Source: a virus
Virus record (IMG/VR): IMGVR_UViG_3300043446_004500
Coordinates: 1 to 64,000 of that record
Length of the DNA stretch: 64,000 bases
Direction: 5' to 3' (one strand)
Shown: one piece after another, positions 1 through 64,000 of the stretch
Layout of the letters: each line of letters begins with the position of its first letter
Numbering within the stretch: the stretch's first letter is position 1
Translations under genes and position numbers: made by a program
The notes under the pieces: model-generated
Seen by the model: only the letters and a program-made list of their open reading frames with translations
Database searches by the model: none
Told to the model about the DNA's origin: nothing

Positions 1-603
1 GTTCAGATTACAAATCCCGGATATGGATATACTGTAGTTCCTGGAGTAAGGTTTATTAGTGGTGGTGGAAGTGGTGCTGCAGCAACAGCAACTCTTGGAA
101 ATGGAATTGTTGGAATTATTACGGTCAATAATTCTGGTTCGGGATATGTTTTACCACCTTCTATAACATTTACTGGCATCTCCTCAGTCTCTGCAGCTGC
201 CACTGCCGTCGTTTCTGCTGGCGGTTCAATAACTTCAATATTAATCACAAATGCCGGTCTTGGATATACTCAATCTCCAATAATAACTATCGGAAATCCT
301 GCACTGTCATCTACAGGAAACTTTATATTCAATGAAGTAGTTACTGGCACTACTTCTGGAGTTACTGCAAGAGTTAAATCTTGGAATTCAGTTACAAATA
401 TTCTTCAAGTTTCTCAAATTACTGGAACATTTACTCTTGGAGAAAATATTGTAGGTTCTGCATCTTCAGCATCTCACTATTTGAGATCTATAGAAGAATA
501 TGCATATTCTGCAAAGGATGGATATACGGAAAATGATGAAATTGAAGAAGAGTCTGATCAAATAATTGATTTTAATGAAATTAATCCTTTTGGAATGCCA
601 TAA
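1..603 (+). CDS. gp14: Neck protein gp14, C-terminal part (truncated by window start)
   Basis: Frame 1 open from base 1 (VQITNPGYGY..., repeated GxGY motifs) to ...IIDFNEINPFGMP*; lies just upstream of gp15. Confidence 0.75.
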   Translation, partial: VQITNPGYGYTVVPGVRFISGGGSGAAATATLGNGIVGIITVNNSGSGYVLPPSITFTGISSVSAAATAVVSAGGSITSILITNAGLGYTQSPIITIGNPALSSTGNFIFNEVVTGTTSGVTARVKSWNSVTNILQVSQITGTFTLGENIVGSASSASHYLRSIEEYAYSAKDGYTENDEIEEESDQIIDFNEINPFGMP

Positions 604-605
604 TG

Positions 606-613
606 AATAAATA
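606..613 (+). promoter_or_regulatory. T4-type (gp55) late promoter AATAAATA; similar NATAAATA boxes precede most structural genes (2107, 6258, 9166, 10894, 12851, 14094, 17840, 23555, 38641, 39331, 40903, 41440, 42693, 43995, 45847, 47282, 51253, 55505, 55729, 57124)
   Basis: Motif recurs 10-50 nt upstream of start codons of late-type genes. Confidence 0.8.
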
Positions 614-655
614 CTAGTTAATTATAGAAAACCGTAGTATTGTAAGTTAAATCAT

Positions 656-1657
656 ATGTTTGAATATTTTTATCACGAGATTTTAAGAAAAACGGTAATT
701 TCTTTTGGATCTCTATTCAACAACATAAACATTCATCATAAAAACTCTGATAATGAAGTTGTTAGTATTATTAAAGTTCCTTTGGCCTATGGACCAACTC
801 AAAAATTTCTTGCTAGATTAAATCAATCTCCAGATTTAAATAAACCAGTTCAAATTACATTACCAAGAATGTCATTTGAATTTACTGGATTAACTTATGA
901 TGCTACAAGAAAATCTACTACAACACAATCTTTTACTGTAAAGTCTGCGGCGGATGGGAAACAAGTTAAAAAAACTTATCTTCCGGTCCCCTATAATATG
1001 CAATTTGAATTGAGTATTATGTCAAAATTGAATGACGATGCTCTTCAAATTATTGAACAAATTTTACCATATTTTCAACCCGCATATACAATGACGGTTG
1101 AAATGATTGATGATATTAATGAAAAAAGAGATATTCCTGTTGTTTTAGAAAATATTACAATGCAAGATGATTATGAAGGCGATTTTACAACAAGAAGGGT
1201 ATTAGTTTATACATTAAGATTTACAGCAAAAACATATCTATTTGGTCCAATATCTACAGTCAACGACAATATCATCAGAAAGAGTACTATTACATATATT
1301 GCTGGAGATGTAAATAATAGTGCAAGTAGAGGAATTGTATATTCTTCTGAACCTAGAGCAATTAAAAATTACACAGGAATTGTTCTCACCAATTTGGCAA
1401 ATGATATTACAACTGAAGATGTTTTGATTTCAGTAAATGATGCTTCGTCAATTTCAATCAATACTTATATTGATCTTGAAGGGGAAGAATTATTAGTAAA
1501 ATCAAAATCTGGAAACGTATTGACTGTTGAGAGGGGAAAAGATAATACAACAATTACATCGCATTTAACAGGATCTCCAATTAAATCAATTACTGCTGCT
1601 GATGATATATTAATTGAAGTTGGCGATGATTTTGGATTCAGTGGTTCAGCATTTTAA
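656..1657 (+). CDS. gp15: Tail sheath stabilizer/completion protein
   Basis: FGSLFNNI, VPLAYGP..KFL, LPRMSFE, QIIEQILPYFQP motifs; synteny. Confidence 0.9.
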   Translation: MFEYFYHEILRKTVISFGSLFNNINIHHKNSDNEVVSIIKVPLAYGPTQKFLARLNQSPDLNKPVQITLPRMSFEFTGLTYDATRKSTTTQSFTVKSAADGKQVKKTYLPVPYNMQFELSIMSKLNDDALQIIEQILPYFQPAYTMTVEMIDDINEKRDIPVVLENITMQDDYEGDFTTRRVLVYTLRFTAKTYLFGPISTVNDNIIRKSTITYIAGDVNNSASRGIVYSSEPRAIKNYTGIVLTNLANDITTEDVLISVNDASSISINTYIDLEGEELLVKSKSGNVLTVERGKDNTTITSHLTGSPIKSITAADDILIEVGDDFGFSGSAF

Positions 1658-1667
1658 ATGAGTAAAA

Positions 1668-2111
1668 ATGAAAATGACGAAAAAATTTGACAAGTTAAAT
1701 GAAACTTTTAATGTTGATGCAGAGATAATTGCTGCAGAAAAAGAACCTATTGCCATTGAAAAGAAAATAGAGGAATTGGAAACCACTGCAAGTGATATTA
1801 AAAAAGATTATGAATATGCGAGAGGAAATTTATATTCTCTTATAGAAAAAGGTCAAGAAGCAATTAATGGAATTCTTGAACTTGCTCAAGAAAGTGAAAT
1901 GCCAAGAGCATATGAGGTTGCAGGTCAGTTAATTAAAAATACTGGAGAAATTGCGGAAAAACTTTTGTCTCTACAAAAAACTCTCAAAGATGTTGAAGAA
2001 GAAAAGCAAAAAGGTCCTACAACAGTTAATAATGCTCTTTTTGTAGGGTCTACTGCAGACTTAGCTAAATTTTTAAAGCAACAAAGTTCTGAAGAAGCAT
2101 CAAATCAATAA
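1668..2111 (+). CDS. gp16: Terminase small subunit
   Basis: DYEYARGNL, PRAYEVAGQLIK, NNALFVGST motifs. Confidence 0.9.
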   Translation: MKMTKKFDKLNETFNVDAEIIAAEKEPIAIEKKIEELETTASDIKKDYEYARGNLYSLIEKGQEAINGILELAQESEMPRAYEVAGQLIKNTGEIAEKLLSLQKTLKDVEEEKQKGPTTVNNALFVGSTADLAKFLKQQSSEEASNQ

Positions 2112-2137
2112 ATAATAAAGACGAGATAATACTTCAA

Positions 2138-4249
2138 ATGGTTTGGTCTAAAGATTATAAAAGATCAATTGATTGCGATAGTCCTAAGGGGTTTTCTCAA
2201 CGTGCTCATTGTGCTGCTCGTAGAAAAAGATCAAAGGGTGAAGAGACCAAATCAAAATCACCATTTAATGAAATGCATCAAGTAAAGTCACATAAATCAG
2301 TTGAAAGTATTGCAAAGAAACATCGTCTAGAAGTTTCTTTTGTAAAAAAGCAACTTGAAATGGGAATTCCTATTGAACATGAGCATACAAAGGATAAAGA
2401 TCTTGCAACTGATATAGCACTTCAACATCTTGATGAAATTCCAGATTATTATACTCGTTTGAAAAGGATGGAGTCTGATGCTAAAAAGCATCATAAAAAG
2501 TTCAAGGATGTAAAAGAAGCATTAGATGGAAAAACTCCAAGAGATCCCGATTATTCTTTAAAAGATTGGTTTAAGGGGTGGGTTCAAACTGGTGGAAAAT
2601 ATGATGGTAAACCTTGTGCTCGTCAACCAGGACAAACAACTAAACCATATTGCAGAGATGCTGATGTTCGTGCTTCTATGAGTAAAGATGAAAGGAATAA
2701 AAGAGCTGCTAAAAAACGTAAAGAAGATCCAAATCCAGATAGATCGGGAGATGCAAAAATTGTGACACAGGAAGAATACATTCAAGAAAAAAAAGGTGAA
2801 AAAGATGCTTGTTATCATAAAGTAAAAAGTAGGTATAAAATTTGGCCCAGTGCGTATGCATCTGGAGCATTGGTCAAATGTCGTGAAGTTGGTGCTTCCA
2901 ATTGGGGAACTAAATCAGAGGATGTTGGTGATTCATCATTGGCAGACTTAGATTCTCCAGTTCATATGCCTCCAATTCATGGAGTGCATGTTGATTATGA
3001 AAAGAGGTATTGTTCAAAGTGTCAAAAAGAAGAATTGAGAAGTGAGTGCAAATATGGACCAAAATACTGGGATATCTATTCTATTCCTACCAAATTAAAA
3101 GATATGGTTAAAACAGAAGAAAAAGACCACGAGTATTCAATGGCAAGATCAGAACTATCTACTATTGATAATGCAGTAAAAAGATTAAGAAAAAGATTAA
3201 AAGGTGAGGGTAATATTGAGGCATGGGTACAATCAAAAATTACCAAAGCAGCAGATTATATTGATACTGCAGCAGATTATATGGAAAGTGGTGAGCATGA
3301 TGTTGATGAAGGTGTAAGTTTTGATGTAACACACACTTCAGCAGATGTAAGAAAATCACAAAGAGCAAAGAAAATTGCAAACCTAGCACAGAGGGGTGTG
3401 GGTGGTGAAAAGTCTACTGCTGCTCGTATGTCGGGGGTATCCCTACCATCAATTAAAAAAGAAGAAAAACTTGTTGATAAGATTGTAGATGAAATGAAGT
3501 GTTGGCCTGGATACAAAAAGAAGGGAACTCAAAAACTTTTTGGTAAGAAGTATAATCGTTGTGTAAAAGCAGAGGATGTGTCCCTTGAAGATGTAAATGG
3601 AAATACTTTTGCAGAAGTAGTTGATTTAATCAAACCAGAACCAATTAAGGGATTTAAGTCACAAGTTGACGAAGCAACCAGAATGCAAGCACAAACTGGC
3701 AATGTGATTATGGTTACTCTTATGTGGAGAGGTAAGTATTATTCACTTAAGATGTTTTTCCCTCAAGTTAAACTTCCAACACGTCAAGATATTAATGATG
3801 AGTTGCAAAAAGTTTATCCGGGTTCAAAAGTAGTTTATCATTCAGTTTCCGAAATTCAACCAGGACAACCTCTTATTCAAGTATGTGGACCTCAAGGTGG
3901 TAGTTCTGCAAAACCAGGACCTAATAGAAATTATGTAAAACCTATGGGAGAAGAAGTTGAAATTGATGAATCAGTTAGATTGGATAAATCAAAAATGAAG
4001 TGTAATAAACCAAAAGCACAAGCAGTAGGAGATTCTCTTACAGGAAAATCACATGTTGTTAAGGCATGTTCTGGAGGAGAGGAGAAGATTATTCGTTTTG
4101 GACAAAGAGGAGTAAAAGGTTCTCCCAAAAAGAAAGGTGAATCTAAAGCATATGCAATGCGTCGTCATAAGTTTAAAACAAGACACGCAGAGAATATTGC
4201 TAAAGGTCCAATGTCCGCAGCTTATTGGGCAAATAAAGTTAAGTGGTAA
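2138..4249 (+). CDS. Multi-module basic hypothetical protein (includes a DUF5661-like EHEH/HLDE.PDYY module); putative virion-internal polyprotein
   Basis: 703 aa; late promoter at 2107; about 10 short modules separated by x-x-E junctions. Confidence 0.6.
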   Translation: MVWSKDYKRSIDCDSPKGFSQRAHCAARRKRSKGEETKSKSPFNEMHQVKSHKSVESIAKKHRLEVSFVKKQLEMGIPIEHEHTKDKDLATDIALQHLDEIPDYYTRLKRMESDAKKHHKKFKDVKEALDGKTPRDPDYSLKDWFKGWVQTGGKYDGKPCARQPGQTTKPYCRDADVRASMSKDERNKRAAKKRKEDPNPDRSGDAKIVTQEEYIQEKKGEKDACYHKVKSRYKIWPSAYASGALVKCREVGASNWGTKSEDVGDSSLADLDSPVHMPPIHGVHVDYEKRYCSKCQKEELRSECKYGPKYWDIYSIPTKLKDMVKTEEKDHEYSMARSELSTIDNAVKRLRKRLKGEGNIEAWVQSKITKAADYIDTAADYMESGEHDVDEGVSFDVTHTSADVRKSQRAKKIANLAQRGVGGEKSTAARMSGVSLPSIKKEEKLVDKIVDEMKCWPGYKKKGTQKLFGKKYNRCVKAEDVSLEDVNGNTFAEVVDLIKPEPIKGFKSQVDEATRMQAQTGNVIMVTLMWRGKYYSLKMFFPQVKLPTRQDINDELQKVYPGSKVVYHSVSEIQPGQPLIQVCGPQGGSSAKPGPNRNYVKPMGEEVEIDESVRLDKSKMKCNKPKAQAVGDSLTGKSHVVKACSGGEEKIIRFGQRGVKGSPKKKGESKAYAMRRHKFKTRHAENIAKGPMSAAYWANKVKW

Positions 4250-4339
4250 AAGTTTATGCTTTAGTAATGGATTATAATCATCAAACTGGAAAATTTAGAG
4301 CAAGCAATTTTATACTTAAAAAATACAGGTTAATTTATT

Positions 4340-5989
4340 ATGTCAAATGATGTATATCTTGGAAATCCGTTACTAAAAAGAGCAAATACTCCCATTGAGT
4401 TTACGCAAGAACAAATTATTGAATTTGTGAAGTGTAAAGATGATCCGGTTTATTTTGCAAATAATTATGTAAAAATTGTAACTCTGGATCATGGTCTCCA
4501 GACATTTAAACCATATCATTTCCAAGAAAAGTTAATCAACAACTTCCACAAGCACAGATTTAATATCTGCAAGATGCCTCGTCAGACAGGTAAATCTACA
4601 ACTGTGGTTTCTTTTCTTTTACACTATGCAGTTTTCAATGATAATGTAAATATTGGTATTCTTGCAAACAAAGCAGCAACCGCAAGAGAACTTTTAGACA
4701 GATTACAAACTGCATATGAGAATCTTCCCAAATGGATGCAACAGGGTATCGTATCTTGGAACAAAGGTTCTCTTGAACTTGAGAACGGAAGTAAGATCTT
4801 GGCTGCTTCTACTTCTGCTTCTGCAGTTCGTGGTATGTCATTCAATATTCTATTTTTGGACGAATTTGCGTTCGTACCTAACCACATTGCAGATTCTTTC
4901 TTTGCTTCAGTATATCCAACAATCACTTCAGGTAAAAACACAAAGGTAATTATTGTATCTACTCCACATGGTATGAATCACTTCTACCGCATGTGGCATG
5001 ATGCGGAGAAGGGTAAAAATGAATATGTATTCACTGATGTTCACTGGAGTGAAGTTCCAGGTCGTGATGAGGAGTGGAAAAAACAAACAATCTCAAACAC
5101 TTCAGAACAACAGTTCAAGGTTGAGTTTGAATGCGAATTCTTAGGATCAGTTGATACTTTGATTGCACCATCAAAACTTAGAGCACTTGTTTACGATAAT
5201 CCTAAGATCAGCAGTGGTGGTTTAGATGTTTATGAGGATCCAATTGAGAATCATGATTACTTAGCTACTGTTGACGTTGCAAGAGGGGTTGGTAACGATT
5301 ATTCTGCGTTCACTGTAGTTGATATAACAACCTTTCCGCATAAAGTAGTTGCAAAGTATAGAAATAATGAAATTAAACCAATGCTTTTTCCAAGTATTAT
5401 TGTAGACGTTGTAAAAAACTACAATAATGCCTATATTTTGTGCGAAGTAAATGATGTTGGTGATCAGGTAGCATCAATTATACATTATGATCTTGAGTAT
5501 AACAATCTTTTGATGTGCTCTATGAGAGGTAGAGCAGGTCAAATTGTTGGTCAAGGATTTTCTGGAAAGAAAACTCAGTTGGGAGTAAAGATGTCCAAAA
5601 CTGTTAAAAAAGTTGGATGTCTTAATCTTAAAACGATGATTGAAGAGAATAAACTTATTTTCAATGATTATGATATTATGAGTGAGTTAACAACGTTCAT
5701 TCAAAAGCACAATTCATTTGAGGCAGAAGAAGGTTGCAACGATGACCTTGCAATGTGCTTGGTAATTTATGCATGGTTAGTTGCTCAAGATTATTTTAAA
5801 GAGCTTACAGACCAAGATGTAAGAAAGAAATTATATGAAGAACAAAAAAATCAAATTGAACAAGATATGTCTCCATTTGGGTTTATTAACGATGGATTGG
5901 ATGATAATAGTTTTGTAGATAACAGTGGAGATAGATGGTATACTGATGAATATGGAGATCGTGCTTATATGTGGGAGTACTTGTCCTAA
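4340..5989 (+). CDS. gp17: Terminase large subunit
   Basis: PRQTGKSTT Walker A, LFLDEFAF Walker B, C-terminal nuclease (DVARG, DDLAM). Confidence 0.97.
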   Translation: MSNDVYLGNPLLKRANTPIEFTQEQIIEFVKCKDDPVYFANNYVKIVTLDHGLQTFKPYHFQEKLINNFHKHRFNICKMPRQTGKSTTVVSFLLHYAVFNDNVNIGILANKAATARELLDRLQTAYENLPKWMQQGIVSWNKGSLELENGSKILAASTSASAVRGMSFNILFLDEFAFVPNHIADSFFASVYPTITSGKNTKVIIVSTPHGMNHFYRMWHDAEKGKNEYVFTDVHWSEVPGRDEEWKKQTISNTSEQQFKVEFECEFLGSVDTLIAPSKLRALVYDNPKISSGGLDVYEDPIENHDYLATVDVARGVGNDYSAFTVVDITTFPHKVVAKYRNNEIKPMLFPSIIVDVVKNYNNAYILCEVNDVGDQVASIIHYDLEYNNLLMCSMRGRAGQIVGQGFSGKKTQLGVKMSKTVKKVGCLNLKTMIEENKLIFNDYDIMSELTTFIQKHNSFEAEEGCNDDLAMCLVIYAWLVAQDYFKELTDQDVRKKLYEEQKNQIEQDMSPFGFINDGLDDNSFVDNSGDRWYTDEYGDRAYMWEYLS

Positions 5990-6219
5990 TGGATTTAGAT
6001 AAACAAATACTGCTAGGTCATTTATTACTTACAGATAGAAGATGTAGAACTTGTGGAGAAGTTAAAAATTTAATAGATGGATTTTATAGGACTCGCAAAG
6101 ATAGGGGTCCGGTTTCTTCATCATATTCATATGAGTGTAAAGAATGTTCTATACATAGAGTAAAAAATAATAAAAATAGTCGTACTTACTATGTTTGTTG
6201 GGAATATCCAGATTGGTAG
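5989..6219 (+). CDS. Small Zn-binding hypothetical protein (CxxC...CxxC)
   Basis: ATG overlaps the gp17 stop (TAATG); CRTC and CKEC motifs. Confidence 0.6.
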   Translation: MDLDKQILLGHLLLTDRRCRTCGEVKNLIDGFYRTRKDRGPVSSSYSYECKECSIHRVKNNKNSRTYYVCWEYPDW

Positions 6220-6298
6220 TGTTCACGTCACGTTTTCTCCGCTTAAAATAATATTTTAATAAATATTTTTAGTAAAACTGAGATTTACGGAGAAAAAA

Positions 6299-8494
6299 AT
6301 GGCGACTCCTCAATTATCTCCTGGAGTACTAATCAGAGAGGTTGATTTAACTGTAGGAAGAGCTGAAAATGTTCTTGACAACATCGGTGCTATTGCCGGA
6401 CCCTTTACAAAAGGTCCAGTAGATGAGGTCGTTGATATTACGACCGAACAAGAACTAATTAATGTATTTGGCAAACCAATCTCTACAGATAGTCAGTATG
6501 AGTATTGGATGAGTGCTTCCTCATTCCTATCTTATGGTGGTATTCTTAAGGTTGTAAGAACTTCAGGCACAACTTTAAATAATTCCAATGCAGGTTTTAA
6601 TACCACCGCAAATACAAGCCTTAAAATTGACAATTTTGAAGATTATAACGATAATCACTCTTCAGATAGTGTAACCTTTGCATATGCTGCAAAAAATCCA
6701 GGTAACTGGGCAAATGATCTAAAAGTTTGTGTAATTGATGATAAAGCTGACCAAACTATTGGAATTGCAACCACAAATCCAAGTGCTCTAGGAGCAGTCA
6801 TTGGATATGGAGTTACAACAACGTTAAGTGCAGTAACAATTGCCAAGAATGATGGAACTACAGAAACATTTACTGGTTATTTAAAAGGTATAATTACTGG
6901 AGTCACCACATCAGCATCTGGTTCAAGTTCCATTGATGTAAAAATTCTTTCAAGAGTTGCATCAAATGGAACTGTTACACCAATTTCATATGCCGAAGGA
7001 AATGCTGGATATAGTTTTGAAGCTTCGGATACTATAACATTTATCAACAATTCCGGCATTACAACTGGTACTACTGCATCAGTTAGTACAATTCTTGACT
7101 GGTACGATCAACAAACACTTGGACTAACTAATTCAACTGTTTACTGGAAGTCTTTAGCACCAAAACCAGTTTCTACAAGTTATTCACTTGATAGAAGTGG
7201 AAAGAATGATGCTATTCACGTTGTTGTTATTGATGACAAGGGTTCTGTAACTGGAATTCAAGGAAATCTCCTCGAAAAGCATCTGTTCCTTTCCAAAGCT
7301 GCAGATTCAGTATCGGCCGTAAATTCTTCACAAAAGAATTTTTGGAAGAATTATCTTGCAATCTATTCGCAGTATGTATATGCTGGAGCAAATCCTTCAG
7401 ACCAAATTGACACTCAAAATGCAACTGCTCCAGTAGCAACAGCGTTTACAACAGCATCGGGATGGGCAGGCATTTCTACAGCATCTGGAATTTGGAACCA
7501 AGACGCACAAGGGGTTACCTTCAATGCAATTGGTAACGTAACTTATACATTAACAGCAGGTAAGAACTATTCTGCTGGCAATGGGATGACAGCTGCACTT
7601 TCTGATCTTATCAGTTCTTATACTCTATTCTCAAACAAAGATGAAGTTGCGGTAGATTACTTGATTATGGGTCCTGGTTTAGGAGAAGAACCACAGTCTC
7701 AAGCAAAAGCAAATCACCTTATTTCTATTGCGAATGAAAGAAAAGACTGTGTTGCTGTAATTTCACCACATAGATCTAATGTTATCGGAGATTTGACTGC
7801 GGCAACTCAAACAACAAACGTTGTTAGATTCTTCAGTTCACTACAGTCTTCTTCTTATGCAGTATTTGATAGTGGATATAAGTATACCTATGATAGATTC
7901 AATAATACCTTCAGATACATTCCTTGCAACCCAGATGTTGCAGGTCTGATGGTTAGAACTTCTATTGTCGCATATCCTTGGTTCTCTCCTGCTGGTCAAC
8001 AAAGAGGCATTTTAAATAATGCTGTCAAACTTGCATACAATCCAAGCAAGGCACAAAGGGATCAACTTTATGCACAAAGAATCAATTCTGTTGTAAATCA
8101 ACCAGGAATTGGTATTCTTCTCTTTGGAGATAAAACTGCTCTCGGTTATGCTTCAGCATTTGATAGAATTAATGTTCGTCGTCTTTTCCTCACCGTTGAG
8201 CAAGCATTAGAGAAAGCTGCACAAGCACAACTCTTTGAACTCAATGACGAGATCACAAGAGCAAACTTTGTAAACATTGTAGAGCCTTATTTGAGAGATG
8301 TTCAGGCAAAACGTGGTCTATATGACTTCCTAGTTGTCTGTGACACTACAAATAATACTCCTGATGTTATTGATAATAATGAATTTAGAGCTAACATCTT
8401 CCTGAAGCCAACTAAATCAATCAACTATGTAACTCTGACTTTCGTTGCTACACGTACTGGAGTCAGTTTTGAAGAAGTTGCTGGTAGAGTTTAA
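6299..8494 (+). CDS. gp18: Tail sheath protein
   Basis: SPGVLIREVDLT, PWFSPAG, FDRINVRRLF motifs. Confidence 0.97.
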   Translation: MATPQLSPGVLIREVDLTVGRAENVLDNIGAIAGPFTKGPVDEVVDITTEQELINVFGKPISTDSQYEYWMSASSFLSYGGILKVVRTSGTTLNNSNAGFNTTANTSLKIDNFEDYNDNHSSDSVTFAYAAKNPGNWANDLKVCVIDDKADQTIGIATTNPSALGAVIGYGVTTTLSAVTIAKNDGTTETFTGYLKGIITGVTTSASGSSSIDVKILSRVASNGTVTPISYAEGNAGYSFEASDTITFINNSGITTGTTASVSTILDWYDQQTLGLTNSTVYWKSLAPKPVSTSYSLDRSGKNDAIHVVVIDDKGSVTGIQGNLLEKHLFLSKAADSVSAVNSSQKNFWKNYLAIYSQYVYAGANPSDQIDTQNATAPVATAFTTASGWAGISTASGIWNQDAQGVTFNAIGNVTYTLTAGKNYSAGNGMTAALSDLISSYTLFSNKDEVAVDYLIMGPGLGEEPQSQAKANHLISIANERKDCVAVISPHRSNVIGDLTAATQTTNVVRFFSSLQSSSYAVFDSGYKYTYDRFNNTFRYIPCNPDVAGLMVRTSIVAYPWFSPAGQQRGILNNAVKLAYNPSKAQRDQLYAQRINSVVNQPGIGILLFGDKTALGYASAFDRINVRRLFLTVEQALEKAAQAQLFELNDEITRANFVNIVEPYLRDVQAKRGLYDFLVVCDTTNNTPDVIDNNEFRANIFLKPTKSINYVTLTFVATRTGVSFEEVAGRV

Positions 8495-8530
8495 TTTAAT
8501 TAGTTAATTAACAAAAGGAGGACCCTAAAA

Positions 8531-9154
8531 ATGGCAAACTTAAGAACTATCACTCAGTTTAAATCAGCACTTCAAGGTGGTGGAGCCAGACCCAATCTAT
8601 TTGAAGTAAGAATGCCTACTTTACCAACAGCAGCTGTTGGTGCTGATTGGGATGCAACTAATTTCGAATTCCTTTGCAAGGCAGCAGCTCTACCAGCATC
8701 AAATATTGCAGCAATTGATGTTCCATTCAGAGGACGTATTTTAAAAGTTGCTGGTGATCGCACATTTGATACTTGGACAGTAACAGTTATTAACGATGAA
8801 GACTTTAAGATCAGAAGTGCTTTTGAAAATTGGATGAATGGTATCAGCAAACTTGATAACAATACTGGTGCAACTGAACCCCTTCAGTATATGACCGACG
8901 CCGAAGTATTCCAACTTGGCAGAGGTTATGATAAGGGAAGATTTAGTGACACCAATAATGGCGGAACTGCTGCTGGCGGAACTGCAACTCCATTGAAGTC
9001 ATACAAGTTCTATAGCATTTTCCCAACCAATATTTCCGCAATTGATCTTTCATATGATACATCAGACACTATTGAAGAATTCACCGTAGAGTTCCAAGTT
9101 CAGTACTGGACTGCTGGTGAGACTACCGACCAAACTGGTATCGTATTAACCTAA
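8531..9154 (+). CDS. gp19: Tail tube protein
   Basis: GGARPNLFEV, GDRTFDTWTVTV, IEEFTVEFQVQYW. Confidence 0.95.
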   Translation: MANLRTITQFKSALQGGGARPNLFEVRMPTLPTAAVGADWDATNFEFLCKAAALPASNIAAIDVPFRGRILKVAGDRTFDTWTVTVINDEDFKIRSAFENWMNGISKLDNNTGATEPLQYMTDAEVFQLGRGYDKGRFSDTNNGGTAAGGTATPLKSYKFYSIFPTNISAIDLSYDTSDTIEEFTVEFQVQYWTAGETTDQTGIVLT

Positions 9155-9209
9155 TATTTAACCTTAATAAATAGTCAAAACGACTATTGTATAAGGTTAA
9201 AAATAAATT

Positions 9210-10898
9210 ATGGCAAAACTTTTTGGTTTTTCAATTGAAGATAACGAACCATTATCACCAAATGTTGTTTCCCCCGTTCCTCCCAATAAAGAGGACGGGG
9301 TTGACCATTATTTGAGTAGTGGTTTTTTTGGTTCGTATGTAGATATTGAAGGTGTTTATAGAACAGAATTTGATCTTATTAAAAGATACAGAGAAATGGC
9401 ACTTCATCCGGAATGTGATAGTGCTATTGAAGATATTGTTAACGAAGCAATTGTAGCAGACACTAACGACAGTCCTGTTCAAATTGATTTGGACAATCTA
9501 AATGCTAGTGATGGTATTAAAAAGAAAATCAGACAAGAATTTAAACATATTTTAGAATTATTAGATTTTGATAAGAAGGCACACGAAATCTATAGAAATT
9601 GGTATGTTGATGGTAGACTTTATTACCATAAATTAATTGATCTCAAAAATCCTGAGGCAGGAATCCAGGAATTGAGGTATATTGACGCAATGAAAATGCG
9701 TTATGTGCGTCAAGGAAAGAAAAAAGACGCAAACAAATATAACGTTTCAAATAGAATGGTTGATAATCCTATGGATTATGACTTTCCTGAGATTGAAGAA
9801 TATTTCATCTATGAACCAAAAATGACCTACCCAACAGGAACACCTGCTCCTGGAACGATGGGTGGTTCAAACTCCGGGATCCGAATGACTAAGGATTCTA
9901 TCACATATTGCACTTCAGGTCTCGTAGATAGAAATAAAGGATCAACTCTTTCTTATCTCCATAAAGCAATTAAATCTCTCAATCAACTTCGTATGATTGA
10001 GGATTCACTCGTAATTTACAGATTGTCTCGTGCTCCAGAACGTAGAATTTTCTACATTGATGTAGGTAATCTACCAAAAGTAAAAGCAGAACAATATCTT
10101 CGTGATGTTATGATGCGTTATCGCAATAAACTTGTATATGATGCAAACACTGGTGAAATCCGTGATGATCGTAAGTTTATGGCAATGCTTGAAGACTTTT
10201 GGCTTCCAAGAAGAGAAGGTGGTAGAGGAACTGAGATCTCCACACTTCCTGGTGGTCAGAATCTTGGAGAAATTACTGATATTGAATACTTCAAGAAGAA
10301 ACTGTATCGTTCTCTAAACGTTCCTCCCTCAAGAATGGATGGAGAAGGTGGTTTTAATCTTGGACGTTCATCGGAAATTCTTCGTGATGAAGTTAAGTTC
10401 AGCAAGTTTGTTGCAAGATTGAGAAAGAGATTTTCATATATGTTTAGTGATATGTTGAGAACGCAATTGATTCTCAAGAACATTATCACTCCAGAAGATT
10501 GGCAGCAAATGGATGAGCATATTCAATATGATTTCCTATATGACAACCACTTTGCAGAACTAAAAGATGCAGAGTTGCTAAATGAAAGATTGTCAATGGT
10601 ACAAATTGCAGAACCTTATGTTGGAAAATATTTCTCTCAAGATTATGTAAGACGTAAAATTCTTCGTCAAACCGATATTGAAATAATTGAGCAGGATGCA
10701 ATTATTAAAAAAGAAATTAAAGATGGGGTTATTCCAGATCCAAGCATTCCTATTGATCCTGCAACTGGTTTACCTCTAGATCAAACTTCTCAAATGGATC
10801 TTGGTCAACCAGTAATGGAACCGGATCTGGGAGCAGACAATAAAGCAACTCAAATAAATGCAAAAGCAGCTGAGATGCCCAAAGGTGGTGAAATATAA
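9210..10898 (+). CDS. gp20: Portal protein
   Basis: YRLSRAPERRIFYIDVGNLP, EDFWLPRREGGRGTEI. Confidence 0.97.
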   Translation: MAKLFGFSIEDNEPLSPNVVSPVPPNKEDGVDHYLSSGFFGSYVDIEGVYRTEFDLIKRYREMALHPECDSAIEDIVNEAIVADTNDSPVQIDLDNLNASDGIKKKIRQEFKHILELLDFDKKAHEIYRNWYVDGRLYYHKLIDLKNPEAGIQELRYIDAMKMRYVRQGKKKDANKYNVSNRMVDNPMDYDFPEIEEYFIYEPKMTYPTGTPAPGTMGGSNSGIRMTKDSITYCTSGLVDRNKGSTLSYLHKAIKSLNQLRMIEDSLVIYRLSRAPERRIFYIDVGNLPKVKAEQYLRDVMMRYRNKLVYDANTGEIRDDRKFMAMLEDFWLPRREGGRGTEISTLPGGQNLGEITDIEYFKKKLYRSLNVPPSRMDGEGGFNLGRSSEILRDEVKFSKFVARLRKRFSYMFSDMLRTQLILKNIITPEDWQQMDEHIQYDFLYDNHFAELKDAELLNERLSMVQIAEPYVGKYFSQDYVRRKILRQTDIEIIEQDAIIKKEIKDGVIPDPSIPIDPATGLPLDQTSQMDLGQPVMEPDLGADNKATQINAKAAEMPKGGEI

Positions 10899-10929
10899 AT
10901 AAAGACGATTATTAATTTATTTTGCACTT

Positions 10930-11091
10930 ATGGACGATTTACTGGATATGATTGCTACTGACGAATCACCTTCTCAAATTAGTGATAAAATCAAAGAACT
11001 TTTATTTGCAAAAGCATCTGAAAAGATTGATGATTTTCGTCCTGCAGTAGCAATGGATATGTTTGGACAAATTAATCAAGAAGAGGAATGA
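10930..11091 (+). CDS. Small acidic protein (53 aa), positional equivalent of the gp67 prohead core protein; not in ORF track
   Basis: MDDLLDMIATDESPSQISDKIKELLFAKASEKID...; late promoter at 10894. Confidence 0.6.
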   Translation: MDDLLDMIATDESPSQISDKIKELLFAKASEKIDDFRPAVAMDMFGQINQEEE

Positions 11092-11092
11092 A

Positions 11093-11413
11093 ATGAAATC
11101 TTATAAGCAATTTATTTCCGAATCGGTTAATATTGCTGGCGATTTCACGGGAAATCTTTATATCAACTCACAATCAGAACAACCACAGCAAGTTGGTGAA
11201 GAATATGTTGCTGATGTAATGTGGAATGGAAGTCTATATCGTTTAGAATTAGTTACTAAAACTGGAATTCCATCGACAAGAGAACTTGGTGAACAACTTC
11301 AGTCTGATTACCCTGGAGCAGTTGTTCATCAAATCTATCCAGTTACAGAAAAGAATTTAAATATCAAAAACGCACAGAGATACCACCCATCCAAGTTAGA
11401 ATGGATTGATTGA
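11093..11413 (+). CDS. Hypothetical head-associated protein with capsid-targeting-like N-terminus MKSYKQFISE
   Basis: Probable true start at ATG 11093; shares a W-x-G...LQ..YPG module with ORF 2138. Confidence 0.6.
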   Translation: MKSYKQFISESVNIAGDFTGNLYINSQSEQPQQVGEEYVADVMWNGSLYRLELVTKTGIPSTRELGEQLQSDYPGAVVHQIYPVTEKNLNIKNAQRYHPSKLEWID

Positions 11414-11416
11414 TAA

Positions 11417-12847
11417 ATGGCTCAGTGGAATATAACTACACAAGATTATTTAAATCAAGAAAGAAGTTTATTTGAAGTTGTTGGCGTTGCTTCCAGTGAT
11501 GGACAAATTATTAGTGCCCAAAATCCTTTTCCAGTTACAGGAACGGTTGGAATATCATCAGAAACTATTGTAACAATCAACGCAGATACAAATTCAGTAG
11601 ATGCTTTTGGAAGACAAAGAGTTTCTGAACCTTTTACTCTTGGAGATTATAAACATCTTTATGCAATTGATCCAAACTTTTTAGACAGTTATTCTGGTGC
11701 TGGTTCTACAGTTTCATTTTTATCAAATCAAGCGTGTGCAAGACTAATCACTGGAATTGGTTCTACTGCATATTCAGTTCATCAAACAAAATTTTATCAT
11801 CATTATCAACCAGGAAAATCTCAACTAATTTTTAGTTCTTTTAATTTTTATGCACCTCAAAAAAATGCAACAAAAAGAACTGGATACTTTGATGATAGAG
11901 ATGGAATATTTTTTGAACAGGTTGGCATAAACACATCAGATGGTGTACATGCTGGTATAGGAACTTACAACTGGGTTATAAGAAGTTATGTGAGTGGAAT
12001 TGCATCAGAAACAAGAATTCCACAATCTGAATGGAACAGAGATAAATTTAATGGAACTGGTGCATCTGGAATAACTTTAGATTTCACAAAAACTCAACTT
12101 GCATTTATTGATTTTCAATGGTTAGGTGTGGGTAGAGTTCGTTGTGGGTTTGCTCATGATGGACAATTAGTAACAGCACATGAGTTTTTCCATTCAAATA
12201 ATTTACCTACAGTATATCTTGCAAATCCCAATCTTCCAGTTCGTTGTGAGATAAGAAATACTGGAGTGGGTATTGGCGCATCATTTGACCAAATTTGTGC
12301 TTCCGTAATGTCTGAAGGTGGATATGTAGAAAGTGGAATTGATTTTTCTCAAACTATGCTTACCACAAGAACAACTCCAACTCCAGCAGGAACAGAGTTT
12401 CCTTTGATTGCTATTAGATTAAAAAATAGTTTTCAAGGATATCCAAATAGATTATCAGTTAGGTTGAATAACTTATCAATACATTGTGAAACAAATAGCA
12501 TTGTATATAGAGTTGTAAAACTTCCAAGTTCTGCATACATAGGCAATGCAGGATCTTTAACTTGGACTTCTACAGCAAACAATAGTGGTGTTGAATATTG
12601 TGTAGATGCTACAACTTATTCTGATGGTGATGAGTTTGCATCAGGATTTGTTCCTTCTGGTGCATCTCAAAACTCACTTTCTCCTGTTGCATCAGGAACA
12701 TTAAGTTCTGCAAAGAAAAATATTATAGTTCAGAATATTGATTCCACAAACTCTGAAATTTACGCAATTATTGTGAGAACAATTACAACTACTGGTAATG
12801 CAGTAGCAAACGTTGCATGTTCTGTGCAATGGAGAGAGATTTATTAA
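11417..12847 (+). CDS. Putative virion structural protein (beta-rich)
   Basis: 476 aa in head cluster; DAFGRQRVS, YQPGKSQL, QWLGVGRVR motifs. Confidence 0.55.
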   Translation: MAQWNITTQDYLNQERSLFEVVGVASSDGQIISAQNPFPVTGTVGISSETIVTINADTNSVDAFGRQRVSEPFTLGDYKHLYAIDPNFLDSYSGAGSTVSFLSNQACARLITGIGSTAYSVHQTKFYHHYQPGKSQLIFSSFNFYAPQKNATKRTGYFDDRDGIFFEQVGINTSDGVHAGIGTYNWVIRSYVSGIASETRIPQSEWNRDKFNGTGASGITLDFTKTQLAFIDFQWLGVGRVRCGFAHDGQLVTAHEFFHSNNLPTVYLANPNLPVRCEIRNTGVGIGASFDQICASVMSEGGYVESGIDFSQTMLTTRTTPTPAGTEFPLIAIRLKNSFQGYPNRLSVRLNNLSIHCETNSIVYRVVKLPSSAYIGNAGSLTWTSTANNSGVEYCVDATTYSDGDEFASGFVPSGASQNSLSPVASGTLSSAKKNIIVQNIDSTNSEIYAIIVRTITTTGNAVANVACSVQWREIY

Positions 12848-12881
12848 TTTAATAAATAACTAAAAGTGTATTATACGAATA

Positions 12882-13433
12882 ATGGCTCATAGACCAGTTG
12901 GAACTGGATCCTCTGTTGCATTTACTGCAGGAGCTGCATCCACATCATCCTCATTTTCAGTTCAATCAAGTGTTTTGAGAGTGGTTGCTGTCGGAGGCGC
13001 TGCTCATATTGCAGTTGGAGCAACTCCTTCAGCAACTATTGCTGATTATTATGTTCCTGCAAATGGGACAGCAACTCTTGCACTTACTAAAGCATCAAAT
13101 CGTGTTGTAGGTGTTACGACTGGAACAACAACTATAGTTACTGTTCCAGAAGGAACTCAAGTTCCATTTGGTGTTGGAGATTATGTTTCTTTAACTGTGT
13201 CTGGTCAATCTTATTATAATTTTACTCATCAACAAGTTTTATCAGTTAATACAACATCGGGAGTAGGTGGTTATTTTCAAACCAGAATGACAGTCAATTA
13301 CAATTCAACCGGAATTGCTACCGCATTTTCTTCTGCGGATGCACACGTTATTAACTCAAACAAAGTTTCTGCATATGGTGTAGGATCTGGATCTGTTTAT
13401 TACCAACAAGTTCAAATTACAGGAGACGCATGA
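12882..13433 (+). CDS. Hypothetical structural protein
   Basis: Late promoter at 12851; Ser/Thr/Val-rich; precedes gp21. Confidence 0.5.
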   Translation: MAHRPVGTGSSVAFTAGAASTSSSFSVQSSVLRVVAVGGAAHIAVGATPSATIADYYVPANGTATLALTKASNRVVGVTTGTTTIVTVPEGTQVPFGVGDYVSLTVSGQSYYNFTHQQVLSVNTTSGVGGYFQTRMTVNYNSTGIATAFSSADAHVINSNKVSAYGVGSGSVYYQQVQITGDA

Positions 13434-14083
13434 TGAAACTCATCACAGAAGAAATTGAATCAGTAGAAGTTATTACTGAGGAAAAAAACGGTAAAAAAAC
13501 TCTATACATTCAAGGACCATTCCTTCAAACCGAACAAAAAAATCGTAATAATAGAGTATATCGTAAATCTATAATGGAACGTGAGGTAAAAAGATATACA
13601 GAACAATATATTTGCAAAGGTCGTGCTTTAGGTGAACTTGGGCACCCAGATGGTCCAACTGTAAATCTTGATAGGGTTTCCCATATGATTGTTTCCCTTG
13701 AACAACGTGGAAATGATTTTATTGGTAAAGCACAAATTCTTTCTACACCTATGGGTAAGATTGCGGAGTCACTTCTCAAAGAAGGAGTAACTCTTGGAGT
13801 TTCTTCTCGTGGTCTTGGTTCTACGAGACAACATCCAGATGGATATGTGGAAGTTGGTGAAGATTTTATGCTTGCAACTGCTGCCGATATTGTTGCTGAT
13901 CCTTCTGCACCTGATGCTTTTGTTCAGGGAATTATGGAAGGAAAGGAATGGTGCTGGGAAGGTGGAATGCTAAGAGAAAAAGTAGCAGAAAACACCAAAC
14001 ACAAAATAAATACATTTGTTGATCAAGGTATACTTGAAGAATATAAACTATCACTTTTCAATGAGTTTTTAAATTCATTGTAA
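13430..14083 (+). CDS. gp21: Prohead core protease
   Basis: MKLITE start, ALGELGHP, GVSSRGLGS, DIVADPSAPDAFV. Confidence 0.95.
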   Translation: MMKLITEEIESVEVITEEKNGKKTLYIQGPFLQTEQKNRNNRVYRKSIMEREVKRYTEQYICKGRALGELGHPDGPTVNLDRVSHMIVSLEQRGNDFIGKAQILSTPMGKIAESLLKEGVTLGVSSRGLGSTRQHPDGYVEVGEDFMLATAADIVADPSAPDAFVQGIMEGKEWCWEGGMLREKVAENTKHKINTFVDQGILEEYKLSLFNEFLNSL

Positions 14084-14139
14084 ATTATTAAATTATAAAT
14101 AAATATAGTTTATAACGTAAGGTTAAACGGAGAGTTCAA

Positions 14140-15303
14140 ATGTCTCGTGGAGATTTACAAGAAATGGAAGTAGGCACTAAGCAATCCAGAACCGCTGTGA
14201 ATGCAAATGCAAAAGCAGCGGACGCAATGCCAAAATTAGCAGCAGGTGCTGTTGCAGGTCAGACTGGTAGCTGGGAAGATTTAGGTGGTCCAGATCCTTC
14301 TAACTATCGCCCAGATGATGATTCAGCAAAACTGAAAACACCCGGATCAACACTTAAGGCAGTTAAGAATGTTGTGAATAAAGGTGCTAGTGCAGCAATG
14401 CCAATGCAGAGTCTTGCTTCTGGTGCTGTAAAAGAAGATGAAGATCTTGAATATGATGAAGACGAAGAACTTCTAGAAGCTAAGGAAGAAGAGGAGGAAG
14501 AGGAAGAAGAGGAAGAAGGAGGCAAAAAGAAAAAGTCTGATAAGGAAGAAGAGGAAGAAGAAGAGGAAATGGAGGAAGAGTTTAGCATTGAGGAAGATGT
14601 TAATGCTCTTCTAGAGGGTGAGAATCTTTCTGAGGAATTCCAAGAGAAGGCACGTACCATCTTTGAAGCTGCTCTTCGTTCCAAAGTTTCTCAAATTCAA
14701 GAAACAATTGAAGAGCAGTATGCTCTTGCTCTTGCAGAAGAAGTTGAAGAAATTAAGACCGAACTTTCCGAAAGAGTAGATTCATATCTTGAGTATGTTG
14801 CCGACGAGTGGATGCAAGAAAATGCACTCGTCATTGAACAAGGTCTTAAGACCGAAATGACCGAATCATTCCTTCAAGGAATGAGAGGTCTTTTTGAAGA
14901 ACATTATGTATCAATCCCTGAAGATAAATATGATGTGCTTGAGAGCATGGTAGAAAAACTTGATGAAATGGAGACAAAACTCAACGAGCAGATCGAGAAA
15001 AATGTTTCCCTAAACAAGCGTCTCGCAGAGTCGGTTGCTGATGGAATCTTTGAACAGGTCTCTGAGGGCCTTGCTGCTACTCAGAAAGACAAGCTCGCTT
15101 CACTTGCCGAGAGTGTTGAGTTTGAAAGTGAAGAAGAATATCGTGAAAAACTGGAGACTTTGAAGGAATCATATTTCCCTTCAAGAGTAGTATCTCCTTC
15201 AACTAAATCTGATACTCTTTCTGAGGGAGTAAGCATTGCACATGAGTCATACTCACCAGCAATGTCTGCTTATCTTAAGAGCCTCTCAGCATTTAGTAAA
15301 TAA
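14140..15303 (+). CDS. gp22: Prohead core scaffold protein
   Basis: Very acidic; LSEEF.EKA.TIFEAA, YLEYVADEWM; lies between gp21 and gp23. Confidence 0.93.
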   Translation: MSRGDLQEMEVGTKQSRTAVNANAKAADAMPKLAAGAVAGQTGSWEDLGGPDPSNYRPDDDSAKLKTPGSTLKAVKNVVNKGASAAMPMQSLASGAVKEDEDLEYDEDEELLEAKEEEEEEEEEEEGGKKKKSDKEEEEEEEEMEEEFSIEEDVNALLEGENLSEEFQEKARTIFEAALRSKVSQIQETIEEQYALALAEEVEEIKTELSERVDSYLEYVADEWMQENALVIEQGLKTEMTESFLQGMRGLFEEHYVSIPEDKYDVLESMVEKLDEMETKLNEQIEKNVSLNKRLAESVADGIFEQVSEGLAATQKDKLASLAESVEFESEEEYREKLETLKESYFPSRVVSPSTKSDTLSEGVSIAHESYSPAMSAYLKSLSAFSK

Positions 15304-15360
15304 TTGAATTTAATATAATTCAAACCCAAAAAACGCACTTTAGTAAAAAGGTAAACGCAA

Positions 15361-16788
15361 ATGTTCCATTCCGAGCATCTGCAGGAAAAGTGGGCACCTC
15401 TACTTGACTATCAGGGCATTGACCCTATCAAAGATTCTCATCGTAGAGCTGTAACCGCAGTCCTGCTAGAAAACCAAGAAAGATTTTTAAGAGAGCAATC
15501 CTCATTTGAGCATGGCTCAATGGGTATGCTTATGGAAACCCCAACCAACGCAGGTAATGCTGCTGGTGCTTCAGGTGGTTTCTCAGGTAGTGCAGCTGCT
15601 GCAGGTCCTACCGCAGGTTTTGACCCAGTACTGATTTCACTTATTCGTCGTTCAATGCCTAACCTGGTCGCATATGACCTGGCTGGCGTTCAACCAATGA
15701 GTGGTCCTACTGGACTTATCTTCGCAATGCGTTCACGTTACACCAACCAGAGTGGTACTGAAACCTTCTACAATGAAGTAGATACTGCATTCTCAGGTCA
15801 GGATTCATCCTTTGGACTTGCTGGTTTTGGTAGCACTGCTGCTGGTATCGGTACTACAACTCAGGCTGGAACTAATCCATCAGTTCTAAACCCTGTTGGT
15901 GGTGCTGGCGATCAGACCGCATATAACGTTGGTCAGGGTATGGTAACTGGAGATTCTGAGAATCTCGGTGCTTCCGGCCATGACTTTAACCAGATGGCAT
16001 TCTCAATTGAGAAGGTCACTGTAACTGCAAAGTCAAGAGCACTCAAGGCTGAGTACAGCTTAGAACTCGCACAAGACCTAAAAGCAATTCATGGTCTGAA
16101 TGCAGAGGCTGAGCTTGCTAACATCCTCAGCTCTGAGATTCTTGCTGAAATCAACCGTGAGGTCATCAGAACCATCTACAAGGTTGCTGAGCAAGGTGCT
16201 GTTCAAAACGTAGCAACTCCTGGAATCTTTGACCTTGATGTTGACTCTAACGGTCGTTGGTCAGTTGAGAAGTTCAAGGGTCTACTCTTCCAAATTGAGA
16301 GAGATGCAAACGCAATTGCACAAAGAACTCGTAGAGGAAAGGGTAACATCATCATGTGCTCTGCTGACGTTGCTTCAGCACTGACCATGGCTGGTGTTCT
16401 AGATTACACCCCTGCACTCAATGCAAACCTTCAGGTAGATGATACCGGCAATACCTTTGCTGGTACTCTAATGGGCAAGTATCGTGTATACATTGACCCA
16501 TATGCTGCAAACCTCACCGCAGGTAATGCAACTCCTGGTAACCAGTACTACGTTGTTGGTTATAAGGGTTCCAGCCCATATGATGCTGGTCTCTTCTATT
16601 GCCCATACGTTCCTCTCCAAATGGTACGTGCCGTTGGTGAGAACACCTTCCAGCCCAAGATCGGCTTTAAGACCCGTTATGGTCTCGTTGCAAACCCATT
16701 TGCAGAGGGAACCACTCAGGGTCTTGGTGCTCTCAAAGTTGACAGCAACCGTTACTACAGAAGAGTTGCAGTTAAGAACCTTATGTGA
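15361..16788 (+). CDS. gp23: Major capsid protein
   Basis: GVQPMSGPTGLIFAMR, SRALKAEYSLELAQDLKAIHGL, FQPKIGFKTRYG. Confidence 0.98.
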   Translation: MFHSEHLQEKWAPLLDYQGIDPIKDSHRRAVTAVLLENQERFLREQSSFEHGSMGMLMETPTNAGNAAGASGGFSGSAAAAGPTAGFDPVLISLIRRSMPNLVAYDLAGVQPMSGPTGLIFAMRSRYTNQSGTETFYNEVDTAFSGQDSSFGLAGFGSTAAGIGTTTQAGTNPSVLNPVGGAGDQTAYNVGQGMVTGDSENLGASGHDFNQMAFSIEKVTVTAKSRALKAEYSLELAQDLKAIHGLNAEAELANILSSEILAEINREVIRTIYKVAEQGAVQNVATPGIFDLDVDSNGRWSVEKFKGLLFQIERDANAIAQRTRRGKGNIIMCSADVASALTMAGVLDYTPALNANLQVDDTGNTFAGTLMGKYRVYIDPYAANLTAGNATPGNQYYVVGYKGSSPYDAGLFYCPYVPLQMVRAVGENTFQPKIGFKTRYGLVANPFAEGTTQGLGALKVDSNRYYRRVAVKNLM

Positions 16789-16810
16789 TCTATTTCACAT
16801 AAAATTTTCA

Positions 16811-16836
16811 AGAGGGTCTTCGGACCCTCTTTTTTT
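16811..16836 (+). terminator. Rho-independent terminator after gp23
   Basis: AGAGGGTC-TTCG-GACCCTCT + T6. Confidence 0.9.
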
Positions 16837-16857
16837 ATCTAAATATTTAAAAAAAAG

Positions 16858-17406
16858 ATGACTAGAGGACAGATAGATAATAGAAACTTTTTATCCCCAA
16901 CAGGATTTAAGTTTACTCTCTCAAGAGAACCTAAAGTTGCATTCTTTTGCAATCAAGCAAATATTCCTGATTTAAACCTAGGTGTTGCTTTGCAACCATC
17001 TTATTTAAAACCATTACCAAATCCTGGTGAAATCATTGAATTTGGAGATTTGACTATAAGATTTTTGGTTGATGAAAATCTTGAAAATTATATGTGCATT
17101 CAAAATTGGATTCGTGGATTAGGATTCCCAGAAGTACTAACACAATATAGTGATCTTGAAAGAAGAGGATTCATTCAAGGTAATTATGCAAACGATAAGG
17201 AAAATATTTATTCTGACGGAACATTACAAGTTTTAACAAGTAGTCAAATACCAAATTTTCAAGTTGTTTTTAGAGATTTATTTCCTTATACTCTCTCTAC
17301 GTTAACATTTGATGCAACAGATACCGATATTAATTACTTTACAGCAGACGTAAGTTTCAAGTATACTATTTACGATATAGTTGATTTAACTGGAAAACCA
17401 TTATGA
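16858..17406 (+). CDS. gp3: Tail tube terminator/completion protein
   Basis: NFLSPTGFKF, FLVDENLENY..I.NW motifs; synteny. Confidence 0.85.
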   Translation: MTRGQIDNRNFLSPTGFKFTLSREPKVAFFCNQANIPDLNLGVALQPSYLKPLPNPGEIIEFGDLTIRFLVDENLENYMCIQNWIRGLGFPEVLTQYSDLERRGFIQGNYANDKENIYSDGTLQVLTSSQIPNFQVVFRDLFPYTLSTLTFDATDTDINYFTADVSFKYTIYDIVDLTGKPL

Positions 17407-17840
17407 GTATTGATTTGGATACAATCCAAAAAATGTGGGAGCAAGATTCCAAAATGGACATGGATAATCTTCACACAGAATCTTTAAATATTCCAATGCT
17501 TCATGCAAAATATTATGATCTTTATAATACTATCAATCTTTTAAAAAAGAAAGCAGAGCAACAAAGAAAAAAGATCAGACATGAAAGATACGAATATTTT
17601 ACAGGTAAAGCAGATCCAGACGTTTATTTAGAAAATCCATTTCCAAAGAAAATCCGTGATAAAGAAACTCTACAAGGATATTTGGATTCTGATGAGAAGT
17701 TATCGCAAGTTGCATTAAAACTTGAATATTATGACACTCTTTTAAATTATATTGAAAGTATTCTAAAGATGATTCAAAATAGAACTTATCAGATTAAAAA
17801 TGCAATTGAATTTATTCGTTTTCAATCTGGATTAGGGTAA
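17403..17840 (+). CDS. uvsY: Recombination mediator UvsY
   Basis: LHAKY, RTYQIKNAIEF motif; synteny. Confidence 0.88.
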   Translation: MSIDLDTIQKMWEQDSKMDMDNLHTESLNIPMLHAKYYDLYNTINLLKKKAEQQRKKIRHERYEYFTGKADPDVYLENPFPKKIRDKETLQGYLDSDEKLSQVALKLEYYDTLLNYIESILKMIQNRTYQIKNAIEFIRFQSGLG

Positions 17841-17867
17841 ATAAATACTCATAGCAATACAAATGCT

Positions 17868-19340
17868 ATGAGTGACGTAATTATTGAAAAGAAAAACGAA
17901 GTATTTTTAAAACTTCATTGTGAACCACACATTCTCTACGAACTTCAACCATATTTCACATTTGAAGTAGAATCTGCAAAATTTATGTCTCAGTATAGAA
18001 GTAGGCACTGGGACGGAAAGATTCGTTTACTCAGCACTCATACTGGAGAAATCTATGCAGGATTGCTTCCTAAAGTAATTGATAAACTAAGCAATCACAA
18101 TTACAAATATGAGTTTAAAGAAAATAAATTTTATGGTCAACCATTTGAGGTGAATGAGAACATCTCATACGAAGGTGTTAAAGATTATATGCAATCTATT
18201 TGTGCTCATTCTCCAAGAGATTATCAAATAGAGGGAGTATATGATGCCCTACGACATAATCGAAAGTTATTGATAAGTCCCACTGCGTCAGGAAAAAGTC
18301 TGATGATTTACGCCCTCGTGCGGTATTATGTGGATAAAGGGCAAAAAATTCTTTTAGTTGTTCCAACGACATCTCTTGTAGAGCAGATATACAAGGATTT
18401 CCAGGATTATGGTTGGGATGCTGAGTCATATTGTCACCGCATTTATTCGGGTAGAGAAAAAACAAATGAACATCCAGTCACAATTACTACTTGGCAATCT
18501 GTATACAAGTTAGAACGTTCATTTTTTGAAGGATATGATTGCATTATAGGTGATGAAGCACATTTATTCAAGAGCAAATCACTTGTAGATATTATGACAA
18601 AACTTCATCATACAAAATATAGATTTGGATTTACAGGAACTCTTGACGGAACTCAAACGCATAAGTGGGTTTTAGAAGGTTTGTTTGGACCGTCATATAA
18701 AGTTACTAGAACCGACGAGTTAATGAGACAGGGACATTTATCTCAATTGGATATTAGATGTATTGTATTAAAACATTCCCCTCAAAAATTTGAAACTTAT
18801 GAAGATGAAATTCAATATTTAATTTCTCATGAACAAAGAAATAAATTTATTACCAATCTTGCTTTAGATCTAAAAGGTAACACTCTAGTTCTTTTTAGTA
18901 GAGTAGAAGCACATGGAGCAATACTCTATGAAAAGATAAATAATACAAAGCAACAAAACCGTAAAGTATTTTTTGTACATGGTGGAGTTGATACTGAAGA
19001 AAGAGAATTGGTCAGAGAAATTACTGAAAGAGAAAATAATGCAATAATTGTTGCTTCTTATGGAACATTTTCTACAGGAATTAACATCAAAAATTTGCAT
19101 AATGTAATATTTGCATCACCAAGTAAATCAAGAATTAGGAATTTACAATCAATTGGACGAGTATTAAGAAAAGGAAAAAATAAAACCAAAGCAGTTCTTT
19201 ATGATATTGCTGATGACTGTACTTACAACTCAAGAAAAAATTATACTTTAAATCATTTAATTGAAAGAATTAAAATTTATAATGAAGAGAATTTTAATTA
19301 CGAGATAATCACAATTCAACTTAAGAAAAATGGGAATTGA
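17868..19340 (+). CDS. uvsW: SF2 DNA helicase UvsW
   Basis: PTASGKS, DEAH, QSIGRVLR. Confidence 0.95.
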   Translation: MSDVIIEKKNEVFLKLHCEPHILYELQPYFTFEVESAKFMSQYRSRHWDGKIRLLSTHTGEIYAGLLPKVIDKLSNHNYKYEFKENKFYGQPFEVNENISYEGVKDYMQSICAHSPRDYQIEGVYDALRHNRKLLISPTASGKSLMIYALVRYYVDKGQKILLVVPTTSLVEQIYKDFQDYGWDAESYCHRIYSGREKTNEHPVTITTWQSVYKLERSFFEGYDCIIGDEAHLFKSKSLVDIMTKLHHTKYRFGFTGTLDGTQTHKWVLEGLFGPSYKVTRTDELMRQGHLSQLDIRCIVLKHSPQKFETYEDEIQYLISHEQRNKFITNLALDLKGNTLVLFSRVEAHGAILYEKINNTKQQNRKVFFVHGGVDTEERELVREITERENNAIIVASYGTFSTGINIKNLHNVIFASPSKSRIRNLQSIGRVLRKGKNKTKAVLYDIADDCTYNSRKNYTLNHLIERIKIYNEENFNYEIITIQLKKNGN

Positions 19341-19725
19341 AGAAGATTTTTACGCAACACTTAAATTAAAATCAGGTGAAGAAATATTTGCTAAAATAGC
19401 AGCATCGGAAGAAGAAGATAGAACTTTTTTGATTGTTTCTAATCCCATCACTATTTCGGAAATAAAAAGTAGAAATGGAATATACGGATATAAAATGGAA
19501 CCATGGTTAAAAACTACCACTGAAGATATGTTTATTTTAAACTTAGAAGATGTCATGACTTTATCCGAGTCATTTGATGTTGAGATGATATCAATGTATC
19601 AAACTTATTTAAGACAATCAAATAAAGAAAAAAATAATCAATCAAAGATAAGTCGTAGAATGGGATATATATCTAACGTTAATGATGCTAAAGAGATTTT
19701 AGAGAAGATCTTTAAAGGTAATTAA
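19330..19725 (+). CDS. Conserved cyanophage hypothetical protein
   Basis: KLKSGEEI motif; position between uvsW and gp55. Confidence 0.6.
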   Translation: MGIEEDFYATLKLKSGEEIFAKIAASEEEDRTFLIVSNPITISEIKSRNGIYGYKMEPWLKTTTEDMFILNLEDVMTLSESFDVEMISMYQTYLRQSNKEKNNQSKISRRMGYISNVNDAKEILEKIFKGN

Positions 19726-19758
19726 GTATATAATTAATCTTTAACCTCGACAAAGGTA

Positions 19759-19787
19759 ATTATATCTGGATTTAAGGGGGTTGTCAA
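19759..19787 (-). promoter_or_regulatory. Consensus sigma70 promoter on the minus strand (TTGACA-17-TATAAT)
   Basis: + strand ATTATA 19759-64 and TGTCAA 19782-87, 17-nt spacer. Confidence 0.65.
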
Positions 19788-19809
19788 CTATTTGATTTGA
19801 TGGTATTAT
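19781..19809 (+). promoter_or_regulatory. Sigma70-type promoter for gp55 (TTGTCA-17-TATTAT, extended -10 TG)
   Basis: Motif spacing read from sequence. Confidence 0.55.
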
Positions 19810-19834
19810 TGATACATAATAATGATAAAAACTT

Positions 19835-20329
19835 ATGATAACCACGGCAGTCATGACCAAGAGAAAAAGGTCAGAGCATTACGTCAATAATAAAGAGTTT
19901 CTTGCTGCTCTAATTAGGTATCGTGAAGATAAAGAAATTGCAGAGATTCAAGGAAAACCAAAACCTCCTATTCCACGATATATTGGAGAGTGTTTTTTGA
20001 AGATCGCAAATCATCTCTCTTTTAAACCTAACTTTGTGAATTACATGTTTAAAGAAGACATGATTTCCGATGGCATTGAAAATTGTGTACAGTACATTCA
20101 CAATTTCAATCCCGAGAAGTCTCAGAATCCTTTTGCATATTTTACTCAAATCATTCACTATGCATTTCTAAGACGTATTCAAAGAGAAAAACGTCAGATG
20201 GAAATCAAAAATAAAATTCTTGAAAAATCTGGATACTCTGAAGTATTTGAGGACAATTCCCTTGACGGATCCAACTATTCAGATTACAATAGTATTAAGG
20301 ATAATATCCATTCTAAACTTCGTTACTGA
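19835..20329 (+). CDS. gp55: Late transcription sigma factor
   Basis: HYVNNKEFL, NPFAYFTQIIHYAFLRRIQREK. Confidence 0.95.
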   Translation: MITTAVMTKRKRSEHYVNNKEFLAALIRYREDKEIAEIQGKPKPPIPRYIGECFLKIANHLSFKPNFVNYMFKEDMISDGIENCVQYIHNFNPEKSQNPFAYFTQIIHYAFLRRIQREKRQMEIKNKILEKSGYSEVFEDNSLDGSNYSDYNSIKDNIHSKLRY

Positions 20330-21363
20330 TGCGTATTGCTTTGATTAACGACACTCACTATGGTGCTCGTAAAGGTTCAAAACTATTTCATGATTATTTT
20401 GAACTCTTCTATAAGAATGTGTTCTTCCCGACGCTGGAACAGTACGGGATCACAACAGTTATTCACATGGGAGATGCTTTTGATAGTCGTAAATCAATTG
20501 ACTATCAAAGTTTAGAGTGGGCAAAAAGAGTTGTATTTGATCCTCTCTCCAAATATGACGTTCATATGATTGTTGGTAATCATGATTCTTACTATAAGAA
20601 TACAAATAATACCAATTCTCCACAACTTCTTCTTAAAGATTATCCAAATGTAAAAACATATTCAAGTCCAACAGAAATTAAAGTAGGAAATCTTGATATT
20701 CTACTTCTTCCTTGGATTTGTATGGATAATGAACAACAATCTTTGAAGATGATTCAAAAGACCAATGCAAAAGTTGCTATGGGTCATTTAGAACTTCAGG
20801 GATTTCGGGTGAATCGTTCTTTGGTTATGGATCATGGATTGGAAGCAGATATTTTTAAAAACTTCAAAAAGGTATTTTCTGGTCATTACCACACTCGTTC
20901 TAATAATGGAACTGTATTCTATACGGGAAATCCTTATGAGATTTACTGGACGGATGTAGGTGATACTCGTGGATTTACTATTTTTGATACTGAAACTCTA
21001 GAGCATGAACCAATAAACAATCCTTATAAAATGTTTTATAACATTTACTATGAGGACACTAACTATCAAACTTTTGATACAAGGGAATATGAAAACAAAA
21101 TCGTAAAAGTTGTCGTTCGCAAAAAGTCAGACACAAAAAAGTTTGAAAAGTTTATTGATAAACTTTATTCTTCAAATATTGCCGAACTCAAAGTTGTAGA
21201 AAACTTTGAAATTCAAGAATCTGAAAATTTTGAAGCATTTGAATCTGAAGATACACTTTCTATCTTAAATAGATACGTAGAGGAATCTGAAGTAAATATT
21301 GATAAATCAATTATTCAAAAATTACTTCAAGAAGTTTATCAAGAGGCATGTGAACTAGTCTAA
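20329..21363 (+). CDS. gp47: Recombination endonuclease (Mre11/SbcD-like)
   Basis: DTHYG, GDAFD, GNHD, SGHYH metallophosphoesterase motifs. Confidence 0.95.
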   Translation: MRIALINDTHYGARKGSKLFHDYFELFYKNVFFPTLEQYGITTVIHMGDAFDSRKSIDYQSLEWAKRVVFDPLSKYDVHMIVGNHDSYYKNTNNTNSPQLLLKDYPNVKTYSSPTEIKVGNLDILLLPWICMDNEQQSLKMIQKTNAKVAMGHLELQGFRVNRSLVMDHGLEADIFKNFKKVFSGHYHTRSNNGTVFYTGNPYEIYWTDVGDTRGFTIFDTETLEHEPINNPYKMFYNIYYEDTNYQTFDTREYENKIVKVVVRKKSDTKKFEKFIDKLYSSNIAELKVVENFEIQESENFEAFESEDTLSILNRYVEESEVNIDKSIIQKLLQEVYQEACELV

Positions 21364-21364
21364 A

Positions 21365-21637
21365 ATGTTTATTTTAACCATCAACGGAAGAGAAACAGAA
21401 GGAGCATATTCAGTTCAAAATGAAGATGGAGAACAAATTCTTTATCTTTTTGAAGAAGAGGATGATGCTATTCGTTTTGCAATGATGCTTGAGGAAGATG
21501 GTTATCCTGAGATGCATGTTCTTGAAATTGAAGATGAAGTTATGATAAAAACTTGCGAAATGCACGGATACGACTATACTGTTATTACTTCTGATGATAT
21601 TGTAATCCCGCCAAATACTTATCATGATTTTATTTAA
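21365..21637 (+). CDS. Conserved hypothetical protein
   Basis: FEEEDDA.RFA..L motif; between gp47 and gp46. Confidence 0.65.
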   Translation: MFILTINGRETEGAYSVQNEDGEQILYLFEEEDDAIRFAMMLEEDGYPEMHVLEIEDEVMIKTCEMHGYDYTVITSDDIVIPPNTYHDFI

Positions 21638-23336
21638 AAAAATCCGATGGAAAAATTTCTTAAGCACTGGAAATAGTTTCACCGAACTTGATCTTACTCA
21701 GCACTCTACAAATTTAATCATCGGTACAAATGGTGCGGGTAAGTCCACAGTTCTTGATGCTCTGTGCTTTTCTTTGTTTGGTAAACCATTTCGTAAGATT
21801 AATAAACCTCAATTAGCCAATACTGTAAACGAAAAAGATTGTAAAGTTGAAGTAGAATTTTCCATCGGAAAAACGGAATGGAAAGTGGTTCGTGGAATCA
21901 AGCCAGCAGTATTTGAAATTGAAAGAGATGGTAAAATTCTTGATCAATCTTCTGCTGCTCTTGATCAGCAAAAATGGTTGGAACAAAGTGTTCTTAAAAT
22001 GAACTATAAGTCCTTTACTCAGATTGTAATTCTGGGATCAAGTACTTTTGTTCCCTTTATGCAACTTTCTGCAGCACATCGTAGAGAAGTGATTGAGGAT
22101 CTTCTTGATATTAAGATCTTTTCTTCTATGAATGTCGTGATCAAGGAAAAAATTCGTTCCCTCAAAGAAGAAATCAAAACTTTAGAACTTAAGAAAGAAT
22201 CACTTCTTGATAAAGTTAAAATGCAAAACAACTTTATTGAGGAGTTGGAAAATCGTGGGAAAGATAACATAAACAATAATAATCGGAAAATTTCCGATTT
22301 AATGCAAGAAGTTGAACGATATATGGGAGAAAACCTCCTCATTGAAGAGGATATTTTTAAACACACTGAGAGACAAGAACTTGTAACAGGTGCTGCAGAA
22401 AAACTTCGCAAGTTGGGTAATCTAAAAGGAAAGATTTCTCAGAAGGTATCGACAATTACTAAGGAGCATAAGTTTTTCACTGAGAATACGGTTTGTCCTA
22501 CCTGCACACAAGAGATTGATGAGACCTTCAGGATAAATAGGATTAACGACGCTCAAGATAAAGCAAAGGAGTTGCAATCTGGTTATAAAGAACTAGAGGA
22601 GGCAATTAAAGAAGAAGAACTGCGAGAGCGTCAATTTACCATCCTATCTAAGGAGATTACAAAACTAACGAATGAAATTTCTCAAAACAATACTCGGATT
22701 TCCCTCAACCAGAGACAAATCAGAGATCTTGAAAATGAAATTCAAACTATTACCGAACAACTTAAAAACCGAAATACTGAACATCAGAAGTTAGAGGAAT
22801 TTAAAAACAATCTCCAAATTGCATACGACGAACTAGCAGAAAAAAAGGACTCTATTAATTATTACGATTTTACGTATAGTTTACTTAAAGACGGTGGAGT
22901 AAAGACCAAAATCATTAAGAAGTATCTGCCACTGATAAATCAGCAAGTTAACCGTTATCTACAGATGATGGATTTCTATATTAACTTCACTCTTGATGAG
23001 GAATTTAACGAAACCGTCCAGTCTCCAATTCATGAAGATTTTTCTTATGCATCTTTTAGTGAAGGTGAAAAAATGAGAATTGACCTTGCACTTCTCTTCA
23101 CTTGGCGTGAAGTTGCGAGGATGAAAAATTCCGTGAATACTAATCTATTAATTATGGACGAAGTATTTGATTCTTCACTTGATGGATTTGGAACAGAAGA
23201 ATTTTTAAAAATTATTAAATATGTAATTAAGGATGCAAACGTATTTGTAATTTCTCATAAAACTGGACTTGATGATAGATTTGAAAACGTAATCAAATTT
23301 GAAAAAGTAAAAGGATTTAGTAGGATGGTTTCTTAA
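21624..23336 (+). CDS. gp46: Recombination ATPase (Rad50/SbcC-like)
   Basis: GTNGAGKST, CPTC hook, FSEGEK signature, MDEVFD. Confidence 0.96.
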   Translation: MILFKKIRWKNFLSTGNSFTELDLTQHSTNLIIGTNGAGKSTVLDALCFSLFGKPFRKINKPQLANTVNEKDCKVEVEFSIGKTEWKVVRGIKPAVFEIERDGKILDQSSAALDQQKWLEQSVLKMNYKSFTQIVILGSSTFVPFMQLSAAHRREVIEDLLDIKIFSSMNVVIKEKIRSLKEEIKTLELKKESLLDKVKMQNNFIEELENRGKDNINNNNRKISDLMQEVERYMGENLLIEEDIFKHTERQELVTGAAEKLRKLGNLKGKISQKVSTITKEHKFFTENTVCPTCTQEIDETFRINRINDAQDKAKELQSGYKELEEAIKEEELRERQFTILSKEITKLTNEISQNNTRISLNQRQIRDLENEIQTITEQLKNRNTEHQKLEEFKNNLQIAYDELAEKKDSINYYDFTYSLLKDGGVKTKIIKKYLPLINQQVNRYLQMMDFYINFTLDEEFNETVQSPIHEDFSYASFSEGEKMRIDLALLFTWREVARMKNSVNTNLLIMDEVFDSSLDGFGTEEFLKIIKYVIKDANVFVISHKTGLDDRFENVIKFEKVKGFSRMVS

Positions 23337-23412
23337 GTGGCACAAGACAAAGACTGGTTAGATCGTTTAGTTGATAGGATGAGTGACTGGTTTGATTCAC
23401 TAACAGAGTACG

Positions 23413-23559
23413 ATGAGACACAAAATCTGGGAGAGTGGTCGTACTCCATTTCGGAGGAACGACAAGGGGAAGAAGAAACCTCAAGCAATTAGACAAGCAA
23501 AAGCACGAAGACAAGCACTCAAGAAGCATCTCAAAAATAGAGATGCTTCTTTTTTATAA
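23413..23559 (+). CDS. Small basic hypothetical protein (48 aa); not in ORF track
   Basis: MRHKIWESGRTPFRRNDKGKKKPQAIRQAKARRQALKKHLK... Confidence 0.4.
   Translation: MRHKIWESGRTPFRRNDKGKKKPQAIRQAKARRQALKKHLKNRDASFL
23521..23555 (+). terminator. Terminator hairpin
   Basis: AAGAAGCATCTC...GAGATGCTTCTT + T run. Confidence 0.7.
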
Positions 23560-23582
23560 ATATATAAAAAGTCTTTATAAAA

Positions 23583-24668
23583 ATGGAAAGTAAGGAAATT
23601 CGAGGATTGATGGAAGCATATGTTTCAGTTTATGCTCCACAGCAAGAACTTAATGAAGAAGTTACAATTGCTGCTCATTATTTCTATGAAATGGGTTTGA
23701 ACGAAGATGGTGTTGATATTTTAATTGAAGAACTTGGTGTAGAAGAATTTGCCGAGTTTGTTTATGATATTTCTGAAGAGTATGTTTTAGCAGAAGCAAG
23801 AGCAGGTGGTGCAAGAATTGAACCTGTAACTGCAAAAGGACAAAAGTTTAAATCTGGAAAACCAACTGGCAAATCTCTTGCTAGACTTCGTGCTCAAAAA
23901 GAAGCAAGAAAATCCGCAGAAGAAAAAGCATCCGCATCAAAACCATCTGGATTGAAGGCATCCCTACAAAGACAATCTGCAGTTGCTACTGCTGCAAAGA
24001 AACAACCAAAGAAACCAGGTATTTTTGATCGTGTTGTAAGTGCTGTTGATAGAGGAATTGCAAGACATAATGCTGCTATGGGTGAACTGCAGAAAATGAA
24101 AGCAGCAACTGCCGTAACTGCAGGTAAAGTTAAAAAAGCTGCTGGACAATTTAAAAAGGGTTTTACTGGTGAAGAAATAGAACTTCAGGGTTATGTTGCA
24201 TCAAAGAAACTTGAAGAGGGCCATGATAGCAGAATGGGAAGAGGTGAAATGGGTGAACCAAAAGAAACTCAATACCCAAAAGTTGATAAGAAGCAGTATG
24301 ATAAGGATATGGATTTCTGGAAATCAAGAATTAGAACAGCTACAGCTCAGTTTAGATTGAAGAAAAGGGGTAAAGTCCCTAAAAAGGGTGGTAAGGATAT
24401 GTTTGAGCATATCCTAGAACACCTAGTTGCCGAAGGTTATGCGGATACAAATGAGGCAGCAATAGCTATTATGGCAAACATGAGTGAAGAATGGAAGCAG
24501 AGTATTGTTGAAGAAACCAAGAGAACAGAATATCTTCAAAAAAAATTTAATAAAGAAAATCAAAGAAAATCTGGTTCTGCTCATACTTACATTCCGGGAA
24601 AACAAAACACTGGACAAGCGTTAATAAAATCAAGAGAGTCTGAAAGACATATGCGTGGTGAGAATTGA
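23583..24668 (+). CDS. EAY/GYA-family protein, copy 1 (putative capsid-internal)
   Basis: Late promoter at 23555; N-terminal KEIRGLMEAY; conserved domain EHLVAEGYADTNEAAIAIMANMSEEW. Confidence 0.6.
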   Translation: MESKEIRGLMEAYVSVYAPQQELNEEVTIAAHYFYEMGLNEDGVDILIEELGVEEFAEFVYDISEEYVLAEARAGGARIEPVTAKGQKFKSGKPTGKSLARLRAQKEARKSAEEKASASKPSGLKASLQRQSAVATAAKKQPKKPGIFDRVVSAVDRGIARHNAAMGELQKMKAATAVTAGKVKKAAGQFKKGFTGEEIELQGYVASKKLEEGHDSRMGRGEMGEPKETQYPKVDKKQYDKDMDFWKSRIRTATAQFRLKKRGKVPKKGGKDMFEHILEHLVAEGYADTNEAAIAIMANMSEEWKQSIVEETKRTEYLQKKFNKENQRKSGSAHTYIPGKQNTGQALIKSRESERHMRGEN

Positions 24669-24724
24669 GACCACTTTTCAAACTGTCCACATGGAGGTCG
24701 CAAGACCTCCTTTTTTTGTATAAT
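24669..24724 (+). promoter_or_regulatory. Palindromic early motif + terminator hairpin + TATAAT
   Basis: GACCACTT-N4-AACTGTCCAC; GGAGGTC-GCAA-GACCTCC-T7; TATAAT at 24719. Confidence 0.55.
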
Positions 24725-24746
24725 AAGGTCATCCGAAACAAAACCA

Positions 24747-26927
24747 ATGGCTGTCCGTCACGAAATCAAATCCCAACTTGCCAAACTTCTTGCCACTGAA
24801 GATCTTGTAGTTGAGCACAAGAAAGTGGAAACTGCCTGTTTTAATGTTCACACTAGGGTTTTGACTCTTCCTCTCTGGGAACGGGCAAGCAACACCGTAT
24901 ACGACCTTCTGGTGGGTCATGAGGTTGGACATGCACTGTTCACTCCCAATGAAGATTGGGAAGAAAAATATAAAGTTCCTCAACAATTTGTGAATGTTGT
25001 TGAGGATGCTCGTGTAGAAAAATTGATGAAACGCAAGTACATGGGACTTGCTAAAACATTCTTTAATGGTTATAAGGAACTAAAAGATCAGGACTTCTTT
25101 CAATTGGAAGGTGAAGATATTTCAAAACTGAATCTTGCTGATCGTGCAAATCTTTATTTTAAAATTGGGAACTTTCTTCCTTTGGATTTTAATCCTGAGG
25201 AAAAGGAAATCGTTGATCTGATTGCTGTAAGTGAAACTTTTGCTGATGTGATGATTGCGGCAGAAGAACTTTACAAATACTGTAAAAAAGAACAACAGCA
25301 GCAAAAACTTCCTGATCTTGATTCTCATCAAAAACAAGATAACGGAGCAAAAACACCTTCAACCGAAACTGTAGAAACTGAGTCTGAGCAAGAATCGGAA
25401 GAAAATAATAATTCTAGTCAATCTCAGCAAGAAAATACTACTCCTGGAAATGCTCAAGGAGAACAAGTTTCTGTAAGCAGTTCTGCTCCAGAAAAAGAAC
25501 CTGAAATTCGCACTGCAGATTCTTTGGAAAATAAACTCCGTGATCTTGTGAATAACTCTGGATATGAAAACATTTACATTGAGATTCCTAAACTGAATCT
25601 TAATACTGTGATTGCTTCTAATACTGAAGTTCATAAAGAGATCAATAACTCTTTTAAAACTCAACAAAATTCTTATAACATCGTAAAACCAAACGATCCC
25701 AAAAATTTGTTTCAGGAATCTGATGAAGAATTTAGAAAGTTCAAACTATCTGCTCAGAAAGAAGTCAACTATCTTGTAAAGGAATTTGAGTGTCGTAAAG
25801 CAGCAGATCAGTATGCCCGTGCTTCTACTGCTCGCACTGGTGTTCTTGACACTGCCCGTCTACATTCTTATAAGTTTAGTGAAGACCTGTTCAAAAAAGT
25901 AACTATTCTTCCTGATGGTAAAAATCACGGACTGGTTTTTATTCTTGATTGGTCGGGTTCAATGCAAAACGTTCTTTTAGATACTTGCAAGCAACTCTTT
26001 AATCTTGTTTGGTTTTGTAAAAAAGTTTCTATTCCATTTGAAGTGTATGCATTTACTAATGAATGGCGTCGTTATCAGATTGATTATGAAACTGGTAAAT
26101 ACCTTCCTTCAGATAGAACTCCTCATTATGAAAGTAAAGAGCATGTATTTGACATTTCTGAAGATTTCAATCTAATGAATATTCTTACCAGTAAAGTTTC
26201 TGGAAATGAACTTGAAAAACAGTTGCTGAATATTTGGAGGATTGCTGATTGTTTCCGTAACACCTATGGATCTTCGTATACTTATCCCCCTCGTCTCTGT
26301 CTCTCTGGAACTCCTCTAAATGAAGCACTTGTATGCCTTCATCAGATTCTTCCAAAATTCCAGCAAGAGAATAAACTCCAAAAAGTTCAGTGCATTGTTC
26401 TTACTGATGGAGAAGCATCTCATCTTCCTTATACTGTTGAGGTCAAACGTGGTTGGGAAAAAGAACCTTATATGGGAACTCGCCACGTAAATCCAAATAC
26501 TACAATTCTCCGTGATCGTAAACTTGGAACTACTTATAAGTTTGACTATGATGGATTTGGATATCATCATTTTACTGATGTTCTTCTAAAAAATCTTAAG
26601 GATAAGTTCTCATCTGTAAATTTCATTGGTATTCGTGTACTTGAACCTCGTCAAGCACAGAGTTTCATCAATCTTTATCACAAAGTATCTGACAAACAAT
26701 ATGGTCCCATACAAAATGACTGGAAAAAACTGAGGAGTTTTACAATTACTGGATCTGGGTATGATGCATACTTTGGTCTCTCATCTACTGCACTCTCTCA
26801 AGAATCGGAATTTGAGGTTGCAGAAACAGCAACCAAAGCACAAATTAAATCTGCATTTGTTAAGTCACTTAAGACCAAAAAACTAAATAAAAAAGTTCTT
26901 GGCGAGTTCATTTCTCTTGTTGCATAA
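24747..26927 (+). CDS. Peptidase/vWA protein (CobT-like), partner of the CobS-like AAA ATPase
   Basis: HEVGH zincin motif, EDARVE, vWA MIDAS DWSGS, GTPL, LTDG. Confidence 0.8.
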   Translation: MAVRHEIKSQLAKLLATEDLVVEHKKVETACFNVHTRVLTLPLWERASNTVYDLLVGHEVGHALFTPNEDWEEKYKVPQQFVNVVEDARVEKLMKRKYMGLAKTFFNGYKELKDQDFFQLEGEDISKLNLADRANLYFKIGNFLPLDFNPEEKEIVDLIAVSETFADVMIAAEELYKYCKKEQQQQKLPDLDSHQKQDNGAKTPSTETVETESEQESEENNNSSQSQQENTTPGNAQGEQVSVSSSAPEKEPEIRTADSLENKLRDLVNNSGYENIYIEIPKLNLNTVIASNTEVHKEINNSFKTQQNSYNIVKPNDPKNLFQESDEEFRKFKLSAQKEVNYLVKEFECRKAADQYARASTARTGVLDTARLHSYKFSEDLFKKVTILPDGKNHGLVFILDWSGSMQNVLLDTCKQLFNLVWFCKKVSIPFEVYAFTNEWRRYQIDYETGKYLPSDRTPHYESKEHVFDISEDFNLMNILTSKVSGNELEKQLLNIWRIADCFRNTYGSSYTYPPRLCLSGTPLNEALVCLHQILPKFQQENKLQKVQCIVLTDGEASHLPYTVEVKRGWEKEPYMGTRHVNPNTTILRDRKLGTTYKFDYDGFGYHHFTDVLLKNLKDKFSSVNFIGIRVLEPRQAQSFINLYHKVSDKQYGPIQNDWKKLRSFTITGSGYDAYFGLSSTALSQESEFEVAETATKAQIKSAFVKSLKTKKLNKKVLGEFISLVA

Positions 26928-27023
26928 TCAACAGTGTGCCAGTTAAATCACTGGCACACCCCTTTGAGAAATGGCCCTCTTTTTGCCCTATAATAACTTC
27001 AGTTGAAACAAACCACTCACATC

Positions 27024-28151
27024 ATGACTCGCATCCAAATGACCGACGATCAAATTCTTACCGACCTTAAAACCACTTTTGGTTCTGTAATTACTGCTGC
27101 AGACGTTCGTGGTTATTGTGCATCCAAAAATCTTTCTTATCCCACTGTTACCAAACGACTAGATTCTTTCAAAGTTGGTCGTGGTAAGTGGAATCTAGAA
27201 GTAACTCAACAAAAAGTTCAGGAAATGGAACGTTCATTTAGTAATGTTTCTGTTCTTCCTGAAGTTCATCAAAATCTTATTCCCGATAAAGATGATACCT
27301 TCGTCAAGTTTGGTAACTTTAACGATATTAAAAAAATTATTCAGTCCCGTCTTTTCTATCCTACGTTTATTACGGGTCTTTCGGGTAATGGTAAAACGTT
27401 CAGTGTGGAGCAAGCATGTGCTCAACTCAATCGTGAACTAATCCGTGTCAACATCACCATTGAGACCGACGAGGATGACCTGATTGGTGGTTTCCGTCTT
27501 GTCAACGGTGAGACTGCTTGGCATAACGGTCCCGTAATTGAAGCACTTGAACGTGGAGCAATCCTTCTTCTGGATGAAATTGACCTTGCCTCCAACAAAA
27601 TCCTCTGTCTGCAATCTGTTCTGGAAGGAAAGGGGGTCTTCCTGAAGAAAATTGGTAAGTTTGTCAAACCTGCTGCTGGGTTTAACGTGATTGCGACTGC
27701 AAATACTAAAGGTAAGGGTTCTGATGATGGCCGTTTTATCGGCACCAATGTTTTGAATGAAGCATTCCTGGAACGATTCCCTGTTACCTTTGAACAGTCC
27801 TATCCTGCTCCCACAACCGAGCAGAAGATCCTTGAAGGTATTGCTCTAGATCTTGGAGTGGAAGATCGTGACTTTTGCAAGCGTCTGGTGGATTGGGCAG
27901 ATATCATTCGTAAAACTTTCTATGATGGTGGTATTGAAGAAATCATCAGTACCCGTCGTTTGGTTCATATTGTCCGTGCTTATAGTATTTTTGATAACAA
28001 AGCAAAGGCAATTGATGTATGTACTGCACGATTTGATGATGAAACTAAGCAGGCATTCCTTGAACTCTATGATAAGGTTGATGCTGACTTCCAAATGCCT
28101 ACTGATGGTGAACATGTAACTTTTGACCTTGACCAACAACCCCAATCCTGA
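27024..28151 (+). CDS. cobS: CobS-like MoxR AAA+ ATPase
   Basis: GLSGNGKT, LLLDEID, ATANTKGKG, NEAFLERF. Confidence 0.88.
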   Translation: MTRIQMTDDQILTDLKTTFGSVITAADVRGYCASKNLSYPTVTKRLDSFKVGRGKWNLEVTQQKVQEMERSFSNVSVLPEVHQNLIPDKDDTFVKFGNFNDIKKIIQSRLFYPTFITGLSGNGKTFSVEQACAQLNRELIRVNITIETDEDDLIGGFRLVNGETAWHNGPVIEALERGAILLLDEIDLASNKILCLQSVLEGKGVFLKKIGKFVKPAAGFNVIATANTKGKGSDDGRFIGTNVLNEAFLERFPVTFEQSYPAPTTEQKILEGIALDLGVEDRDFCKRLVDWADIIRKTFYDGGIEEIISTRRLVHIVRAYSIFDNKAKAIDVCTARFDDETKQAFLELYDKVDADFQMPTDGEHVTFDLDQQPQS

Positions 28152-28172
28152 TATAATTTAAAAAGGTAAAAA

Positions 28173-28538
28173 GTGCCTTCCTTTATGATTGAACAAACTT
28201 TTACTATTACTATGAACGAAACAACTAATCATCTTTGGAAATATAATGAGGATAAAATCCTTAAGGATATTCAAGATTATGTAACCAGCACTTACGGCAG
28301 TCATTACTGTGGGCACAATCAAGATTACAAAGATATTCAAACTATTGATCTGATGGCAGCAAAAGATCTTGCTCCTGGTTTTTGTCAAGCAAATATTCTA
28401 AAATATGGAAGTCGTTATGGTGATAAAGACGGACGCAACAAACGTGATCTTCTAAAAGTGATTCACTACGCAATGCTTCTACTTCACTTTGATGGTCATT
28501 ATTCTCGCAAAGATAACGGTCTAACTGAATTTCGTTGA
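28173..28538 (+). CDS. DUF3310-like protein (start uncertain)
   Basis: HY...GFC..NILKY..RYG.K.G....DL.K..HY pattern; TTGACC-17-TATAAT promoter at 28129-28157. Confidence 0.6.
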   Translation: MPSFMIEQTFTITMNETTNHLWKYNEDKILKDIQDYVTSTYGSHYCGHNQDYKDIQTIDLMAAKDLAPGFCQANILKYGSRYGDKDGRNKRDLLKVIHYAMLLLHFDGHYSRKDNGLTEFR

Positions 28539-28543
28539 TTATT

Positions 28544-29209
28544 ATGAAACTATCTGAAACAACTCTAAATCTTCTCAAAAACTTTTCTTCAATCAATCAG
28601 TCCATTCTATTCAAGCAAGGCAATTCACTTCGCACTATTTCTGTGATGAAGAACATTCTTGCCGAAGCAACAATTGAGGAAGATCTTCCTAAGGACTTTG
28701 GTATCTATGATCTAAACCAATTCCTAAACGGTCTCAATCTTCATAACAATCCTGAACTTGATTTTAATAATGAAGGTTATGTCGTGATTCGTGAAGGTAA
28801 AATGCGATCCAAGTATTTCTTCTCAGATCCCAGTGTAATTATTACTCCTCCCGATAAAGACATTGTTCTTCCCAGTCAGGATGTTTGTTTTGAACTGAGT
28901 ACTCAGCAACTAGATAAACTTCTCAAGGCATCTGCAGTTTATCAACTTCCCGATCTTTCTGCTGTTGGTGAAGCAGGTGTAGTTAAACTAGTTGTTCGTG
29001 ACAAGAAGAATGAAACTTCAAACGATTTTTCAATTGTCGTTGGTGAAACTGATAGTGAGTTCGTATTCAACTTCAAAGTAGAAAATATTAAGATTCTGCA
29101 AGGAACTTATGAAGTTGTAATCTCACAAAAACTTTTGTCACAGTTTAAGAGCAAGACATATCCCGTACAGTATTATATTGCTCTGGAACCTGACTCAACT
29201 TTCGGATGA
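28544..29209 (+). CDS. gp45: Sliding clamp
   Basis: MKLS..T...LKNFSSINQS, FGIYDLNQFL, YYIALE. Confidence 0.93.
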   Translation: MKLSETTLNLLKNFSSINQSILFKQGNSLRTISVMKNILAEATIEEDLPKDFGIYDLNQFLNGLNLHNNPELDFNNEGYVVIREGKMRSKYFFSDPSVIITPPDKDIVLPSQDVCFELSTQQLDKLLKASAVYQLPDLSAVGEAGVVKLVVRDKKNETSNDFSIVVGETDSEFVFNFKVENIKILQGTYEVVISQKLLSQFKSKTYPVQYYIALEPDSTFG

Positions 29210-29715
29210 ACATCTTCGTCACAAATCCATTTCCTGCTGAAAGTGCTATCTGCCTTCCCGATAAGCACATTGTCAAAATGCCACTTGAGTGTTGCCAAAT
29301 GCTTAGCATCGTAGCATCGCAGTGGTATTATGGGTATGGGACCCTGCCCAAGGCAGACGGAACCCCTTACAGTACCTCTAAGGGAGCATTCAGGAATCAT
29401 CCCTGCACCAAATGGGCAGCAGAAACCATTGATAATGCTTACTGGTTAATAAAATGGGGGATGAATCTCTGTGATGAGTACTCTGTTCGTTATGGAAAAA
29501 CTCATTCATGTTATAATACACTTGTGGAAGCATATTATTTGTTTCCTAAAGGTAAAATAACAAATGTGACACCTTTTGCTCGTGCAATGCCAGATGAGTA
29601 TAAACTTGACACAAGCATTGACACTTTTACTGCTTACAAGATGTATATCGCATCCAAACCTTGGGTTGCATCTAATTATCTTCGTATGCCGCAACGCAAA
29701 CCTGACTGGGTATAA
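29206..29715 (+). CDS. Pyrimidine-dimer DNA glycosylase-like protein
   Basis: MNIF...DKHIVKMPLE..QML, NHPC..W, AMPDEYK. Confidence 0.6.
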   Translation: MNIFVTNPFPAESAICLPDKHIVKMPLECCQMLSIVASQWYYGYGTLPKADGTPYSTSKGAFRNHPCTKWAAETIDNAYWLIKWGMNLCDEYSVRYGKTHSCYNTLVEAYYLFPKGKITNVTPFARAMPDEYKLDTSIDTFTAYKMYIASKPWVASNYLRMPQRKPDWV

Positions 29716-29721
29716 TTGATT

Positions 29722-30669
29722 ATGAACAACACTGATTTTCTTTTCGTAGAACGATATCGTCCTCAAGTAATTGATGATTGCATTCTTCCTGAAGAAACTA
29801 AAAAAACTTTTAAGGACTTTGTTGCAAAGGGAGAAATTCCTAATCTTCTTCTTGCAGGACCTCCTGGAATTGGTAAAACTACAATCGCAAAAGCACTTTG
29901 TAATGAACTGGGAGCAGATTATTATGTCATCAACGGATCCGACGAAGGACGTTTCTTGGATACTGTACGGAACCAGGCAAAGAACTTTGCTTCGACCGTC
30001 TCACTTACGGGATCTTCTAAACACAAAGTCATCATCATTGACGAAGCGGACAACACAGGAAACGATGTTCAACTCTTACTACGGGCGAATATTGAGGCAT
30101 TTTATAGCAACTGCAGATTCATCTTCACTTGCAACTACAAGAACAAGATCATTGAACCACTGCACTCAAGGTGTGCCGTCATTGATTTCACTGTCAAAGG
30201 AAAGGAAAAGGCACAACTTGCTTCCTCTTTCTTTAAAAGACTTCAAACAATCCTTGAAACAGAAAACATTGATTATGACCAAAAGGTTCTTGCCGAACTG
30301 GTCTCAAAACATTTTCCAGATTTCCGACGTGTTCTCAACGAATGTCAAAGGTATTCGGTGGGGGGAAAAATTGACTCAGCAATTCTTGCATCTTTCTCAG
30401 ACATCTCTGTAAATGAATTGGTTAAATCTCTCAAGGATAAAAACTTTACTGAAGTCCGAAAGTGGGTGGTCTCCAACTTGGACAACGATTCTTCTCACCT
30501 ACTTCGCAGGGTGTATGACGCCTGTTATGATGTGCTTCTTCCCCAATCTATCCCTGCTGCCGTTCTTGTTATTGCTAAGTATCAATACCAATGTGCGTTT
30601 GTGGCTGATCAAGAAATTAACCTCTTAGCAGCATTAACTGAAATTATGTGTGAATGTGAATTCAAATGA
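29722..30669 (+). CDS. gp44: Clamp loader large subunit
   Basis: YRP, GPPGIGKTT, IIDEAD, PLHSRC. Confidence 0.95.
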   Translation: MNNTDFLFVERYRPQVIDDCILPEETKKTFKDFVAKGEIPNLLLAGPPGIGKTTIAKALCNELGADYYVINGSDEGRFLDTVRNQAKNFASTVSLTGSSKHKVIIIDEADNTGNDVQLLLRANIEAFYSNCRFIFTCNYKNKIIEPLHSRCAVIDFTVKGKEKAQLASSFFKRLQTILETENIDYDQKVLAELVSKHFPDFRRVLNECQRYSVGGKIDSAILASFSDISVNELVKSLKDKNFTEVRKWVVSNLDNDSSHLLRRVYDACYDVLLPQSIPAAVLVIAKYQYQCAFVADQEINLLAALTEIMCECEFK

Positions 30670-31553
30670 AAGTAAAAACTTTTCCATTAAAAACCTGTTT
30701 GAGGTATCCTGGAGGAAAGTCTAAAGCAACTAAGACTCTTGCTCCTTGGTATCCAGAAGACTTTAAAGAATATAGAGAACCATTTATTGGTGGTGGGTCT
30801 GTTGCCTTTTACACGACACAAGCATATCCAGATGTTCCTATTTGGATTAATGATCTTTATGTTCCTCTTTATAATTTTTGGGTTCAACTTCGTGACAACG
30901 GAGAAGAACTCTCAGAACGTTTGAATGAAATTAAAACAAAAGCATCGGATTATATTACTCAAGACGAAATAGATTCTGCTCATAAAGAATTGTTTGATCA
31001 AACACGACAAGATATTAATACTCAAGAAGGACTTGAAAGAGCAGCAAGTTTTTTTGTTCTGAATAAGTGTAGTTTTTCTGGATTGACTGAAAATAGCACC
31101 TTTTCTGTCACAGCATCAAGGTCTAATTTTTCCTTTGTAGGTATTGAAAAATTAAAAGAATATTCAAAATTAATGAAAGATTGGAAGATTACAAATATTG
31201 ATTATTCGGAAGTGATGAATGCCCCTGGAGAAGATGTATTTGTTTTTCTAGATCCACCTTATGATATTAAGGATTTTCTCTATGGTAAAAACAGGGAAAT
31301 GCACAAGTCATTTGATCACGATCTTTTTGCAGAGAATGTTTATAAGTGTCCTCACAAGTTTATGATTACATACAATGTGAATGATAGACTTATTGAATTG
31401 TATAAAAATTATCATTTAAAAGAGTGGAAACTCAGATATTCTATGGCACATAGGGGTGAAAAGGGAACGGATGATAATGTAAAAACAGAACTTCTGGTTA
31501 CGAATTATCCAACAGAATCTACTAATAGTTTAGAATCTATGCTTTATGATTGA
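30666..31553 (+). CDS. dam: DNA adenine methyltransferase (Dam/D12 class)
   Basis: RYPGGKS, EPFIGGGS, DPPY. Confidence 0.9.
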   Translation: MKVKTFPLKTCLRYPGGKSKATKTLAPWYPEDFKEYREPFIGGGSVAFYTTQAYPDVPIWINDLYVPLYNFWVQLRDNGEELSERLNEIKTKASDYITQDEIDSAHKELFDQTRQDINTQEGLERAASFFVLNKCSFSGLTENSTFSVTASRSNFSFVGIEKLKEYSKLMKDWKITNIDYSEVMNAPGEDVFVFLDPPYDIKDFLYGKNREMHKSFDHDLFAENVYKCPHKFMITYNVNDRLIELYKNYHLKEWKLRYSMAHRGEKGTDDNVKTELLVTNYPTESTNSLESMLYD

Positions 31554-31926
31554 ACTTAAAGATTGGTTAAATTCTATCAATTTTTCAAAAGAAAATCTGA
31601 TGGAAGATGCTGCAGCAATTAAAGAGTATACTCCTTATATTATTAATCGTTGTTTTTCTGGACATATTGATTGTGTTCTCTTTGCAAATGAGATGAATAT
31701 TCATCACCATCTTGACAAAGATATGCAATATTCATTTTATCTAAATAGTCTTAGGAAAAGGAAGAGATTTTCTCCCTGGCTCCGTAAGGATAAAGTTACA
31801 GACTTAGAATGTGTCAAACGTTATTATGGTTATAGTAATGAAAAAGCATCTCAAGCTCTGAAGATCCTAAATAAGGAACAAATAAATTTCATTAAAAAAC
31901 GACTTGACATTGGAGGAAAAAAATGA
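31546..31926 (+). CDS. gp62: Clamp loader small subunit
   Basis: PYIINR, NEMN, RKRKRFSPW, YYGYSNEKA. Confidence 0.9.
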   Translation: MIELKDWLNSINFSKENLMEDAAAIKEYTPYIINRCFSGHIDCVLFANEMNIHHHLDKDMQYSFYLNSLRKRKRFSPWLRKDKVTDLECVKRYYGYSNEKASQALKILNKEQINFIKKRLDIGGKK

Positions 31927-32360
31927 CTACTACGGTAGAACCTACTGTTGAATGGTCTCAAGACCAAATGGTAGAGGTAATTCTTAATGAACCTGATGAC
32001 TTTCTAAAAGTTCGTGAGACTTTAACTCGTATCGGAGTTGCTTCAAGAAAGGAAAAGAAAATCTATCAATCTTGCCATATTCTTCACAAGCAAGGTAGAT
32101 ATTACATCGTTCATTTTAAAGAACTATTTGCCCTTGATGGCAAACATGCAAATCTTACAGTGAATGATGTTCAAAGACGTAATCGTATTGCTCGTCTTCT
32201 TGCGGATTGGGGTTTGATTACTGTTGTAAAACCAGATTCTGTTGCTGATATTGCTCCTCTGAATCAAATCAAAGTTCTTTCTTATAAAGATAAGAGTGAT
32301 TGGATTCTTGAGCAGAAATATAACATTGGTAAAAAGGGAAAGGTTCAGGAAACCGAATGA
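31923..32360 (+). CDS. regA: Translational repressor RegA
   Basis: DDFLKVRETLTRIG, QSCHILHKQGRYYIVHFKELF. Confidence 0.95.
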   Translation: MTTTVEPTVEWSQDQMVEVILNEPDDFLKVRETLTRIGVASRKEKKIYQSCHILHKQGRYYIVHFKELFALDGKHANLTVNDVQRRNRIARLLADWGLITVVKPDSVADIAPLNQIKVLSYKDKSDWILEQKYNIGKKGKVQETE

Positions 32361-32367
32361 TTTTGTA

Positions 32368-32391
32368 GGGAGTTCAACACTCCCTTTTTTT
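32368..32391 (+). terminator. Terminator after regA
   Basis: GGGAGT-TCAAC-ACTCCC + T7. Confidence 0.7.
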
Positions 32392-32467
32392 GTATTTGTT
32401 GTATAATTAATATTGGATGCCATAAGGGTCCACAAAACACAAACTCGCTTTAAAAGGAGCTACCATA

Positions 32468-32902
32468 ATGACTAACATTGCACGTTATACTGCTGCGGAT
32501 CTTCCTACTCTGATGGATAAGATTACCAAAAACAGTATTGGATTGGATGAATATTTTGATCGTATTTTCAGTCTTCATGAAACGACTTCTAACTATCCTC
32601 CATATAATCTGGTTCAAGTTAGTAATGTAGAATCTAGACTGGAACTTGCACTTGCTGGATTTAAAAAGAATGAAGTATATGTTTACACTCAAGACGGTAA
32701 ACTGTTTATTGAGGGTCAAAAAGAAGATAAGGAAACAGATACCAAGTATGTTCACAAAGGTTTGGCTCAAAGGTCATTTACACGTTCATGGACACTCTCT
32801 GACGACACGGAAGTTAGATCGGTTGATTTTGAAGATGGTCTTTTGACAGTGACTCTTGGTAGAATTGTTCCTGAGCATCATAAGAGAAAAGATTATCTCT
32901 AA
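32468..32902 (+). CDS. hsp20: Small heat shock protein
   Basis: NYPPYN, LALAGF, GLAQRSF, DGLL.V. Confidence 0.92.
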   Translation: MTNIARYTAADLPTLMDKITKNSIGLDEYFDRIFSLHETTSNYPPYNLVQVSNVESRLELALAGFKKNEVYVYTQDGKLFIEGQKEDKETDTKYVHKGLAQRSFTRSWTLSDDTEVRSVDFEDGLLTVTLGRIVPEHHKRKDYL

Positions 32903-32914
32903 ATAAAAATAAAA

Positions 32915-33076
32915 ATGAAAACTTTCCAGGAATTTGTTTCTATTATTAAAGAAATGAAAGGTGATTATGGATCTGGAGTTAAACCATCAAAACCAAAATG
33001 TGGTTCAGAAGGAACCACATCATATGCGATGCTTCCTGGAAAGAAAGTTTGCAAGTTTCACAGAAAACGTGAGTGA
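32915..33076 (+). CDS. 53-aa basic protein with capsid-targeting-like start MKTFQEFVSIIKE; not in ORF track
   Basis: Translated manually; CTAAATA late-like box at 32899. Confidence 0.55.
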   Translation: MKTFQEFVSIIKEMKGDYGSGVKPSKPKCGSEGTTSYAMLPGKKVCKFHRKRE

Positions 33077-33103
33077 TAAATAAAATTGAATATCGTCGGC
33101 GCA

Positions 33104-33156
33104 GAGGAGCACCTGGCAAAAACCAGGTTGACTCCTCCTTTTTTTGTTGCTAGAAT
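33104..33156 (+). terminator. Terminator hairpin overlapping a TTGACT-17-TAGAAT promoter
   Basis: GAGGAG-CACCTGG..CCAGGT-TGA-CTCCTC + T run; -35 at 33128, -10 at 33151. Confidence 0.65.
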
Positions 33157-33177
33157 AGTAGGAGGCACGGAGTAAAA

Positions 33178-33573
33178 ATGACTGTAAAACTGGTTTTGTT
33201 AAAATCTGGAGAAGATATTATTACAGATCTTCAAGAAATGGTTATTCCTGTAAAAAATCAAGAAGAAATTGAGGAAAAGGTTGTTGGATATTTCTTCAAT
33301 AAACCTTGTATTATAAGCATGAAATCTCCAGAAATTATTGTAGAAACTGATGATATGCCAGCACAAAATAAGATAGAAATTAAATTGAGTCCATGGATTC
33401 CTCTATCTAAAAGTGCTAAAGTTCCAGTTCCACCAGATTGGGTTGTCACTATTGTGGACCCTATTGATAAAGTTAAAGAAATGTATGAAAATCAAGTATT
33501 AGAGACTGAAAAAAATGAAACCAATCAAGATATTAGTATTGACCAACAATCTGATTCTGATCAGTCAGATTGA
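33178..33573 (+). CDS. Conserved hypothetical protein
   Basis: KLVLLKSGEDII, PWIPLS..., DWVVTIV.P. Confidence 0.65.
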   Translation: MTVKLVLLKSGEDIITDLQEMVIPVKNQEEIEEKVVGYFFNKPCIISMKSPEIIVETDDMPAQNKIEIKLSPWIPLSKSAKVPVPPDWVVTIVDPIDKVKEMYENQVLETEKNETNQDISIDQQSDSDQSD

Positions 33574-33772
33574 AGAAGTTTCTTCCGAACTTGGAGAACC
33601 TGATTGTAAATTAATTAAACCTTTTGTAATTGGAAAGGAAAGGACATTGGAACCTTTTCTATGCGAATATACTAAACAGGACACATTTATGATGAGTTCT
33701 GATAAGATTCTTACACTTGCTACTGCAACTCCAACTCTTCTTGAAAAATACGAGGACTTAATTAAAGAATGA
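33515..33772 (+). CDS. Conserved hypothetical protein
   Basis: ELGEPDCKLI.P, SSDKILT; precedes gp43. Confidence 0.65.
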   Translation: MKPIKILVLTNNLILISQIEEVSSELGEPDCKLIKPFVIGKERTLEPFLCEYTKQDTFMMSSDKILTLATATPTLLEKYEDLIKE

Positions 33773-36264
33773 GATTTTATACTAATGTCCAGATGATTGG
33801 AAATCAATTTCTGGTTCGTGGATATGAAAATGGCAAACACGTCATGTTTAAAGAAGAGTACTTTCCTACTCTTTTTGTAAAATCAAATAAACCGACAAAA
33901 TATAAAACACTTGAGGGTGAATTTGTAGAAGCAGTTAATCCAGGTACAGTTCGGGATTGTCGTGATTTTTACAAAAAATATGATTCTGTAGATAACTTTA
34001 AAATCTATGGAAATGACAGATACATCTATCAATATATTTCTGATAAGTATCCTGACGATGAAATTAAGTTTGACATTAGTAAAATTAAACTAGCAACACT
34101 AGACATTGAGGTAGCATCGGAGAATGGATTTCCAGATCCTAAAAACTGCGATGAAGAAATTCTTTTGATTACTATTCAAGATTATAATACGAAGAAAATT
34201 ACAACTTGGGGTACTAAACCCTATCAAAATACTAGAGAAGATGTAAAGTATATCTATTGCGAATCCGAGTATGCACTTTTAAATTCTTTCCTTCATACTT
34301 GGGAAAATAATATCCCAGAAGTCATTACTGGGTGGAATATTCAATTCTATGATATTCCTTATATTTGTGGAAGATTGACAAAAGTTCTTGGAGAAAAACG
34401 AATGAAAAGTTTTTCTCCATGGGGACTTGTGACTGAAAATGAAGTCTGGGCAAACAATAGGCAGCAGATATGTATGGATGTTGGGGGTATTACTCAACTA
34501 GATTATCTTGATCTTTATAAGAAATTTACTTATACTGCACAAGAAACATATCGTCTTGACCATATTGCTTCAGTAGAACTTGGACAGAAAAAGCTTGATC
34601 ACTCTGAGTTTGATACTTTCAAAGATTTCTACACTAAGGGTTGGAAAAAATTCGTAGACTATAACATCGTTGACGTAGAACTTGTTGACCGTTTGGAAGA
34701 CAAGATGAAACTGATTGAACTTGCGATTACGATGGCATATGACGCAAAGGTCAACTTTGCTGATGTGTTCTATCAAGTTCGTATGTGGGATAATATTATC
34801 TACACGTATTTAAAGAAACGAGATATTGTTATTCCCCCTAAGGATAAATCGGAAAAGAGTGAAAAGTATGCTGGTGCATATGTAAAGGAACCTATTCCTG
34901 GAGTTTATGATTGGGTTGTGAGTTTTGACTTGAACTCACTATATCCTCATTTGATCATGCAATATAATATTAGCCCAGAAACCTTGATGGACGAAAGGCA
35001 CCCATCCGTAAATGTGGATAAAATTCTAAACAAACAGATTACCTTTGAAATGTATAAGGATTATGCTGTATGTGCTAATGGGGCAATGTTCCGCAAAGAT
35101 GTTCGTGGATTTCTTCCTGAGTTGATGGAGAAGATCTACAATGAACGTGTCATTTTCAAAAAGAAAATGCTTGCTGCTGAGCAAGAGTATGAGAAGACAA
35201 AGAACAAGCAGTTAGTAAAAGAGATTGCACGGTGCAATAATATTCAGATGGCACGTAAGATTCAACTTAACTCTGCTTATGGTGCTATTGGTAATCAGTA
35301 TTTTCGTTATTACAAACTAGAAAATGCTGAAGCAATTACTCTTTCTGGGCAGGTATCCATTCAATGGATCATGAATAAGATGAATTCTTATTTGAATAAA
35401 ATTCTTAAGACAGGAAATGTAGATTATGTTATTGCTTCTGATACCGACTCTCTTTATGTTAATATGGGTCCTCTGGTTGAGAGTGTATTCAAGGGAAGAG
35501 AGAAAACTACTGAAAGCATTGTCTCATTCCTTGATAAGGTCTGTCAGATGGAATTTGAAAAGTATATTGAAAGTTCTTACCAAGAATTGGCTGAGTATGT
35601 AAATGCCTATGATCAGAAAATGTTCATGAAACGTGAATGTATTTCTGAACGTGGAATTTGGACAGCAAAGAAAAGATATATTTTAAGTGTCTGGGACAGT
35701 GAAGGTGTTCGTTATGAAGAACCTAAACTAAAGATCAAAGGTATTGAAGCAATCAAATCATCTACTCCTGCTCCTTGTAGGAAAATGTTGAAAGATTCAT
35801 TTAAGATTATGATGACTGGAACTGAAACTGATATGATCAATTATATTGATAAATGCAGATCGGAATTTAATAAATTCCCTCCAGAAGACATTTCATTTCC
35901 TCGATCAGCTTCAGATGTTCGTAAATATCAATCTTCTTCTGACATATATTCAAAAGGAACTCCAATACATATCAGGGGATGTATCTTGTTCAATCATTAT
36001 ATTAAGGACAAAAAACTAACAAAGAAATATTCTTTGATTCAGAATGGAGAAAAGATCAAGTTTTGCTATCTTAAGAAACCAAATCCAATTCATGAGAATG
36101 TAATCTCTTTCATTCAAGATTTTCCAAAAGAACTTGCCATAACTCAATATGTTGATTATGATACGCAGTTTGAGAAGGGATTTCTTGAACCACTTAAAAC
36201 AATTCTAAATGCAATTGGATGGAATTGTGAAAGAAAAATGACCCTTGATTCTTTCTTCATGTGA
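33769..36264 (+). CDS. gp43: Family B DNA polymerase
   Basis: DIE exonuclease, DLNSLYP, KIQLNSAYG, SDTDS. Confidence 0.98.
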   Translation: MRFYTNVQMIGNQFLVRGYENGKHVMFKEEYFPTLFVKSNKPTKYKTLEGEFVEAVNPGTVRDCRDFYKKYDSVDNFKIYGNDRYIYQYISDKYPDDEIKFDISKIKLATLDIEVASENGFPDPKNCDEEILLITIQDYNTKKITTWGTKPYQNTREDVKYIYCESEYALLNSFLHTWENNIPEVITGWNIQFYDIPYICGRLTKVLGEKRMKSFSPWGLVTENEVWANNRQQICMDVGGITQLDYLDLYKKFTYTAQETYRLDHIASVELGQKKLDHSEFDTFKDFYTKGWKKFVDYNIVDVELVDRLEDKMKLIELAITMAYDAKVNFADVFYQVRMWDNIIYTYLKKRDIVIPPKDKSEKSEKYAGAYVKEPIPGVYDWVVSFDLNSLYPHLIMQYNISPETLMDERHPSVNVDKILNKQITFEMYKDYAVCANGAMFRKDVRGFLPELMEKIYNERVIFKKKMLAAEQEYEKTKNKQLVKEIARCNNIQMARKIQLNSAYGAIGNQYFRYYKLENAEAITLSGQVSIQWIMNKMNSYLNKILKTGNVDYVIASDTDSLYVNMGPLVESVFKGREKTTESIVSFLDKVCQMEFEKYIESSYQELAEYVNAYDQKMFMKRECISERGIWTAKKRYILSVWDSEGVRYEEPKLKIKGIEAIKSSTPAPCRKMLKDSFKIMMTGTETDMINYIDKCRSEFNKFPPEDISFPRSASDVRKYQSSSDIYSKGTPIHIRGCILFNHYIKDKKLTKKYSLIQNGEKIKFCYLKKPNPIHENVISFIQDFPKELAITQYVDYDTQFEKGFLEPLKTILNAIGWNCERKMTLDSFFM

Positions 36265-36294
36265 TGTTATACTGATTTTATAGGTAAAAATTTT

Positions 36295-37302
36295 ATGGAT
36301 TTTCTTAAAGACATTGTAAAAGAAATTGGTGACGATTACACCAAACTCGCATCTGACATTGATGAAACAGAAACTTATGTTGACACAGGTTCGTATATTT
36401 TTAATGCACTGGTTTCAGGTAGTATTTTTGGTGGTGTATCTGGGAATAAGATTACTGCTATTGCTGGAGAGTCTTCTACTGGAAAGACTTTCTTCAGCCT
36501 CGCCGTTGTTAAGAATTTTCTTAATAATAATCCCGATGGTTATTGTCTCTACTTTGATACTGAGGCTGCCATTACTAAATCTCTCTTAGAAAGTCGTGGA
36601 GTTGACACATCAAGGATTGTTGTGGTTAACGTTGTCACTGTAGAAGAGTTTCGCACTAAGGCACTTAAAGCGGTTGATCTTTATATGAAGAAACCTGAGG
36701 AAGAACGTAGTCCGTGCATGTTCGTTCTTGATTCTTTGGGGATGCTCTCTACAAGTAAAGAAATTAATGATGCACTGAATGAAAAGGAAGTTAGAGATAT
36801 GACTAAATCTCAACTTATTAAAGGTGCTTTCCGAATGCTAACACTTAAACTAGGTCAAGCAAATGTTCCACTTATTGTCACAAATCATACATACGATGTC
36901 ATCGGAGCTTACGTACCAACGAAAGAAATGGGAGGAGGTTCTGGACTCAAATACGCAGCAAGTACGATCATTTATCTCAGCAAAAAGAAAGAAAAAGATG
37001 GAACAGAAGTGGTCGGAAATATTATCAAGGCTAAGACTGCTAAATCACGTCTGAGTAAAGAAAACAAAGATGTAGAAATTCGTTTGTTTTATGATGAACG
37101 TGGTCTTGATCGTTATTATGGTCTTCTTGAACTTGGTGAAATTGGTGGACTATGGAAAAATGTAGCAGGACGTTATGAGATTGATGGTAAAAAACTTTAT
37201 GCTAAACAGATTCTGAAAGAACCTGAAGTATATTTCACTGAAGAAGTAATGCAACAATTGGACGAAATCGCACGTAAGGAATTTAGTTATGGAGAAAGTT
37301 GA
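36295..37302 (+). CDS. uvsX: RecA-like recombinase UvsX
   Basis: GESSTGKT, LDSLG, MGGGSGLKYAAS; promoter TTGATT-17-TATACT at 36245-36273. Confidence 0.93.
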   Translation: MDFLKDIVKEIGDDYTKLASDIDETETYVDTGSYIFNALVSGSIFGGVSGNKITAIAGESSTGKTFFSLAVVKNFLNNNPDGYCLYFDTEAAITKSLLESRGVDTSRIVVVNVVTVEEFRTKALKAVDLYMKKPEEERSPCMFVLDSLGMLSTSKEINDALNEKEVRDMTKSQLIKGAFRMLTLKLGQANVPLIVTNHTYDVIGAYVPTKEMGGGSGLKYAASTIIYLSKKKEKDGTEVVGNIIKAKTAKSRLSKENKDVEIRLFYDERGLDRYYGLLELGEIGGLWKNVAGRYEIDGKKLYAKQILKEPEVYFTEEVMQQLDEIARKEFSYGES

Positions 37303-38620
37303 GTTTCTAATTCTTAGAAACCTATTGCATAATGAGGAGTTTATTAGGAAAGTACTTCCATTTTTAAAATCAGAATATTTTGAAGATCAAAATCAAAAAA
37401 TTGTATTTGAAGAGATTTCTTCTTTTGTTCAACAATACAACCAACTAGCAACTAAAGAAGTTCTTTTTATTGAAGTAGAAAAAAGAAAAGACATCAACGA
37501 ATCTTCTTTTAAAGAAGTTTCTCATTTAATTGATTGTTTGGACAACGTTGTAGTTGAATTAGAATGGTTGACAACTACAACAGAAAAGTGGTGTCGTGAC
37601 CGTGCCATTTATTTGGCATTGATGGAATCTATTCATATTGCTGATGGCAAGGATGAAAAGAAAAGTAGAGATAGTATTCCTTCAATTCTTTCTGATGCAC
37701 TTGCAGTAAGTTTTGATAATCATGTTGGACATGATTATTTGCTTGATTATGAAAAAAGATATGAAGCATATCATAAAAAGGAGGATAAAATTGAATTTGA
37801 TCTGGAATACTTTAACAAAATTACCAAAGGTGGTCTCCCTAACAAAACTCTTAATATCGCTCTTGCTGGTACGGGTGTCGGCAAATCTCTATTCATGTGC
37901 CACGTTGCTAGCTCCGTCTTGTTGCAAGGACGGAACGTTTTGTACATTACGTTGGAAATGGCGGAAGAACGAATTGCTGAACGAATTGACGCAAATCTCT
38001 TGAATGTTCCTATTCAAGATATTGTAGATTTGCCAAAACAAATGTTTGAGAACAAGGTCAACAACCTTGCAAAGAAAACTCAAGGATCACTTATAATTAA
38101 GGAATATCCAACTGCTTCAGCACATGCAGGACATTTTAAAGCACTTCTTAATGAACTTGCACTTAAGAAGTCATTTAGACCTGATATTATTTTTATTGAT
38201 TACCTTAATATTTGTGCTTCCTCTAGGTATAAGGGAAATCTTTCTGTTAATTCTTATTCGTATATTAAAGCAATTGCAGAGGAACTTAGAGGACTCGCCG
38301 TGGAGTTTAATGTCCCGATTGTCTCCGCTACTCAGACCACTCGTTCAGGGTATTGCTTGGACTTGAAAACACAAGTTCAAACACCGCAAGGTATGAAAGA
38401 ACTTTCAAATATTCAAGTTGGAGATTTGGTGCTTTCTAATACTGGTTATAATGAAGTTCTAAATGTCTTTCCAAAATCTAAAAAGAAATCTTATAAGATT
38501 ACTTTGGATGATGGTAAAGAAATCATTTGTAGTGAAGAACATTTGTTCCCAACTCAAAATGGTGAAGTGAATATCAAAGGGGGTTTGAAAGAAGGTATGT
38601 GTCTTTATGTAAAGGAATAG
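37289..38620 (+). CDS. gp41: DnaB-like helicase gp41, N-terminal part fused to split intein N-half
   Basis: AGTGVGKS, IFIDY, ATQTTRSGY followed by CLDLKTQV... intein block A. Confidence 0.95.
   Translation: MEKVEFLILRNLLHNEEFIRKVLPFLKSEYFEDQNQKIVFEEISSFVQQYNQLATKEVLFIEVEKRKDINESSFKEVSHLIDCLDNVVVELEWLTTTTEKWCRDRAIYLALMESIHIADGKDEKKSRDSIPSILSDALAVSFDNHVGHDYLLDYEKRYEAYHKKEDKIEFDLEYFNKITKGGLPNKTLNIALAGTGVGKSLFMCHVASSVLLQGRNVLYITLEMAEERIAERIDANLLNVPIQDIVDLPKQMFENKVNNLAKKTQGSLIIKEYPTASAHAGHFKALLNELALKKSFRPDIIFIDYLNICASSRYKGNLSVNSYSYIKAIAEELRGLAVEFNVPIVSATQTTRSGYCLDLKTQVQTPQGMKELSNIQVGDLVLSNTGYNEVLNVFPKSKKKSYKITLDDGKEIICSEEHLFPTQNGEVNIKGGLKEGMCLYVKE
38354..38617 (+). mobile_element. Split intein N-fragment (88 aa), Gp41-1 type
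   Basis: Cys1 after SGY; block B CSEEHLF; near-identical to the Gp41-1 IntN as recalled. Confidence 0.93.
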
Positions 38621-38625
38621 TATGT

Positions 38626-38665
38626 GTAAGTTCTACTTCTTATAAATAATAGTAGTATAACTTAC
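38626..38665 (+). promoter_or_regulatory. Hairpin with late promoter TATAAATA in its loop, ahead of the endonuclease start
   Basis: GTAAGTT/AACTTAC and CTACT/AGTAG arms around 38641-38648. Confidence 0.65.
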
Positions 38666-38669
38666 TGAT

Positions 38670-39335
38670 ATGAAAGTAAAGATTTATTTGATTACCAACA
38701 CAGCAGTCAATCCACATATGTATTATGTTGGATTGACTAAAAATGAATTAAATAGAAGATTACAAGAACATATTACTCTTGGAAGGCACGAAGGAAATAA
38801 ACTTCTGTCTGATGCTATTATTGAATATGGTAAAAGAAACTTTACTATTGAGGTAATAGAAGAAGTTGATGAGAGTGAAGCAAGAATAAAAGAAGATTAT
38901 TATATTCGCAAATATAAATCTCATTATAGAGATGGGTGTGGATATAATATGAAATATGAAACTTGCAATCATGAGAAACACTATCACGGAGCAAATCAAG
39001 AACTAATAGAAGAGAATATTAGAAATGGTAGGGTGTGGAACTATGGAATAAGTTTTTCTACACAATCAAAAGAAAAAATGAGAAAAACTAAAAAACATAG
39101 ATACTCTCTTGGTCTTTATACTAAATTTAATACAAACCATACACAAGAAACAAAAGATAAAATATCAGAAAGTAAAAGAGGACAAAAACTTACAGAGGAA
39201 CATAAAAATAATATTTCTAAATCTTCTGTTGGTAGAACTTGGATTTATAATCCAGAGTTAGATGAAAGAAAGTTTGTAAAACAGGATGAGTTGGAAATGT
39301 TCTTGGAAAGTGGTTGGAAGAAAGGTAGGTTATAA
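38670..39335 (+). CDS. Free-standing GIY-YIG homing endonuclease with NUMOD3-like repeats
   Basis: IYLITN...YYVGLT, R..EH, E..YI, GYN; HTQETKDKISES and LTEEHKNNISKS. Confidence 0.88.
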   Translation: MKVKIYLITNTAVNPHMYYVGLTKNELNRRLQEHITLGRHEGNKLLSDAIIEYGKRNFTIEVIEEVDESEARIKEDYYIRKYKSHYRDGCGYNMKYETCNHEKHYHGANQELIEENIRNGRVWNYGISFSTQSKEKMRKTKKHRYSLGLYTKFNTNHTQETKDKISESKRGQKLTEEHKNNISKSSVGRTWIYNPELDERKFVKQDELEMFLESGWKKGRL

Positions 39336-39360
39336 ATAAACTTATAGTGTAAAAAAAAAG

Positions 39361-39804
39361 ATGGACGCACAAAATTTTCGTGGGATTCAAGAAGCATATA
39401 TGGAAGTTGTTAGTAACAATAATGAGTTGAGTGAAATGTCTTATAAAAAACTTCCTGTCGGCAAAATGATGAGAAAAGTTGAATATAGGGCAGAAAGAGA
39501 AGCAGATACGAGAGCAGATGCAGAAACAGCAGACACAACTGCTTTTATGAGTCATAATCGGGCATTAAGAGCACACAAACGCGCAGAAAGAAATAAAGAA
39601 AGAAGCAATAGAATGATAAATGTTGCTGATACTCATAGTAAGAAAGCAGCAAAGGCAAAATCAAAACTTAAAAAAGAACAAGTAGACCTATACGACATCA
39701 TTCTTTCGCACCTTCTTGATGAAGGATATGCTGAAACACCAGAAGCAGCAGAAGCAATTATGGTGAATATGAGTGAAGAGTGGAGAGATAGTATTATTGG
39801 TTGA
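39361..39804 (+). CDS. EAY/GYA-family protein, copy 2, inside the fractured gp41 locus
   Basis: Late promoter at 39331; FRGIQEAY; SHLLDEGYAETPEAAEAIMVNMSEEW. Confidence 0.65.
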   Translation: MDAQNFRGIQEAYMEVVSNNNELSEMSYKKLPVGKMMRKVEYRAEREADTRADAETADTTAFMSHNRALRAHKRAERNKERSNRMINVADTHSKKAAKAKSKLKKEQVDLYDIILSHLLDEGYAETPEAAEAIMVNMSEEWRDSIIG

Positions 39805-39825
39805 TAAAATCATAAAATCTTTCTC

Positions 39826-39865
39826 AACCACTCACCTTGCTTTTGGTGAGTGGTTTTGTTATAAT
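39826..39865 (+). promoter_or_regulatory. Terminator-like hairpin overlapping a sigma70 promoter for the gp41 C-half
   Basis: AACCACTCACC/GGTGAGTGGTT 11-bp stem; TTGCTT(39837)-17-TATAAT(39860) with extended -10 TG. Confidence 0.7.
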
Positions 39866-39884
39866 GTGAATAGGTAAAAACTCT

Positions 39885-39995
39885 ATGATGCTGAAAAAAA
39901 TTCTAAAAATTGAAGAACTTGATGAAAGAGAACTTATAGATATTGAAGTGTCTGGAAATCATTTGTTCTATGCGAATGCTATTCTCACACATAAT
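39885..39995 (+). mobile_element. Split intein C-fragment (37 aa), Gp41-1 type
   Basis: Ends in His-Asn followed by Ser+1. Confidence 0.93.
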
Positions 39996-40307
39996 AGTAG
40001 TTCTGATGTTGAACTTACTGATACTAGTGAGTCCTTTGGTCTCCCTGCTACTGCTGATCTTATGTTTGCCCTTATTAGTACAGAAGAGTTGGAAGGGATG
40101 GGACAAATACTTGTGAAGCAACTTAAAAATCGTTATAATGATCCAACAATTTTCAAGAGATTTGTTCTTGGAATTGACAGAGCAAAAATGCGTCTTTATG
40201 ATTGCGAACAATCTGCACAAGATAATATACTTGACTCTGGACAAGAAGGAGAGTATGATTATGAAGAAAGAAAACCTAAAAAATCATTTGAAGGATTTAA
40301 ATTCTAA
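39885..40307 (+). CDS. gp41: Split intein C-half fused to gp41 helicase C-terminal part
   Basis: MMLKKILKIEE...DIEVSGNHLFYAN.ILTHN|SSSDVELTDTSESFGLPATAD...KQLKNRY. Confidence 0.95.
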   Translation: MMLKKILKIEELDERELIDIEVSGNHLFYANAILTHNSSSDVELTDTSESFGLPATADLMFALISTEELEGMGQILVKQLKNRYNDPTIFKRFVLGIDRAKMRLYDCEQSAQDNILDSGQEGEYDYEERKPKKSFEGFKF

Positions 40308-40308
40308 T

Positions 40309-40722
40309 ATGACACAAGTTATTGATACAAACAAATATATTGAATTCGTTCGTCAAACTACAAGTCCTGCAAGTAGTGATCTAGCACAACTTCTTGCTCG
40401 TATTACTGAACTTGAAGCACGGGATGATGCTGATGTTCCTCGTCTTCTGACTGCTGCTCTTGGTATGAGTGCTGAGGCAGGTGAGTTTACTGAGGTTGTC
40501 AAAAAAATCATCCTTCAAGGCAAACCTTATAATGAAGAAAATTCTTTTCACCTGAAACGTGAACTTGGTGACATCTGTTGGTATCTTTCTCAGGCATTTA
40601 TGGCACTTGATACTAACTTTGAAGAGATTCTTCAGATGAACTATGAGAAACTGAGTGCTCGTTATCCAGAGGGAACGTTTGACGTATGGAGGAGTGAAAA
40701 TCGTGTGGAGGGAGACCTGTGA
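40309..40722 (+). CDS. mazG: MazG-like nucleoside triphosphate pyrophosphohydrolase
   Basis: LGMSAEAGEF.E.VKK, ELGDICWY, N..KL..RYP; probable start ATG 40309. Confidence 0.9.
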   Translation: MTQVIDTNKYIEFVRQTTSPASSDLAQLLARITELEARDDADVPRLLTAALGMSAEAGEFTEVVKKIILQGKPYNEENSFHLKRELGDICWYLSQAFMALDTNFEEILQMNYEKLSARYPEGTFDVWRSENRVEGDL

Positions 40723-40904
40723 GTAAAGAAAAACAAGTAACAATTAAAATGGATGCTCGTCAAGCAGCAGCAGTTCGTCAAATTCTTTTTGAGGCGCAAA
40801 AAGGATACACTTATGATGAAGTGAGTGTTCCTCCTCGTATTGCTGATGTTCGTTCTGTAATCCAAACTCTTGATGATAATATTGGTGCAGTTCTGGGTAT
40901 TTGA
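40719..40904 (+). CDS. Small hypothetical protein
   Basis: 61 aa, coupled to mazG. Confidence 0.55.
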   Translation: MSKEKQVTIKMDARQAAAVRQILFEAQKGYTYDEVSVPPRIADVRSVIQTLDDNIGAVLGI

Positions 40905-40924
40905 TAAATACTTAGAAAACGACA

Positions 40925-41437
40925 ATGTATTTTTCTGAGTGGAGAAAACTTCAAAGAGACTGTGGGATGTTTAACATTTCGCAGTCTTTTGTTGCAGAAG
41001 GAATATCTAAAGATGATTTTGAAAAGATAGTTCATACCTTCTTGCCTTTTGTAAAAAAAGAATTGGGTATAAAGGAACTTCCAAAAATTCATTTTGTTGA
41101 TGATCCAAAGTTTGCAAAAAGAATCGCAGCATTTGGTCAAATTAAAGATAATCGTATTGTAATTGATATTCAGGGTCGTCAAACTATGGATATCTTGAGA
41201 ACAGTTGCTCATGAATTGACACATTATCGTCAACATAAAAGAGGAACTATTGGTAGTGGTCATGCAGGAAGTTCCACTGAAAATGAGGCAAACAAACTTG
41301 CTGGAACTATAGTAAGAAAGTTTGGTGAGAAACATTCTGGTCTATTTCAATTACCGTCAGTAAATGAAGCAAAGAAAAGAAAAAGAAGAAATATGATTGA
41401 TATTGATTCTGAGCATTATCCAATAGAGTTGTCTTGA
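40925..41437 (+). CDS. Zincin-like metallopeptidase (HExxH), late-expressed
   Basis: RTVAHELTHYRQ ... ENEAN; late promoter at 40903. Confidence 0.7.
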   Translation: MYFSEWRKLQRDCGMFNISQSFVAEGISKDDFEKIVHTFLPFVKKELGIKELPKIHFVDDPKFAKRIAAFGQIKDNRIVIDIQGRQTMDILRTVAHELTHYRQHKRGTIGSGHAGSSTENEANKLAGTIVRKFGEKHSGLFQLPSVNEAKKRKRRNMIDIDSEHYPIELS

Positions 41438-41468
41438 ATTATAAATAACTAGAAAGTAATTCGTAACA

Positions 41469-42635
41469 ATGGCGATGGATTCAAAGGAAATTAGAGGTTT
41501 GTGCGAAGCATATTCTGCCGTTTATAATGAAGATCTTAGAGATGAATTAGAAACTTTTTCAATCGAGGAAGATCTCTCAATCATTGATGATCTAAGTGAT
41601 AATGAGTTGGATTTAGTAATGGAAAATATTTTTCTCTCAGGAGAATTTGATATTGATGAGTGCTTTGAATCTTTAGATCTTGTTCTCAGTGAAGCAACAG
41701 TAACAAGTTCTGAGGATAGACCTTCTGGTTCTGCAAGAGTTACTTCAAGTGCAGAAAGACCAAGTAGAGCAAAGAGAACTTCAGAAAGACAAAAACAAGT
41801 TAGAGTTGGTAGAATTGCTCAAGCAGCTCAACGTGCTGGAGAAAGGGTAAAGTCGGGTGTTGTAGGTAAAGCAAAGGCAGCAGGTGCAAAGGTTGCTTCT
41901 GCTACTCAAAAGGTAAAGGGATTTTTGGGTAAGGTTGGTCGTGCTGCTGCGGCAGGAGCATCTGCTGCTAGAAAAGAATTCGGTGGTGAGGCAGGAAGAG
42001 AAGCAAAGGCAAGAAAAACTGGTCGTCAAATGAGACGAGCAGCAAGAAAACAAGCATCTGCTGCTAGAGCAAAAGATACTAGTGCTTTCCAAAAACCAAA
42101 AGCACCTGTTGGAACTTCAGCAAATCCCAGAATTGGTCAACCTGGAAAAGAAAGACCAGCACTTCCTGCAGCAAAGACTAAAACAGTTTCTGTAGATAGA
42201 AGAAAAGCAGCAGCTGCTAAACTTGCTTCTGCAGCTGCTGGATCTGGACCATCCGGATCAGTTCAGCAAGGACAACCTGCTGGAACTTTTAAAACCAAAA
42301 AGTCTAGAATGCAAGCACAAAAAAGAGAGGCAAGACTTACTGCAGCAGAGAGTTTTGAACTTCTGGATATTTTAGTTCAAGATATGATTAATGATGGATA
42401 TGTAAACAGTGTTCATGAAGCATACGATTTAATTGAGAATTTGGATGATACTCAAACTATCAATTTAGTTGAATCATATCTAATTGAAGAGGTAGAAACT
42501 CTAGATCTTTATGATGTAGTTCTTGAGCATCTGATTGAGAATGGATATGCTGAAACTGAAGAGGCAGCAGAAGTCATCATGGTAAACATGAGTGAAGAGT
42601 GGAGAGAAGAAATTCTACGTAAAAATAATGGATGA
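41469..42635 (+). CDS. EAY/GYA-family protein, copy 3
   Basis: Late promoter at 41440; KEIRGLCEAY; EHLIENGYAETEEAAEVIMVNMSEEW; K/R/A-rich middle. Confidence 0.65.
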   Translation: MAMDSKEIRGLCEAYSAVYNEDLRDELETFSIEEDLSIIDDLSDNELDLVMENIFLSGEFDIDECFESLDLVLSEATVTSSEDRPSGSARVTSSAERPSRAKRTSERQKQVRVGRIAQAAQRAGERVKSGVVGKAKAAGAKVASATQKVKGFLGKVGRAAAAGASAARKEFGGEAGREAKARKTGRQMRRAARKQASAARAKDTSAFQKPKAPVGTSANPRIGQPGKERPALPAAKTKTVSVDRRKAAAAKLASAAAGSGPSGSVQQGQPAGTFKTKKSRMQAQKREARLTAAESFELLDILVQDMINDGYVNSVHEAYDLIENLDDTQTINLVESYLIEEVETLDLYDVVLEHLIENGYAETEEAAEVIMVNMSEEWREEILRKNNG

Positions 42636-42664
42636 GAAATGAGTAAAAAGTAAATAAAAAAATT

Positions 42665-42687
42665 AACCACCTTCGGGTGGTTTTTTT
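42665..42687 (+). terminator. Terminator (UUCG loop)
   Basis: AACCACC-TTCG-GGTGGTT + T run. Confidence 0.85.
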
Positions 42688-42741
42688 GTTCCTATAAATA
42701 TAGAAAACGTTGAAAATAAATAAAGTATAATAGAAAATAAT

Positions 42742-44034
42742 ATGAAGAGTTTTTTCTACTTTCTATCAGAAGCAAAGCAGTCACGGGCTTCAATGCAGGC
42801 AAAGAAGCTTGGTCTGCGAGGAGACGGTCATGGTGGATGGGTTGACCGTAGTGGAAAAACTGTAGCAAGAACAGAAGATGGTAAACTGCAGTTTATTGAT
42901 GGTAGAGAAGCAGCAGCACAAGAAACTCAAGCAAAGCAACCAACTGCTGCAACACCTATCCCAACACAAGCACCTAAACAGCAAGCACCGGTTACTCCTA
43001 CTCCGCAAGTACAGAAAGCACCTTCAGATGAAGAGAAACCAGAAGAGGGTGGAACAGTTACTATAGTTTTTGGACGTTTCAATCCACCTACAGTTGGACA
43101 TGAAAAACTTTTAAAATCTGCAAAGAGAATTTCTGCAGGAAGTGATATTAAGATATATCCATCAAGAACACAGGATTCTAAAAAGAATCCTCTGGAAGCA
43201 TCAACAAAAATATCTTATATGAGAAAGATGTTCCCAGAATTTAAAGATAATATTATTAACGATCCTGATATGAAAACAATTTTTAATGTGTTAACCACTG
43301 CATATGAAGATGGATATTCAAATGTTAACATTGTAGTAGGTTCTGATCGTCAAGCAGAGTTTGAAAATCTTGCTCAGAAGTATAATGGAGATCTTTACAC
43401 TTTTGATTTGATTCGTGTTGTATCTGCTGGTGTTCGTGATGCAGATGCTGAAGGTGTGGAAGGAATGTCGGCATCTAAAATGAGAAAAGCAGTTATGGAC
43501 AATGACTTTGAATCTTTCCGTAGAGGAACTCCTAAGACATTAGATGATGGAGATGCACAGACTTTATTTGATGCTGTTCGTCAGGGAATGAAAGTTAAGA
43601 AAACTAAAGTTAAAAAGGAAAGTTATAATGTTTGGGAAATTGCTCCAAAGTGTGACATGAAAAATCTTCGTGAAAATTATGTAAGGGGTAAAATTTTTAG
43701 AATTGGAGATAAGGTTGAAAACTTAAATACTGGTTTGATTGGTGAGGTAATGCGTAGAGGAACTAATCATTTAATCTGTGTAACTGAAGAAGGTTATATG
43801 TTTAAATCTTGGATTAAAGATTTGATGGAATATACTGAAGTAAAAGTGGATAGTCCAATGAGAGATAAAACTCATCCTACTACTTTAGTCGGTACAAAAG
43901 GAACATTTATAAATTATGCGTCAAAAACTCCAGGTGCAATTGGTACTGGAAAACAAAATTTGCAAATGGGAGGAAAGGCTTATGGTATCAATTTCATAAA
44001 TAAGTATAAGGCAAAGAAAGTAAGTACTTATTAA
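42742..44034 (+). CDS. HIGH-superfamily nucleotidyltransferase (cyanophage cytidylyltransferase-like) with capsid-targeting-like N-terminus
   Basis: FGRFNPPTVGHEKL, VGSDR, MSASKMR; start MKSFFYFLSE; late promoter at 42693. Confidence 0.8.
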   Translation: MKSFFYFLSEAKQSRASMQAKKLGLRGDGHGGWVDRSGKTVARTEDGKLQFIDGREAAAQETQAKQPTAATPIPTQAPKQQAPVTPTPQVQKAPSDEEKPEEGGTVTIVFGRFNPPTVGHEKLLKSAKRISAGSDIKIYPSRTQDSKKNPLEASTKISYMRKMFPEFKDNIINDPDMKTIFNVLTTAYEDGYSNVNIVVGSDRQAEFENLAQKYNGDLYTFDLIRVVSAGVRDADAEGVEGMSASKMRKAVMDNDFESFRRGTPKTLDDGDAQTLFDAVRQGMKVKKTKVKKESYNVWEIAPKCDMKNLRENYVRGKIFRIGDKVENLNTGLIGEVMRRGTNHLICVTEEGYMFKSWIKDLMEYTEVKVDSPMRDKTHPTTLVGTKGTFINYASKTPGAIGTGKQNLQMGGKAYGINFINKYKAKKVSTY

Positions 44035-44035
44035 G

Positions 44036-45451
44036 ATGTCTATTAATCCTCTGAACGATATTTCTAAAGTTTATTTGGAGCAGGTTGCTGAATCGGCAGT
44101 TCCTGGTAAACCTGCAGAAAAACTTGGTGCTGTGACTGCTATTCCGCAAGAGGAACGTGATGCTGCAAGAAAAAGAGCACTTGCAAAAGCAGCTGCTATA
44201 AGAGCAAAGAAAGGTATTAAAGAAGCAACAAAAGCAAAACCAGATTATTTGGATTTTGATGGAGATGGTAATACGAAAGAGTCAATGAAAAAAGCTTTAA
44301 GAGATAAAGCAAAACAAAAAGTACAAGAAGCAAAAAAACCAAATGATGGTAATTTAGCAAACAACTATCCTCCATATGACAAAGTTACTAGAGGAGATAT
44401 AATTGCTGGCGCTCTAGGTCAAGATCAAATGGGAGGTAAAAAAAAGAAAAAATCAGTAAAAGAAGGATATTCAAATTGGAGAGAGGAACTTTCCGAAGTA
44501 ATAGAAGTAGTTGGAAAGGATAAGAATGATGAAAAAATAATAGAGAAAAAAGTCAGTAATAAAATTAAAATTAATCCAAGCATACGTGAAGCAGTAGAAA
44601 ATCTTGGTGGAATTCTTCTAGAAATGGAAGAACTTGATGAGAAAGCTTATAGAAATCTAGGTGTCGGTAGGGTTGAAAGAGTAAGTAGTGGTTCTTATGT
44701 TGCGCCAGAAACAACAGGTGCTGCTGCTAAGAAAAAATCTGCAGCTGCTGCGTCAAAATCAAAACCAGAAAAACCAGTTACTGCAATTACAACTGTTGAG
44801 AAACCTAAACCAAAAGCAAAACCAGAAAAACCAGTTGCGGTAAATGTTGAGAAACCTCAACCAAAAGAAGAAGGAAGAAGAGCAAGAAGAAGAAGGAAGA
44901 GTAGTCCTTCCTATCCCGAAATCAAAGCAGGTATTGAAGCAAGAGAGGCAAAGAAAAAAAGAAGAGGAAAGAAAAAAAGAACTGATAAGTTAGATGATTT
45001 ACTTGCTTCAATAAGAAGTGAAAAAAATGAAAGTTTTCAACTTTCAGAAAAGGCAGAGAGTGAACAGCAACAAAAACTTTTTGGACTTGCTCTTTCAGTA
45101 AAAAGAGGACAAACATCAAGATCTGAAGTAAGTGATGCTGTTCTTAAAATTGCTGATGGTATGAGTGAGAAAAAGATTCGTGATTTTGCTAAAACTAAGC
45201 ACGAAGGACTTCCTAAAAAAGTTGAAACAAAGGAAGAAGCAATTCAATATGCTTTGATTGATAGAATGACAAAAAAGATTGCAGAGCAAGCAGTAGAAAC
45301 ACCAAAAAAAACTCCACAACAGAAAAACATTAGTCAACTTAATCAAGTTTTGACTGCAAAGAAAACTGTTAATGATGCTCAAAAGAAACTTGATCAAGCT
45401 TTAAAAACTGCTGCTCAAAGAAACCTTGATTTACAATCTATCTCTTCATAA
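44036..45451 (+). CDS. Multi-module basic hypothetical protein (includes DxDGDG and DUF3008-like modules)
   Basis: PDYLDFDGDGNTKESMKKA; AESEQQQKLFGLALSVKRG...DFAKTKHEGLP; late promoter at 43995. Confidence 0.6.
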   Translation: MSINPLNDISKVYLEQVAESAVPGKPAEKLGAVTAIPQEERDAARKRALAKAAAIRAKKGIKEATKAKPDYLDFDGDGNTKESMKKALRDKAKQKVQEAKKPNDGNLANNYPPYDKVTRGDIIAGALGQDQMGGKKKKKSVKEGYSNWREELSEVIEVVGKDKNDEKIIEKKVSNKIKINPSIREAVENLGGILLEMEELDEKAYRNLGVGRVERVSSGSYVAPETTGAAAKKKSAAAASKSKPEKPVTAITTVEKPKPKAKPEKPVAVNVEKPQPKEEGRRARRRRKSSPSYPEIKAGIEAREAKKKRRGKKKRTDKLDDLLASIRSEKNESFQLSEKAESEQQQKLFGLALSVKRGQTSRSEVSDAVLKIADGMSEKKIRDFAKTKHEGLPKKVETKEEAIQYALIDRMTKKIAEQAVETPKKTPQQKNISQLNQVLTAKKTVNDAQKKLDQALKTAAQRNLDLQSISS

Positions 45452-45501
45452 GAGTTAAATCCTAAATAGGAGAGGATACTCTCTATAAGGAGGACAACAT
45501 C

Positions 45502-45672
45502 ATGGGTGCATTAGTAAATGCTTTAAAACCACTTCTTATTGCTGCCATGAATTCTTGCCAAACCAAGAAACTTGTATGTGAACTTCTTGATCGTTATGTA
45601 AATACAACTGACAATGACATTGATAATGTAATTGCAGCAACAGTAAGAACAGCACTTCTCAAAGATTGCTGA
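45502..45672 (+). CDS. Small protein (56 aa) with TDNDIDN motif; not in ORF track
   Basis: Strong RBS AAGGAGG; MGALVNALKPLL...TTDNDIDNVIA. Confidence 0.6.
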   Translation: MGALVNALKPLLIAAMNSCQTKKLVCELLDRYVNTTDNDIDNVIAATVRTALLKDC

Positions 45673-45833
45673 TGCTTACTTGTTTATTGACAAATTGGGG
45701 AGCTACTGTTATTCTTGCTTTACTTTTATCTTTTTCGGAATTTCTTGCGAAAACAGAACGATTTAAAGAGAATGGAATAATAGATTTTATATCTTATTAT
45801 TTGAGATTAGTGTTAAAGAGGGATCAAAACTAA
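45672..45833 (+). CDS. Small membrane protein, holin-like (53 aa); not in ORF track
   Basis: Hydrophobic N-terminus then SEFL...KENGIIDF; coupled to the previous ORF (TGATG). Confidence 0.45.
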   Translation: MLTCLLTNWGATVILALLLSFSEFLAKTERFKENGIIDFISYYLRLVLKRDQN

Positions 45834-45888
45834 GGTCTCTCTTTTTTATAAATATTTCATAGCAAATAATTTTTACGGAAGAAAAAAC

Positions 45889-46662
45889 ATGGCACTCTGG
45901 GGAAATAATGATGCAAAAGGTTCTGGTGGAACAGTATCTCTAAACTATGCCACCCTAACTGTTACTGGTAGTGGAACAACTTTCGGACAAGTTGGTGCAG
46001 CTGCAACTGGTGATGTAATTCGTTTTGGGTTAAGAACAGGAACTTATTATGGTGATGCCGTAATTGTTGGAATTGCAAGTACAACTCAACTTTCAATTGC
46101 TTCCACTTCTAATCTAAGTGGTGCTTCTATTTCTGGGGTACAATTTGACATTAGTCAACTTCCCAAGTACACAGTTCTTGATAGTACTTTCAGTGCAGCA
46201 AACATTGCAAGTCCCTCTTTTGTTTCTATTTCATATGTTGGTACTGCAACAACAAATGCTGGAATTGGAACAAATATTGTTCCTGTAGTTGTTAAGAGTG
46301 GTGCAACTACTGTAGTTGTTGGAGATGCTCTTGTAAATAATGGCAACAATATACAAATTACAGCAATTGGTGCAGCAAATATTTCTTTAGCATCGACAAT
46401 TAGTGCTGGAATTGCTACTGGTGCTACTCTCACATTTAAGAGACTTGCTGATGGTTATTCCAAGTCTGTTTATGGTGTAGCAGATGCTGGAATTGCTGCA
46501 GCACAAGGAACTGCATATGAACTAACTCATGAAGGATGGGTTGGACTTACAACTTATAGAGGTTCTGAAGGAGAATTGAGAGTTAAGAAAGAAGTTCTTG
46601 TTGCAATGTCTGGAATTACCACTGGAAACACTCCATTGTATGATGCAAATCCACTAGTATGA
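45889..46662 (+). CDS. Putative virion structural protein
   Basis: MALWG start, HEGWVG..TY...RVK.EVLVAMS end; late promoter at 45847. Confidence 0.6.
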   Translation: MALWGNNDAKGSGGTVSLNYATLTVTGSGTTFGQVGAAATGDVIRFGLRTGTYYGDAVIVGIASTTQLSIASTSNLSGASISGVQFDISQLPKYTVLDSTFSAANIASPSFVSISYVGTATTNAGIGTNIVPVVVKSGATTVVVGDALVNNGNNIQITAIGAANISLASTISAGIATGATLTFKRLADGYSKSVYGVADAGIAAAQGTAYELTHEGWVGLTTYRGSEGELRVKKEVLVAMSGITTGNTPLYDANPLV

Positions 46663-46668
46663 TAACTT

Positions 46669-47061
46669 ATGATTTTTAATGAACTGAATGAGGATAATTT
46701 CCTCTTATTTGCTATTAAAAATTATGAGAATCCTCAGGCAGTCACTAAGGAAGATTTTGATAAGGATTTAAATCATTTCAAGTATATTAAAAGATTGTTG
46801 AAAAGATATAAAAAATCAGGTGAACTAAAAACTCACCTGATTTTAAATCACTTTATAATTCTTTATAATATATTTGGTGAAGCAGCAACTCCTATGTTAT
46901 TTTTTAAGATTGAAAAGGAGTTATGGTCTTCTTTAAAATCTTTTGTATTATTTTTGGGAAAACTTCCCGAATATCCAAAATCAGGTATTCATGATATTCA
47001 AGTTGACTTATATTGTTTGTCGCAACTTTACAAAATCTACAATGGAAAAGAAGAAGATTGA
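46669..47061 (+). CDS. Conserved T4-like hypothetical protein
   Basis: F.EL...NF.LFA.K.Y.NP, FKYIKRL, LILNH.I.LYN.FG. Confidence 0.7.
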   Translation: MIFNELNEDNFLLFAIKNYENPQAVTKEDFDKDLNHFKYIKRLLKRYKKSGELKTHLILNHFIILYNIFGEAATPMLFFKIEKELWSSLKSFVLFLGKLPEYPKSGIHDIQVDLYCLSQLYKIYNGKEED

Positions 47062-47281
47062 TAGAATTATTGAAGCATTTCGGAATTATATAAATCTGAA
47101 AGAAGAAGGAATGGTTGTAGGTCCAACTAATAATGTTGGTGGTGGAAAAATATCAGGAACTCCTCAAGCAGATCCTGGAAACCCTCCAGTGTTCAGAAAA
47201 AGAAAAAAAGATGAGAAGAAACCGCAGAAATATATTTATCAAAAAGGATTGAGAAAGTGGTGGCGTCAGAATATTGGATAA
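47042..47281 (+). CDS. Small hypothetical protein (LKEE|GM..PTNNVGGG)
   Basis: Probable start ATG 47042; basic C-terminus. Confidence 0.5.
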   Translation: MEKKKIDRIIEAFRNYINLKEEGMVVGPTNNVGGGKISGTPQADPGNPPVFRKRKKDEKKPQKYIYQKGLRKWWRQNIG

Positions 47282-47351
47282 AATAAATAATAACAAAACT
47301 ACTTGAGTTGCTTGTTTTAGTAGTATACGAAAATAATAACTCAAAAAAAAA

Positions 47352-47789
47352 ATGTTTAATCCTAATCAATCTGCAGATACTAAAATTGCTGTATTAGAAG
47401 AACGTCTTTCATCTTATGAAATTATGATGAAAAAAATTGATGAAGCAATTCAGATTATGGGAAAGACAAGTCAAAATATCAGTAAAATGCTTGCAGTTCA
47501 TGATGAAAGAATTGAGCAGTGTCACAAAGCAGATGATTATATTGGGAGAGTTATAGAAGAATTGCGATTGGAAAATAAAGATCAACATGAAGCAGTATCA
47601 GAAAGAATTGATAAGATAGAAGTAGAAGTAAAAGAAATAGGTAAAATTAAATGGATGACTGTCGGATGTGGAATTCTTCTCGCAGTTTTAACAACAGCAT
47701 TTTCAACACTTGCTTCTGGATGGTGGACACCATCAGAAATGCAAATGCAACATCAGGGACATATTCATCAACAAAATGTTACTGATTAA
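47352..47789 (+). CDS. Coiled-coil protein with C-terminal transmembrane segment
   Basis: MLAVHDERIE coiled coil, hydrophobic stretch; late promoter at 47282. Confidence 0.6.
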   Translation: MFNPNQSADTKIAVLEERLSSYEIMMKKIDEAIQIMGKTSQNISKMLAVHDERIEQCHKADDYIGRVIEELRLENKDQHEAVSERIDKIEVEVKEIGKIKWMTVGCGILLAVLTTAFSTLASGWWTPSEMQMQHQGHIHQQNVTD

Positions 47790-47964
47790 TAAATAATCAA
47801 GTGTTGGCATAAGATGCCAATGAAAACTAAAAAGAAAATAACAAACTACACTCTACAAAAGACAACAAATTCAGTCATTAAGTGGACGGCAATAATCACC
47901 TCTCTGTGTCTTGACAAAGTAAGATAAACAAGTAGAATAGTAGGACTGTTCTCTCAACCTGATT

Positions 47965-48933
47965 ATGGATTTTGTTGATGTTAAGTACATCAATTTGATT
48001 TCTTCTCGACTTCAAAGATTTAAAAAGGTCAAAAATAATCTTTATAACTTTAGGTGTCCAATATGCGGAGATTCGCAGAAAAATAAAACGAAGGCTAGGG
48101 GATACCTGTATCAAGTAAAAAACAATACAAATTATAAGTGTCATAATTGTGGATTAAATATATCCTTTAATAATTTTCTAAAACAAATTGATAATACGAC
48201 ACACAAACAATACATTTTTGAGAAATTTAAAGAGGGACATTCTGGGAAAAACTTTACTGCAGAAAAACCAAAACTGGAATTTACTGCTCCAAAATTTAAA
48301 CCGAAATTGGATCTACCAAAAGCATCTGCAAATACCTTTGCAAAAAAATATCTGGAAGATAGAAAATTAAACCCGGATAAATTTTATTACACGGACAATT
48401 TTAAATCGTGGACCAATTCTATAAAGAAAGTCTTCGATGATACTTCTAAAGATGAACCTAGGATTATTATTCCTTTGTTCTATCAAAATACACTTATCGG
48501 ATTTCAAGGAAGAGCACTTGGTCCAAATAAAGTTAAATATATCACTATAATGCTGGATGATGATGCTCCAAAAATATACGGTCTTGATGAAATCGACAAA
48601 AGTAAAACAGTCTACATTACCGAAGGTCCTTTTGATTCAACATTCATACATAACTCTATTGCACTCTGCGGTGCTGATGGTGATGTTAGTAAGTGGGGTA
48701 TTAACGACTGTGTGTGGATATATGATAACGAACCACGTAATTCAGAAATCTTATCCAGAATATCCCGTGTCATTGAAAGTGGACAAAAAATTGTAATATG
48801 GCCTTCAACTGTAAATCAAAAAGACATTAATGATATGATTTTATCTGGACTTAATGTTCAGTCTATGATAGAATTAAATACCTATTCTGGTTTAGAAGCA
48901 AAACTTAAGTTTACCACCTGGAAAAAAATATGA
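47965..48933 (+). CDS. gp61: DNA primase
   Basis: RCPICGDS, KCHNCG zinc domain, EGPFDS TOPRIM, KDINDM. Confidence 0.95.
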   Translation: MDFVDVKYINLISSRLQRFKKVKNNLYNFRCPICGDSQKNKTKARGYLYQVKNNTNYKCHNCGLNISFNNFLKQIDNTTHKQYIFEKFKEGHSGKNFTAEKPKLEFTAPKFKPKLDLPKASANTFAKKYLEDRKLNPDKFYYTDNFKSWTNSIKKVFDDTSKDEPRIIIPLFYQNTLIGFQGRALGPNKVKYITIMLDDDAPKIYGLDEIDKSKTVYITEGPFDSTFIHNSIALCGADGDVSKWGINDCVWIYDNEPRNSEILSRISRVIESGQKIVIWPSTVNQKDINDMILSGLNVQSMIELNTYSGLEAKLKFTTWKKI

Positions 48934-51230
48934 GCAACGGAACCAAAGTTAAAAAACGTGATGGAAGAATTGAGTCACTTGACCTAGAGAAGATGCACTT
49001 GATGGTTGAAGAGGCATGTAAGGGTCTTGCAGGGGTCTCTGCGAGTCAAGTTGAGATGACCTCTGGTATACAGTTTTATGATGGAATTACTACTGCAGAA
49101 ATTCAAGAGATTTTGATTCGTAGTGCTAGTGACCTAATTGATTTGGATCATCCAAATTACCAATATGTTGCTGCTCGTTTGCTCCTTTTTGCCGTTCGTA
49201 AGCAATTGTATGGAAAAATGCGAGAACTTCCTGATCTTGAACAACACATTTATAATTGTGTAAATTCTGAAGTATATGACTCTGATATTTACAGTAAGTA
49301 TTCTAAAGAAGATATTGTTAAGGCAAATTCATATATTGATCATGATCGAGATTATCTTTTCACTTATGCGGGCCTTCGTCAGGTAGTAGATAAATATTTG
49401 GTTCAGGATCGTAGTAGTGGTGGAGTATATGAAACTCCTCAGTTTATGTACATGATGATTGCTCTGACAATCTTTGCCGAATATCCCAAAGAAACAAGAA
49501 TGTCATACGTTAAGAGGTACTATGACGCAATCTCAAAACACAAAATCAACATCCCAACCCCAATCATGGCAGGAGTGCGAACTCCGCTTAGACAATTTGC
49601 TAGCTGTGTTCTTGTTGACGTTGATGACACCCTCGATAGTATCTTTAGCAGTGATATGGCTATTGGCAGATACGTTGCACAGAGGGCGGGCATCGGCATC
49701 AACGCAGGTCGAATCCGTGGCATCAATTCTAAAATCAGAGGTGGAGAAGTTCAACATACAGGTGTTGTCCCTTTCCTCAAGAAGTTTGAGGCGACTGTCC
49801 GATGCTGCACACAAAATGGCATTAGAGGTGGAAGCGCAACTGTCCACTTCCCAATTTGGCACCAAGAAATAGAGGATATTCTGGTACTAAAAAACAATAA
49901 AGGTACAGAGGATAATCGTGTTCGTAAACTTGATTACAGTATTCAAATTAGCAAACTCTTCTATGAAAGGTTCATTCAAGATGGTGAGATCACGCTTTTC
50001 TCCCCACATGATGTACCTGGACTATATGATAGCTTCGGACTCCCTAATTTTGATGATCTCTACGTTTCGTATGAAAAAGATCCGTCCATTAAGAAAAAAA
50101 CTGTTAAAGCACAGGAACTTATTCTTGACCTTCTCAAGGAACGTGCAGAAACGGGTCGTATCTACATTATGAATATTGATCATTGTAATTCTCATTCTTC
50201 ATTTAAAGATAAAGTCGAGATGAGTAATTTGTGTCAAGAGATTACTCTTCCAACATATCCAATTCAGCATATTGATGATACTAGTGGTGAAATTGCTCTT
50301 TGCATTCTTTCTGCTATTAACGTTGGTAAAGTAAAGTCTGATGAAGAACTTGAAGAACTATGCGATCTTTCAGTTCGTGGACTTGATGAACTGATTGATT
50401 ACCAGAAGTATCCTGTGGCAGCAGCAGAACTTGCTACAAAGGCACGTAGATCCCTTGGGATTGGTTTTATTGGTCTTGCTCATTATCTTGCTAAACTTGG
50501 ATTTAACTATGACTCTCAGGAGGCATGGGATGCAGTTCATGGACTTTCTGAGTCATTCCAATATTATCTCTTGAAAGCATCCAATCAACTTGCTAAAGAA
50601 AAGGGTTATTGTGAATACTTTGGACGTACTAAGTATGCTGATGGTATTCTTCCGATTGATACTTACAAAAAGGATGTAGATGAAATTTCTTCCGTCGCAT
50701 ATGAACACGATTGGGAATCTCTCAGAACTTCTATCTTGGAACACGGTCTCAGGCACTCAACACTGTCCGCACAGATGCCATCGGAGAGCAGTTCCGTTGT
50801 GTCAAATGCCACAAACGGAATTGAACCTCCTAGAGATTACTTGTCCGTTAAGAAGTCCAAAAAAGGACCTCTCAAACAGATTGTTCCGCAGTATCATACC
50901 CTTAAGAACAACTATACACTTCTTTGGGAGATGTCTAGCAATCGTGGGTATATTAATATTGTTGCAGTTATGCAGAAGTTCTTTGATCAAGCGATTTCTG
51001 GAAACTGGTCCTATAATCCAGAGAATTATGAAAACAATGAAGTTCCTACTTCAGTGATGGCGCACGATATGCTTTACTCATATTCTGTTGGTTGGAAAAC
51101 GAGTTATTATCAAAACACCTATGATATTAAGACCGATGAAGTAGTGGAAGAACCAAAACAAGACCTTCAATCACTCCTTCAAGAACTTTCTGGTGCTGAA
51201 GAGGAAGATTGCGAAAGTTGTAAAATTTGA
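48930..51230 (+). CDS. nrdA: Ribonucleotide reductase class Ia alpha subunit
   Basis: ATP cone, PTPIMAG, SNLCQEI, SYY, C-terminal CESC. Confidence 0.97.
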   Translation: MSNGTKVKKRDGRIESLDLEKMHLMVEEACKGLAGVSASQVEMTSGIQFYDGITTAEIQEILIRSASDLIDLDHPNYQYVAARLLLFAVRKQLYGKMRELPDLEQHIYNCVNSEVYDSDIYSKYSKEDIVKANSYIDHDRDYLFTYAGLRQVVDKYLVQDRSSGGVYETPQFMYMMIALTIFAEYPKETRMSYVKRYYDAISKHKINIPTPIMAGVRTPLRQFASCVLVDVDDTLDSIFSSDMAIGRYVAQRAGIGINAGRIRGINSKIRGGEVQHTGVVPFLKKFEATVRCCTQNGIRGGSATVHFPIWHQEIEDILVLKNNKGTEDNRVRKLDYSIQISKLFYERFIQDGEITLFSPHDVPGLYDSFGLPNFDDLYVSYEKDPSIKKKTVKAQELILDLLKERAETGRIYIMNIDHCNSHSSFKDKVEMSNLCQEITLPTYPIQHIDDTSGEIALCILSAINVGKVKSDEELEELCDLSVRGLDELIDYQKYPVAAAELATKARRSLGIGFIGLAHYLAKLGFNYDSQEAWDAVHGLSESFQYYLLKASNQLAKEKGYCEYFGRTKYADGILPIDTYKKDVDEISSVAYEHDWESLRTSILEHGLRHSTLSAQMPSESSSVVSNATNGIEPPRDYLSVKKSKKGPLKQIVPQYHTLKNNYTLLWEMSSNRGYINIVAVMQKFFDQAISGNWSYNPENYENNEVPTSVMAHDMLYSYSVGWKTSYYQNTYDIKTDEVVEEPKQDLQSLLQELSGAEEEDCESCKI

Positions 51231-51238
51231 CGAAAGTG

Positions 51239-51274
51239 TAAAGACCTGTTATTATAAATAGTAATAGGTCTTTA
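51239..51274 (+). promoter_or_regulatory. Hairpin with late promoter at its apex, ahead of the endonuclease start
   Basis: TAAAGACCTGTTATTA / TAGTAATAGGTCTTTA arms; TATAAATA at 51253-51260. Confidence 0.7.
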
Positions 51275-51283
51275 TTTTATCTT

Positions 51284-51973
51284 ATGGAAGGTCGTATTTA
51301 CAAAATAACAAATCAATCCAATGGTAAGTTCTATGTTGGTATGACCAGAAAGAAATTGAAATATAGATTTAATAATCATTGTTATGATGCATTAATTAGA
51401 AACTCAAATTCTTATTTTCATAAAGCAATAAGAAAATATGGTAAAGAAAATTTTATCATTGAAGAAATTGAGGTGTGTGAAAAAAATTTGCCCGATAGAG
51501 AAGTATTTTGGATTTCTAAATTAAAACCTGATTATAACCAAACTATTGGTGGAGATAATGGTATTCTTGGATTTAGACATACCGAAGAAACTAAAAACTT
51601 TCTTTCCAAAAAAAGAAAGGGAAAATATACTGGAGAAAAAAATCCTTTTTATGGGCAGCATCATACACAAAAAACAAAAGATAAACTAAGTCAAATGAGA
51701 AAAGGACAACCATCACCTTGCGGATTTGCTGGAAAATCACATAAAGAGGAAAGTAAATCTAAAACTTCTCAAACACTTAAAAATAATCCAAATGTAAAAA
51801 GAACCAAAGTATTTCAGTATGATATTGAAGGAAACTTTTTAAGGGAGTTCCAATCTATTAGTGATGCTTCTAAATTCGTAGGAACAACTCCTTCTAATAT
51901 AAAATATACCTGCGAAGGAAAATTTAATCATTGTAAAGGATATAAATGGAGTTATGAAAAACTAAATACCTAA
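51284..51973 (+). CDS. Free-standing GIY-YIG homing endonuclease (NUMOD3 repeats + NUMOD1/HTH)
   Basis: GRIYKITN...FYVGMT, REVFWI, YN..GG; HTEETK, HTQKTK; VFQYD.EG.F..EF.SI..A. Confidence 0.9.
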   Translation: MEGRIYKITNQSNGKFYVGMTRKKLKYRFNNHCYDALIRNSNSYFHKAIRKYGKENFIIEEIEVCEKNLPDREVFWISKLKPDYNQTIGGDNGILGFRHTEETKNFLSKKRKGKYTGEKNPFYGQHHTQKTKDKLSQMRKGQPSPCGFAGKSHKEESKSKTSQTLKNNPNVKRTKVFQYDIEGNFLREFQSISDASKFVGTTPSNIKYTCEGKFNHCKGYKWSYEKLNT

Positions 51974-51986
51974 AAACAAATAAGAA

Positions 51987-52451
51987 ATGAAAACATTTCA
52001 AGAGTTTATTGCAGAAGCAAAAAGAATAAAATTTTATACATTACATCACGGCACTTCTCCTGAAGCAAAAAAATCAATTCAACAATCTGGATTTAGAAAT
52101 TCTGGTTCTGCTGGTGCTTATGGTCCTGGAGTATATACTTCTACTAATAGAAGAGTAGCAAATGTACACGGGAGTAGTACAATAACTATGAGAGTTCCTG
52201 CAAAGAAAGTAAAAACAATGGATATTAAACCTAAATCTCAATCTGGAACTAATGCATTAGATAAAGGTGAAACTGCAGTTAGAATACCAAATGCAGGAAC
52301 AAGAACAAGTGCATATAGAAATCTAAAAGGAAAAAAACATTTTGTTGTAGTTGATAAAGATGTAGCAAATAAAAATGTTGTAAAAAATCCTTCACCTACA
52401 CTTAAATCTGGTAAAGACAAAAGAACAAAAACACAACCAAAGAAAAAATAA
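51987..52451 (+). CDS. PARP-like ADP-ribosyltransferase-fold protein with T4 capsid-targeting sequence
   Basis: MKTFQEFIAE|A; LHHGTS...I...GF.......YGPGVY......A. Confidence 0.65.
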   Translation: MKTFQEFIAEAKRIKFYTLHHGTSPEAKKSIQQSGFRNSGSAGAYGPGVYTSTNRRVANVHGSSTITMRVPAKKVKTMDIKPKSQSGTNALDKGETAVRIPNAGTRTSAYRNLKGKKHFVVVDKDVANKNVVKNPSPTLKSGKDKRTKTQPKKK

Positions 52452-52546
52452 AACCATTTAATTAACTGGCACATACTATCTTGTTAAGTGTCAGTTAATG
52501 CTTTATAATGACTTTGTTGGTAAAATCTAAAGCATTAGGTGAAGTT

Positions 52547-52741
52547 ATGATTAAAAAGCAATATCCTTTTGTTGAAACTCCTAAACCTGTGAACGAAATG
52601 ACGCAGGATGAATTGACTTATTTTCTCAACAAAAGTTTTCCAGATGGCAAAATAATTCCAGATTACATCGTGACAGAATGGACTATTCCTTGGTGGGCAA
52701 TTGCTTTAGGTTTGCTTGTCTTTATTTTAATCGTATTATGA
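52547..52741 (+). CDS. Small membrane protein
   Basis: C-terminal hydrophobic helix; TTGTTA-17-TATAAT promoter at 52481-52509. Confidence 0.5.
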   Translation: MIKKQYPFVETPKPVNEMTQDELTYFLNKSFPDGKIIPDYIVTEWTIPWWAIALGLLVFILIVL

Positions 52742-52804
52742 AATCCAAATATTTTTTAGAGGTAAATAGAATGTGTGAGTTAAGTTCAGTAGAGGAGGGA
52801 GAGT

Positions 52805-53995
52805 GTGAATCCTGTGCAGTTTAAGATTTCTTCCACAGAAGAACCCCAAACAAATATTAAAGGAATGACTGTATTTAATACTGAAAAAGTTGACACTAAA
52901 AAACAACCAATGTTTTTTGGAAAACCTCTTGGAATTCAGAGATACGATTCATACAAATATCCCGTATTTGATAAATTAACAACCCAACAACTTGGATATT
53001 TCTGGAGACCTGAAGAGGTTTCTCTCCAGAAGGATCGTGGAGATTATCAAACACTTCGTCCTGAACAAAAACATATCTATACTTCTAATTTGAAATATCA
53101 GATCATGCTTGATTCTGTTCAGGGTCGTGGTCCTGGTATGGCATTTATTCCATATTGTTCTCTTCCTGAATTGGAAGCATGTATGGAAGTATGGGGATTT
53201 ATGGAGATGATCCATTCACGTTCATACACTTATATCATTAAGAACGTTTATTCGGACCCTTCTGAGGTGTTTGATACTATTATTCAAGATGAACGCATTC
53301 TAGAACGTGCTAAGAGTGTTACGGAGTCATATGATGACTTTATTCAATCAGCACAAAGTTATGGTACATCCAATGCTTGGATGCATAATCTTGAGGGAGT
53401 TTCATATGCAAAGGAATCAATCAACGATGTCAAAAGAAAACTTTACAGGGCAGTTGCGAACGTGAATATCCTTGAGGGTATTCGTTTTTATGTTTCTTTT
53501 GCTTGCAGTTTTGCTTTTGGTGAACTAAAACTCATGGAAGGATCCGCTAAAATCATTTCTCTTATCGCAAGAGACGAAAACCAACATCTAGCAATTACTC
53601 AAAATATTCTAAACAAGTGGAGGGATGGTGACGATCCTGAGATGAAGCAGATTATGAAAGAAGAAGAAGAGTGGACGTATAAGATGTTTGATATTGCTGT
53701 AAATGAAGAAAAGCGTTGGGCAGATTATCTGTTCAAAGATGGAAGTATGATTGGTCTGAATGATAAACTTCTTCAGCAATATGTTGAATGGATTGCTAAT
53801 CGTCGTCTAAAATCTATTGGTCTTAAACCTCAATATGATATTTCGGCAAACAATAACCCTCTTCCATGGACTCAGCACTGGATTTCTTCCAAAGGTCTTC
53901 AGGTTGCTCCACAAGAAACGGAAATCGAAAGTTACGTAGTTGGAGGAATTAAGCAAGATGTTACCAAAAATACTTTTGCAGGATTCCAACTATGA
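52805..53995 (+). CDS. nrdB: Ribonucleotide reductase beta subunit
   Basis: FWRPEEV, E.IHSRSY, EGIRFY, DENQH, QVAPQE. Confidence 0.97.
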   Translation: MNPVQFKISSTEEPQTNIKGMTVFNTEKVDTKKQPMFFGKPLGIQRYDSYKYPVFDKLTTQQLGYFWRPEEVSLQKDRGDYQTLRPEQKHIYTSNLKYQIMLDSVQGRGPGMAFIPYCSLPELEACMEVWGFMEMIHSRSYTYIIKNVYSDPSEVFDTIIQDERILERAKSVTESYDDFIQSAQSYGTSNAWMHNLEGVSYAKESINDVKRKLYRAVANVNILEGIRFYVSFACSFAFGELKLMEGSAKIISLIARDENQHLAITQNILNKWRDGDDPEMKQIMKEEEEWTYKMFDIAVNEEKRWADYLFKDGSMIGLNDKLLQQYVEWIANRRLKSIGLKPQYDISANNNPLPWTQHWISSKGLQVAPQETEIESYVVGGIKQDVTKNTFAGFQL

Positions 53996-54107
53996 TGAAT
54001 GGTGCGAACAGGCAATCATAAATGCCTATAGAGAGGCTGCAGAATGTGATGAGTTTATGTTCGGAGATTATGACTTTTGTAACGAATGGTTGGGTGCAAA
54101 TGAATAG
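53958..54107 (+). CDS. Small acidic protein overlapping the nrdB end (49 aa)
   Basis: MLPKILLQDSNYDEWCEQAIINAYREAAECDEF...; followed by terminator at 54112-54134. Confidence 0.4.
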   Translation: MLPKILLQDSNYDEWCEQAIINAYREAAECDEFMFGDYDFCNEWLGANE

Positions 54108-54134
54108 ATATAGGAGGTTATACCTCCTTTTTTT

Positions 54135-54290
54135 ATGTCAAAAAATCAACTTACAAAAGATGAATTAAGAGTTCGTGTTTTAAAACTAAAAGATAGATTA
54201 TATAAAGATCAACCAAGTTGGGACTCTAAAGGTCTTGCCCATAAATATCTGAATGCAGTTCTTGACATAATTGATGAGTACAGATATTGA
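54135..54290 (+). CDS. Small hypothetical protein (51 aa)
   Basis: MSKNQLTKDELRVRVLKLK...LAHKYLN.VLD. Confidence 0.5.
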   Translation: MSKNQLTKDELRVRVLKLKDRLYKDQPSWDSKGLAHKYLNAVLDIIDEYRY

Positions 54291-54717
54291 CTATGAGAAT
54301 CCTTGGAACTATAATGGAGTTCCATTTACTAGTGCAGACATTAATGATTATTTTGGGTTTGTTTATTTGATAGAAAATAAACTGAATGGTAGAAAATATA
54401 TTGGCAGAAAATATCTATGGAGTTTTAGAACTCCTAAAGGTAAAAAAAGAAAAGTAAAATCAGAATCAGATTGGAAAAAATACTATGGGTCTTGTCCGGA
54501 ACTTAAAGAAGACATTGAAAAATTTGGCAGAGAAAATTTTAGTAGAACTATCTTATCATTACATAAAACAAAGGGCAAAACAAACTACGAAGAGACACGA
54601 CAACTTTTCACAAATAACGTACTCACGGAGTCCCTTGACAACGGATATCCAGCCTATTACAATAGTAACATCCTCTCAAGGTACTACCGAAAAGATTACT
54701 ATGGAAACCCAGATTGA
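54274..54717 (+). CDS. Short GIY-YIG nuclease
   Basis: GFVYLIEN...KYIGRK, SDWKKYYGS, YYN.NI. Confidence 0.8.
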   Translation: MSTDIDYENPWNYNGVPFTSADINDYFGFVYLIENKLNGRKYIGRKYLWSFRTPKGKKRKVKSESDWKKYYGSCPELKEDIEKFGRENFSRTILSLHKTKGKTNYEETRQLFTNNVLTESLDNGYPAYYNSNILSRYYRKDYYGNPD

Positions 54718-54910
54718 TCCTGTTAATTATGTTCGTGACTGGGCAATTGAAAAAATTGAACTTCTGCATGAAGCAGATCGTCACAGGAATGCAAAAGCAC
54801 TTCTAGCAGAGTTTGATGAGTGGATTAATCTTCCAGAAGGTGAAGATGAAATCAATTATCTGTGCCTTGAAGATGATACATGGGGTGATCAAGAAATTGA
54901 TGTACGGTAA
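54701..54910 (+). CDS. Small hypothetical protein
   Basis: METQIDP...ALLAEFDEWI; probable start 54701. Confidence 0.5.
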   Translation: METQIDPVNYVRDWAIEKIELLHEADRHRNAKALLAEFDEWINLPEGEDEINYLCLEDDTWGDQEIDVR

Positions 54911-55092
54911 ACCAAATTATTGACAAAACCTAAATATTAACTTATTATGGTAAAAACCGATCTAGGTTCCCCATTATGAGTGGGGTTTTCTTATTATGAG
55001 TCTTTGATATTGATTTAGAGCCGTGGGCACTGCCCCTTGAGAAAGGGGAACTTCTCCTTTGCCTATACGGATGTAGAGTTCTATTAATTTTA

Positions 55093-55455
55093 ATGCTTTT
55101 AAAAACACTTTCAATTATTGCTATTGCCACTGTAGGACTAGCACCCCTTCAAGCAAAAGCAGCGAGCGGATGTTCCCTCGCATCACATTATGGAATCGGT
55201 GATGGATATCATGGCAGAATTACTGCAAGTGGAGAAACATTCAATGCTTATGGTAAATCTGTTGCACATCGTTGGTTGCCATTTGGTACGAAACTGAGGG
55301 TGACTAATCAATCAAATGGTAAATCAGTGATTGTGCGTGTAAATGATCGTGGACCTTATGTTGGTGGCAGAGATCTTGATCTATCATATGGTGCATTCTC
55401 TTCTATTGCTTCACCAAGTCAAGGCGTTGCCAACATTTGCTATGCTCAGATCTAA
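55093..55455 (+). CDS. rlpA: RlpA-like DPBB lytic transglycosylase with signal peptide
   Basis: AS.YG, TASGE.F, AH..LPFGT, VRVNDRGPY, DLS..AF; TTGACA-17-TATTAT promoter at 54920. Confidence 0.85.
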   Translation: MLLKTLSIIAIATVGLAPLQAKAASGCSLASHYGIGDGYHGRITASGETFNAYGKSVAHRWLPFGTKLRVTNQSNGKSVIVRVNDRGPYVGGRDLDLSYGAFSSIASPSQGVANICYAQI

Positions 55456-55534
55456 TTAGGTAATAAATAAGGGTGAGTGCTGCAGACCTTACCCTTTCTT
55501 AGTATATAAATAATTTTTTTTAAATTGGAGTATT

Positions 55535-55726
55535 ATGTCGGATACCGTACAAAAAATGCTTGAGGCATTTGAAAATTTGAAAATTGAAGATGAAAAATTT
55601 GTAAATGGTAATAGTTCTGCTGGAACTAGAGCACGTAAAGCACTTCAAGAAATTGCACAACTTGCAAAAGCACGTAGAGTAGAAATTACAGAGGAGAAGA
55701 ATGCTCGTAAAGGAGCAAATACCTGA
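55535..55726 (+). CDS. Histone H1-like (Hc1-family) small protein
   Basis: KF..GN..AGTRARKAL.E...LAK..R.EI. Confidence 0.65.
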   Translation: MSDTVQKMLEAFENLKIEDEKFVNGNSSAGTRARKALQEIAQLAKARRVEITEEKNARKGANT

Positions 55727-55764
55727 ACCATAAATACATGGGAGTGTGATGCTTTTCTTTCCTT

Positions 55765-56163
55765 ATGTTCAAATTTAGTTTTGGAAAAAAGAAAGCAACA
55801 ATAAAAACAATACTTATACTTAGTTTAATAGTTGCAGCACTCTCTTCTTTTTTTAAAATTGAAGACAAATATATTTGGGATATTATTTACGAAACCTTAG
55901 TAAAGTATCAACCAGATTCTCCACTTATACCAGAATTGCAGAAAGATTCTGGTATAGTGGAAAGAAAATCAAAAAGAACCGTTGATAAAGCAATCTATGA
56001 TTATGAACGGTTGACAGGGGACGATGGAACTGTTAGAATTCCATCACCACGACATTCGGAGAAACCAGTAGACACCTCTGTGTGCTACACTTCCGAATGT
56101 CAGGCATTAGGAGGAGAAATCCGACTCTGTGCTCCTTGGGTTGACGACTGCCCTAAGGACTGA
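55765..56163 (+). CDS. Hypothetical protein with N-terminal transmembrane segment and C-terminal Cys motif
   Basis: CYT.EC.ALGGE.RLCAPW; late promoter at 55729. Confidence 0.55.
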   Translation: MFKFSFGKKKATIKTILILSLIVAALSSFFKIEDKYIWDIIYETLVKYQPDSPLIPELQKDSGIVERKSKRTVDKAIYDYERLTGDDGTVRIPSPRHSEKPVDTSVCYTSECQALGGEIRLCAPWVDDCPKD

Positions 56164-56255
56164 TATAATAATCTCACAGGCAACAGGGGTCCAAACCTTG
56201 TGTAAGTCCTACACCTTCCATGCCTCTCAACGATGCACAAACAGGAAGGTCTCTT

Positions 56256-56329
56256 GTCTCAGTAGCTCAGTTGGATAGAGCATCTGCCTTCTAAGCAGTT
56301 GGTCGGGGGTTCAAGTCCCTCCTGAGACG
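56256..56329 (+). tRNA. tRNA-Arg(TCT)
   Basis: Cloverleaf; anticodon loop CTTCTAA. Confidence 0.9.
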
Positions 56330-56369
56330 TTTGACAATCAAACTTAAGTAGTTTATGATTGTCTCATAT

Positions 56370-56441
56370 GCGGAGTTAGTTCAGCGGTAGAACGCTATCC
56401 TTCCAAGTTAGATGTCGTCGGTTCGATTCCGATACTCCGCT
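56370..56441 (+). tRNA. tRNA-Gly(TCC)
   Basis: Cloverleaf; loop CTTCCAA; own TTGACA-17-TATGAT promoter at 56331-56359. Confidence 0.88.
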
Positions 56442-56499
56442 CTTGGAGATTATTCTCCATATATAAAAGTGATGGAGCATAAGTCCCTGTTATATTCTT

Positions 56500-56718
56500 A
56501 TGAAGTATATTACACTTATGTCATCAATCTTATTCTTTATGAAGGAAGAAGTTAATTCTATAAACATCGCAAGACTTCTAAGTGAACTTGAAGGTTCATA
56601 TGTCCTCACCAAATATATGGGATTTGAGGATGATATGAAAATTCTTGACGAAATGAAAAAACGATTTTATAAACTTTATTTCAAACTTTATAAAGAAGAA
56701 AAAAATAATGGGGTGTAG
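56500..56718 (+). CDS. Small hypothetical protein (start uncertain)
   Basis: 72 aa; the end overlaps tRNA-Asn. Confidence 0.45.
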   Translation: MKYITLMSSILFFMKEEVNSINIARLLSELEGSYVLTKYMGFEDDMKILDEMKKRFYKLYFKLYKEEKNNGV

Positions 56719-56781
56719 CTCAGCGGTAGTAGCGGGATGCTGTTAACATCTAGGTCGCAGGTTCGATCCCTGCCGCCCCAG
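56709..56781 (+). tRNA. tRNA-Asn(GTT)
   Basis: Cloverleaf; loop CTGTTAA. Confidence 0.88.
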
Positions 56782-56782
56782 T

Positions 56783-56966
56783 TGATAGGGTTGGAAATGT
56801 CCGATTCTATCATATTTTCACCGCCCTCTAATGCGGTGAAAATTGCGGAAAGTGTCTTCCGCTGGTGATGGGCACTCATCACCGTTCTGTAGGTGCCAAA
56901 TACCCCTTCTGGTTACGACTGGAAGAAGTAAAGAGGGAGAACATAGGTAAAGTTCTTTCCACCTAC
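56783..56966 (+). ncRNA. Candidate structured ncRNA (series of hairpins, possible kissing loops)
   Basis: Four consecutive hairpins plus a multibranch domain; GC-rich; no credible ORF. Confidence 0.5.
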
Positions 56967-56970
56967 CATA

Positions 56971-57045
56971 TCCTCTGCGTAGTCCATTGGTAAGGACGGG
57001 TGGACAACACACATGGAAACTGGGTTCGATTCCCAGCCAGAGGAC
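56971..57045 (+). ncRNA. tRNA-like element with non-canonical anticodon arm
   Basis: D arm GTCC/GGAC, T arm CTGGG-TTCGATT-CCCAG, acceptor TCCTCTG/CAGAGGA; anticodon arm not canonical. Confidence 0.6.
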
Positions 57046-57047
57046 AC

Positions 57048-57120
57048 GGGGAATTAACTCAGTTGGTAGAGTGACAGCTTTGCAAGCTGTAAGTCAGGGG
57101 TTCAAGTCCCCTATTCTCCA
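57048..57120 (+). tRNA. tRNA-Ala(TGC)
   Basis: Cloverleaf; G3:U70; loop TTTGCAA. Confidence 0.92.
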
Positions 57121-57147
57121 TTGCATAAATATTTCAAAAAGAGTATA

Positions 57148-57657
57148 ATGGAAAAACTGTTTAAACTCTTAAGTGATGCTCAGGCATCACTTTTTGTTCT
57201 ATTTCATAAAACTTGGGTTTATCATTGGAATGTTGTTGGAAAAGATTTCCAGCAACTTCATACTCTTTTTGGTGGTCAGTATGAGACTATGTTTGAGGAG
57301 ATTGATCGTCTCTCAGAACATATGAGATACTTGAATGTAAAACCTTTGAGTAGTTTAGATCGTGTTCTTGAGGTTTCTAAAATTAAAGAAGCATCAAGTT
57401 CTGCGAATTCTGAGAGTATGATCTCAGATCTTCTTCAATCAAATAATGATTTTTGTGATATGATGAGAGGAATATCTGAAGAAGCAGAAACTCAAAAACA
57501 GTATGCTACAGCAAATCTAGTTCAGGATTTAATGGAGTCTCACGGTAAGTTTGTTTGGATGCTTCGTTCATTCTCAGATTCTGGATCTAAAAAAGTTCAA
57601 GAAGAAGTGGAGGAAGTTGTTGAAGAACAAATAAAAGAAGAAACAACTGAAGAATAA
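57148..57657 (+). CDS. dps: Dps/ferritin-like DNA protection protein
   Basis: K...YHWNV.G..F..LH.LF..QY, D...E ferroxidase, K..WML. Confidence 0.88.
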   Translation: MEKLFKLLSDAQASLFVLFHKTWVYHWNVVGKDFQQLHTLFGGQYETMFEEIDRLSEHMRYLNVKPLSSLDRVLEVSKIKEASSSANSESMISDLLQSNNDFCDMMRGISEEAETQKQYATANLVQDLMESHGKFVWMLRSFSDSGSKKVQEEVEEVVEEQIKEETTEE

Positions 57658-57665
57658 TTAGGATT

Positions 57666-57923
57666 ATGGAAAACTTAAAAATAAGATGCCGTACTTGCGG
57701 CAGAGAGTTGGAGGGACATCCAACAAAAACAATATCTTGTGGTTGCTCCAACATGGCAACAATTCGTGGAGATAAGATTTCGGCACTTGACTTATCTCAA
57801 ATTGTTATGTTAAACTCATTGAAGCAAAATCAAAACAAAAGTGTCCTAACTTCTCAAGATATTGCTTGGCAAGAAGCACGTCGTCAACGTAAAGTTAGAC
57901 GACTTGATTTTGAAGTCCGTTAA
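57666..57923 (+). CDS. Small Zn-binding hypothetical protein
   Basis: CRTC...CGC.N. Confidence 0.6.
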   Translation: MENLKIRCRTCGRELEGHPTKTISCGCSNMATIRGDKISALDLSQIVMLNSLKQNQNKSVLTSQDIAWQEARRQRKVRRLDFEVR

Positions 57924-57935
57924 GCACTTAATATT

Positions 57936-58022
57936 GGAAGCGTGGCAGAGTCCGGTTTATTGCGTTTGTCTTGAAAACAAATGAGGGTAACACCTCCACT
58001 GGTTCAAATCCAGTCGCTTCCG
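57936..58022 (+). tRNA. tRNA-Ser(TGA)
   Basis: Long variable arm; loop CTTGAAA. Confidence 0.9.
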
Positions 58023-58135
58023 TTAATAAACATTATAAATTTAACATTTTCTTAAACAGTGTTACGTAATGAACACAATTTGTTGACGATGAAAAGTCTG
58101 TGATTAGTATATAGTAGTACTAACGCAAAAAACCC

Positions 58136-58285
58136 ATGGATCAGCATACTTATGAGAACTGGGTAAAAATTAAAGCAACATTTGAAGAATCGGGTAACAC
58201 TGATAATATGTTTTATAAGAGAGCAGTGGAAATTGTAAAAACGAGGAGAGATCCTCTGGCAAAGTTTCTTGGAGATGAGAAATAA
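58136..58285 (+). CDS. Small hypothetical protein (49 aa)
   Basis: MDQHTYENWVKIK.TFEESGNTDNMFYKRA. Confidence 0.5.
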   Translation: MDQHTYENWVKIKATFEESGNTDNMFYKRAVEIVKTRRDPLAKFLGDEK

Positions 58286-58488
58286 TGATGGAACCTCAAG
58301 ACGAATTTATTACTCGTTCAGAAGTTCAGGAGATGATTGATGCAGCAATACGACGACACAACCGTAATGCTTCTATCATTAGTATGTGCGTCGGTTGGGT
58401 GGTTCTTGCTTTATTTGCTGAAGGACTACTCCGATTGATTGGTGTGATTCCCCCAATTCTACCTTGGCTTAAAATCACTTTAAACTAA
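58285..58488 (+). CDS. Small membrane protein
   Basis: EVQEMIDAAIRRHNRNASIISMCVGWVVLALFAEGLLRL. Confidence 0.6.
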   Translation: MMEPQDEFITRSEVQEMIDAAIRRHNRNASIISMCVGWVVLALFAEGLLRLIGVIPPILPWLKITLN

Positions 58489-58787
58489 TGTCAGAAGAAG
58501 ATTTAGAAGAACTATTAAAAAGAGTTTTACAACAAAAAATGAATGAACTTTTTGAAGAACCTTCTACATACGAGGACGAAGAAGATGAATAGTACCATAT
58601 ATACAGCAATGACAATTTTTGGTATAATAGGATTGTTCATTATTTGGGCACTTACTCACGCATATCCACAATGATTTTCCATATCGTTGAAGCACTCGCA
58701 GTAAATCCTTTCTTTCTTTTTCTTTGCGGGTGTGGGTTGACAATCATTCCATTTGCTGGTATTATGTATATACATAGAGATAAGTAA

Positions 58788-58861
58788 CCGGGTTTAGCGC
58801 AGTTTGGTAGCGCATCTGCTTTGGGAGCAGAGGGTCGCAGGTTCGAATCCTGCAACTCGGA
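58788..58861 (+). tRNA. tRNA-Pro(TGG)
   Basis: Cloverleaf; loop TTTGGGA. Confidence 0.9.
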
Positions 58862-58877
58862 CTCATAAAATTACTTT

Positions 58878-59111
58878 ATGAAAATGAATCAAGAAATCGA
58901 AAAACTTCCATCCTTTACAATTGAAGAGTTTCAAGTAGATTTTGATAATCTTATGAATAGAGTGGAAAACGGAGAAACACTACTTATTAAAAGTGAACAC
59001 GGAAACGCAGTAATGGTTCCTTATAAAGAAGTCGTTAGTGTATGTAATGAAGCAAGTGTGGATTTTGAAGAGATAGTTAAAATCCACACAGACCACGAAG
59101 AAGGGTCTTGA
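58878..59111 (+). CDS. Phd/YefM antitoxin-like protein
   Basis: FTIEEFQ..FD.LM.RV.NGE.LLI......AVMVP pattern. Confidence 0.55.
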   Translation: MKMNQEIEKLPSFTIEEFQVDFDNLMNRVENGETLLIKSEHGNAVMVPYKEVVSVCNEASVDFEEIVKIHTDHEEGS

Positions 59112-59149
59112 CGAAGGGTTCCAAATCTCCTACAATGATTTGGTCTTAA

Positions 59150-59221
59150 GGGGGTGTCGCATAAAGGTCAATGCGCTCTGCTTATAACGGAGTCATCCTG
59201 GTTCAAGTCCAGGCATCCCTA
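59150..59221 (+). tRNA. tRNA-Ile(TAT)
   Basis: Cloverleaf; loop CTTATAA; promoter TTGACG-17-TACAAT at 59108-59136. Confidence 0.82.
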
Positions 59222-59225
59222 CCTT

Positions 59226-59298
59226 GCTGGTTTAGCTCTCTGGAGAAAGCACTGCCCTCATAAGGCAAGATAGGTCGGTTCGATCCCGACAACCAGCA
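59226..59298 (+). tRNA. tRNA-Met(CAT) (or Ile2)
   Basis: Cloverleaf; loop CTCATAA. Confidence 0.8.
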
Positions 59299-59301
59299 CT
59301 T

Positions 59302-59353
59302 GGACACTTACCAAAGTGTCCCACTTGACTTTCCCAAGTCAAACTTTTATAAT
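59302..59353 (+). promoter_or_regulatory. Palindrome GGACACTT-N4-AAGTGTCC + TTGACT-17-TATAAT early promoter
   Basis: Perfect inverted repeat directly upstream of the -35. Confidence 0.7.
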
Positions 59354-59375
59354 AACAAGGTCAACATTCAAAACA

Positions 59376-59591
59376 ATGACTCTTACAGCAAAATTCAAGA
59401 AAGACGTTCAAACTCTTCGTGGTGCCGCAAATGGCGAATTCTACCTTGATGTGAAGAATCCAAAACTCTACAAAAAGGTTCGTCGTTATTATGAAAACGA
59501 AGGTGTAGTTTTCTCTGGTGATCCTCTGGATGATTATGAGATGCTTATGGAATATGTTCTTGCTGATCTTGAATCTGTAGAAGTGGCATGA
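59376..59591 (+). CDS. Conserved hypothetical protein
   Basis: LDVKNPKLYKKVRRYYENEGVVFSGD. Confidence 0.6.
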   Translation: MTLTAKFKKDVQTLRGAANGEFYLDVKNPKLYKKVRRYYENEGVVFSGDPLDDYEMLMEYVLADLESVEVA

Positions 59592-59824
59592 AATCAAAAG
59601 TTATTTTTGAACGAGAAGGATATCGTTTTATTGAAGCAGGTATTCTAGAAATTAATGGGAAACCAGACTATAGAATGCAAAAACAAAATTATTATACAAA
59701 ACGTTGGAACGATATTTATCTTTTTGATAATGGTATGCAGTGTTCTCTAGCAATGGAAGACATTGAATATGCTCGTTGGCTTGATCCAGATAGAGTTCCT
59801 TGTTATGTGAGAGATGATGATTAA
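59588..59824 (+). CDS. Conserved hypothetical protein
   Basis: G.PDYR.QK....KRW.D.YLFDN..QC..A.ED..YA.WL. Confidence 0.6.
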   Translation: MKSKVIFEREGYRFIEAGILEINGKPDYRMQKQNYYTKRWNDIYLFDNGMQCSLAMEDIEYARWLDPDRVPCYVRDDD

Positions 59825-59879
59825 ATAGTTAAATAGTCACGGAGAGACTTAAAAAGTACTGGTCGGGAGCAAACCCCTT

Positions 59880-60113
59880 ATGTCCAAAACAAGTGTCCTA
59901 AGATATCTTGGGAACCTTCTCCTCATTATTGGTTATCAAACTATGTTATGGGGAGATTTTAAATTTGGTTTGATGATAAAATGTATTGGAGGATTACTAA
60001 CAGTGCCTTTTGCTATCAAACTCAAACTCTGGGATGTACTATTCCTATGCGCTTTCTTTGGTATTTCCGAGATATCAAAGGTTGTACAACTTTTCTTAGT
60101 TAGTATAAACTAA
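59880..60113 (+). CDS. Small multi-pass membrane protein
   Basis: Three hydrophobic segments. Confidence 0.55.
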   Translation: MSKTSVLRYLGNLLLIIGYQTMLWGDFKFGLMIKCIGGLLTVPFAIKLKLWDVLFLCAFFGISEISKVVQLFLVSIN

Positions 60114-60180
60114 GTGGTGGAACCAAATGACCCCCTTTATGAGTTTCCAATTTCTCTAAAAAATTGGTGGCGAGCCTGAG
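60091..60180 (+). ncRNA. wcaG/manA-like cyanophage RNA modules
   Basis: Two TTTC-hairpin-TGGYG units upstream of a WcaG-family epimerase. Confidence 0.5.
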
Positions 60181-60185
60181 TACAG

Positions 60186-60222
60186 AAGGTGGGTTGCATA
60201 AACCCACCTTTTTTAGTATGAT
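60186..60222 (+). terminator. Terminator overlapping a TTGCAT-17-TATGAT promoter
   Basis: AAGGTGGGTT-GCATA-AACCCACCTT + T run. Confidence 0.7.
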
Positions 60223-60257
60223 ATATACTACAGACATAATTAAAATACTGAAAAATT

Positions 60258-61304
60258 ATGAGTCAATACGTTAAAACTGCACTTGTACTTGGTGCAGGTG
60301 GTTTTATTGGAAGTCATATGGTAAGAAGGCTTCGTTCTGAGGGATATTGGGTAAGAGGAGTAGATCTTAAGAGACCTGAGTTTTCGGAAACAGAAGCACA
60401 CGAATTTATTCAAGGAGATCTTCGTGATCTAACCTTTGTAGAAAGAGTTCTTCAGTACAAAGGTCCTTATTGCAATTTCTATAACTTTGTTCCTTCAAAA
60501 CATATTGATACTTTTGATGAGATCTATCAGTTTGCTGCTGATATGGGTGGAGCAGGATTTGTTTTTACTGGTGAGAATGATGCTGATATCATGCACAACT
60601 CTGCAACTATTAACCTCAACGTCCTTGAAGCACAAAGACAACTGAATGATTTTAGAGGAGTAAATAAGACCAAAATCTTCTATTCTGGATCTGCTTGTAT
60701 GTATCCAGAGCACAATCAACTTGACCCAGATAACCCTGATTGTCGTGAAGAATCGGCATATCCAGCAAATCCAGACTCAGAATATGGATGGGAAAAACTC
60801 TTCTCTGAACGTCTATACTTTGCTTACCACCGTAATTATGGTATCCCTGTTAGGGTTGCTCGTTATCACAATATTTTTGGACCTGAGGGAACCTGGGAAG
60901 GTGGAAGAGAAAAGGCACCAGCAGCCATCTGCCGTAAAGTTGCTTATCTCCCGTCCGAAGGTGGAACTATAGAAGTTTGGGGTGATGGTAAACAGACCCG
61001 TTCATTCCTTTACATTGATGAATGTATTGAAGCAACTCGCAGAATGATGGAATCGGATTTCATTGGACCCGTAAATATTGGTTCTGAGGAAATGGTAACT
61101 ATCAACCAACTTGTTGATACTGCTGCTAAAGTTTCTGGTAAGAAAGTAGAGAAAAATCATATTAATGGTCCTCTTGGAGTTCGTGGTCGTAATTCCAATA
61201 ATGATTTGATTCGTGAAAAACTTGGTTGGGATTATTCCCAATCTCTTGAAGAGGGTATTCGTAAGACATACGAATGGATTAGTGAACAAATTGCAAAAGG
61301 TTGA
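60258..61304 (+). CDS. NAD-dependent epimerase (GDP-mannose 3,5-epimerase-like)
   Basis: GAGGFIG, AADMGGAGF, SACMYP, YGWEK, GREKAPAAICRK, GVRGRNS. Confidence 0.9.
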   Translation: MSQYVKTALVLGAGGFIGSHMVRRLRSEGYWVRGVDLKRPEFSETEAHEFIQGDLRDLTFVERVLQYKGPYCNFYNFVPSKHIDTFDEIYQFAADMGGAGFVFTGENDADIMHNSATINLNVLEAQRQLNDFRGVNKTKIFYSGSACMYPEHNQLDPDNPDCREESAYPANPDSEYGWEKLFSERLYFAYHRNYGIPVRVARYHNIFGPEGTWEGGREKAPAAICRKVAYLPSEGGTIEVWGDGKQTRSFLYIDECIEATRRMMESDFIGPVNIGSEEMVTINQLVDTAAKVSGKKVEKNHINGPLGVRGRNSNNDLIREKLGWDYSQSLEEGIRKTYEWISEQIAKG

Positions 61305-61306
61305 AT

Positions 61307-62143
61307 ATGGATTTAAGTATTGTTCTAGGTGGCCGTGATGATAATTACGGTGAAAATTTTATTGAGAGATTAAATCAAGCATTAACAGCAAATATAAAAA
61401 ATCTAGATCAAACTGATTTAGATTATGAAATTATTGTTGTAGATTTTAATCCATTAGATCAAAAGTATCTGCACAATAATTTAATTCTCAAAGAAGTTCT
61501 ATCAAATTCGAGAGTGAGAAATATTGTTATTGATCCTTCTGTATCTGAGGAAGAGGATTTGTCTCCTGGCACTTACTATGAGTATTTTGCTAAAAATGTA
61601 GGAGCAAAACGATCAACGGGAGAATTTATTTTTACTACAAATTCTGACATTATTCTTTCAAAATCGTTGATTAATGATATTAAACACGAGTTGGGTAATG
61701 AGGAAAGAAATGATCTTTTCTATCGTTGTAGGTATAGGGGAGAAATAAATCTGGGATTTGATCCTGATGACAATACTCCAGCAGCAGATTTGCATAATCC
61801 ATCTTTTCCTGATGCTTGTATTTGTGGATTGTTCTCTGGAGATGCTACAATGTTTACTAGAGAAGTATTCTTCAATGTAGCAACTGGTTATAATGAAGGA
61901 GAAAAGAGGCATAGAACTCATCTCAGTCAATCTGCAATGGATGGTGAAATTCTTTGGAATGTTTATAAGAAAGGCAAAAAACTAAAGTTTTTAGAATCAC
62001 CTTATTACCATATTAATCATGGTAGACCAAATCCAAGAGACAATTTTTACTCTCAGGATACTTACACTAACAAAGAAAATTGGGGATTTGTTGATTACAC
62101 CGAAGATAAACTAAACGAAAACACTATTTTGATTAGATCATGA
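61307..62143 (+). CDS. Glycosyltransferase family 2-like protein
   Basis: GRDDNY, EIIVVDFN, AKNVG.K, TNSDI. Confidence 0.6.
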   Translation: MDLSIVLGGRDDNYGENFIERLNQALTANIKNLDQTDLDYEIIVVDFNPLDQKYLHNNLILKEVLSNSRVRNIVIDPSVSEEEDLSPGTYYEYFAKNVGAKRSTGEFIFTTNSDIILSKSLINDIKHELGNEERNDLFYRCRYRGEINLGFDPDDNTPAADLHNPSFPDACICGLFSGDATMFTREVFFNVATGYNEGEKRHRTHLSQSAMDGEILWNVYKKGKKLKFLESPYYHINHGRPNPRDNFYSQDTYTNKENWGFVDYTEDKLNENTILIRS

Positions 62144-62907
62144 TTTTAGGACTAAAAAAATATCAAGAATATATTCTACACCCAGAATCTAGACTTTTAG
62201 GAACATATTCTACAGAAAGACTAACTTCAGAAAAAGAAGTAAAGTGTCCTTGGGGATCACCTGAAACAAACTCAGCAGATCCTGGGCATAAAAATGGAGG
62301 TCTTTTTGAAAGACATGGATTCAAATATCCAAATGGGGTAATTCACGTTGGAATGTGGAAATTTGAAGAGTCTGAGGACTATGAATATCTTGTTGATAGT
62401 AATGTCATTGGTATTGAAGCACATCCAGATGTATACAAAGATTATAGTAGAGTAACTTCTGATCTTTATGGATTTAAATCATTTAACTTTGCTGCAAGTG
62501 ATGTTGATGATGATTATGCGATTCTTTTTTGCAATCCCTATAGACAAGATACTAGTACAATATGTGCTAGTTATTTGAATGATAATGCTGAGTATGAAAT
62601 TAAAAAAGTAAAAACAAAAACTCTTGATACTTTTGTTGAAGAGAACAGTATTGATGTTAAAAAGTTTAATTTCTTAAATGTTGATGCTGAAGGTGCGGAA
62701 TACAAAGTTATTAAAGGATTTTCAAAAAATTTGAAGGATATTGACTATATTGTTTTAGAAACATCTGTGAATGATAGATTTGGAAATAATCAAGATCTGG
62801 ATGTTATTAATCCTTTTTTAGAAAAACATGGTTTTGAAATTAAAGAAATGGATGGCAACTTTCTTTATGAAGGTTGGGGTGATGTATTTTTTGCAAGAGT
62901 AAAATGA
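62140..62907 (+). CDS. FkbM-family methyltransferase
   Basis: IHVG, IEA.P, TLD, LNVDAEGAEYKVIKG. Confidence 0.8.
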   Translation: MILGLKKYQEYILHPESRLLGTYSTERLTSEKEVKCPWGSPETNSADPGHKNGGLFERHGFKYPNGVIHVGMWKFEESEDYEYLVDSNVIGIEAHPDVYKDYSRVTSDLYGFKSFNFAASDVDDDYAILFCNPYRQDTSTICASYLNDNAEYEIKKVKTKTLDTFVEENSIDVKKFNFLNVDAEGAEYKVIKGFSKNLKDIDYIVLETSVNDRFGNNQDLDVINPFLEKHGFEIKEMDGNFLYEGWGDVFFARVK

Positions 62908-63710
62908 AACAGAAATTTAATCTAGTTGGAAATACTTTTACCCACCTTACAGATGGCAATAAAGGATATTCTGTTCACGGGAAAGAATCTAAATTTATTG
63001 AATGGGTGAAAGATGGAAGTGGTAATGCCACTTTTTATATTGACAGTACTCTATCTCAAGCACAGTTTGATGATGTTTCTGGACCAAAATATGGATGGTT
63101 ATTGGAGTCTCAATATATTACTCCTCAGATTGTAGATTCTGTAAAAATGTTTCCAGAAAAATATTTGGAATCATTTGATGCAATTTTTACTCACAATCAA
63201 GAACTTCTTAAAATTGATTCTAAGTTTAAGTGGGTTCCTGCCCAAGGATTTTGGATTAAAGAACCTAAAATTTATGAGAAATCAAAAATGATTTCTATGA
63301 TTGCATCAAATAAAAGAATGTGTGATGGGCATAGGATTCGTTTAGAGTGGATAGAAAGATTGTGGGGACAAGTAGATCTTTACGGTAGAGGATTTAATGA
63401 AATTGCTCTAAAAGAAGAAGGTTTATGTGATTATATGTTTTCTGTTGCTATTGAAAATGGACAATATGAGACATATTTCACAGAAAAGATTTTAGACTGT
63501 TTTGCTACTGGAACTATTCCAGTTTATTTGGGTGCTCCTGATATTGGAAACTATTTTAATAAGAAAGGTATTATTGATCTTACTGAAGAATTTGACGTAT
63601 CCGATGAAATTTATTATAGTAAGATGGATGCAATTAAGGACAATTTAGAACGTGCTAAGAAAATGGAAATTTTGGAAGATTTCATTTACGAAAATTATCT
63701 GAGAGGTTGA
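62904..63710 (+). CDS. Glycosyltransferase family 10 (fucosyltransferase-like)
   Basis: Y.FS.AIEN....YFTEKI.D.F..GTIPVY.G. Confidence 0.8.
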   Translation: MKQKFNLVGNTFTHLTDGNKGYSVHGKESKFIEWVKDGSGNATFYIDSTLSQAQFDDVSGPKYGWLLESQYITPQIVDSVKMFPEKYLESFDAIFTHNQELLKIDSKFKWVPAQGFWIKEPKIYEKSKMISMIASNKRMCDGHRIRLEWIERLWGQVDLYGRGFNEIALKEEGLCDYMFSVAIENGQYETYFTEKILDCFATGTIPVYLGAPDIGNYFNKKGIIDLTEEFDVSDEIYYSKMDAIKDNLERAKKMEILEDFIYENYLRG

Positions 63711-63711
63711 A

Positions 63712-64000
63712 ATGAATAATATTTCAAAAATGTTTAAGAAATATCGAAAAGGATGCTCTTACTTTATTGAAACGGGCACATATAAAGGATATGGAATTGA
63801 CGCGGCCAAAGATGTTGGATTTGAAAAATACTATAGTGCAGAATATTTAACTTCTCTTTATAAGGAGTGTTTGGAAAAATTCAAAGATCATGATGATATA
63901 TTCCTCTATAATGGATCTTCTGAAGATTGTTTAGAATCATTTCTTGATGAAGTTGATAAAAGAAGTCTATTTTGGTTAGATGCTCACGACAGCTTTGGTA
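63712..64000 (+). CDS. Class I SAM-methyltransferase-like protein, truncated by window end
   Basis: FIETGT.KG.G ... G.S ... FWLDAH. Confidence 0.6.
   Translation, partial: MNNISKMFKKYRKGCSYFIETGTYKGYGIDAAKDVGFEKYYSAEYLTSLYKECLEKFKDHDDIFLYNGSSEDCLESFLDEVDKRSLFWLDAHDSFG

Follow-up and report, generated by a model that had tools for sequence, protein, structure and literature searches.

The window examined here, a 64,000-nucleotide stretch of the IMG/VR virus record IMGVR_UViG_3300043446_004500, poses the question of why apparently late genes scattered along it, whose products include an ART-fold protein, an enzyme of NMNAT type and a number of basic proteins, should begin with shared short leaders that end in Glu. 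To judge from their sequences, such genes open with the ten-residue tag by which T4 loads proteins into its head, and the explanation that best accounts for the whole, which we consider probable, is that the window comes from a T4-like cyanomyovirus in which the T4 head-loading system for proteins persists. A first-pass annotation of the same DNA had read the leaders as address labels for capsid-internal cargo; our analysis supports that interpretation, every part testable in silico having given a favourable result, and we infer cleavage of the labelled proteins and their delivery at injection. The annotation had also called the system a cyanophage counterpart of T4 IP/Alt, which captures the relation to T4 and understates it, since the tag is that of T4 itself.

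Short leaders and late-promoter motifs on scattered genes

Label A, M-K-[ST]-[FY]-x-x-F-[ILV]...E, opens four genes of the window, and its core, M-K-[ST]-[FY]-x-x-F-[ILVM]-[SA], matches the six-frame translation of the window four times, always at the start of an ORF (11093, 32915, 42742 and 51987), as against a chance expectation of about 1e-4 among 100 N-termini. The capsid-targeting sequence of T4 IPI, IPII and IPIII was described by Mullaney and Black (1996; via PMC9026906 and PMC3012670), and in public records (T4, ESCO47) IPII, IPIII and coliphage internal proteins begin M-K-T-Y-Q-E-F-I-A-E. The leader of 51987 lies one residue off this sequence, and over a stretch of 41 nt its gene is 92.7% identical at the nucleotide level to that of a coliphage internal head protein; the leaders of 11093 and 42742 retain M1, K2, an aromatic residue at position 4, F7, [LI]8 and E10, and that of 32915 is longer, as in IPI. 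The comparison with T4 drawn in the first-pass annotation agrees with the T4 record, in which label A is the IPII/IPIII leader and IPI begins as quoted, and each N-terminus that it listed opens the gene to which it had been assigned.

Label B, [LI]-x-E-A-Y at residues 9-13, opens three genes. The pattern R-G-[LI]-x-E-A-Y has three matches (23583, 39361 and 41469), each inside the first 15 residues, where about 0.0016 would be expected by chance over all 19,112 coding residues of the window. These genes are paralogues and not independent occurrences, which makes the case for a free-standing tag weaker for label B than for label A. A basic protein of 471 aa with a C-terminal DUF3008 (44036..45451, + strand) carries a third conserved leader, N-D-I-S-x-[VI]-Y-L-E, as a loose version of label B. 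Labels A and B are thus N-terminal only and far above chance in the translations searched, which answers the concern that they might occur at background frequency in other ORFs, and the earlier count of at least ten labelled genes comes down to eight, four with label A, three with label B and the loose version at 44036.

So close a nucleotide match between the start of a cyanophage gene and that of a coliphage gene would also be expected if the conserved 5' ends acted as nucleic acid, be it as a recombination hot spot or as an element of regulation or of translation initiation, with the shared peptide a by-product. Cargo genes do lie in known hot spots and beside homing endonucleases: a GIY-YIG-type enzyme with its own TATAAATA and a NUMOD3 match (38670..39335, +) stands directly upstream of cargo gene 39361, and its GIY-YIG paralogue (51284..51973, +; TATAAATA at 51253) forms an operon with 51987. 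We nevertheless regard this explanation as very improbable, as conservation follows the peptide. Among 48 non-redundant NMNAT orthologues of 42742, positions 1, 2, 4, 7, 10 and 11 are invariant (including F4, F7, E10 and A11) and position 8 is nearly so (L8 in 45), while positions 3, 5, 6 and 9 vary freely, a pattern that defines one hydrophobic helix face, and codons differ between orthologues. Amber-suppressor mutagenesis in T4 assigned residues 4 and 7 to targeting and residues 8 and 10 to processing or cleavage (review PMC9026906); the fixed positions of the NMNAT leader match those important for the protein, which argues for conservation at the protein level. The 51987 family likewise has 13 near-invariant first residues ahead of a body in which identity is 36-51% once the closest relatives are set aside.

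The labelled genes also carry late-promoter motifs at the right distance, which suggests late expression. All ten TATAAATA sites in the window are intergenic and on the + strand, and NATAAATA occurs 32 times on the + strand and three times on the - strand, standing 21-49 nt upstream of 2138, 10930 (in an operon with 11093; TATAAATA at 10894..10901, +, by motif scan), 23583, 39361, 40925, 41469, 42742, 44036 and 51284 (in an operon with 51987). At 32915 and 51987 CTAAATA takes the place of the standard motif, as it does at the late gene gp3 (16858), where it is the only form, and in the 29 orthologues of 32915 that were read the promoter position alternates between CTAAATA and TATAAATA. ATAAATA lies within 60 nt upstream of 72 of 80 NMNAT orthologues. 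The earlier claim that each labelled gene has a late promoter, its own or that of its operon, is borne out at the level of the motif with this variant included.

Candidate cargo and the virions of relatives

Four label-A proteins are probable cargo: the ART-fold protein, the NMNAT-type nucleotidyltransferase, a small basic peptide and a widely conserved protein of 106 aa. The first (51987..52451, +; 154 aa) consists of leader, ART-fold domain and basic tail. Its structure model (pLDDT 75.6) retrieved only ARTs among its top 50 Foldseek matches in the PDB, exotoxin A domain III and PARPs among them (best E 4e-5), and VIA-align placed it on the diphtheria toxin catalytic domain with Z 7.9 and rmsd 3.3 over 107 residues, 34 chains reaching Z>=5; on this modelling the protein has an ART fold, as the earlier annotation had proposed. 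H-G-T and G-x-Y-x-S-T motifs are present in the family, H or R occupies the first catalytic-motif position, and a search across the family for an invariant Glu that would complete an H-Y-E or R-S-E motif found none.

The nucleotidyltransferase that had been proposed as cargo is likewise recovered at 42742..44034 (+; 430 aa; TATAAATA at 42693), which matches phrog_395 with E 3e-105 and scores 20.6 bits against Pfam CTP_transf_like, just below the 21-bit cut-off. T-V-G-H after its first strand corresponds to the (T/H)-x-G-H nucleotide-binding motif, so that by sequence it is a protein of the NMNAT/cytidylyltransferase type, and its leader is kept in 80 orthologues. The basic peptide (32915..33076, +; 53 aa), as read from its N-terminus in the window, has a 13-residue leader ending in I-K-E before M and a remainder of pI 9.9; it has 65 related loci, and the leader is conserved in the 29 orthologues read.

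The predicted mature parts of labelled proteins have pI 9.1-10.8, as against a window median of 5.6. After its predicted cut the 106-aa protein (11093..11413, +; phrog_1742; model pLDDT 77), a flexible leader followed by a compact alpha/beta domain at residues 36-106, would instead be acidic (pI 4.9), and it may therefore be a core component rather than cargo. It follows an acidic protein of 53 aa (10930..11091, +; phrog_14164) that lies directly 3' of the portal gene and that, by comparison with the T4 record, corresponds to T4 gene 67 in gene position alone. A comparison of 10930 and 11093 with T4 gp67 and gp68 found a match in gene position and none in sequence, T4 gp68 having a different start and no detectable similarity to its window counterpart; a 2010 review describes cyanophages as being without gp67 and gp68.

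Two unlabelled genes, 2138 and 40925, have late-promoter motifs and no label at the N-terminus. The first (2138..4249, +), between terS and terL with AATAAATA 30 nt upstream, encodes a basic mosaic protein of 703 aa and pI 9.4 with Pfam and PHROG matches to DUF5661 and to a copy of the phrog_1742 domain, its residues 510-565 resembling the 11093 protein. The suggestion that the cargo might include a metallopeptidase found no profile match above threshold in either gene: 40925 scored 18.1 bits against DUF6782, for which the cut-off is 27, and the sole Pfam match of 2138 is DUF5661.

The label-B proteins share an organization of their own. The protein at 23583..24668 (+; 361 aa; TATAAATA at 23555) runs from its leader through an acidic module ending in L-A-E before A, a basic middle and a second acidic module ending in I-V-E before E to a basic tail; that at 39361..39804 (+; 147 aa; TATAAATA at 39331) has leader, basic middle and acidic C-terminal module; and that at 41469..42635 (+; 388 aa; TATAAATA at 41440) has an acidic region ending in L-S-E before A after the leader, then a basic middle and two acidic modules. 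Homologues of 23583 number 2143 at E<=0.01, with the label core at residue 9 in 111 of the 119 examined, and in this family, which is very large and confined to phages, variable basic segments alternate with acidic helical modules whose last residues are [ILV]-x-E. Most likely the acidic modules serve as propeptides or bind the scaffold, and the basic segments are internal proteins left behind.

These scaffold-like modules, together with the place of 11093 beside the portal and protease genes and its acidity once cut, would also be expected if the labels marked prohead-core components that take over the function of T4 gp67, gp68 or scaffold accessories and are cut up and expelled at maturation, with little or nothing delivered to the host. 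In keeping with this, the S-SCSM1 record does not flag as a virion protein ORF30, the orthologue of 11093 at 77% identity. We consider this account unlikely: the payloads are enzymes and basic proteins with no obvious role in assembly, T4 proteins with the same tag are retained and injected, and mature purified virions contain relatives of 42742, 44036, 2138 and one label-B protein. In S-SCSM1, mass spectrometry detected all of ORF29, 89, 91, 92 and 93 in CsCl-purified virions, and these are related, between them, to 2138, to the label-B family, to 42742 and to 44036. ORF29 is related to 2138 (E 2e-32), ORF92 and ORF93 to 44036, and the S-SCSM1 NMNAT is 59% identical to 42742; its presence in the virion was left unexplained by the S-SCSM1 authors, and a cytidylyltransferase was found in S-SM1 virions as well (PMC3037559). 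A head-loading tag on cargo genes would explain such enzymes in purified cyanophage particles.

Several of these relatives are named simply 'virion protein' in GenBank and fibre-like genes are among the neighbours, so one might suppose that the labelled proteins are ordinary external parts of tail, baseplate or capsid decoration whose shared N-termini are unrelated to head loading. That supposition seems to us barely tenable in view of the high pI and low-complexity basic composition of the proteins, their enzymatic payloads and the fact that the leader is the tag of the T4 internal proteins; searches of Pfam and PHROGs found no tail or fibre domains in them.

Shuffling of the tag among T4-like phages

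If label A is an address, it should be found on other payloads, and a degenerate DNA pattern of the tag searched against IMG/VR matched at least 119 loci, whereas a codon-reversed decoy of the pattern had no matches there. Among the matches listed, every one starts its ORF or sits near the ORF's 5' end, and 108 of 119 loci share proteins with the window genome; T-even IPs were recovered as positive controls. The 114 complete tagged ORFs listed, from T4-like contigs, fall into at least 31 unrelated payload clusters, which bears out the expected shuffling of label and payload. The commonest bearer among these ORFs is phrog_1742, the type of 11093 (67 of 114), and other payloads include Acb1, SAM lyase, HiPIP, DUF6321 and cell-wall hydrolases (glucosaminidase and DPBB lytic transglycosylase).

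The T-even phages have a polymorphic IP locus (Repoila et al., 1994, cited in PMC9026906 and PMC3012670) in which one conserved leader likewise precedes payloads of unrelated kinds, a variety taken as a sign of an arms race against host defences. Because the modularity of T-even IP loci was already known, the earlier description of the present system as far more modular is new only in part. The shuffling seen here differs from that locus in spanning marine and freshwater T4-like phages and several genomic slots, and in including recognisable enzyme domains (Acb1, SAM lyase, hydrolases, HiPIP).

Head machinery and relation to known systems

The window encodes the machinery on which such a tag would act: a gp21-type prohead protease, the presumed cutter (13430..14083, +; Pfam Peptidase_S77, E 7e-34); a gp22-type scaffold with a conserved N-terminal L-Q-E site (14140..15303, +; Pfam T4_CASP, E 1e-81), its N-termini conserved in 73 orthologues; and the major capsid protein gp23 (15361..16788, +), with L-M-E before T where T4 gp23 has L-T-E before A. 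The motif [LI]-x-E alone is common, so that cleavage-site arguments are weak by themselves. We infer docking, cleavage, head retention and injection of the labelled proteins along the following lines: the short amphipathic N-terminal leader (for label A, M-K-x-F-x-x-F-[LI]-x-E) would dock a late-made protein onto the scaffolding core during prohead assembly, the gp21-type protease would cut after the Glu of [LI]-x-E, and the mature protein, mostly basic, would remain in the head with the DNA. The mature cargo would probably enter the cell with the DNA like the T4 IPs and Alt, injection of tagged proteins having been demonstrated for T4 only.

The likeness to T4 IPI, IPII and IPIII extends from the ten-residue leader, with Glu 10 after [LI]-x, to products predicted to be late and basic and to the same protease and scaffold families. 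The payloads differ, for they comprise enzymes and mosaic proteins that reach 430 aa, and so does the arrangement, since T4 has one or two IP loci and the window genes lie in at least five separate places. T4 Alt is a packaged ADP-ribosyltransferase cut by gp21 at I-T-E (PMC5694885), and 51987 is predicted to be similar in being a head-carried ART-fold protein behind a short propeptide ending in Glu; Alt, however, has 682 aa and its own leader, whereas 51987 has 154 aa and an IP-type leader, and its fold is nearest the H-Y-E (diphtheria toxin/PARP) group.

In the giant phages SPN3US and phiKZ the prohead protease processes ejection proteins (PMC5694885), and there too many proteins inside the head lose an N-terminal propeptide by cleavage after Glu, and paralogue families have identical leaders. 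Their propeptides are long (about 100 aa) and follow the motif A/S/G-x-E; label B, with acidic modules of about 70 aa, is intermediate between the T4 and giant-phage styles.

The tag allows probable packaged cargo to be predicted from sequence. Tentatively, and with somewhat less than even confidence, we suggest a wider reading in which the T4 tag is an address label used across the superfamily, so that sequence would reveal which proteins the T4-like phages of sea and fresh water package and inject; the cargo would include enzymes of counter-defence and takeover (the Acb1 anti-CBASS nuclease, SAM lyase, ART-fold proteins, NMNAT) delivered before phage gene expression, and label B would be a second loading system, previously undescribed, whose acidic propeptide modules bring interchangeable basic peptides into the head.

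The ART-fold domain of 51987 also resembles a domain in internal virion or ejectosome proteins of the T7-like cyanopodoviruses P60, S-CBP42 and A4, weakly in sequence (E 2e-3) and with Z 5.2 in fold. There it is a segment of a giant ejection protein, whereas 51987 stands on its own as a small protein bearing a T4-type tag.

Leader sequences in a T4-like cyanophage

The window derives from a low-GC, T4-like cyanomyovirus (source IMG/VR record 153,677 bases, estimated completeness 73%) whose major capsid protein shares 84% identity with those of Synechococcus phages S-B43 and S-B05. As a group, cyanomyoviruses rank with the most abundant marine viruses. All of its genes lie on the + strand, running through gp15, terS, terL, sheath, tube, portal, prohead protease, scaffold and gp23, and then through replication and recombination genes up to nrdA and nrdB. 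The first-pass annotation had proposed that at least 10 late genes scattered through this order open with T4-like head-loading labels. Every N-terminus it quoted is present where it was placed, and we count eight labelled genes; genes 2138 and 40925 have late motifs and no N-terminal label. The core of the first leader type, label A (M-K-[ST]-[FY]-x-x-F-[ILVM]-[SA], with a later Glu), occurs four times in a six-frame translation of the window, always at an ORF start (11093, 32915, 42742 and 51987), with about 1e-4 occurrences expected by chance. The core of the second, label B (R-G-[LI]-x-E-A-Y; 23583, 39361 and 41469, with a looser version at 44036), occurs three times, always in the first 15 residues, with about 0.0016 expected over all coding residues. 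Both cores stand well above background.

Judged by sequence, label A is the T4 capsid-targeting tag itself. The leader of IPII and IPIII reads in the T4 record as the annotation gave it (that of IPI is longer and ends I-T-E), and in coliphage ESCO47 the same leader, exact or with one substitution, opens three internal head proteins. The 51987 leader is one residue off the T4 tag, and the gene matches an ESCO47 internal-head-protein gene at 92.7% identity over 41 nt. Across the 51987 family, residues 1-13 hardly vary, and identity in the body is 36-51% once the closest relatives are set aside. Among orthologues of the 42742 enzyme (80; 48 non-redundant), M1, K2, F4, F7, E10 and A11 never change and L8 seldom does, with positions 3, 5, 6 and 9 variable among the 48 non-redundant leaders. 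This pattern of conservation matches T4 genetics, which assign targeting to residues 4 and 7 and processing to residues 8 and 10 (PMC9026906). The fixed residues form one face of a helix, which is predicted there in the models of both 51987 and 11093.

The tag and a polymorphic set of internal proteins are textbook features of T-even phages. We found no paper on a capsid-targeting sequence in cyanophages in the searchable library, whose scope excludes subscription journals. We infer that the tagged proteins of this phage would be packaged, cleaved and injected. A conserved T4-type tag would offer a simple mechanism for placing enzymes in cyanophage particles and would let the cargo of uncultured phages be predicted from sequence. 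The leaders could also serve as a natural set with which foreign proteins are loaded into non-coli T4-like heads.

One tag, many payloads

A degenerate DNA pattern for label A matched at least 119 IMG/VR loci, every match opening an ORF or sitting near its 5' end, and recovered the T-even internal proteins as positive controls; a decoy with the label-A codons in reversed order gave no matches in IMG/VR. Proteins in common with this genome were found at 108 of the 119 listed loci. The tag is shuffled among payloads: in the matches listed, 114 complete ORFs fall into 31 unrelated payload clusters, the largest being the 11093 family (67 ORFs). Tagged payloads include Acb1 (E 2e-18), a SAM lyase (E 1e-17), a glucosaminidase, a DPBB lytic transglycosylase, a HiPIP, DUF6321 and a homologue of 51987. 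In a distant marine T4-like phage (locus L080, contig G001) the Acb1 anti-CBASS domain lies directly behind the tag, whereas 57B (Acb1) of T4 and ESCO47, which adjoins the internal-protein genes, carries no tag. The predicted cargo includes anti-defence enzymes (Acb1, SAM lyase), which would act before the onset of transcription. Many payload genes occupy the same slots as genes of the window (terS-terL, gp46-cobT, regA/hsp20-gp43, nrdA-nrdB and gp23-gp3); Sullivan et al. (PMC3037559) had already listed two of these, gp16-gp17 and the stretch following gp46, as hot spots. Four loci (L027, L051, L058 and L109) encode small label-A proteins of 113-149 aa, whose sequence just behind the tag resembles the N-terminus of mature cyanophage gp23 (P-T-N-[SA]-V-G...).

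The payloads in the window are varied. The product of 51987, previously described as having an ART fold, also models as one (pLDDT 75.6), with ARTs as all of the top Foldseek matches (E 4e-5) and VIA-align matches to diphtheria toxin (Z 7.9) and an anti-CRISPR protein (6kyf; Z 7.3); the fold is a prediction, and an invariant Glu for the catalytic motif was not found across the family. A further VIA-align match to a segment of a cyanophage pre-ejectosome protein (Z 5.2) agrees with weak tblastn matches of 51987 to podovirus internal virion proteins. In this family a C-terminal basic motif, R-T-K-T-Q-P-K-K-K, is better conserved than the ART body and may act as another functional tail, perhaps one that binds DNA. 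The nucleotidyltransferase assignment of 42742 also held, the protein being an NMNAT/cytidylyltransferase-type enzyme, and 32915 encodes a conserved basic peptide of 53 aa. In the 11093 protein a flexible leader precedes a compact domain, which recurs within the large 2138-type protein, S-SCSM1 ORF29 and the DUF6321 proteins of S-CAM9 and P-HM1. Its predicted fold (model m0682cb496a0e) matches nothing in the PDB at Z>=5; small alpha/beta proteins score highest, among them the T7 Gp2 RNA polymerase inhibitor, a weak, non-significant match (Z 4.2) that is not relied on. A metallopeptidase, suggested earlier as possible cargo, was rejected, the matches being a sub-threshold DUF6782 and a DUF5661. 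Predicted mature parts have pI values of 9.1-10.8 against a window median of 5.6, with the exception of 11093 (pI 4.9).

With lower confidence than for label A, we take label B to be another type of leader, borne by modular proteins that combine a propeptide with basic cargo. The three label-B genes of the window are paralogues with the leader and an acidic helical module in common, in a family of 2143 matches at E<=0.01. Of 119 relatives, 111 have the core [LI]-x-E-A-Y beginning at residue 9, which places its Glu at residue 11. Most relatives continue with a conserved acidic module ending Y-x-L-T-E and then A-R-A-G-G, the same L-T-E|A junction as the T4 gp23 cut site; past the module lie hypervariable basic regions and many different C-termini, and several relatives have other sequences immediately behind the leader. 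A strict DNA pattern for K-E-I-R-G-L-x-E-A-Y gave no matches in IMG/VR because it was too narrow, homology search yielding the looser [LI]-x-E-A-Y. The public gene call for 23583-24668 (P0023, 325 aa) takes Met37 as its start and thereby leaves out the conserved leader; the upstream start is backed by 111 of 119 homologues.

Virion proteomics of a relative, predicted processing and late-promoter motifs

Independent experimental support comes from a relative, cyanophage S-SCSM1, in which the products of the syntenic ORF89-93 and ORF29 are entered as virion proteins on mass-spectrometric evidence. Of these, ORF91 shares 59% identity with 42742 and opens with a variant of label A, ORF89 belongs to the label-B family and has a start resembling label B, ORF92 and ORF93 correspond to 44036, and ORF29 corresponds to 2138; ORF30, the 11093 orthologue, carries no virion-protein flag. 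Three proteomic studies detected a cytidylyltransferase or NMNAT-like enzyme in purified cyanophage particles and left it unexplained; the S-SCSM1 authors remarked on NMNAT-like proteins in three such data sets and proposed no mechanism, and the cytidylyltransferase had been found earlier in S-SM1 virions (Sullivan et al., PMC3037559). The S-SCSM1 virion enzymes ORF213 and ORF214 are large hub-cluster proteins and were set aside.

The genes of the window include those for a Peptidase_S77 protease and a T4_CASP scaffold, the latter with a conserved N-terminal L-Q-E (73 orthologues). At the position of the T4 gp23 cut, T4 has L-T-E|A, S-SCSM1 L-A-E|A and the window L-M-E|T. A complex prediction for the gp22 scaffold with the 11093 protein scored 0.00 and is uninformative either way, and homology of 10930 and 11093 to T4 gp67 and gp68 was rejected, no similarity between them being detectable.

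Motifs for the late promoters that had been proposed are present: NATAAATA, the cyanophage late motif (PMC2984593), precedes most candidate genes or their operon leaders by 21-49 nt and occurs 32 times on the + strand and three times on the - strand of the window. Genes 32915 and 51987 carry CTAAATA instead, which appears to be a working late-promoter variant, because orthologues of 32915 alternate between CTAAATA and TATAAATA at the promoter position and the late gene gp3 has CTAAATA (16839) as its only such motif upstream. At the promoter of the 53-aa gene (window 32899-32905; L292-L354), CTCTAAATA and CTATAAATA swap at the same position among orthologues. All 10 TATAAATA sites in the window are on the + strand and intergenic.

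Mobile elements beside the predicted cargo genes

The gp41 helicase (37289-40307) has the appearance of a fractured gene. Its 443-aa N-terminal part ends in a sub-threshold Hint/intein N-fragment, the ORF at 39885-40307 has an intein C-fragment at its start and then the DnaB C-terminus, and in the 1.26-kb gap between them lie the genes for a GIY-YIG endonuclease and the label-B cargo protein 39361. A paper on "fractured genes" (PMC2677866) may offer a comparison. Directly upstream of cargo genes lie two paralogues encoding GIY-YIG homing endonucleases, each with a TATAAATA of its own: 38670-39335 before 39361 and 51284-51973 before 51987. Between one IMG/VR locus (L096) and the window, the endonuclease is 88% identical and nrdB 92%, the ART cargo only 43%.

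Follow-up and report, generated by a model that had tools for sequence, protein, structure and literature searches.

Three late genes of a T4-like cyanophage, hereafter A, B and C, all located in the 64,000-nucleotide stretch analysed here (the window), belong, judging from their sequences, to a very large, unnamed and virus-only family of late proteins. The family may well be head cargo resembling the internal proteins of T4, loaded through an N-terminal tag, trimmed by a gp21-type protease at [LI]xE|A and left in the head as dimeric polycations. T4-like cyanophages kill Synechococcus and Prochlorococcus on a large scale, and cyanomyoviruses are among the most abundant viruses in water. If packaged, the members of this family would be a dominant class of internal or ejected proteins in T4-like cyanophages. 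They would then also yield a new, compact domain for dimerisation and a second capsid-targeting tag of natural origin, with which cargo could be loaded into phage heads. The family is, moreover, a clear, testable example of disordered basic proteins that diversify while two short functional modules stay frozen.

Layout of the three genes and their late units

Gene A (23583..24668, 361 aa; + strand, like all features given here) occupies the gp46|CobT-like slot. It begins with a tag resembling a capsid-targeting sequence (CTS), MESKEIRGLME|A, whose final residues are L-x-E (23583..23615). An acidic pro-region of net charge -16 follows, with an invariant VLAE|AR at its end (23616..23795), then a basic middle of net charge +29 (23796..24392), a GY domain predicted to be an acidic three-helix bundle (24393..24518) and a basic C-terminal tail of net charge +7 (24519..24665). 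Comparison of orthologues revealed that the first ~125 residues of this middle are strongly conserved. Gene B (39361..39804, 147 aa) is composed of a tag (39361-39393), a short acidic stretch up to ELSE| (39394-39435), a basic middle of net charge +12 (39436-39678) and a C-terminal GY domain of net charge -9 (39679..39801). Gene C (41475..42635, 386 aa), upstream of a cytidylyltransferase gene, encodes a tag (41475-41507), an acidic pro-region of net charge -20 with VLSE|A at its end (41508-41693), a basic helical middle of net charge +39 (41694-42347) and two GY domains, the first diverged (42348..42488) and the second canonical (42489..42632). An alternative ATG is present at 41469; the start of C is most likely 41475 (MDSKEIRG...), because the orthologues and a 98%-identical 386-aa database protein begin there.

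Each of the three genes has its own T4-type late promoter motif, TATAAATA, 20-30 nt upstream, as an earlier note on this DNA had claimed. The motif of A (23555..23562) stands immediately behind a terminator-like hairpin (23521-23551), and those of B and C are located at 39331..39338 and 41440..41447. Downstream hairpins, absent from that note, complete the units: an intrinsic-terminator-like hairpin with a T-run 3' of A (24693..24710), and terminator-like hairpins 3' of B (39826..39855) and C (42665..42682). The same arrangement recurs throughout the family, TATAAATA being found upstream of 60 of 78 members (77%) versus 76 of 1,113 other ORFs (7%, p = 1.5e-46), and a downstream terminator behind 62 of 82 members (76%) versus 118 of 1,047 others (11%, p = 8e-37). 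Judged at the level of motifs, the members are self-contained late units made of TATAAATA, ORF and terminator. The further TATAAATA genes of the window include, among others, genes with CTS-like starts and the gene of the gp22-type scaffold protein (14140..15303; phrog_237, E 2e-109), which has its own TATAAATA at 14094 and would be the docking partner of the N-terminal tag. The presumed processing enzyme, a gp21-type prohead protease, is encoded at 13430..14083 (phrog_207, E 2.4e-79).

Family members, with one to five copies per locus, occupy recurrent backbone slots. A GIY-YIG or HNH endonuclease adjoins 12 of 86 members versus 33 of 1,069 other genes (odds ratio 5.1, p = 5e-5), and this adjacency recurs in at least five slots, one of them the fractured gp41 gene of the window. 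There, B is placed between both halves of the split-intein gp41 helicase, right behind a GIY-YIG/NUMOD3 homing endonuclease. Dassa et al. reportedly described, in 2009, fractured gp41 genes that have a homing endonuclease placed between split inteins, and B fills exactly such a gap; a second passenger gene of B's family there is not known to belong to that description. The association may explain the mobility of the family genes. A single mobile unit of endonuclease and B-type gene was considered and rejected, near-identical B genes being found next to different endonuclease types and related endonucleases next to different family members; endonucleases and family genes are not paired in a fixed way.

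It is most improbable that the genes are largely selfish passengers of little function for the phage, that is, small late cassettes spreading through plastic slots with homing endonucleases or as their landing pads. The endonuclease enrichment would fit such passengers, and the promoter-ORF-terminator units are reminiscent of the PeSL cassettes known from T4-type hyperplastic regions (PMC4122927). However, the motif, the GY domain and the middles of the A and C lineages are under strong purifying selection over thousands of sequences, most members have no endonuclease neighbour, and the fixed pairing is lacking. PeSLs are composite elements of a terminator and an early promoter that flank variable ORFs and at which recombination takes place (PMC4122927). 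The family shares with them the variable ORFs between conserved regulatory elements, the plastic slots among core genes and, in A, a hairpin that directly abuts the promoter. It differs in that its promoter motif is the late TATAAATA and not an early one, its conserved repeated DNA lies inside the coding sequence, and no recombination signal was detected at its ends.

The shared motif and the GY domain

Two segments are common to A, B and C: an N-terminal motif, M-x3-[ED]-hydrophobic-x2-[LI]-x-E|A-Y-x2-V, and the acidic GY domain of ~40 aa, present twice in C. The three ORFs were found as previously claimed, and within the 153.7-kb record the motif and the GYA...IMxNMSEEW block are restricted to them, neither being detected elsewhere in a six-frame scan of the window or among the ORFs of the whole record. 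The degenerate extra GY copy proposed for C proved to be a true homologue (hhalign probability 98.8%, E 1.4e-16). The conservation reported at the DNA level was likewise confirmed: GAAGCATAT is identical at the 5' ends of the three genes, the DNA of their GY regions has a mean column identity of 80%, and codon choice in the motifs is, family-wide, more uniform than the background (GCA, 81% versus 49%; GTT, 83% versus 48%).

Analysis of 80 related loci (3,667 ORFs) revealed 102 ORFs with the motif, 114 with the domain and 98 with both, a coupling far beyond chance. In an independent sample, the strict motif was present in 102 of 144 proteins among the matches listed. Some members are devoid of the N-terminal motif or carry the GY domain at their very N-terminus. 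The adjoining 471-aa gene encodes a similar N-terminal helix in which a lysine replaces the glutamate.

A profile of the GY domain matches 3,895 clusters at 50% identity, from viruses only. No Pfam family exists for this domain, and A, B and C gave no significant Pfam match. Sequence searches of the three proteins against PHROGs and the PDB returned no informative family, the PHROGs matches being weak and confined to phrog_3708 and phrog_764; an RFC4 collar match had an E-value of 0.04, and a protein-atlas look-up yielded only unnamed viral clusters. Pfam scans of ten long members showed no payload domain, and a search for enzyme fusions found no GY protein of at least 680 aa, which is weak evidence.

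The GY domain was modelled as a three-helix bundle (pLDDT 92) and is predicted to pair with itself. Its homodimer model reached an ipSAE of 0.59 versus 0.01 for the best control, with 100% agreement of contacts between runs and a partner pLDDT of at least 83. Of 30 proteins solved as pairs, 20 attained this mark, compared with 1 of 23 solved as single chains; these counts hold only roughly because our own alignment was used. The modelled interface is formed by the G-Y turn and helices 2 and 3, and contains 9 of the 15 near-invariant positions of the domain (p = 0.01).

Regarding its fold, a Foldseek search of the GY model returned nothing at E <= 0.001. VIA-align gave a best Z of 5, with UBA/CUE, ANTAR and HMG boxes all at Z 3.5-4.9; a UBA-like identity was dropped, since such matches are non-specific at this domain size. 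The domain resembles the LisH dimerisation motif (PF08513) in its helix-G-[YF]-helix pattern (...I-L-x-H-L-L-x-E-G-Y-A-x-T...) and may, as the model predicts, likewise form a symmetric homodimer; the modelled three-helix bundle, with its interface at the G-Y turn and helices 2 and 3, differs from LisH. The LisH HMM did not match A, B or C and matched 4 of 23 GY copies weakly (best E 0.01); in two multi-copy relatives the copies sum to 27 bits for a cut-off of 21.6, with no single stretch passing it.

Diversity and inheritance of the middles

The middles of A, B and C are K/R/A-rich, as previously noted, and could not be aligned between the paralogues. In a set of 77 proteins the middles fell into 42 BLAST clusters that cannot be aligned with one another, and the gp46|CobT slot alone harbors at least 12 unrelated ones. 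These clusters bear out that the family is modular, its ends being conserved and its basic middles very diverse. Of 77 middles, 72 are net basic, as are 52 of 53 tails. The parts of the protein alternate in charge: a conserved N-terminal helix ending in [LI]-x-E|A-Y, an acidic stretch, a basic middle of low hydrophobicity and an acidic GY domain, to which a basic tail is often added.

The claim that the middles differ entirely holds between paralogues and fails inside the A and C lineages. Residues 26-195 of the A lineage (2,137 homologues) are full of invariant positions, and in both lineages the middles are conserved and evolve along with the ends. This co-evolution argues against a free swapping of cassettes, and the earlier note had itself named such an outcome as refuting its reading. 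The ends themselves are not homogenised within genomes, the identity of the N-terminal peptides being 0.53 within and 0.50 between genomes (permutation p = 0.25), a result that lends no support to their proposed role as recombination arms. The diversity of the middles would rather reflect weak constraint on disordered polycations and a turnover of paralogues in plastic genome slots than an exchange of middles between fixed ends.

The earlier note had combined these features into a single model, in which both ends are scaffold handles and recombination arms and the middle is an exchangeable payload excised at both sides. Several observations are compatible with it: the conservation of the DNA at both ends, the many unrelated middles in one slot, an L-[IVx]-E-E that the C lineage conserves directly before its second GY domain, and the trimming of both ends of T4 Alt (PMC9026906). 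We consider the full model highly improbable. Besides the lack of homogenisation of the ends and the co-inherited middles, the proposed C-side boundaries GEE, KKE and AAE do not match the L/I-x-E rule of the protease, and the GY domain is not a terminal handle, given that many members have it in an internal position, in two copies or with a basic tail behind it. Of that reading, the modularity, the N-terminal end resembling a capsid-targeting signal and the late units find support, whereas the recombination arms and the C-terminal excision find none.

Candidate cleavage sites and possible head loading

In T4, gp21 cleaves after L/I-X-E, as first seen at a Glu-Ala bond, and the CTS corresponds to residues 1-10 of IPIII (PMC9026906). 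Candidate sites of this type end the tags of A, B and C at residues 9-12 (L-M-E|A, I-Q-E|A and L-C-E|A, respectively). Nearly all family members carry an [LI]xE at residue 8, 11 or 14, and many have a second one at ~20-28. Glu11 and Tyr13 are invariant in both the A and the C lineage, whereas Ala12 is invariant in the former and nearly so in the latter. At the acidic/basic boundary, Leu69 and Glu71 (L69-x-E71|A-R) are invariant in the A lineage, as is Glu73 in the C lineage. On their N-side, the middles are bounded by LAE|A, LSE|M and LSE|A, as the earlier note had it; these boundaries fit the gp21 rule and are conserved in orthologues. Apart from this boundary motif, the acidic domains of A and C have nothing in common and are unrelated, and a structure model of C shows the site opening into disordered residues 72-100. 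The possibility that these acidic domains are degenerate GY domains was rejected (hhalign probability 1-4%).

At the sequence level, the N-terminal end resembles a T4-type capsid-targeting and protease signal, as had been proposed. Like T4 IPI, IPII, IPIII and Alt, the family has late genes whose products start with a short conserved peptide ending in L/I-x-E|A; as with the T4 internal proteins, the bodies behind the common tag are small, basic and highly diverse, and the phage encodes gp21 and gp22 homologues. The T-even internal proteins themselves form a highly diverse set in which only the CTS is conserved (PMC3012670). The canonical T4 tag is MKTYQEFIAE (PMC8442874), and the near-canonical MKTFQEFIAE and MKSYKQFISE occur on other ORFs of the window. 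In related loci, the hybrid N-termini MRTYQEFVAEAY, MKTFKEFLEEAY and MKTYEEFIREAY join the canonical T4 tag to the ...EAY ending of the family.

Based on these features, the head-cargo reading can be set out as follows. The N-terminal helix would dock the precursor onto the scaffolding core in the manner of a capsid-targeting sequence. The prohead protease would then cut at conserved [LI]xE|A sites, once behind residue 11 and once where the acidic part gives way to the basic one (VLAE|A in A, ELSE|M in B and VLSE|A in C). These cuts would strip off the tag together with the acidic pro-region, a segment that may serve to neutralise the basic part beforehand. The putative mature product, consisting of the basic middle and the GY domain, would stay with the DNA in the head. 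There, GY could pair with a second copy of itself or with the GY of another paralogue, using its invariant G-Y-A...A-A..I-M-x-N-M-S-E-E-W face, and the resulting dimeric polycations would neutralise or bridge the packaged DNA and may be ejected along with it.

The family departs from the T4 system in several respects. Its tag, M-D-A-Q-E-L-R-N-L-Q-E|A-Y versus M-K-T-Y-Q-E-F-I-A-E|A in T4, or M[DE]xx[ED][ILF]Rx[LI]xE in general form, lacks the aromatic residues that the T4 CTS has at positions 4 and 7 and that are important there for targeting, and its conservation runs past the putative cut site (A-Y-x-x-V-Y). Unlike T4 internal proteins, the members also have an acidic pro-region with a second conserved candidate cut site and a conserved GY domain predicted to dimerise, and their genes are scattered over many replication-module slots, whereas T4 has one internal-protein locus. 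A further extension, which we hold to be possible if doubtful, is a second, hitherto undescribed head-loading system that operates beside the T4 tag in cyanomyoviruses. Such a system would comprise a distinct tag, a removable acidic charge chaperone, and protamine-like polycations held together in dimers by a new ~40-aa domain, with rapidly diversifying basic parts acting on the packaged DNA or, after ejection, on host defences. Endonucleases would repeatedly land beside the family genes because the DNA coding for the tag or for GY is their target, which would aid the spread of the family between slots.

The distribution of [LI]xE sites bears on the fate of the proteins. A contains 10 sites versus 3.9 expected, 7 of them in its first 71 residues, and gp22 contains 19 versus 8.7 expected. 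This scaffold-like richness of the acidic regions, together with late expression, would suit accessory prohead-core or scaffold proteins like T4 gp67 and gp68, incorporated by the N-terminal tag, building or sizing the core, and then degraded and expelled so that little or nothing is left in the mature head; T4 core proteins are indeed cut to several fragments that exit the head (PMC9026906). Such a role appears improbable. The long basic middles have almost no [LI]xE sites and would therefore survive proteolysis, and member copy number and size vary freely among phages, unlike those of a structural core component.

Several points weigh against head cargo itself. The tag departs from the T4 CTS at the targeting positions 4 and 7, [LI]xE is a three-residue pattern, and conservation continues beyond the putative cut, as could be expected of a binding helix with another role. 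Members that are devoid of the N-terminal motif or start with the GY domain, the helix without glutamate in the neighbouring 471-aa gene and the purely modelled nature of the dimer count in the same direction. So does the absence of family members from the accessible virion protein lists: none was found in the virion proteomes consulted, and the S-SCSM2R study, with 23 virion proteins detected, names none alike, although ORF205 of that phage carries a GY domain. Cultured phages with member genes include S-SRM01 (145942-146622 and 148908-149816), S-CRM01 (g291) and B3/B23. Alternatively, the members could be late proteins that act unpackaged in the infected cell, for instance as polycations compacting or coating replicated phage or host DNA ahead of packaging. 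Their N-terminal helix and GY domain would then serve for oligomerisation or partner binding and not for head targeting. Basic middles that are largely disordered or long-helical, a predicted dimerising domain, the conservation beyond the putative cut, the helix without glutamate and the missing virion detection are consistent with this alternative. We nonetheless judge an action confined to the cell fairly unlikely. It leaves unexplained why a near-invariant [LI]-x-E-A should stand at a set spacing from the start and why a conserved L-x-E|A should mark exactly the point where two unrelated acidic domains give way to basic sequence, and it does not account for the hybrid N-termini in which the T4 tag is joined to ...EAY.

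In S-CREM2, an [LI]xE occurs within the first 20 residues of 6 of 11 virion and 5 of 15 non-virion proteins; the short motif alone is not diagnostic, since it does not separate the two groups. An indirect precedent for head cargo is the cytidylyltransferase of S-CREM2: it starts with MKNFSSFLTE|A, its gene is preceded by TATAAATA, and it was detected among the proteins of purified virions (PMC10665884, Table 3). Its orthologue in the window adjoins C and shows the same tag-like and TATAAATA features.

The family and its genomic setting

The record belongs to a T4-like cyanomyovirus (153.7 kb, about 73% complete) whose DNA polymerase gene shares 77% nucleotide identity with Synechococcus phage S-SRM01 and 74% with Prochlorococcus phage P-SSM2. 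The window carries a head module, with portal, gp21-type prohead protease (13430-14083), gp22-type scaffold (14140-15303) and gp23 capsid protein, and a replication module composed of gp46, CobT-like, CobS, gp45, gp44, regA, Hsp20, gp43, UvsX, gp41 and MazG. Dispersed across the latter are three paralogous plus-strand ORFs: A (23583-24668, 361 aa), B (39361-39804, 147 aa) and C (ending at 42635), which measures 388 aa from 41469 and 386 aa from 41475. The second of these is most likely the true start of C, since the orthologues begin there.

All three open with the N-motif M-[DE]-x-x-x-x-R-G-[LI]-x-E-A-Y and share a block of about 40 residues, D-[LM]-[YF]-[DE]-x-[IV]-L-x-H-L-x-x-x-G-Y-A-x-T-x-E-A-A-x-x-I-M-x-N-M-S-E-E-W, referred to here as the GY domain. 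The three ORFs exist as the earlier note had described; a six-frame scan located both features in them only, and no further copy of either was found elsewhere in the whole record. The degenerate extra copy of the domain proposed for C is a true homologue (hhalign probability 98.8%, E 1.4e-16). Comparison of the three genes also bore out the conservation claimed at DNA level, and across the family the motif codons are more uniform than predicted from background codon usage.

None of the three proteins gave a significant match in Pfam. A GY-domain profile search among 1.84 billion representatives retrieved 3,895 clusters (50% identity), of which 2,520 scored E <= 1e-10, with one to three copies per protein, at any position, in proteins of 92-600 aa. 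The domain is encoded by at least 440 IMG/VR contigs and, among 185,579 cellular species genomes, by two short MAG contigs only; its cultured carriers are without exception Synechococcus phages. The 80 related loci fetched contain 3,667 complete ORFs, with the N-motif in 102, the GY domain in 114 and both in 98. In an independent representative sample, the strict N-motif was present in 102 of the 144 matches listed and examined, and many of the others are motif variants or truncated ORF calls. This confirms the earlier observation on A, B and C and widens it to a very large, unnamed, virus-only family.

N-terminal tags, basic middles and proposed head targeting

The family proteins follow a five-part plan: a tag of 8-14 residues ending in [LI]-x-E|A-Y (the bar marks a putative protease cut), an acidic stretch with more [LI]xE sites, whose net charge is -16, -3 and -20 in A, B and C, a low-hydrophobicity basic middle rich in Ala and Gly (+29, +12 and +39 in the same order), an acidic GY domain, single or duplicated (-8 to -12), and often a basic tail. 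The middle is net basic in 72 of 77 proteins and the C-terminal tail in 52 of 53. Modelled at full length, C is all-helical; its long basic helices span 96-205, and a disordered stretch (72-100) sets in exactly at VLSE|A.

In T4, gp21 cuts after L/I-X-E, as first observed at a Glu-Ala bond, and the capsid targeting sequence (CTS) consists of IPIII residues 1-10 (PMC9026906). The T4 tag reads MKTYQEFIAE (PMC8442874), and the T-even internal proteins form a diverse set with the CTS as their sole common part (PMC3012670). Like the CTS, the family tag closes with [LI]-x-E|A, set at a constant distance from Met1, but it lacks the aromatic residues important for T4 targeting, and its conservation runs past the cut site. 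Glu11 is invariant in the A and C lineages alike. The acidic/basic border carries another conserved L-x-E|A (L69-x-E71|A72-R73, invariant or nearly so, in A; an invariant E73 in C). The acidic domains of A and C are otherwise unrelated and resemble each other over these eight border residues alone. Related loci include hybrid ORF starts in which the canonical T4 tag runs into the family ending (MRTYQEFVAEAY, MKTFKEFLEEAY, MKTYEEFIREAY).

Canonical-type tags also occur on other late ORFs of the window: MKSYKQFISE at 11093, MKTFQEFVSIIKE at 32915, MKSFFYFLSE at 42742 and MKTFQEFIAE at 51987. The last opens a 154-aa ORF (51987-52451) as MKTFQEFIAE|A, one residue off the T4 CTS, with a basic domain after the tag. 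The first begins a small ORF (11093-11413; MKSYKQFISE|S) flanked by the portal gene and a gene for a virion structural protein; a 53-aa ORF upstream bears the T4-type late promoter motif TATAAATA at 10894. The 53-aa basic protein starting MKTFQEFVSIIKE|M (32915-33076) follows Hsp20, and its orthologues occupy the same position in several loci.

One experimentally anchored cyanomyovirus precedent for a tagged virion protein is the S-CREM2 cytidylyltransferase ORF154, found in purified virions (PMC10665884, Table 3), which starts MKNFSSFLTE|A with TATAAATA upstream. Its orthologue in the window, a cytidylyltransferase-like protein (42742-44034; phrog_395, E 2.6e-105), is encoded next to C; its N-terminus reads MKSFFYFLSE|A, and TATAAATA lies upstream at 42693. 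Given the detection of ORF154 in virions, this core cyanophage cytidylyltransferase is probably head-packaged too. Within S-CREM2, [LI]xE near the N-terminus alone fails to separate virion from non-virion proteins. The literature search found no paper on cyanophage capsid targeting sequences and no virion proteome listing a family member.

Taken as a whole, the most likely function of the family, at about even confidence, is that of head-packaged internal proteins in the manner of T4 IPI-III, from which they would differ in the tag itself, in having an acidic pro-region and in a predicted dimerising domain. That these proteins are instead degradable accessories of the core is improbable. The architecture of S-SCSM2R ORF205 (4001-5593 of locus L088), a K/E-rich protein of 530 aa with a GY domain at its extreme N-terminus and without the N-tag, is unaccounted for by the head-tag reading.

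Downstream of the cytidylyltransferase, a 471-aa protein (44036-45451) has a conserved N-terminus, M..N.LNDISK[IV]YLEQ[VI], which is like the family N-helix with Lys replacing the putatively cleavable Glu. It has the motif EGYSNWREELSE in common with S-CREM2 ORF155, listed among that phage's virion proteins, and in L016, L069 and L074 the orthologous genes are preceded by TATAAATA.

The earlier note had regarded the middles as wholly different, exchangeable cassettes. This stands in part: the middles of A, B and C are unalignable with one another, those of 77 unique proteins form 42 BLAST clusters, and the gp46/CobT slot alone holds at least 12 that are unalignable with each other. Inside the A and C lineages, however, the middles are conserved. 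C has more than 200 near full-length homologues (40-76% identity) with a conserved block inside the basic middle, and the 2,137 homologues of A have invariant positions throughout residues 26-195; middle and ends are therefore inherited jointly within lineages. The family is better described as paralogous lineages in which disordered basic parts diverge beyond recognition, two short modules are frozen and whole units are gained or lost in plastic slots.

Predicted fold, pairing and retention of the GY domain

Modelled from an alignment of 23 diverse copies, the GY domain is a three-helix bundle (pLDDT 92.1, pTM 0.70). Fold and sequence searches returned no specific relative; a weak possible resemblance to LisH is seen in 4 of 23 copies (E >= 0.01) and in two multi-copy relatives, whose scores sum to 27 bits. 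The two-copy model reached an ipSAE of 0.59 (median run) versus 0.01 for the best of three controls, with 100% contact agreement between runs and a partner pLDDT of at least 83. Among proteins solved as pairs, 20 of 30 attained this mark, as did 1 of 23 solved as single chains; these counts apply only roughly, because a custom alignment was supplied. The predicted symmetric interface (residues 20-23, 27-28, 30-31 and 33-39 of window:39667-39801) corresponds to the G-Y-A-E...A-A..A-I.V-N-M-S-E-E-W signature and contains 9 of the domain's 15 near-invariant positions (p = 0.01). The model suggests that the domain may serve all paralogues as a common surface for pairing with themselves or with one another. 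This could be why it is so unusually conserved, at 60-80% identity in proteins that are otherwise unrelated. Direct DNA binding is unlikely, since the domain is strongly acidic.

Excision of the middle on both sides, combined with conserved ends acting as recombination arms, had been proposed previously. Both termini of T4 Alt are trimmed (PMC9026906). None of the suggested C-side cuts (GEE, KKE, AAE) fits the protease rule; as further basic sequence also often lies behind the GY domain, the latter is expected to be retained in the mature protein. Regarding the arms, N-peptide identity is 0.53 within and 0.50 between genomes (permutation p = 0.25), and GY-domain identity 0.61 and 0.69: the ends are no more alike within genomes than between them, and this comparison gave no sign of homogenisation. 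The combined proposal is very unlikely.

Late units, slots and endonuclease neighbours

As anticipated, A, B and C each have their own late promoter motif, TATAAATA, 20-30 nt upstream, and each is followed by a terminator-like hairpin. The ten TATAAATA octamers of the window all (10/10) lie on the coding strand immediately 5' of a gene start; the seven outside A, B and C include those preceding the scaffold gene and ORFs with T4-tag-like starts. TATAAATA occurs within 70 nt upstream of 60/78 members versus 76/1,113 other ORFs (p = 1.5e-46), and 62/82 members versus 118/1,047 other ORFs are followed within 90 nt by a terminator-like hairpin (p = 8e-37). By these signals, family members are predicted autonomous late units. 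A late DNA-associated role without packaging has some probability, clearly below that of head packaging. A 63-aa late ORF (55535-55723; MSDTVQKMLEAFENLKIEDEKF...GTRARKALQEI, with TATAAATA at 55505) is a conserved neighbour of family genes in many loci.

Members occupy few recurrent backbone slots (gp46/CobT, CobT/CobS, regA/Hsp20, the gp41 region, MazG.../cytidylyltransferase, two more downstream, and psbA/psbD), with five paralogues within one 20-kb locus. A GIY-YIG or HNH homing endonuclease gene directly adjoins 12/86 family genes versus 33/1,069 others (odds ratio 5.1, p = 5e-5). The adjoining members are nearly all of the short MDAQ...LQEAY type, in at least five slots including the window's fractured gp41 gap. 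Fixed endonuclease/family-gene pairs were rejected: B-type genes 82% identical flank different endonuclease types, and endonucleases 72% identical flank different family members. The association could reflect a shared preference of the two kinds of gene for the same plastic slots, or the use of conserved family DNA as a target by the endonucleases. That the family genes are largely selfish passengers is the least probable of the readings considered.

The gp41 helicase gene is fractured by a split intein (37289-40307). Its N-extein and IntN end at 38620, the Hint part beginning with CLDLKT... near residue 350; IntC (...ILTHN|SSS) and the C-extein (39885-40307) have their own sigma70-like promoter region after a hairpin at 39826-39855. 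A GIY-YIG/NUMOD3 endonuclease (38670-39335) lies between the halves along with gene B. Locus L065 has the same gp41/endonuclease/family-gene arrangement, with an endonuclease 82% identical, and in three other related cyanophage loci (L017, L063, L050) the psbA-psbD interval contains family genes with adjoining HNH or GIY-YIG endonucleases.
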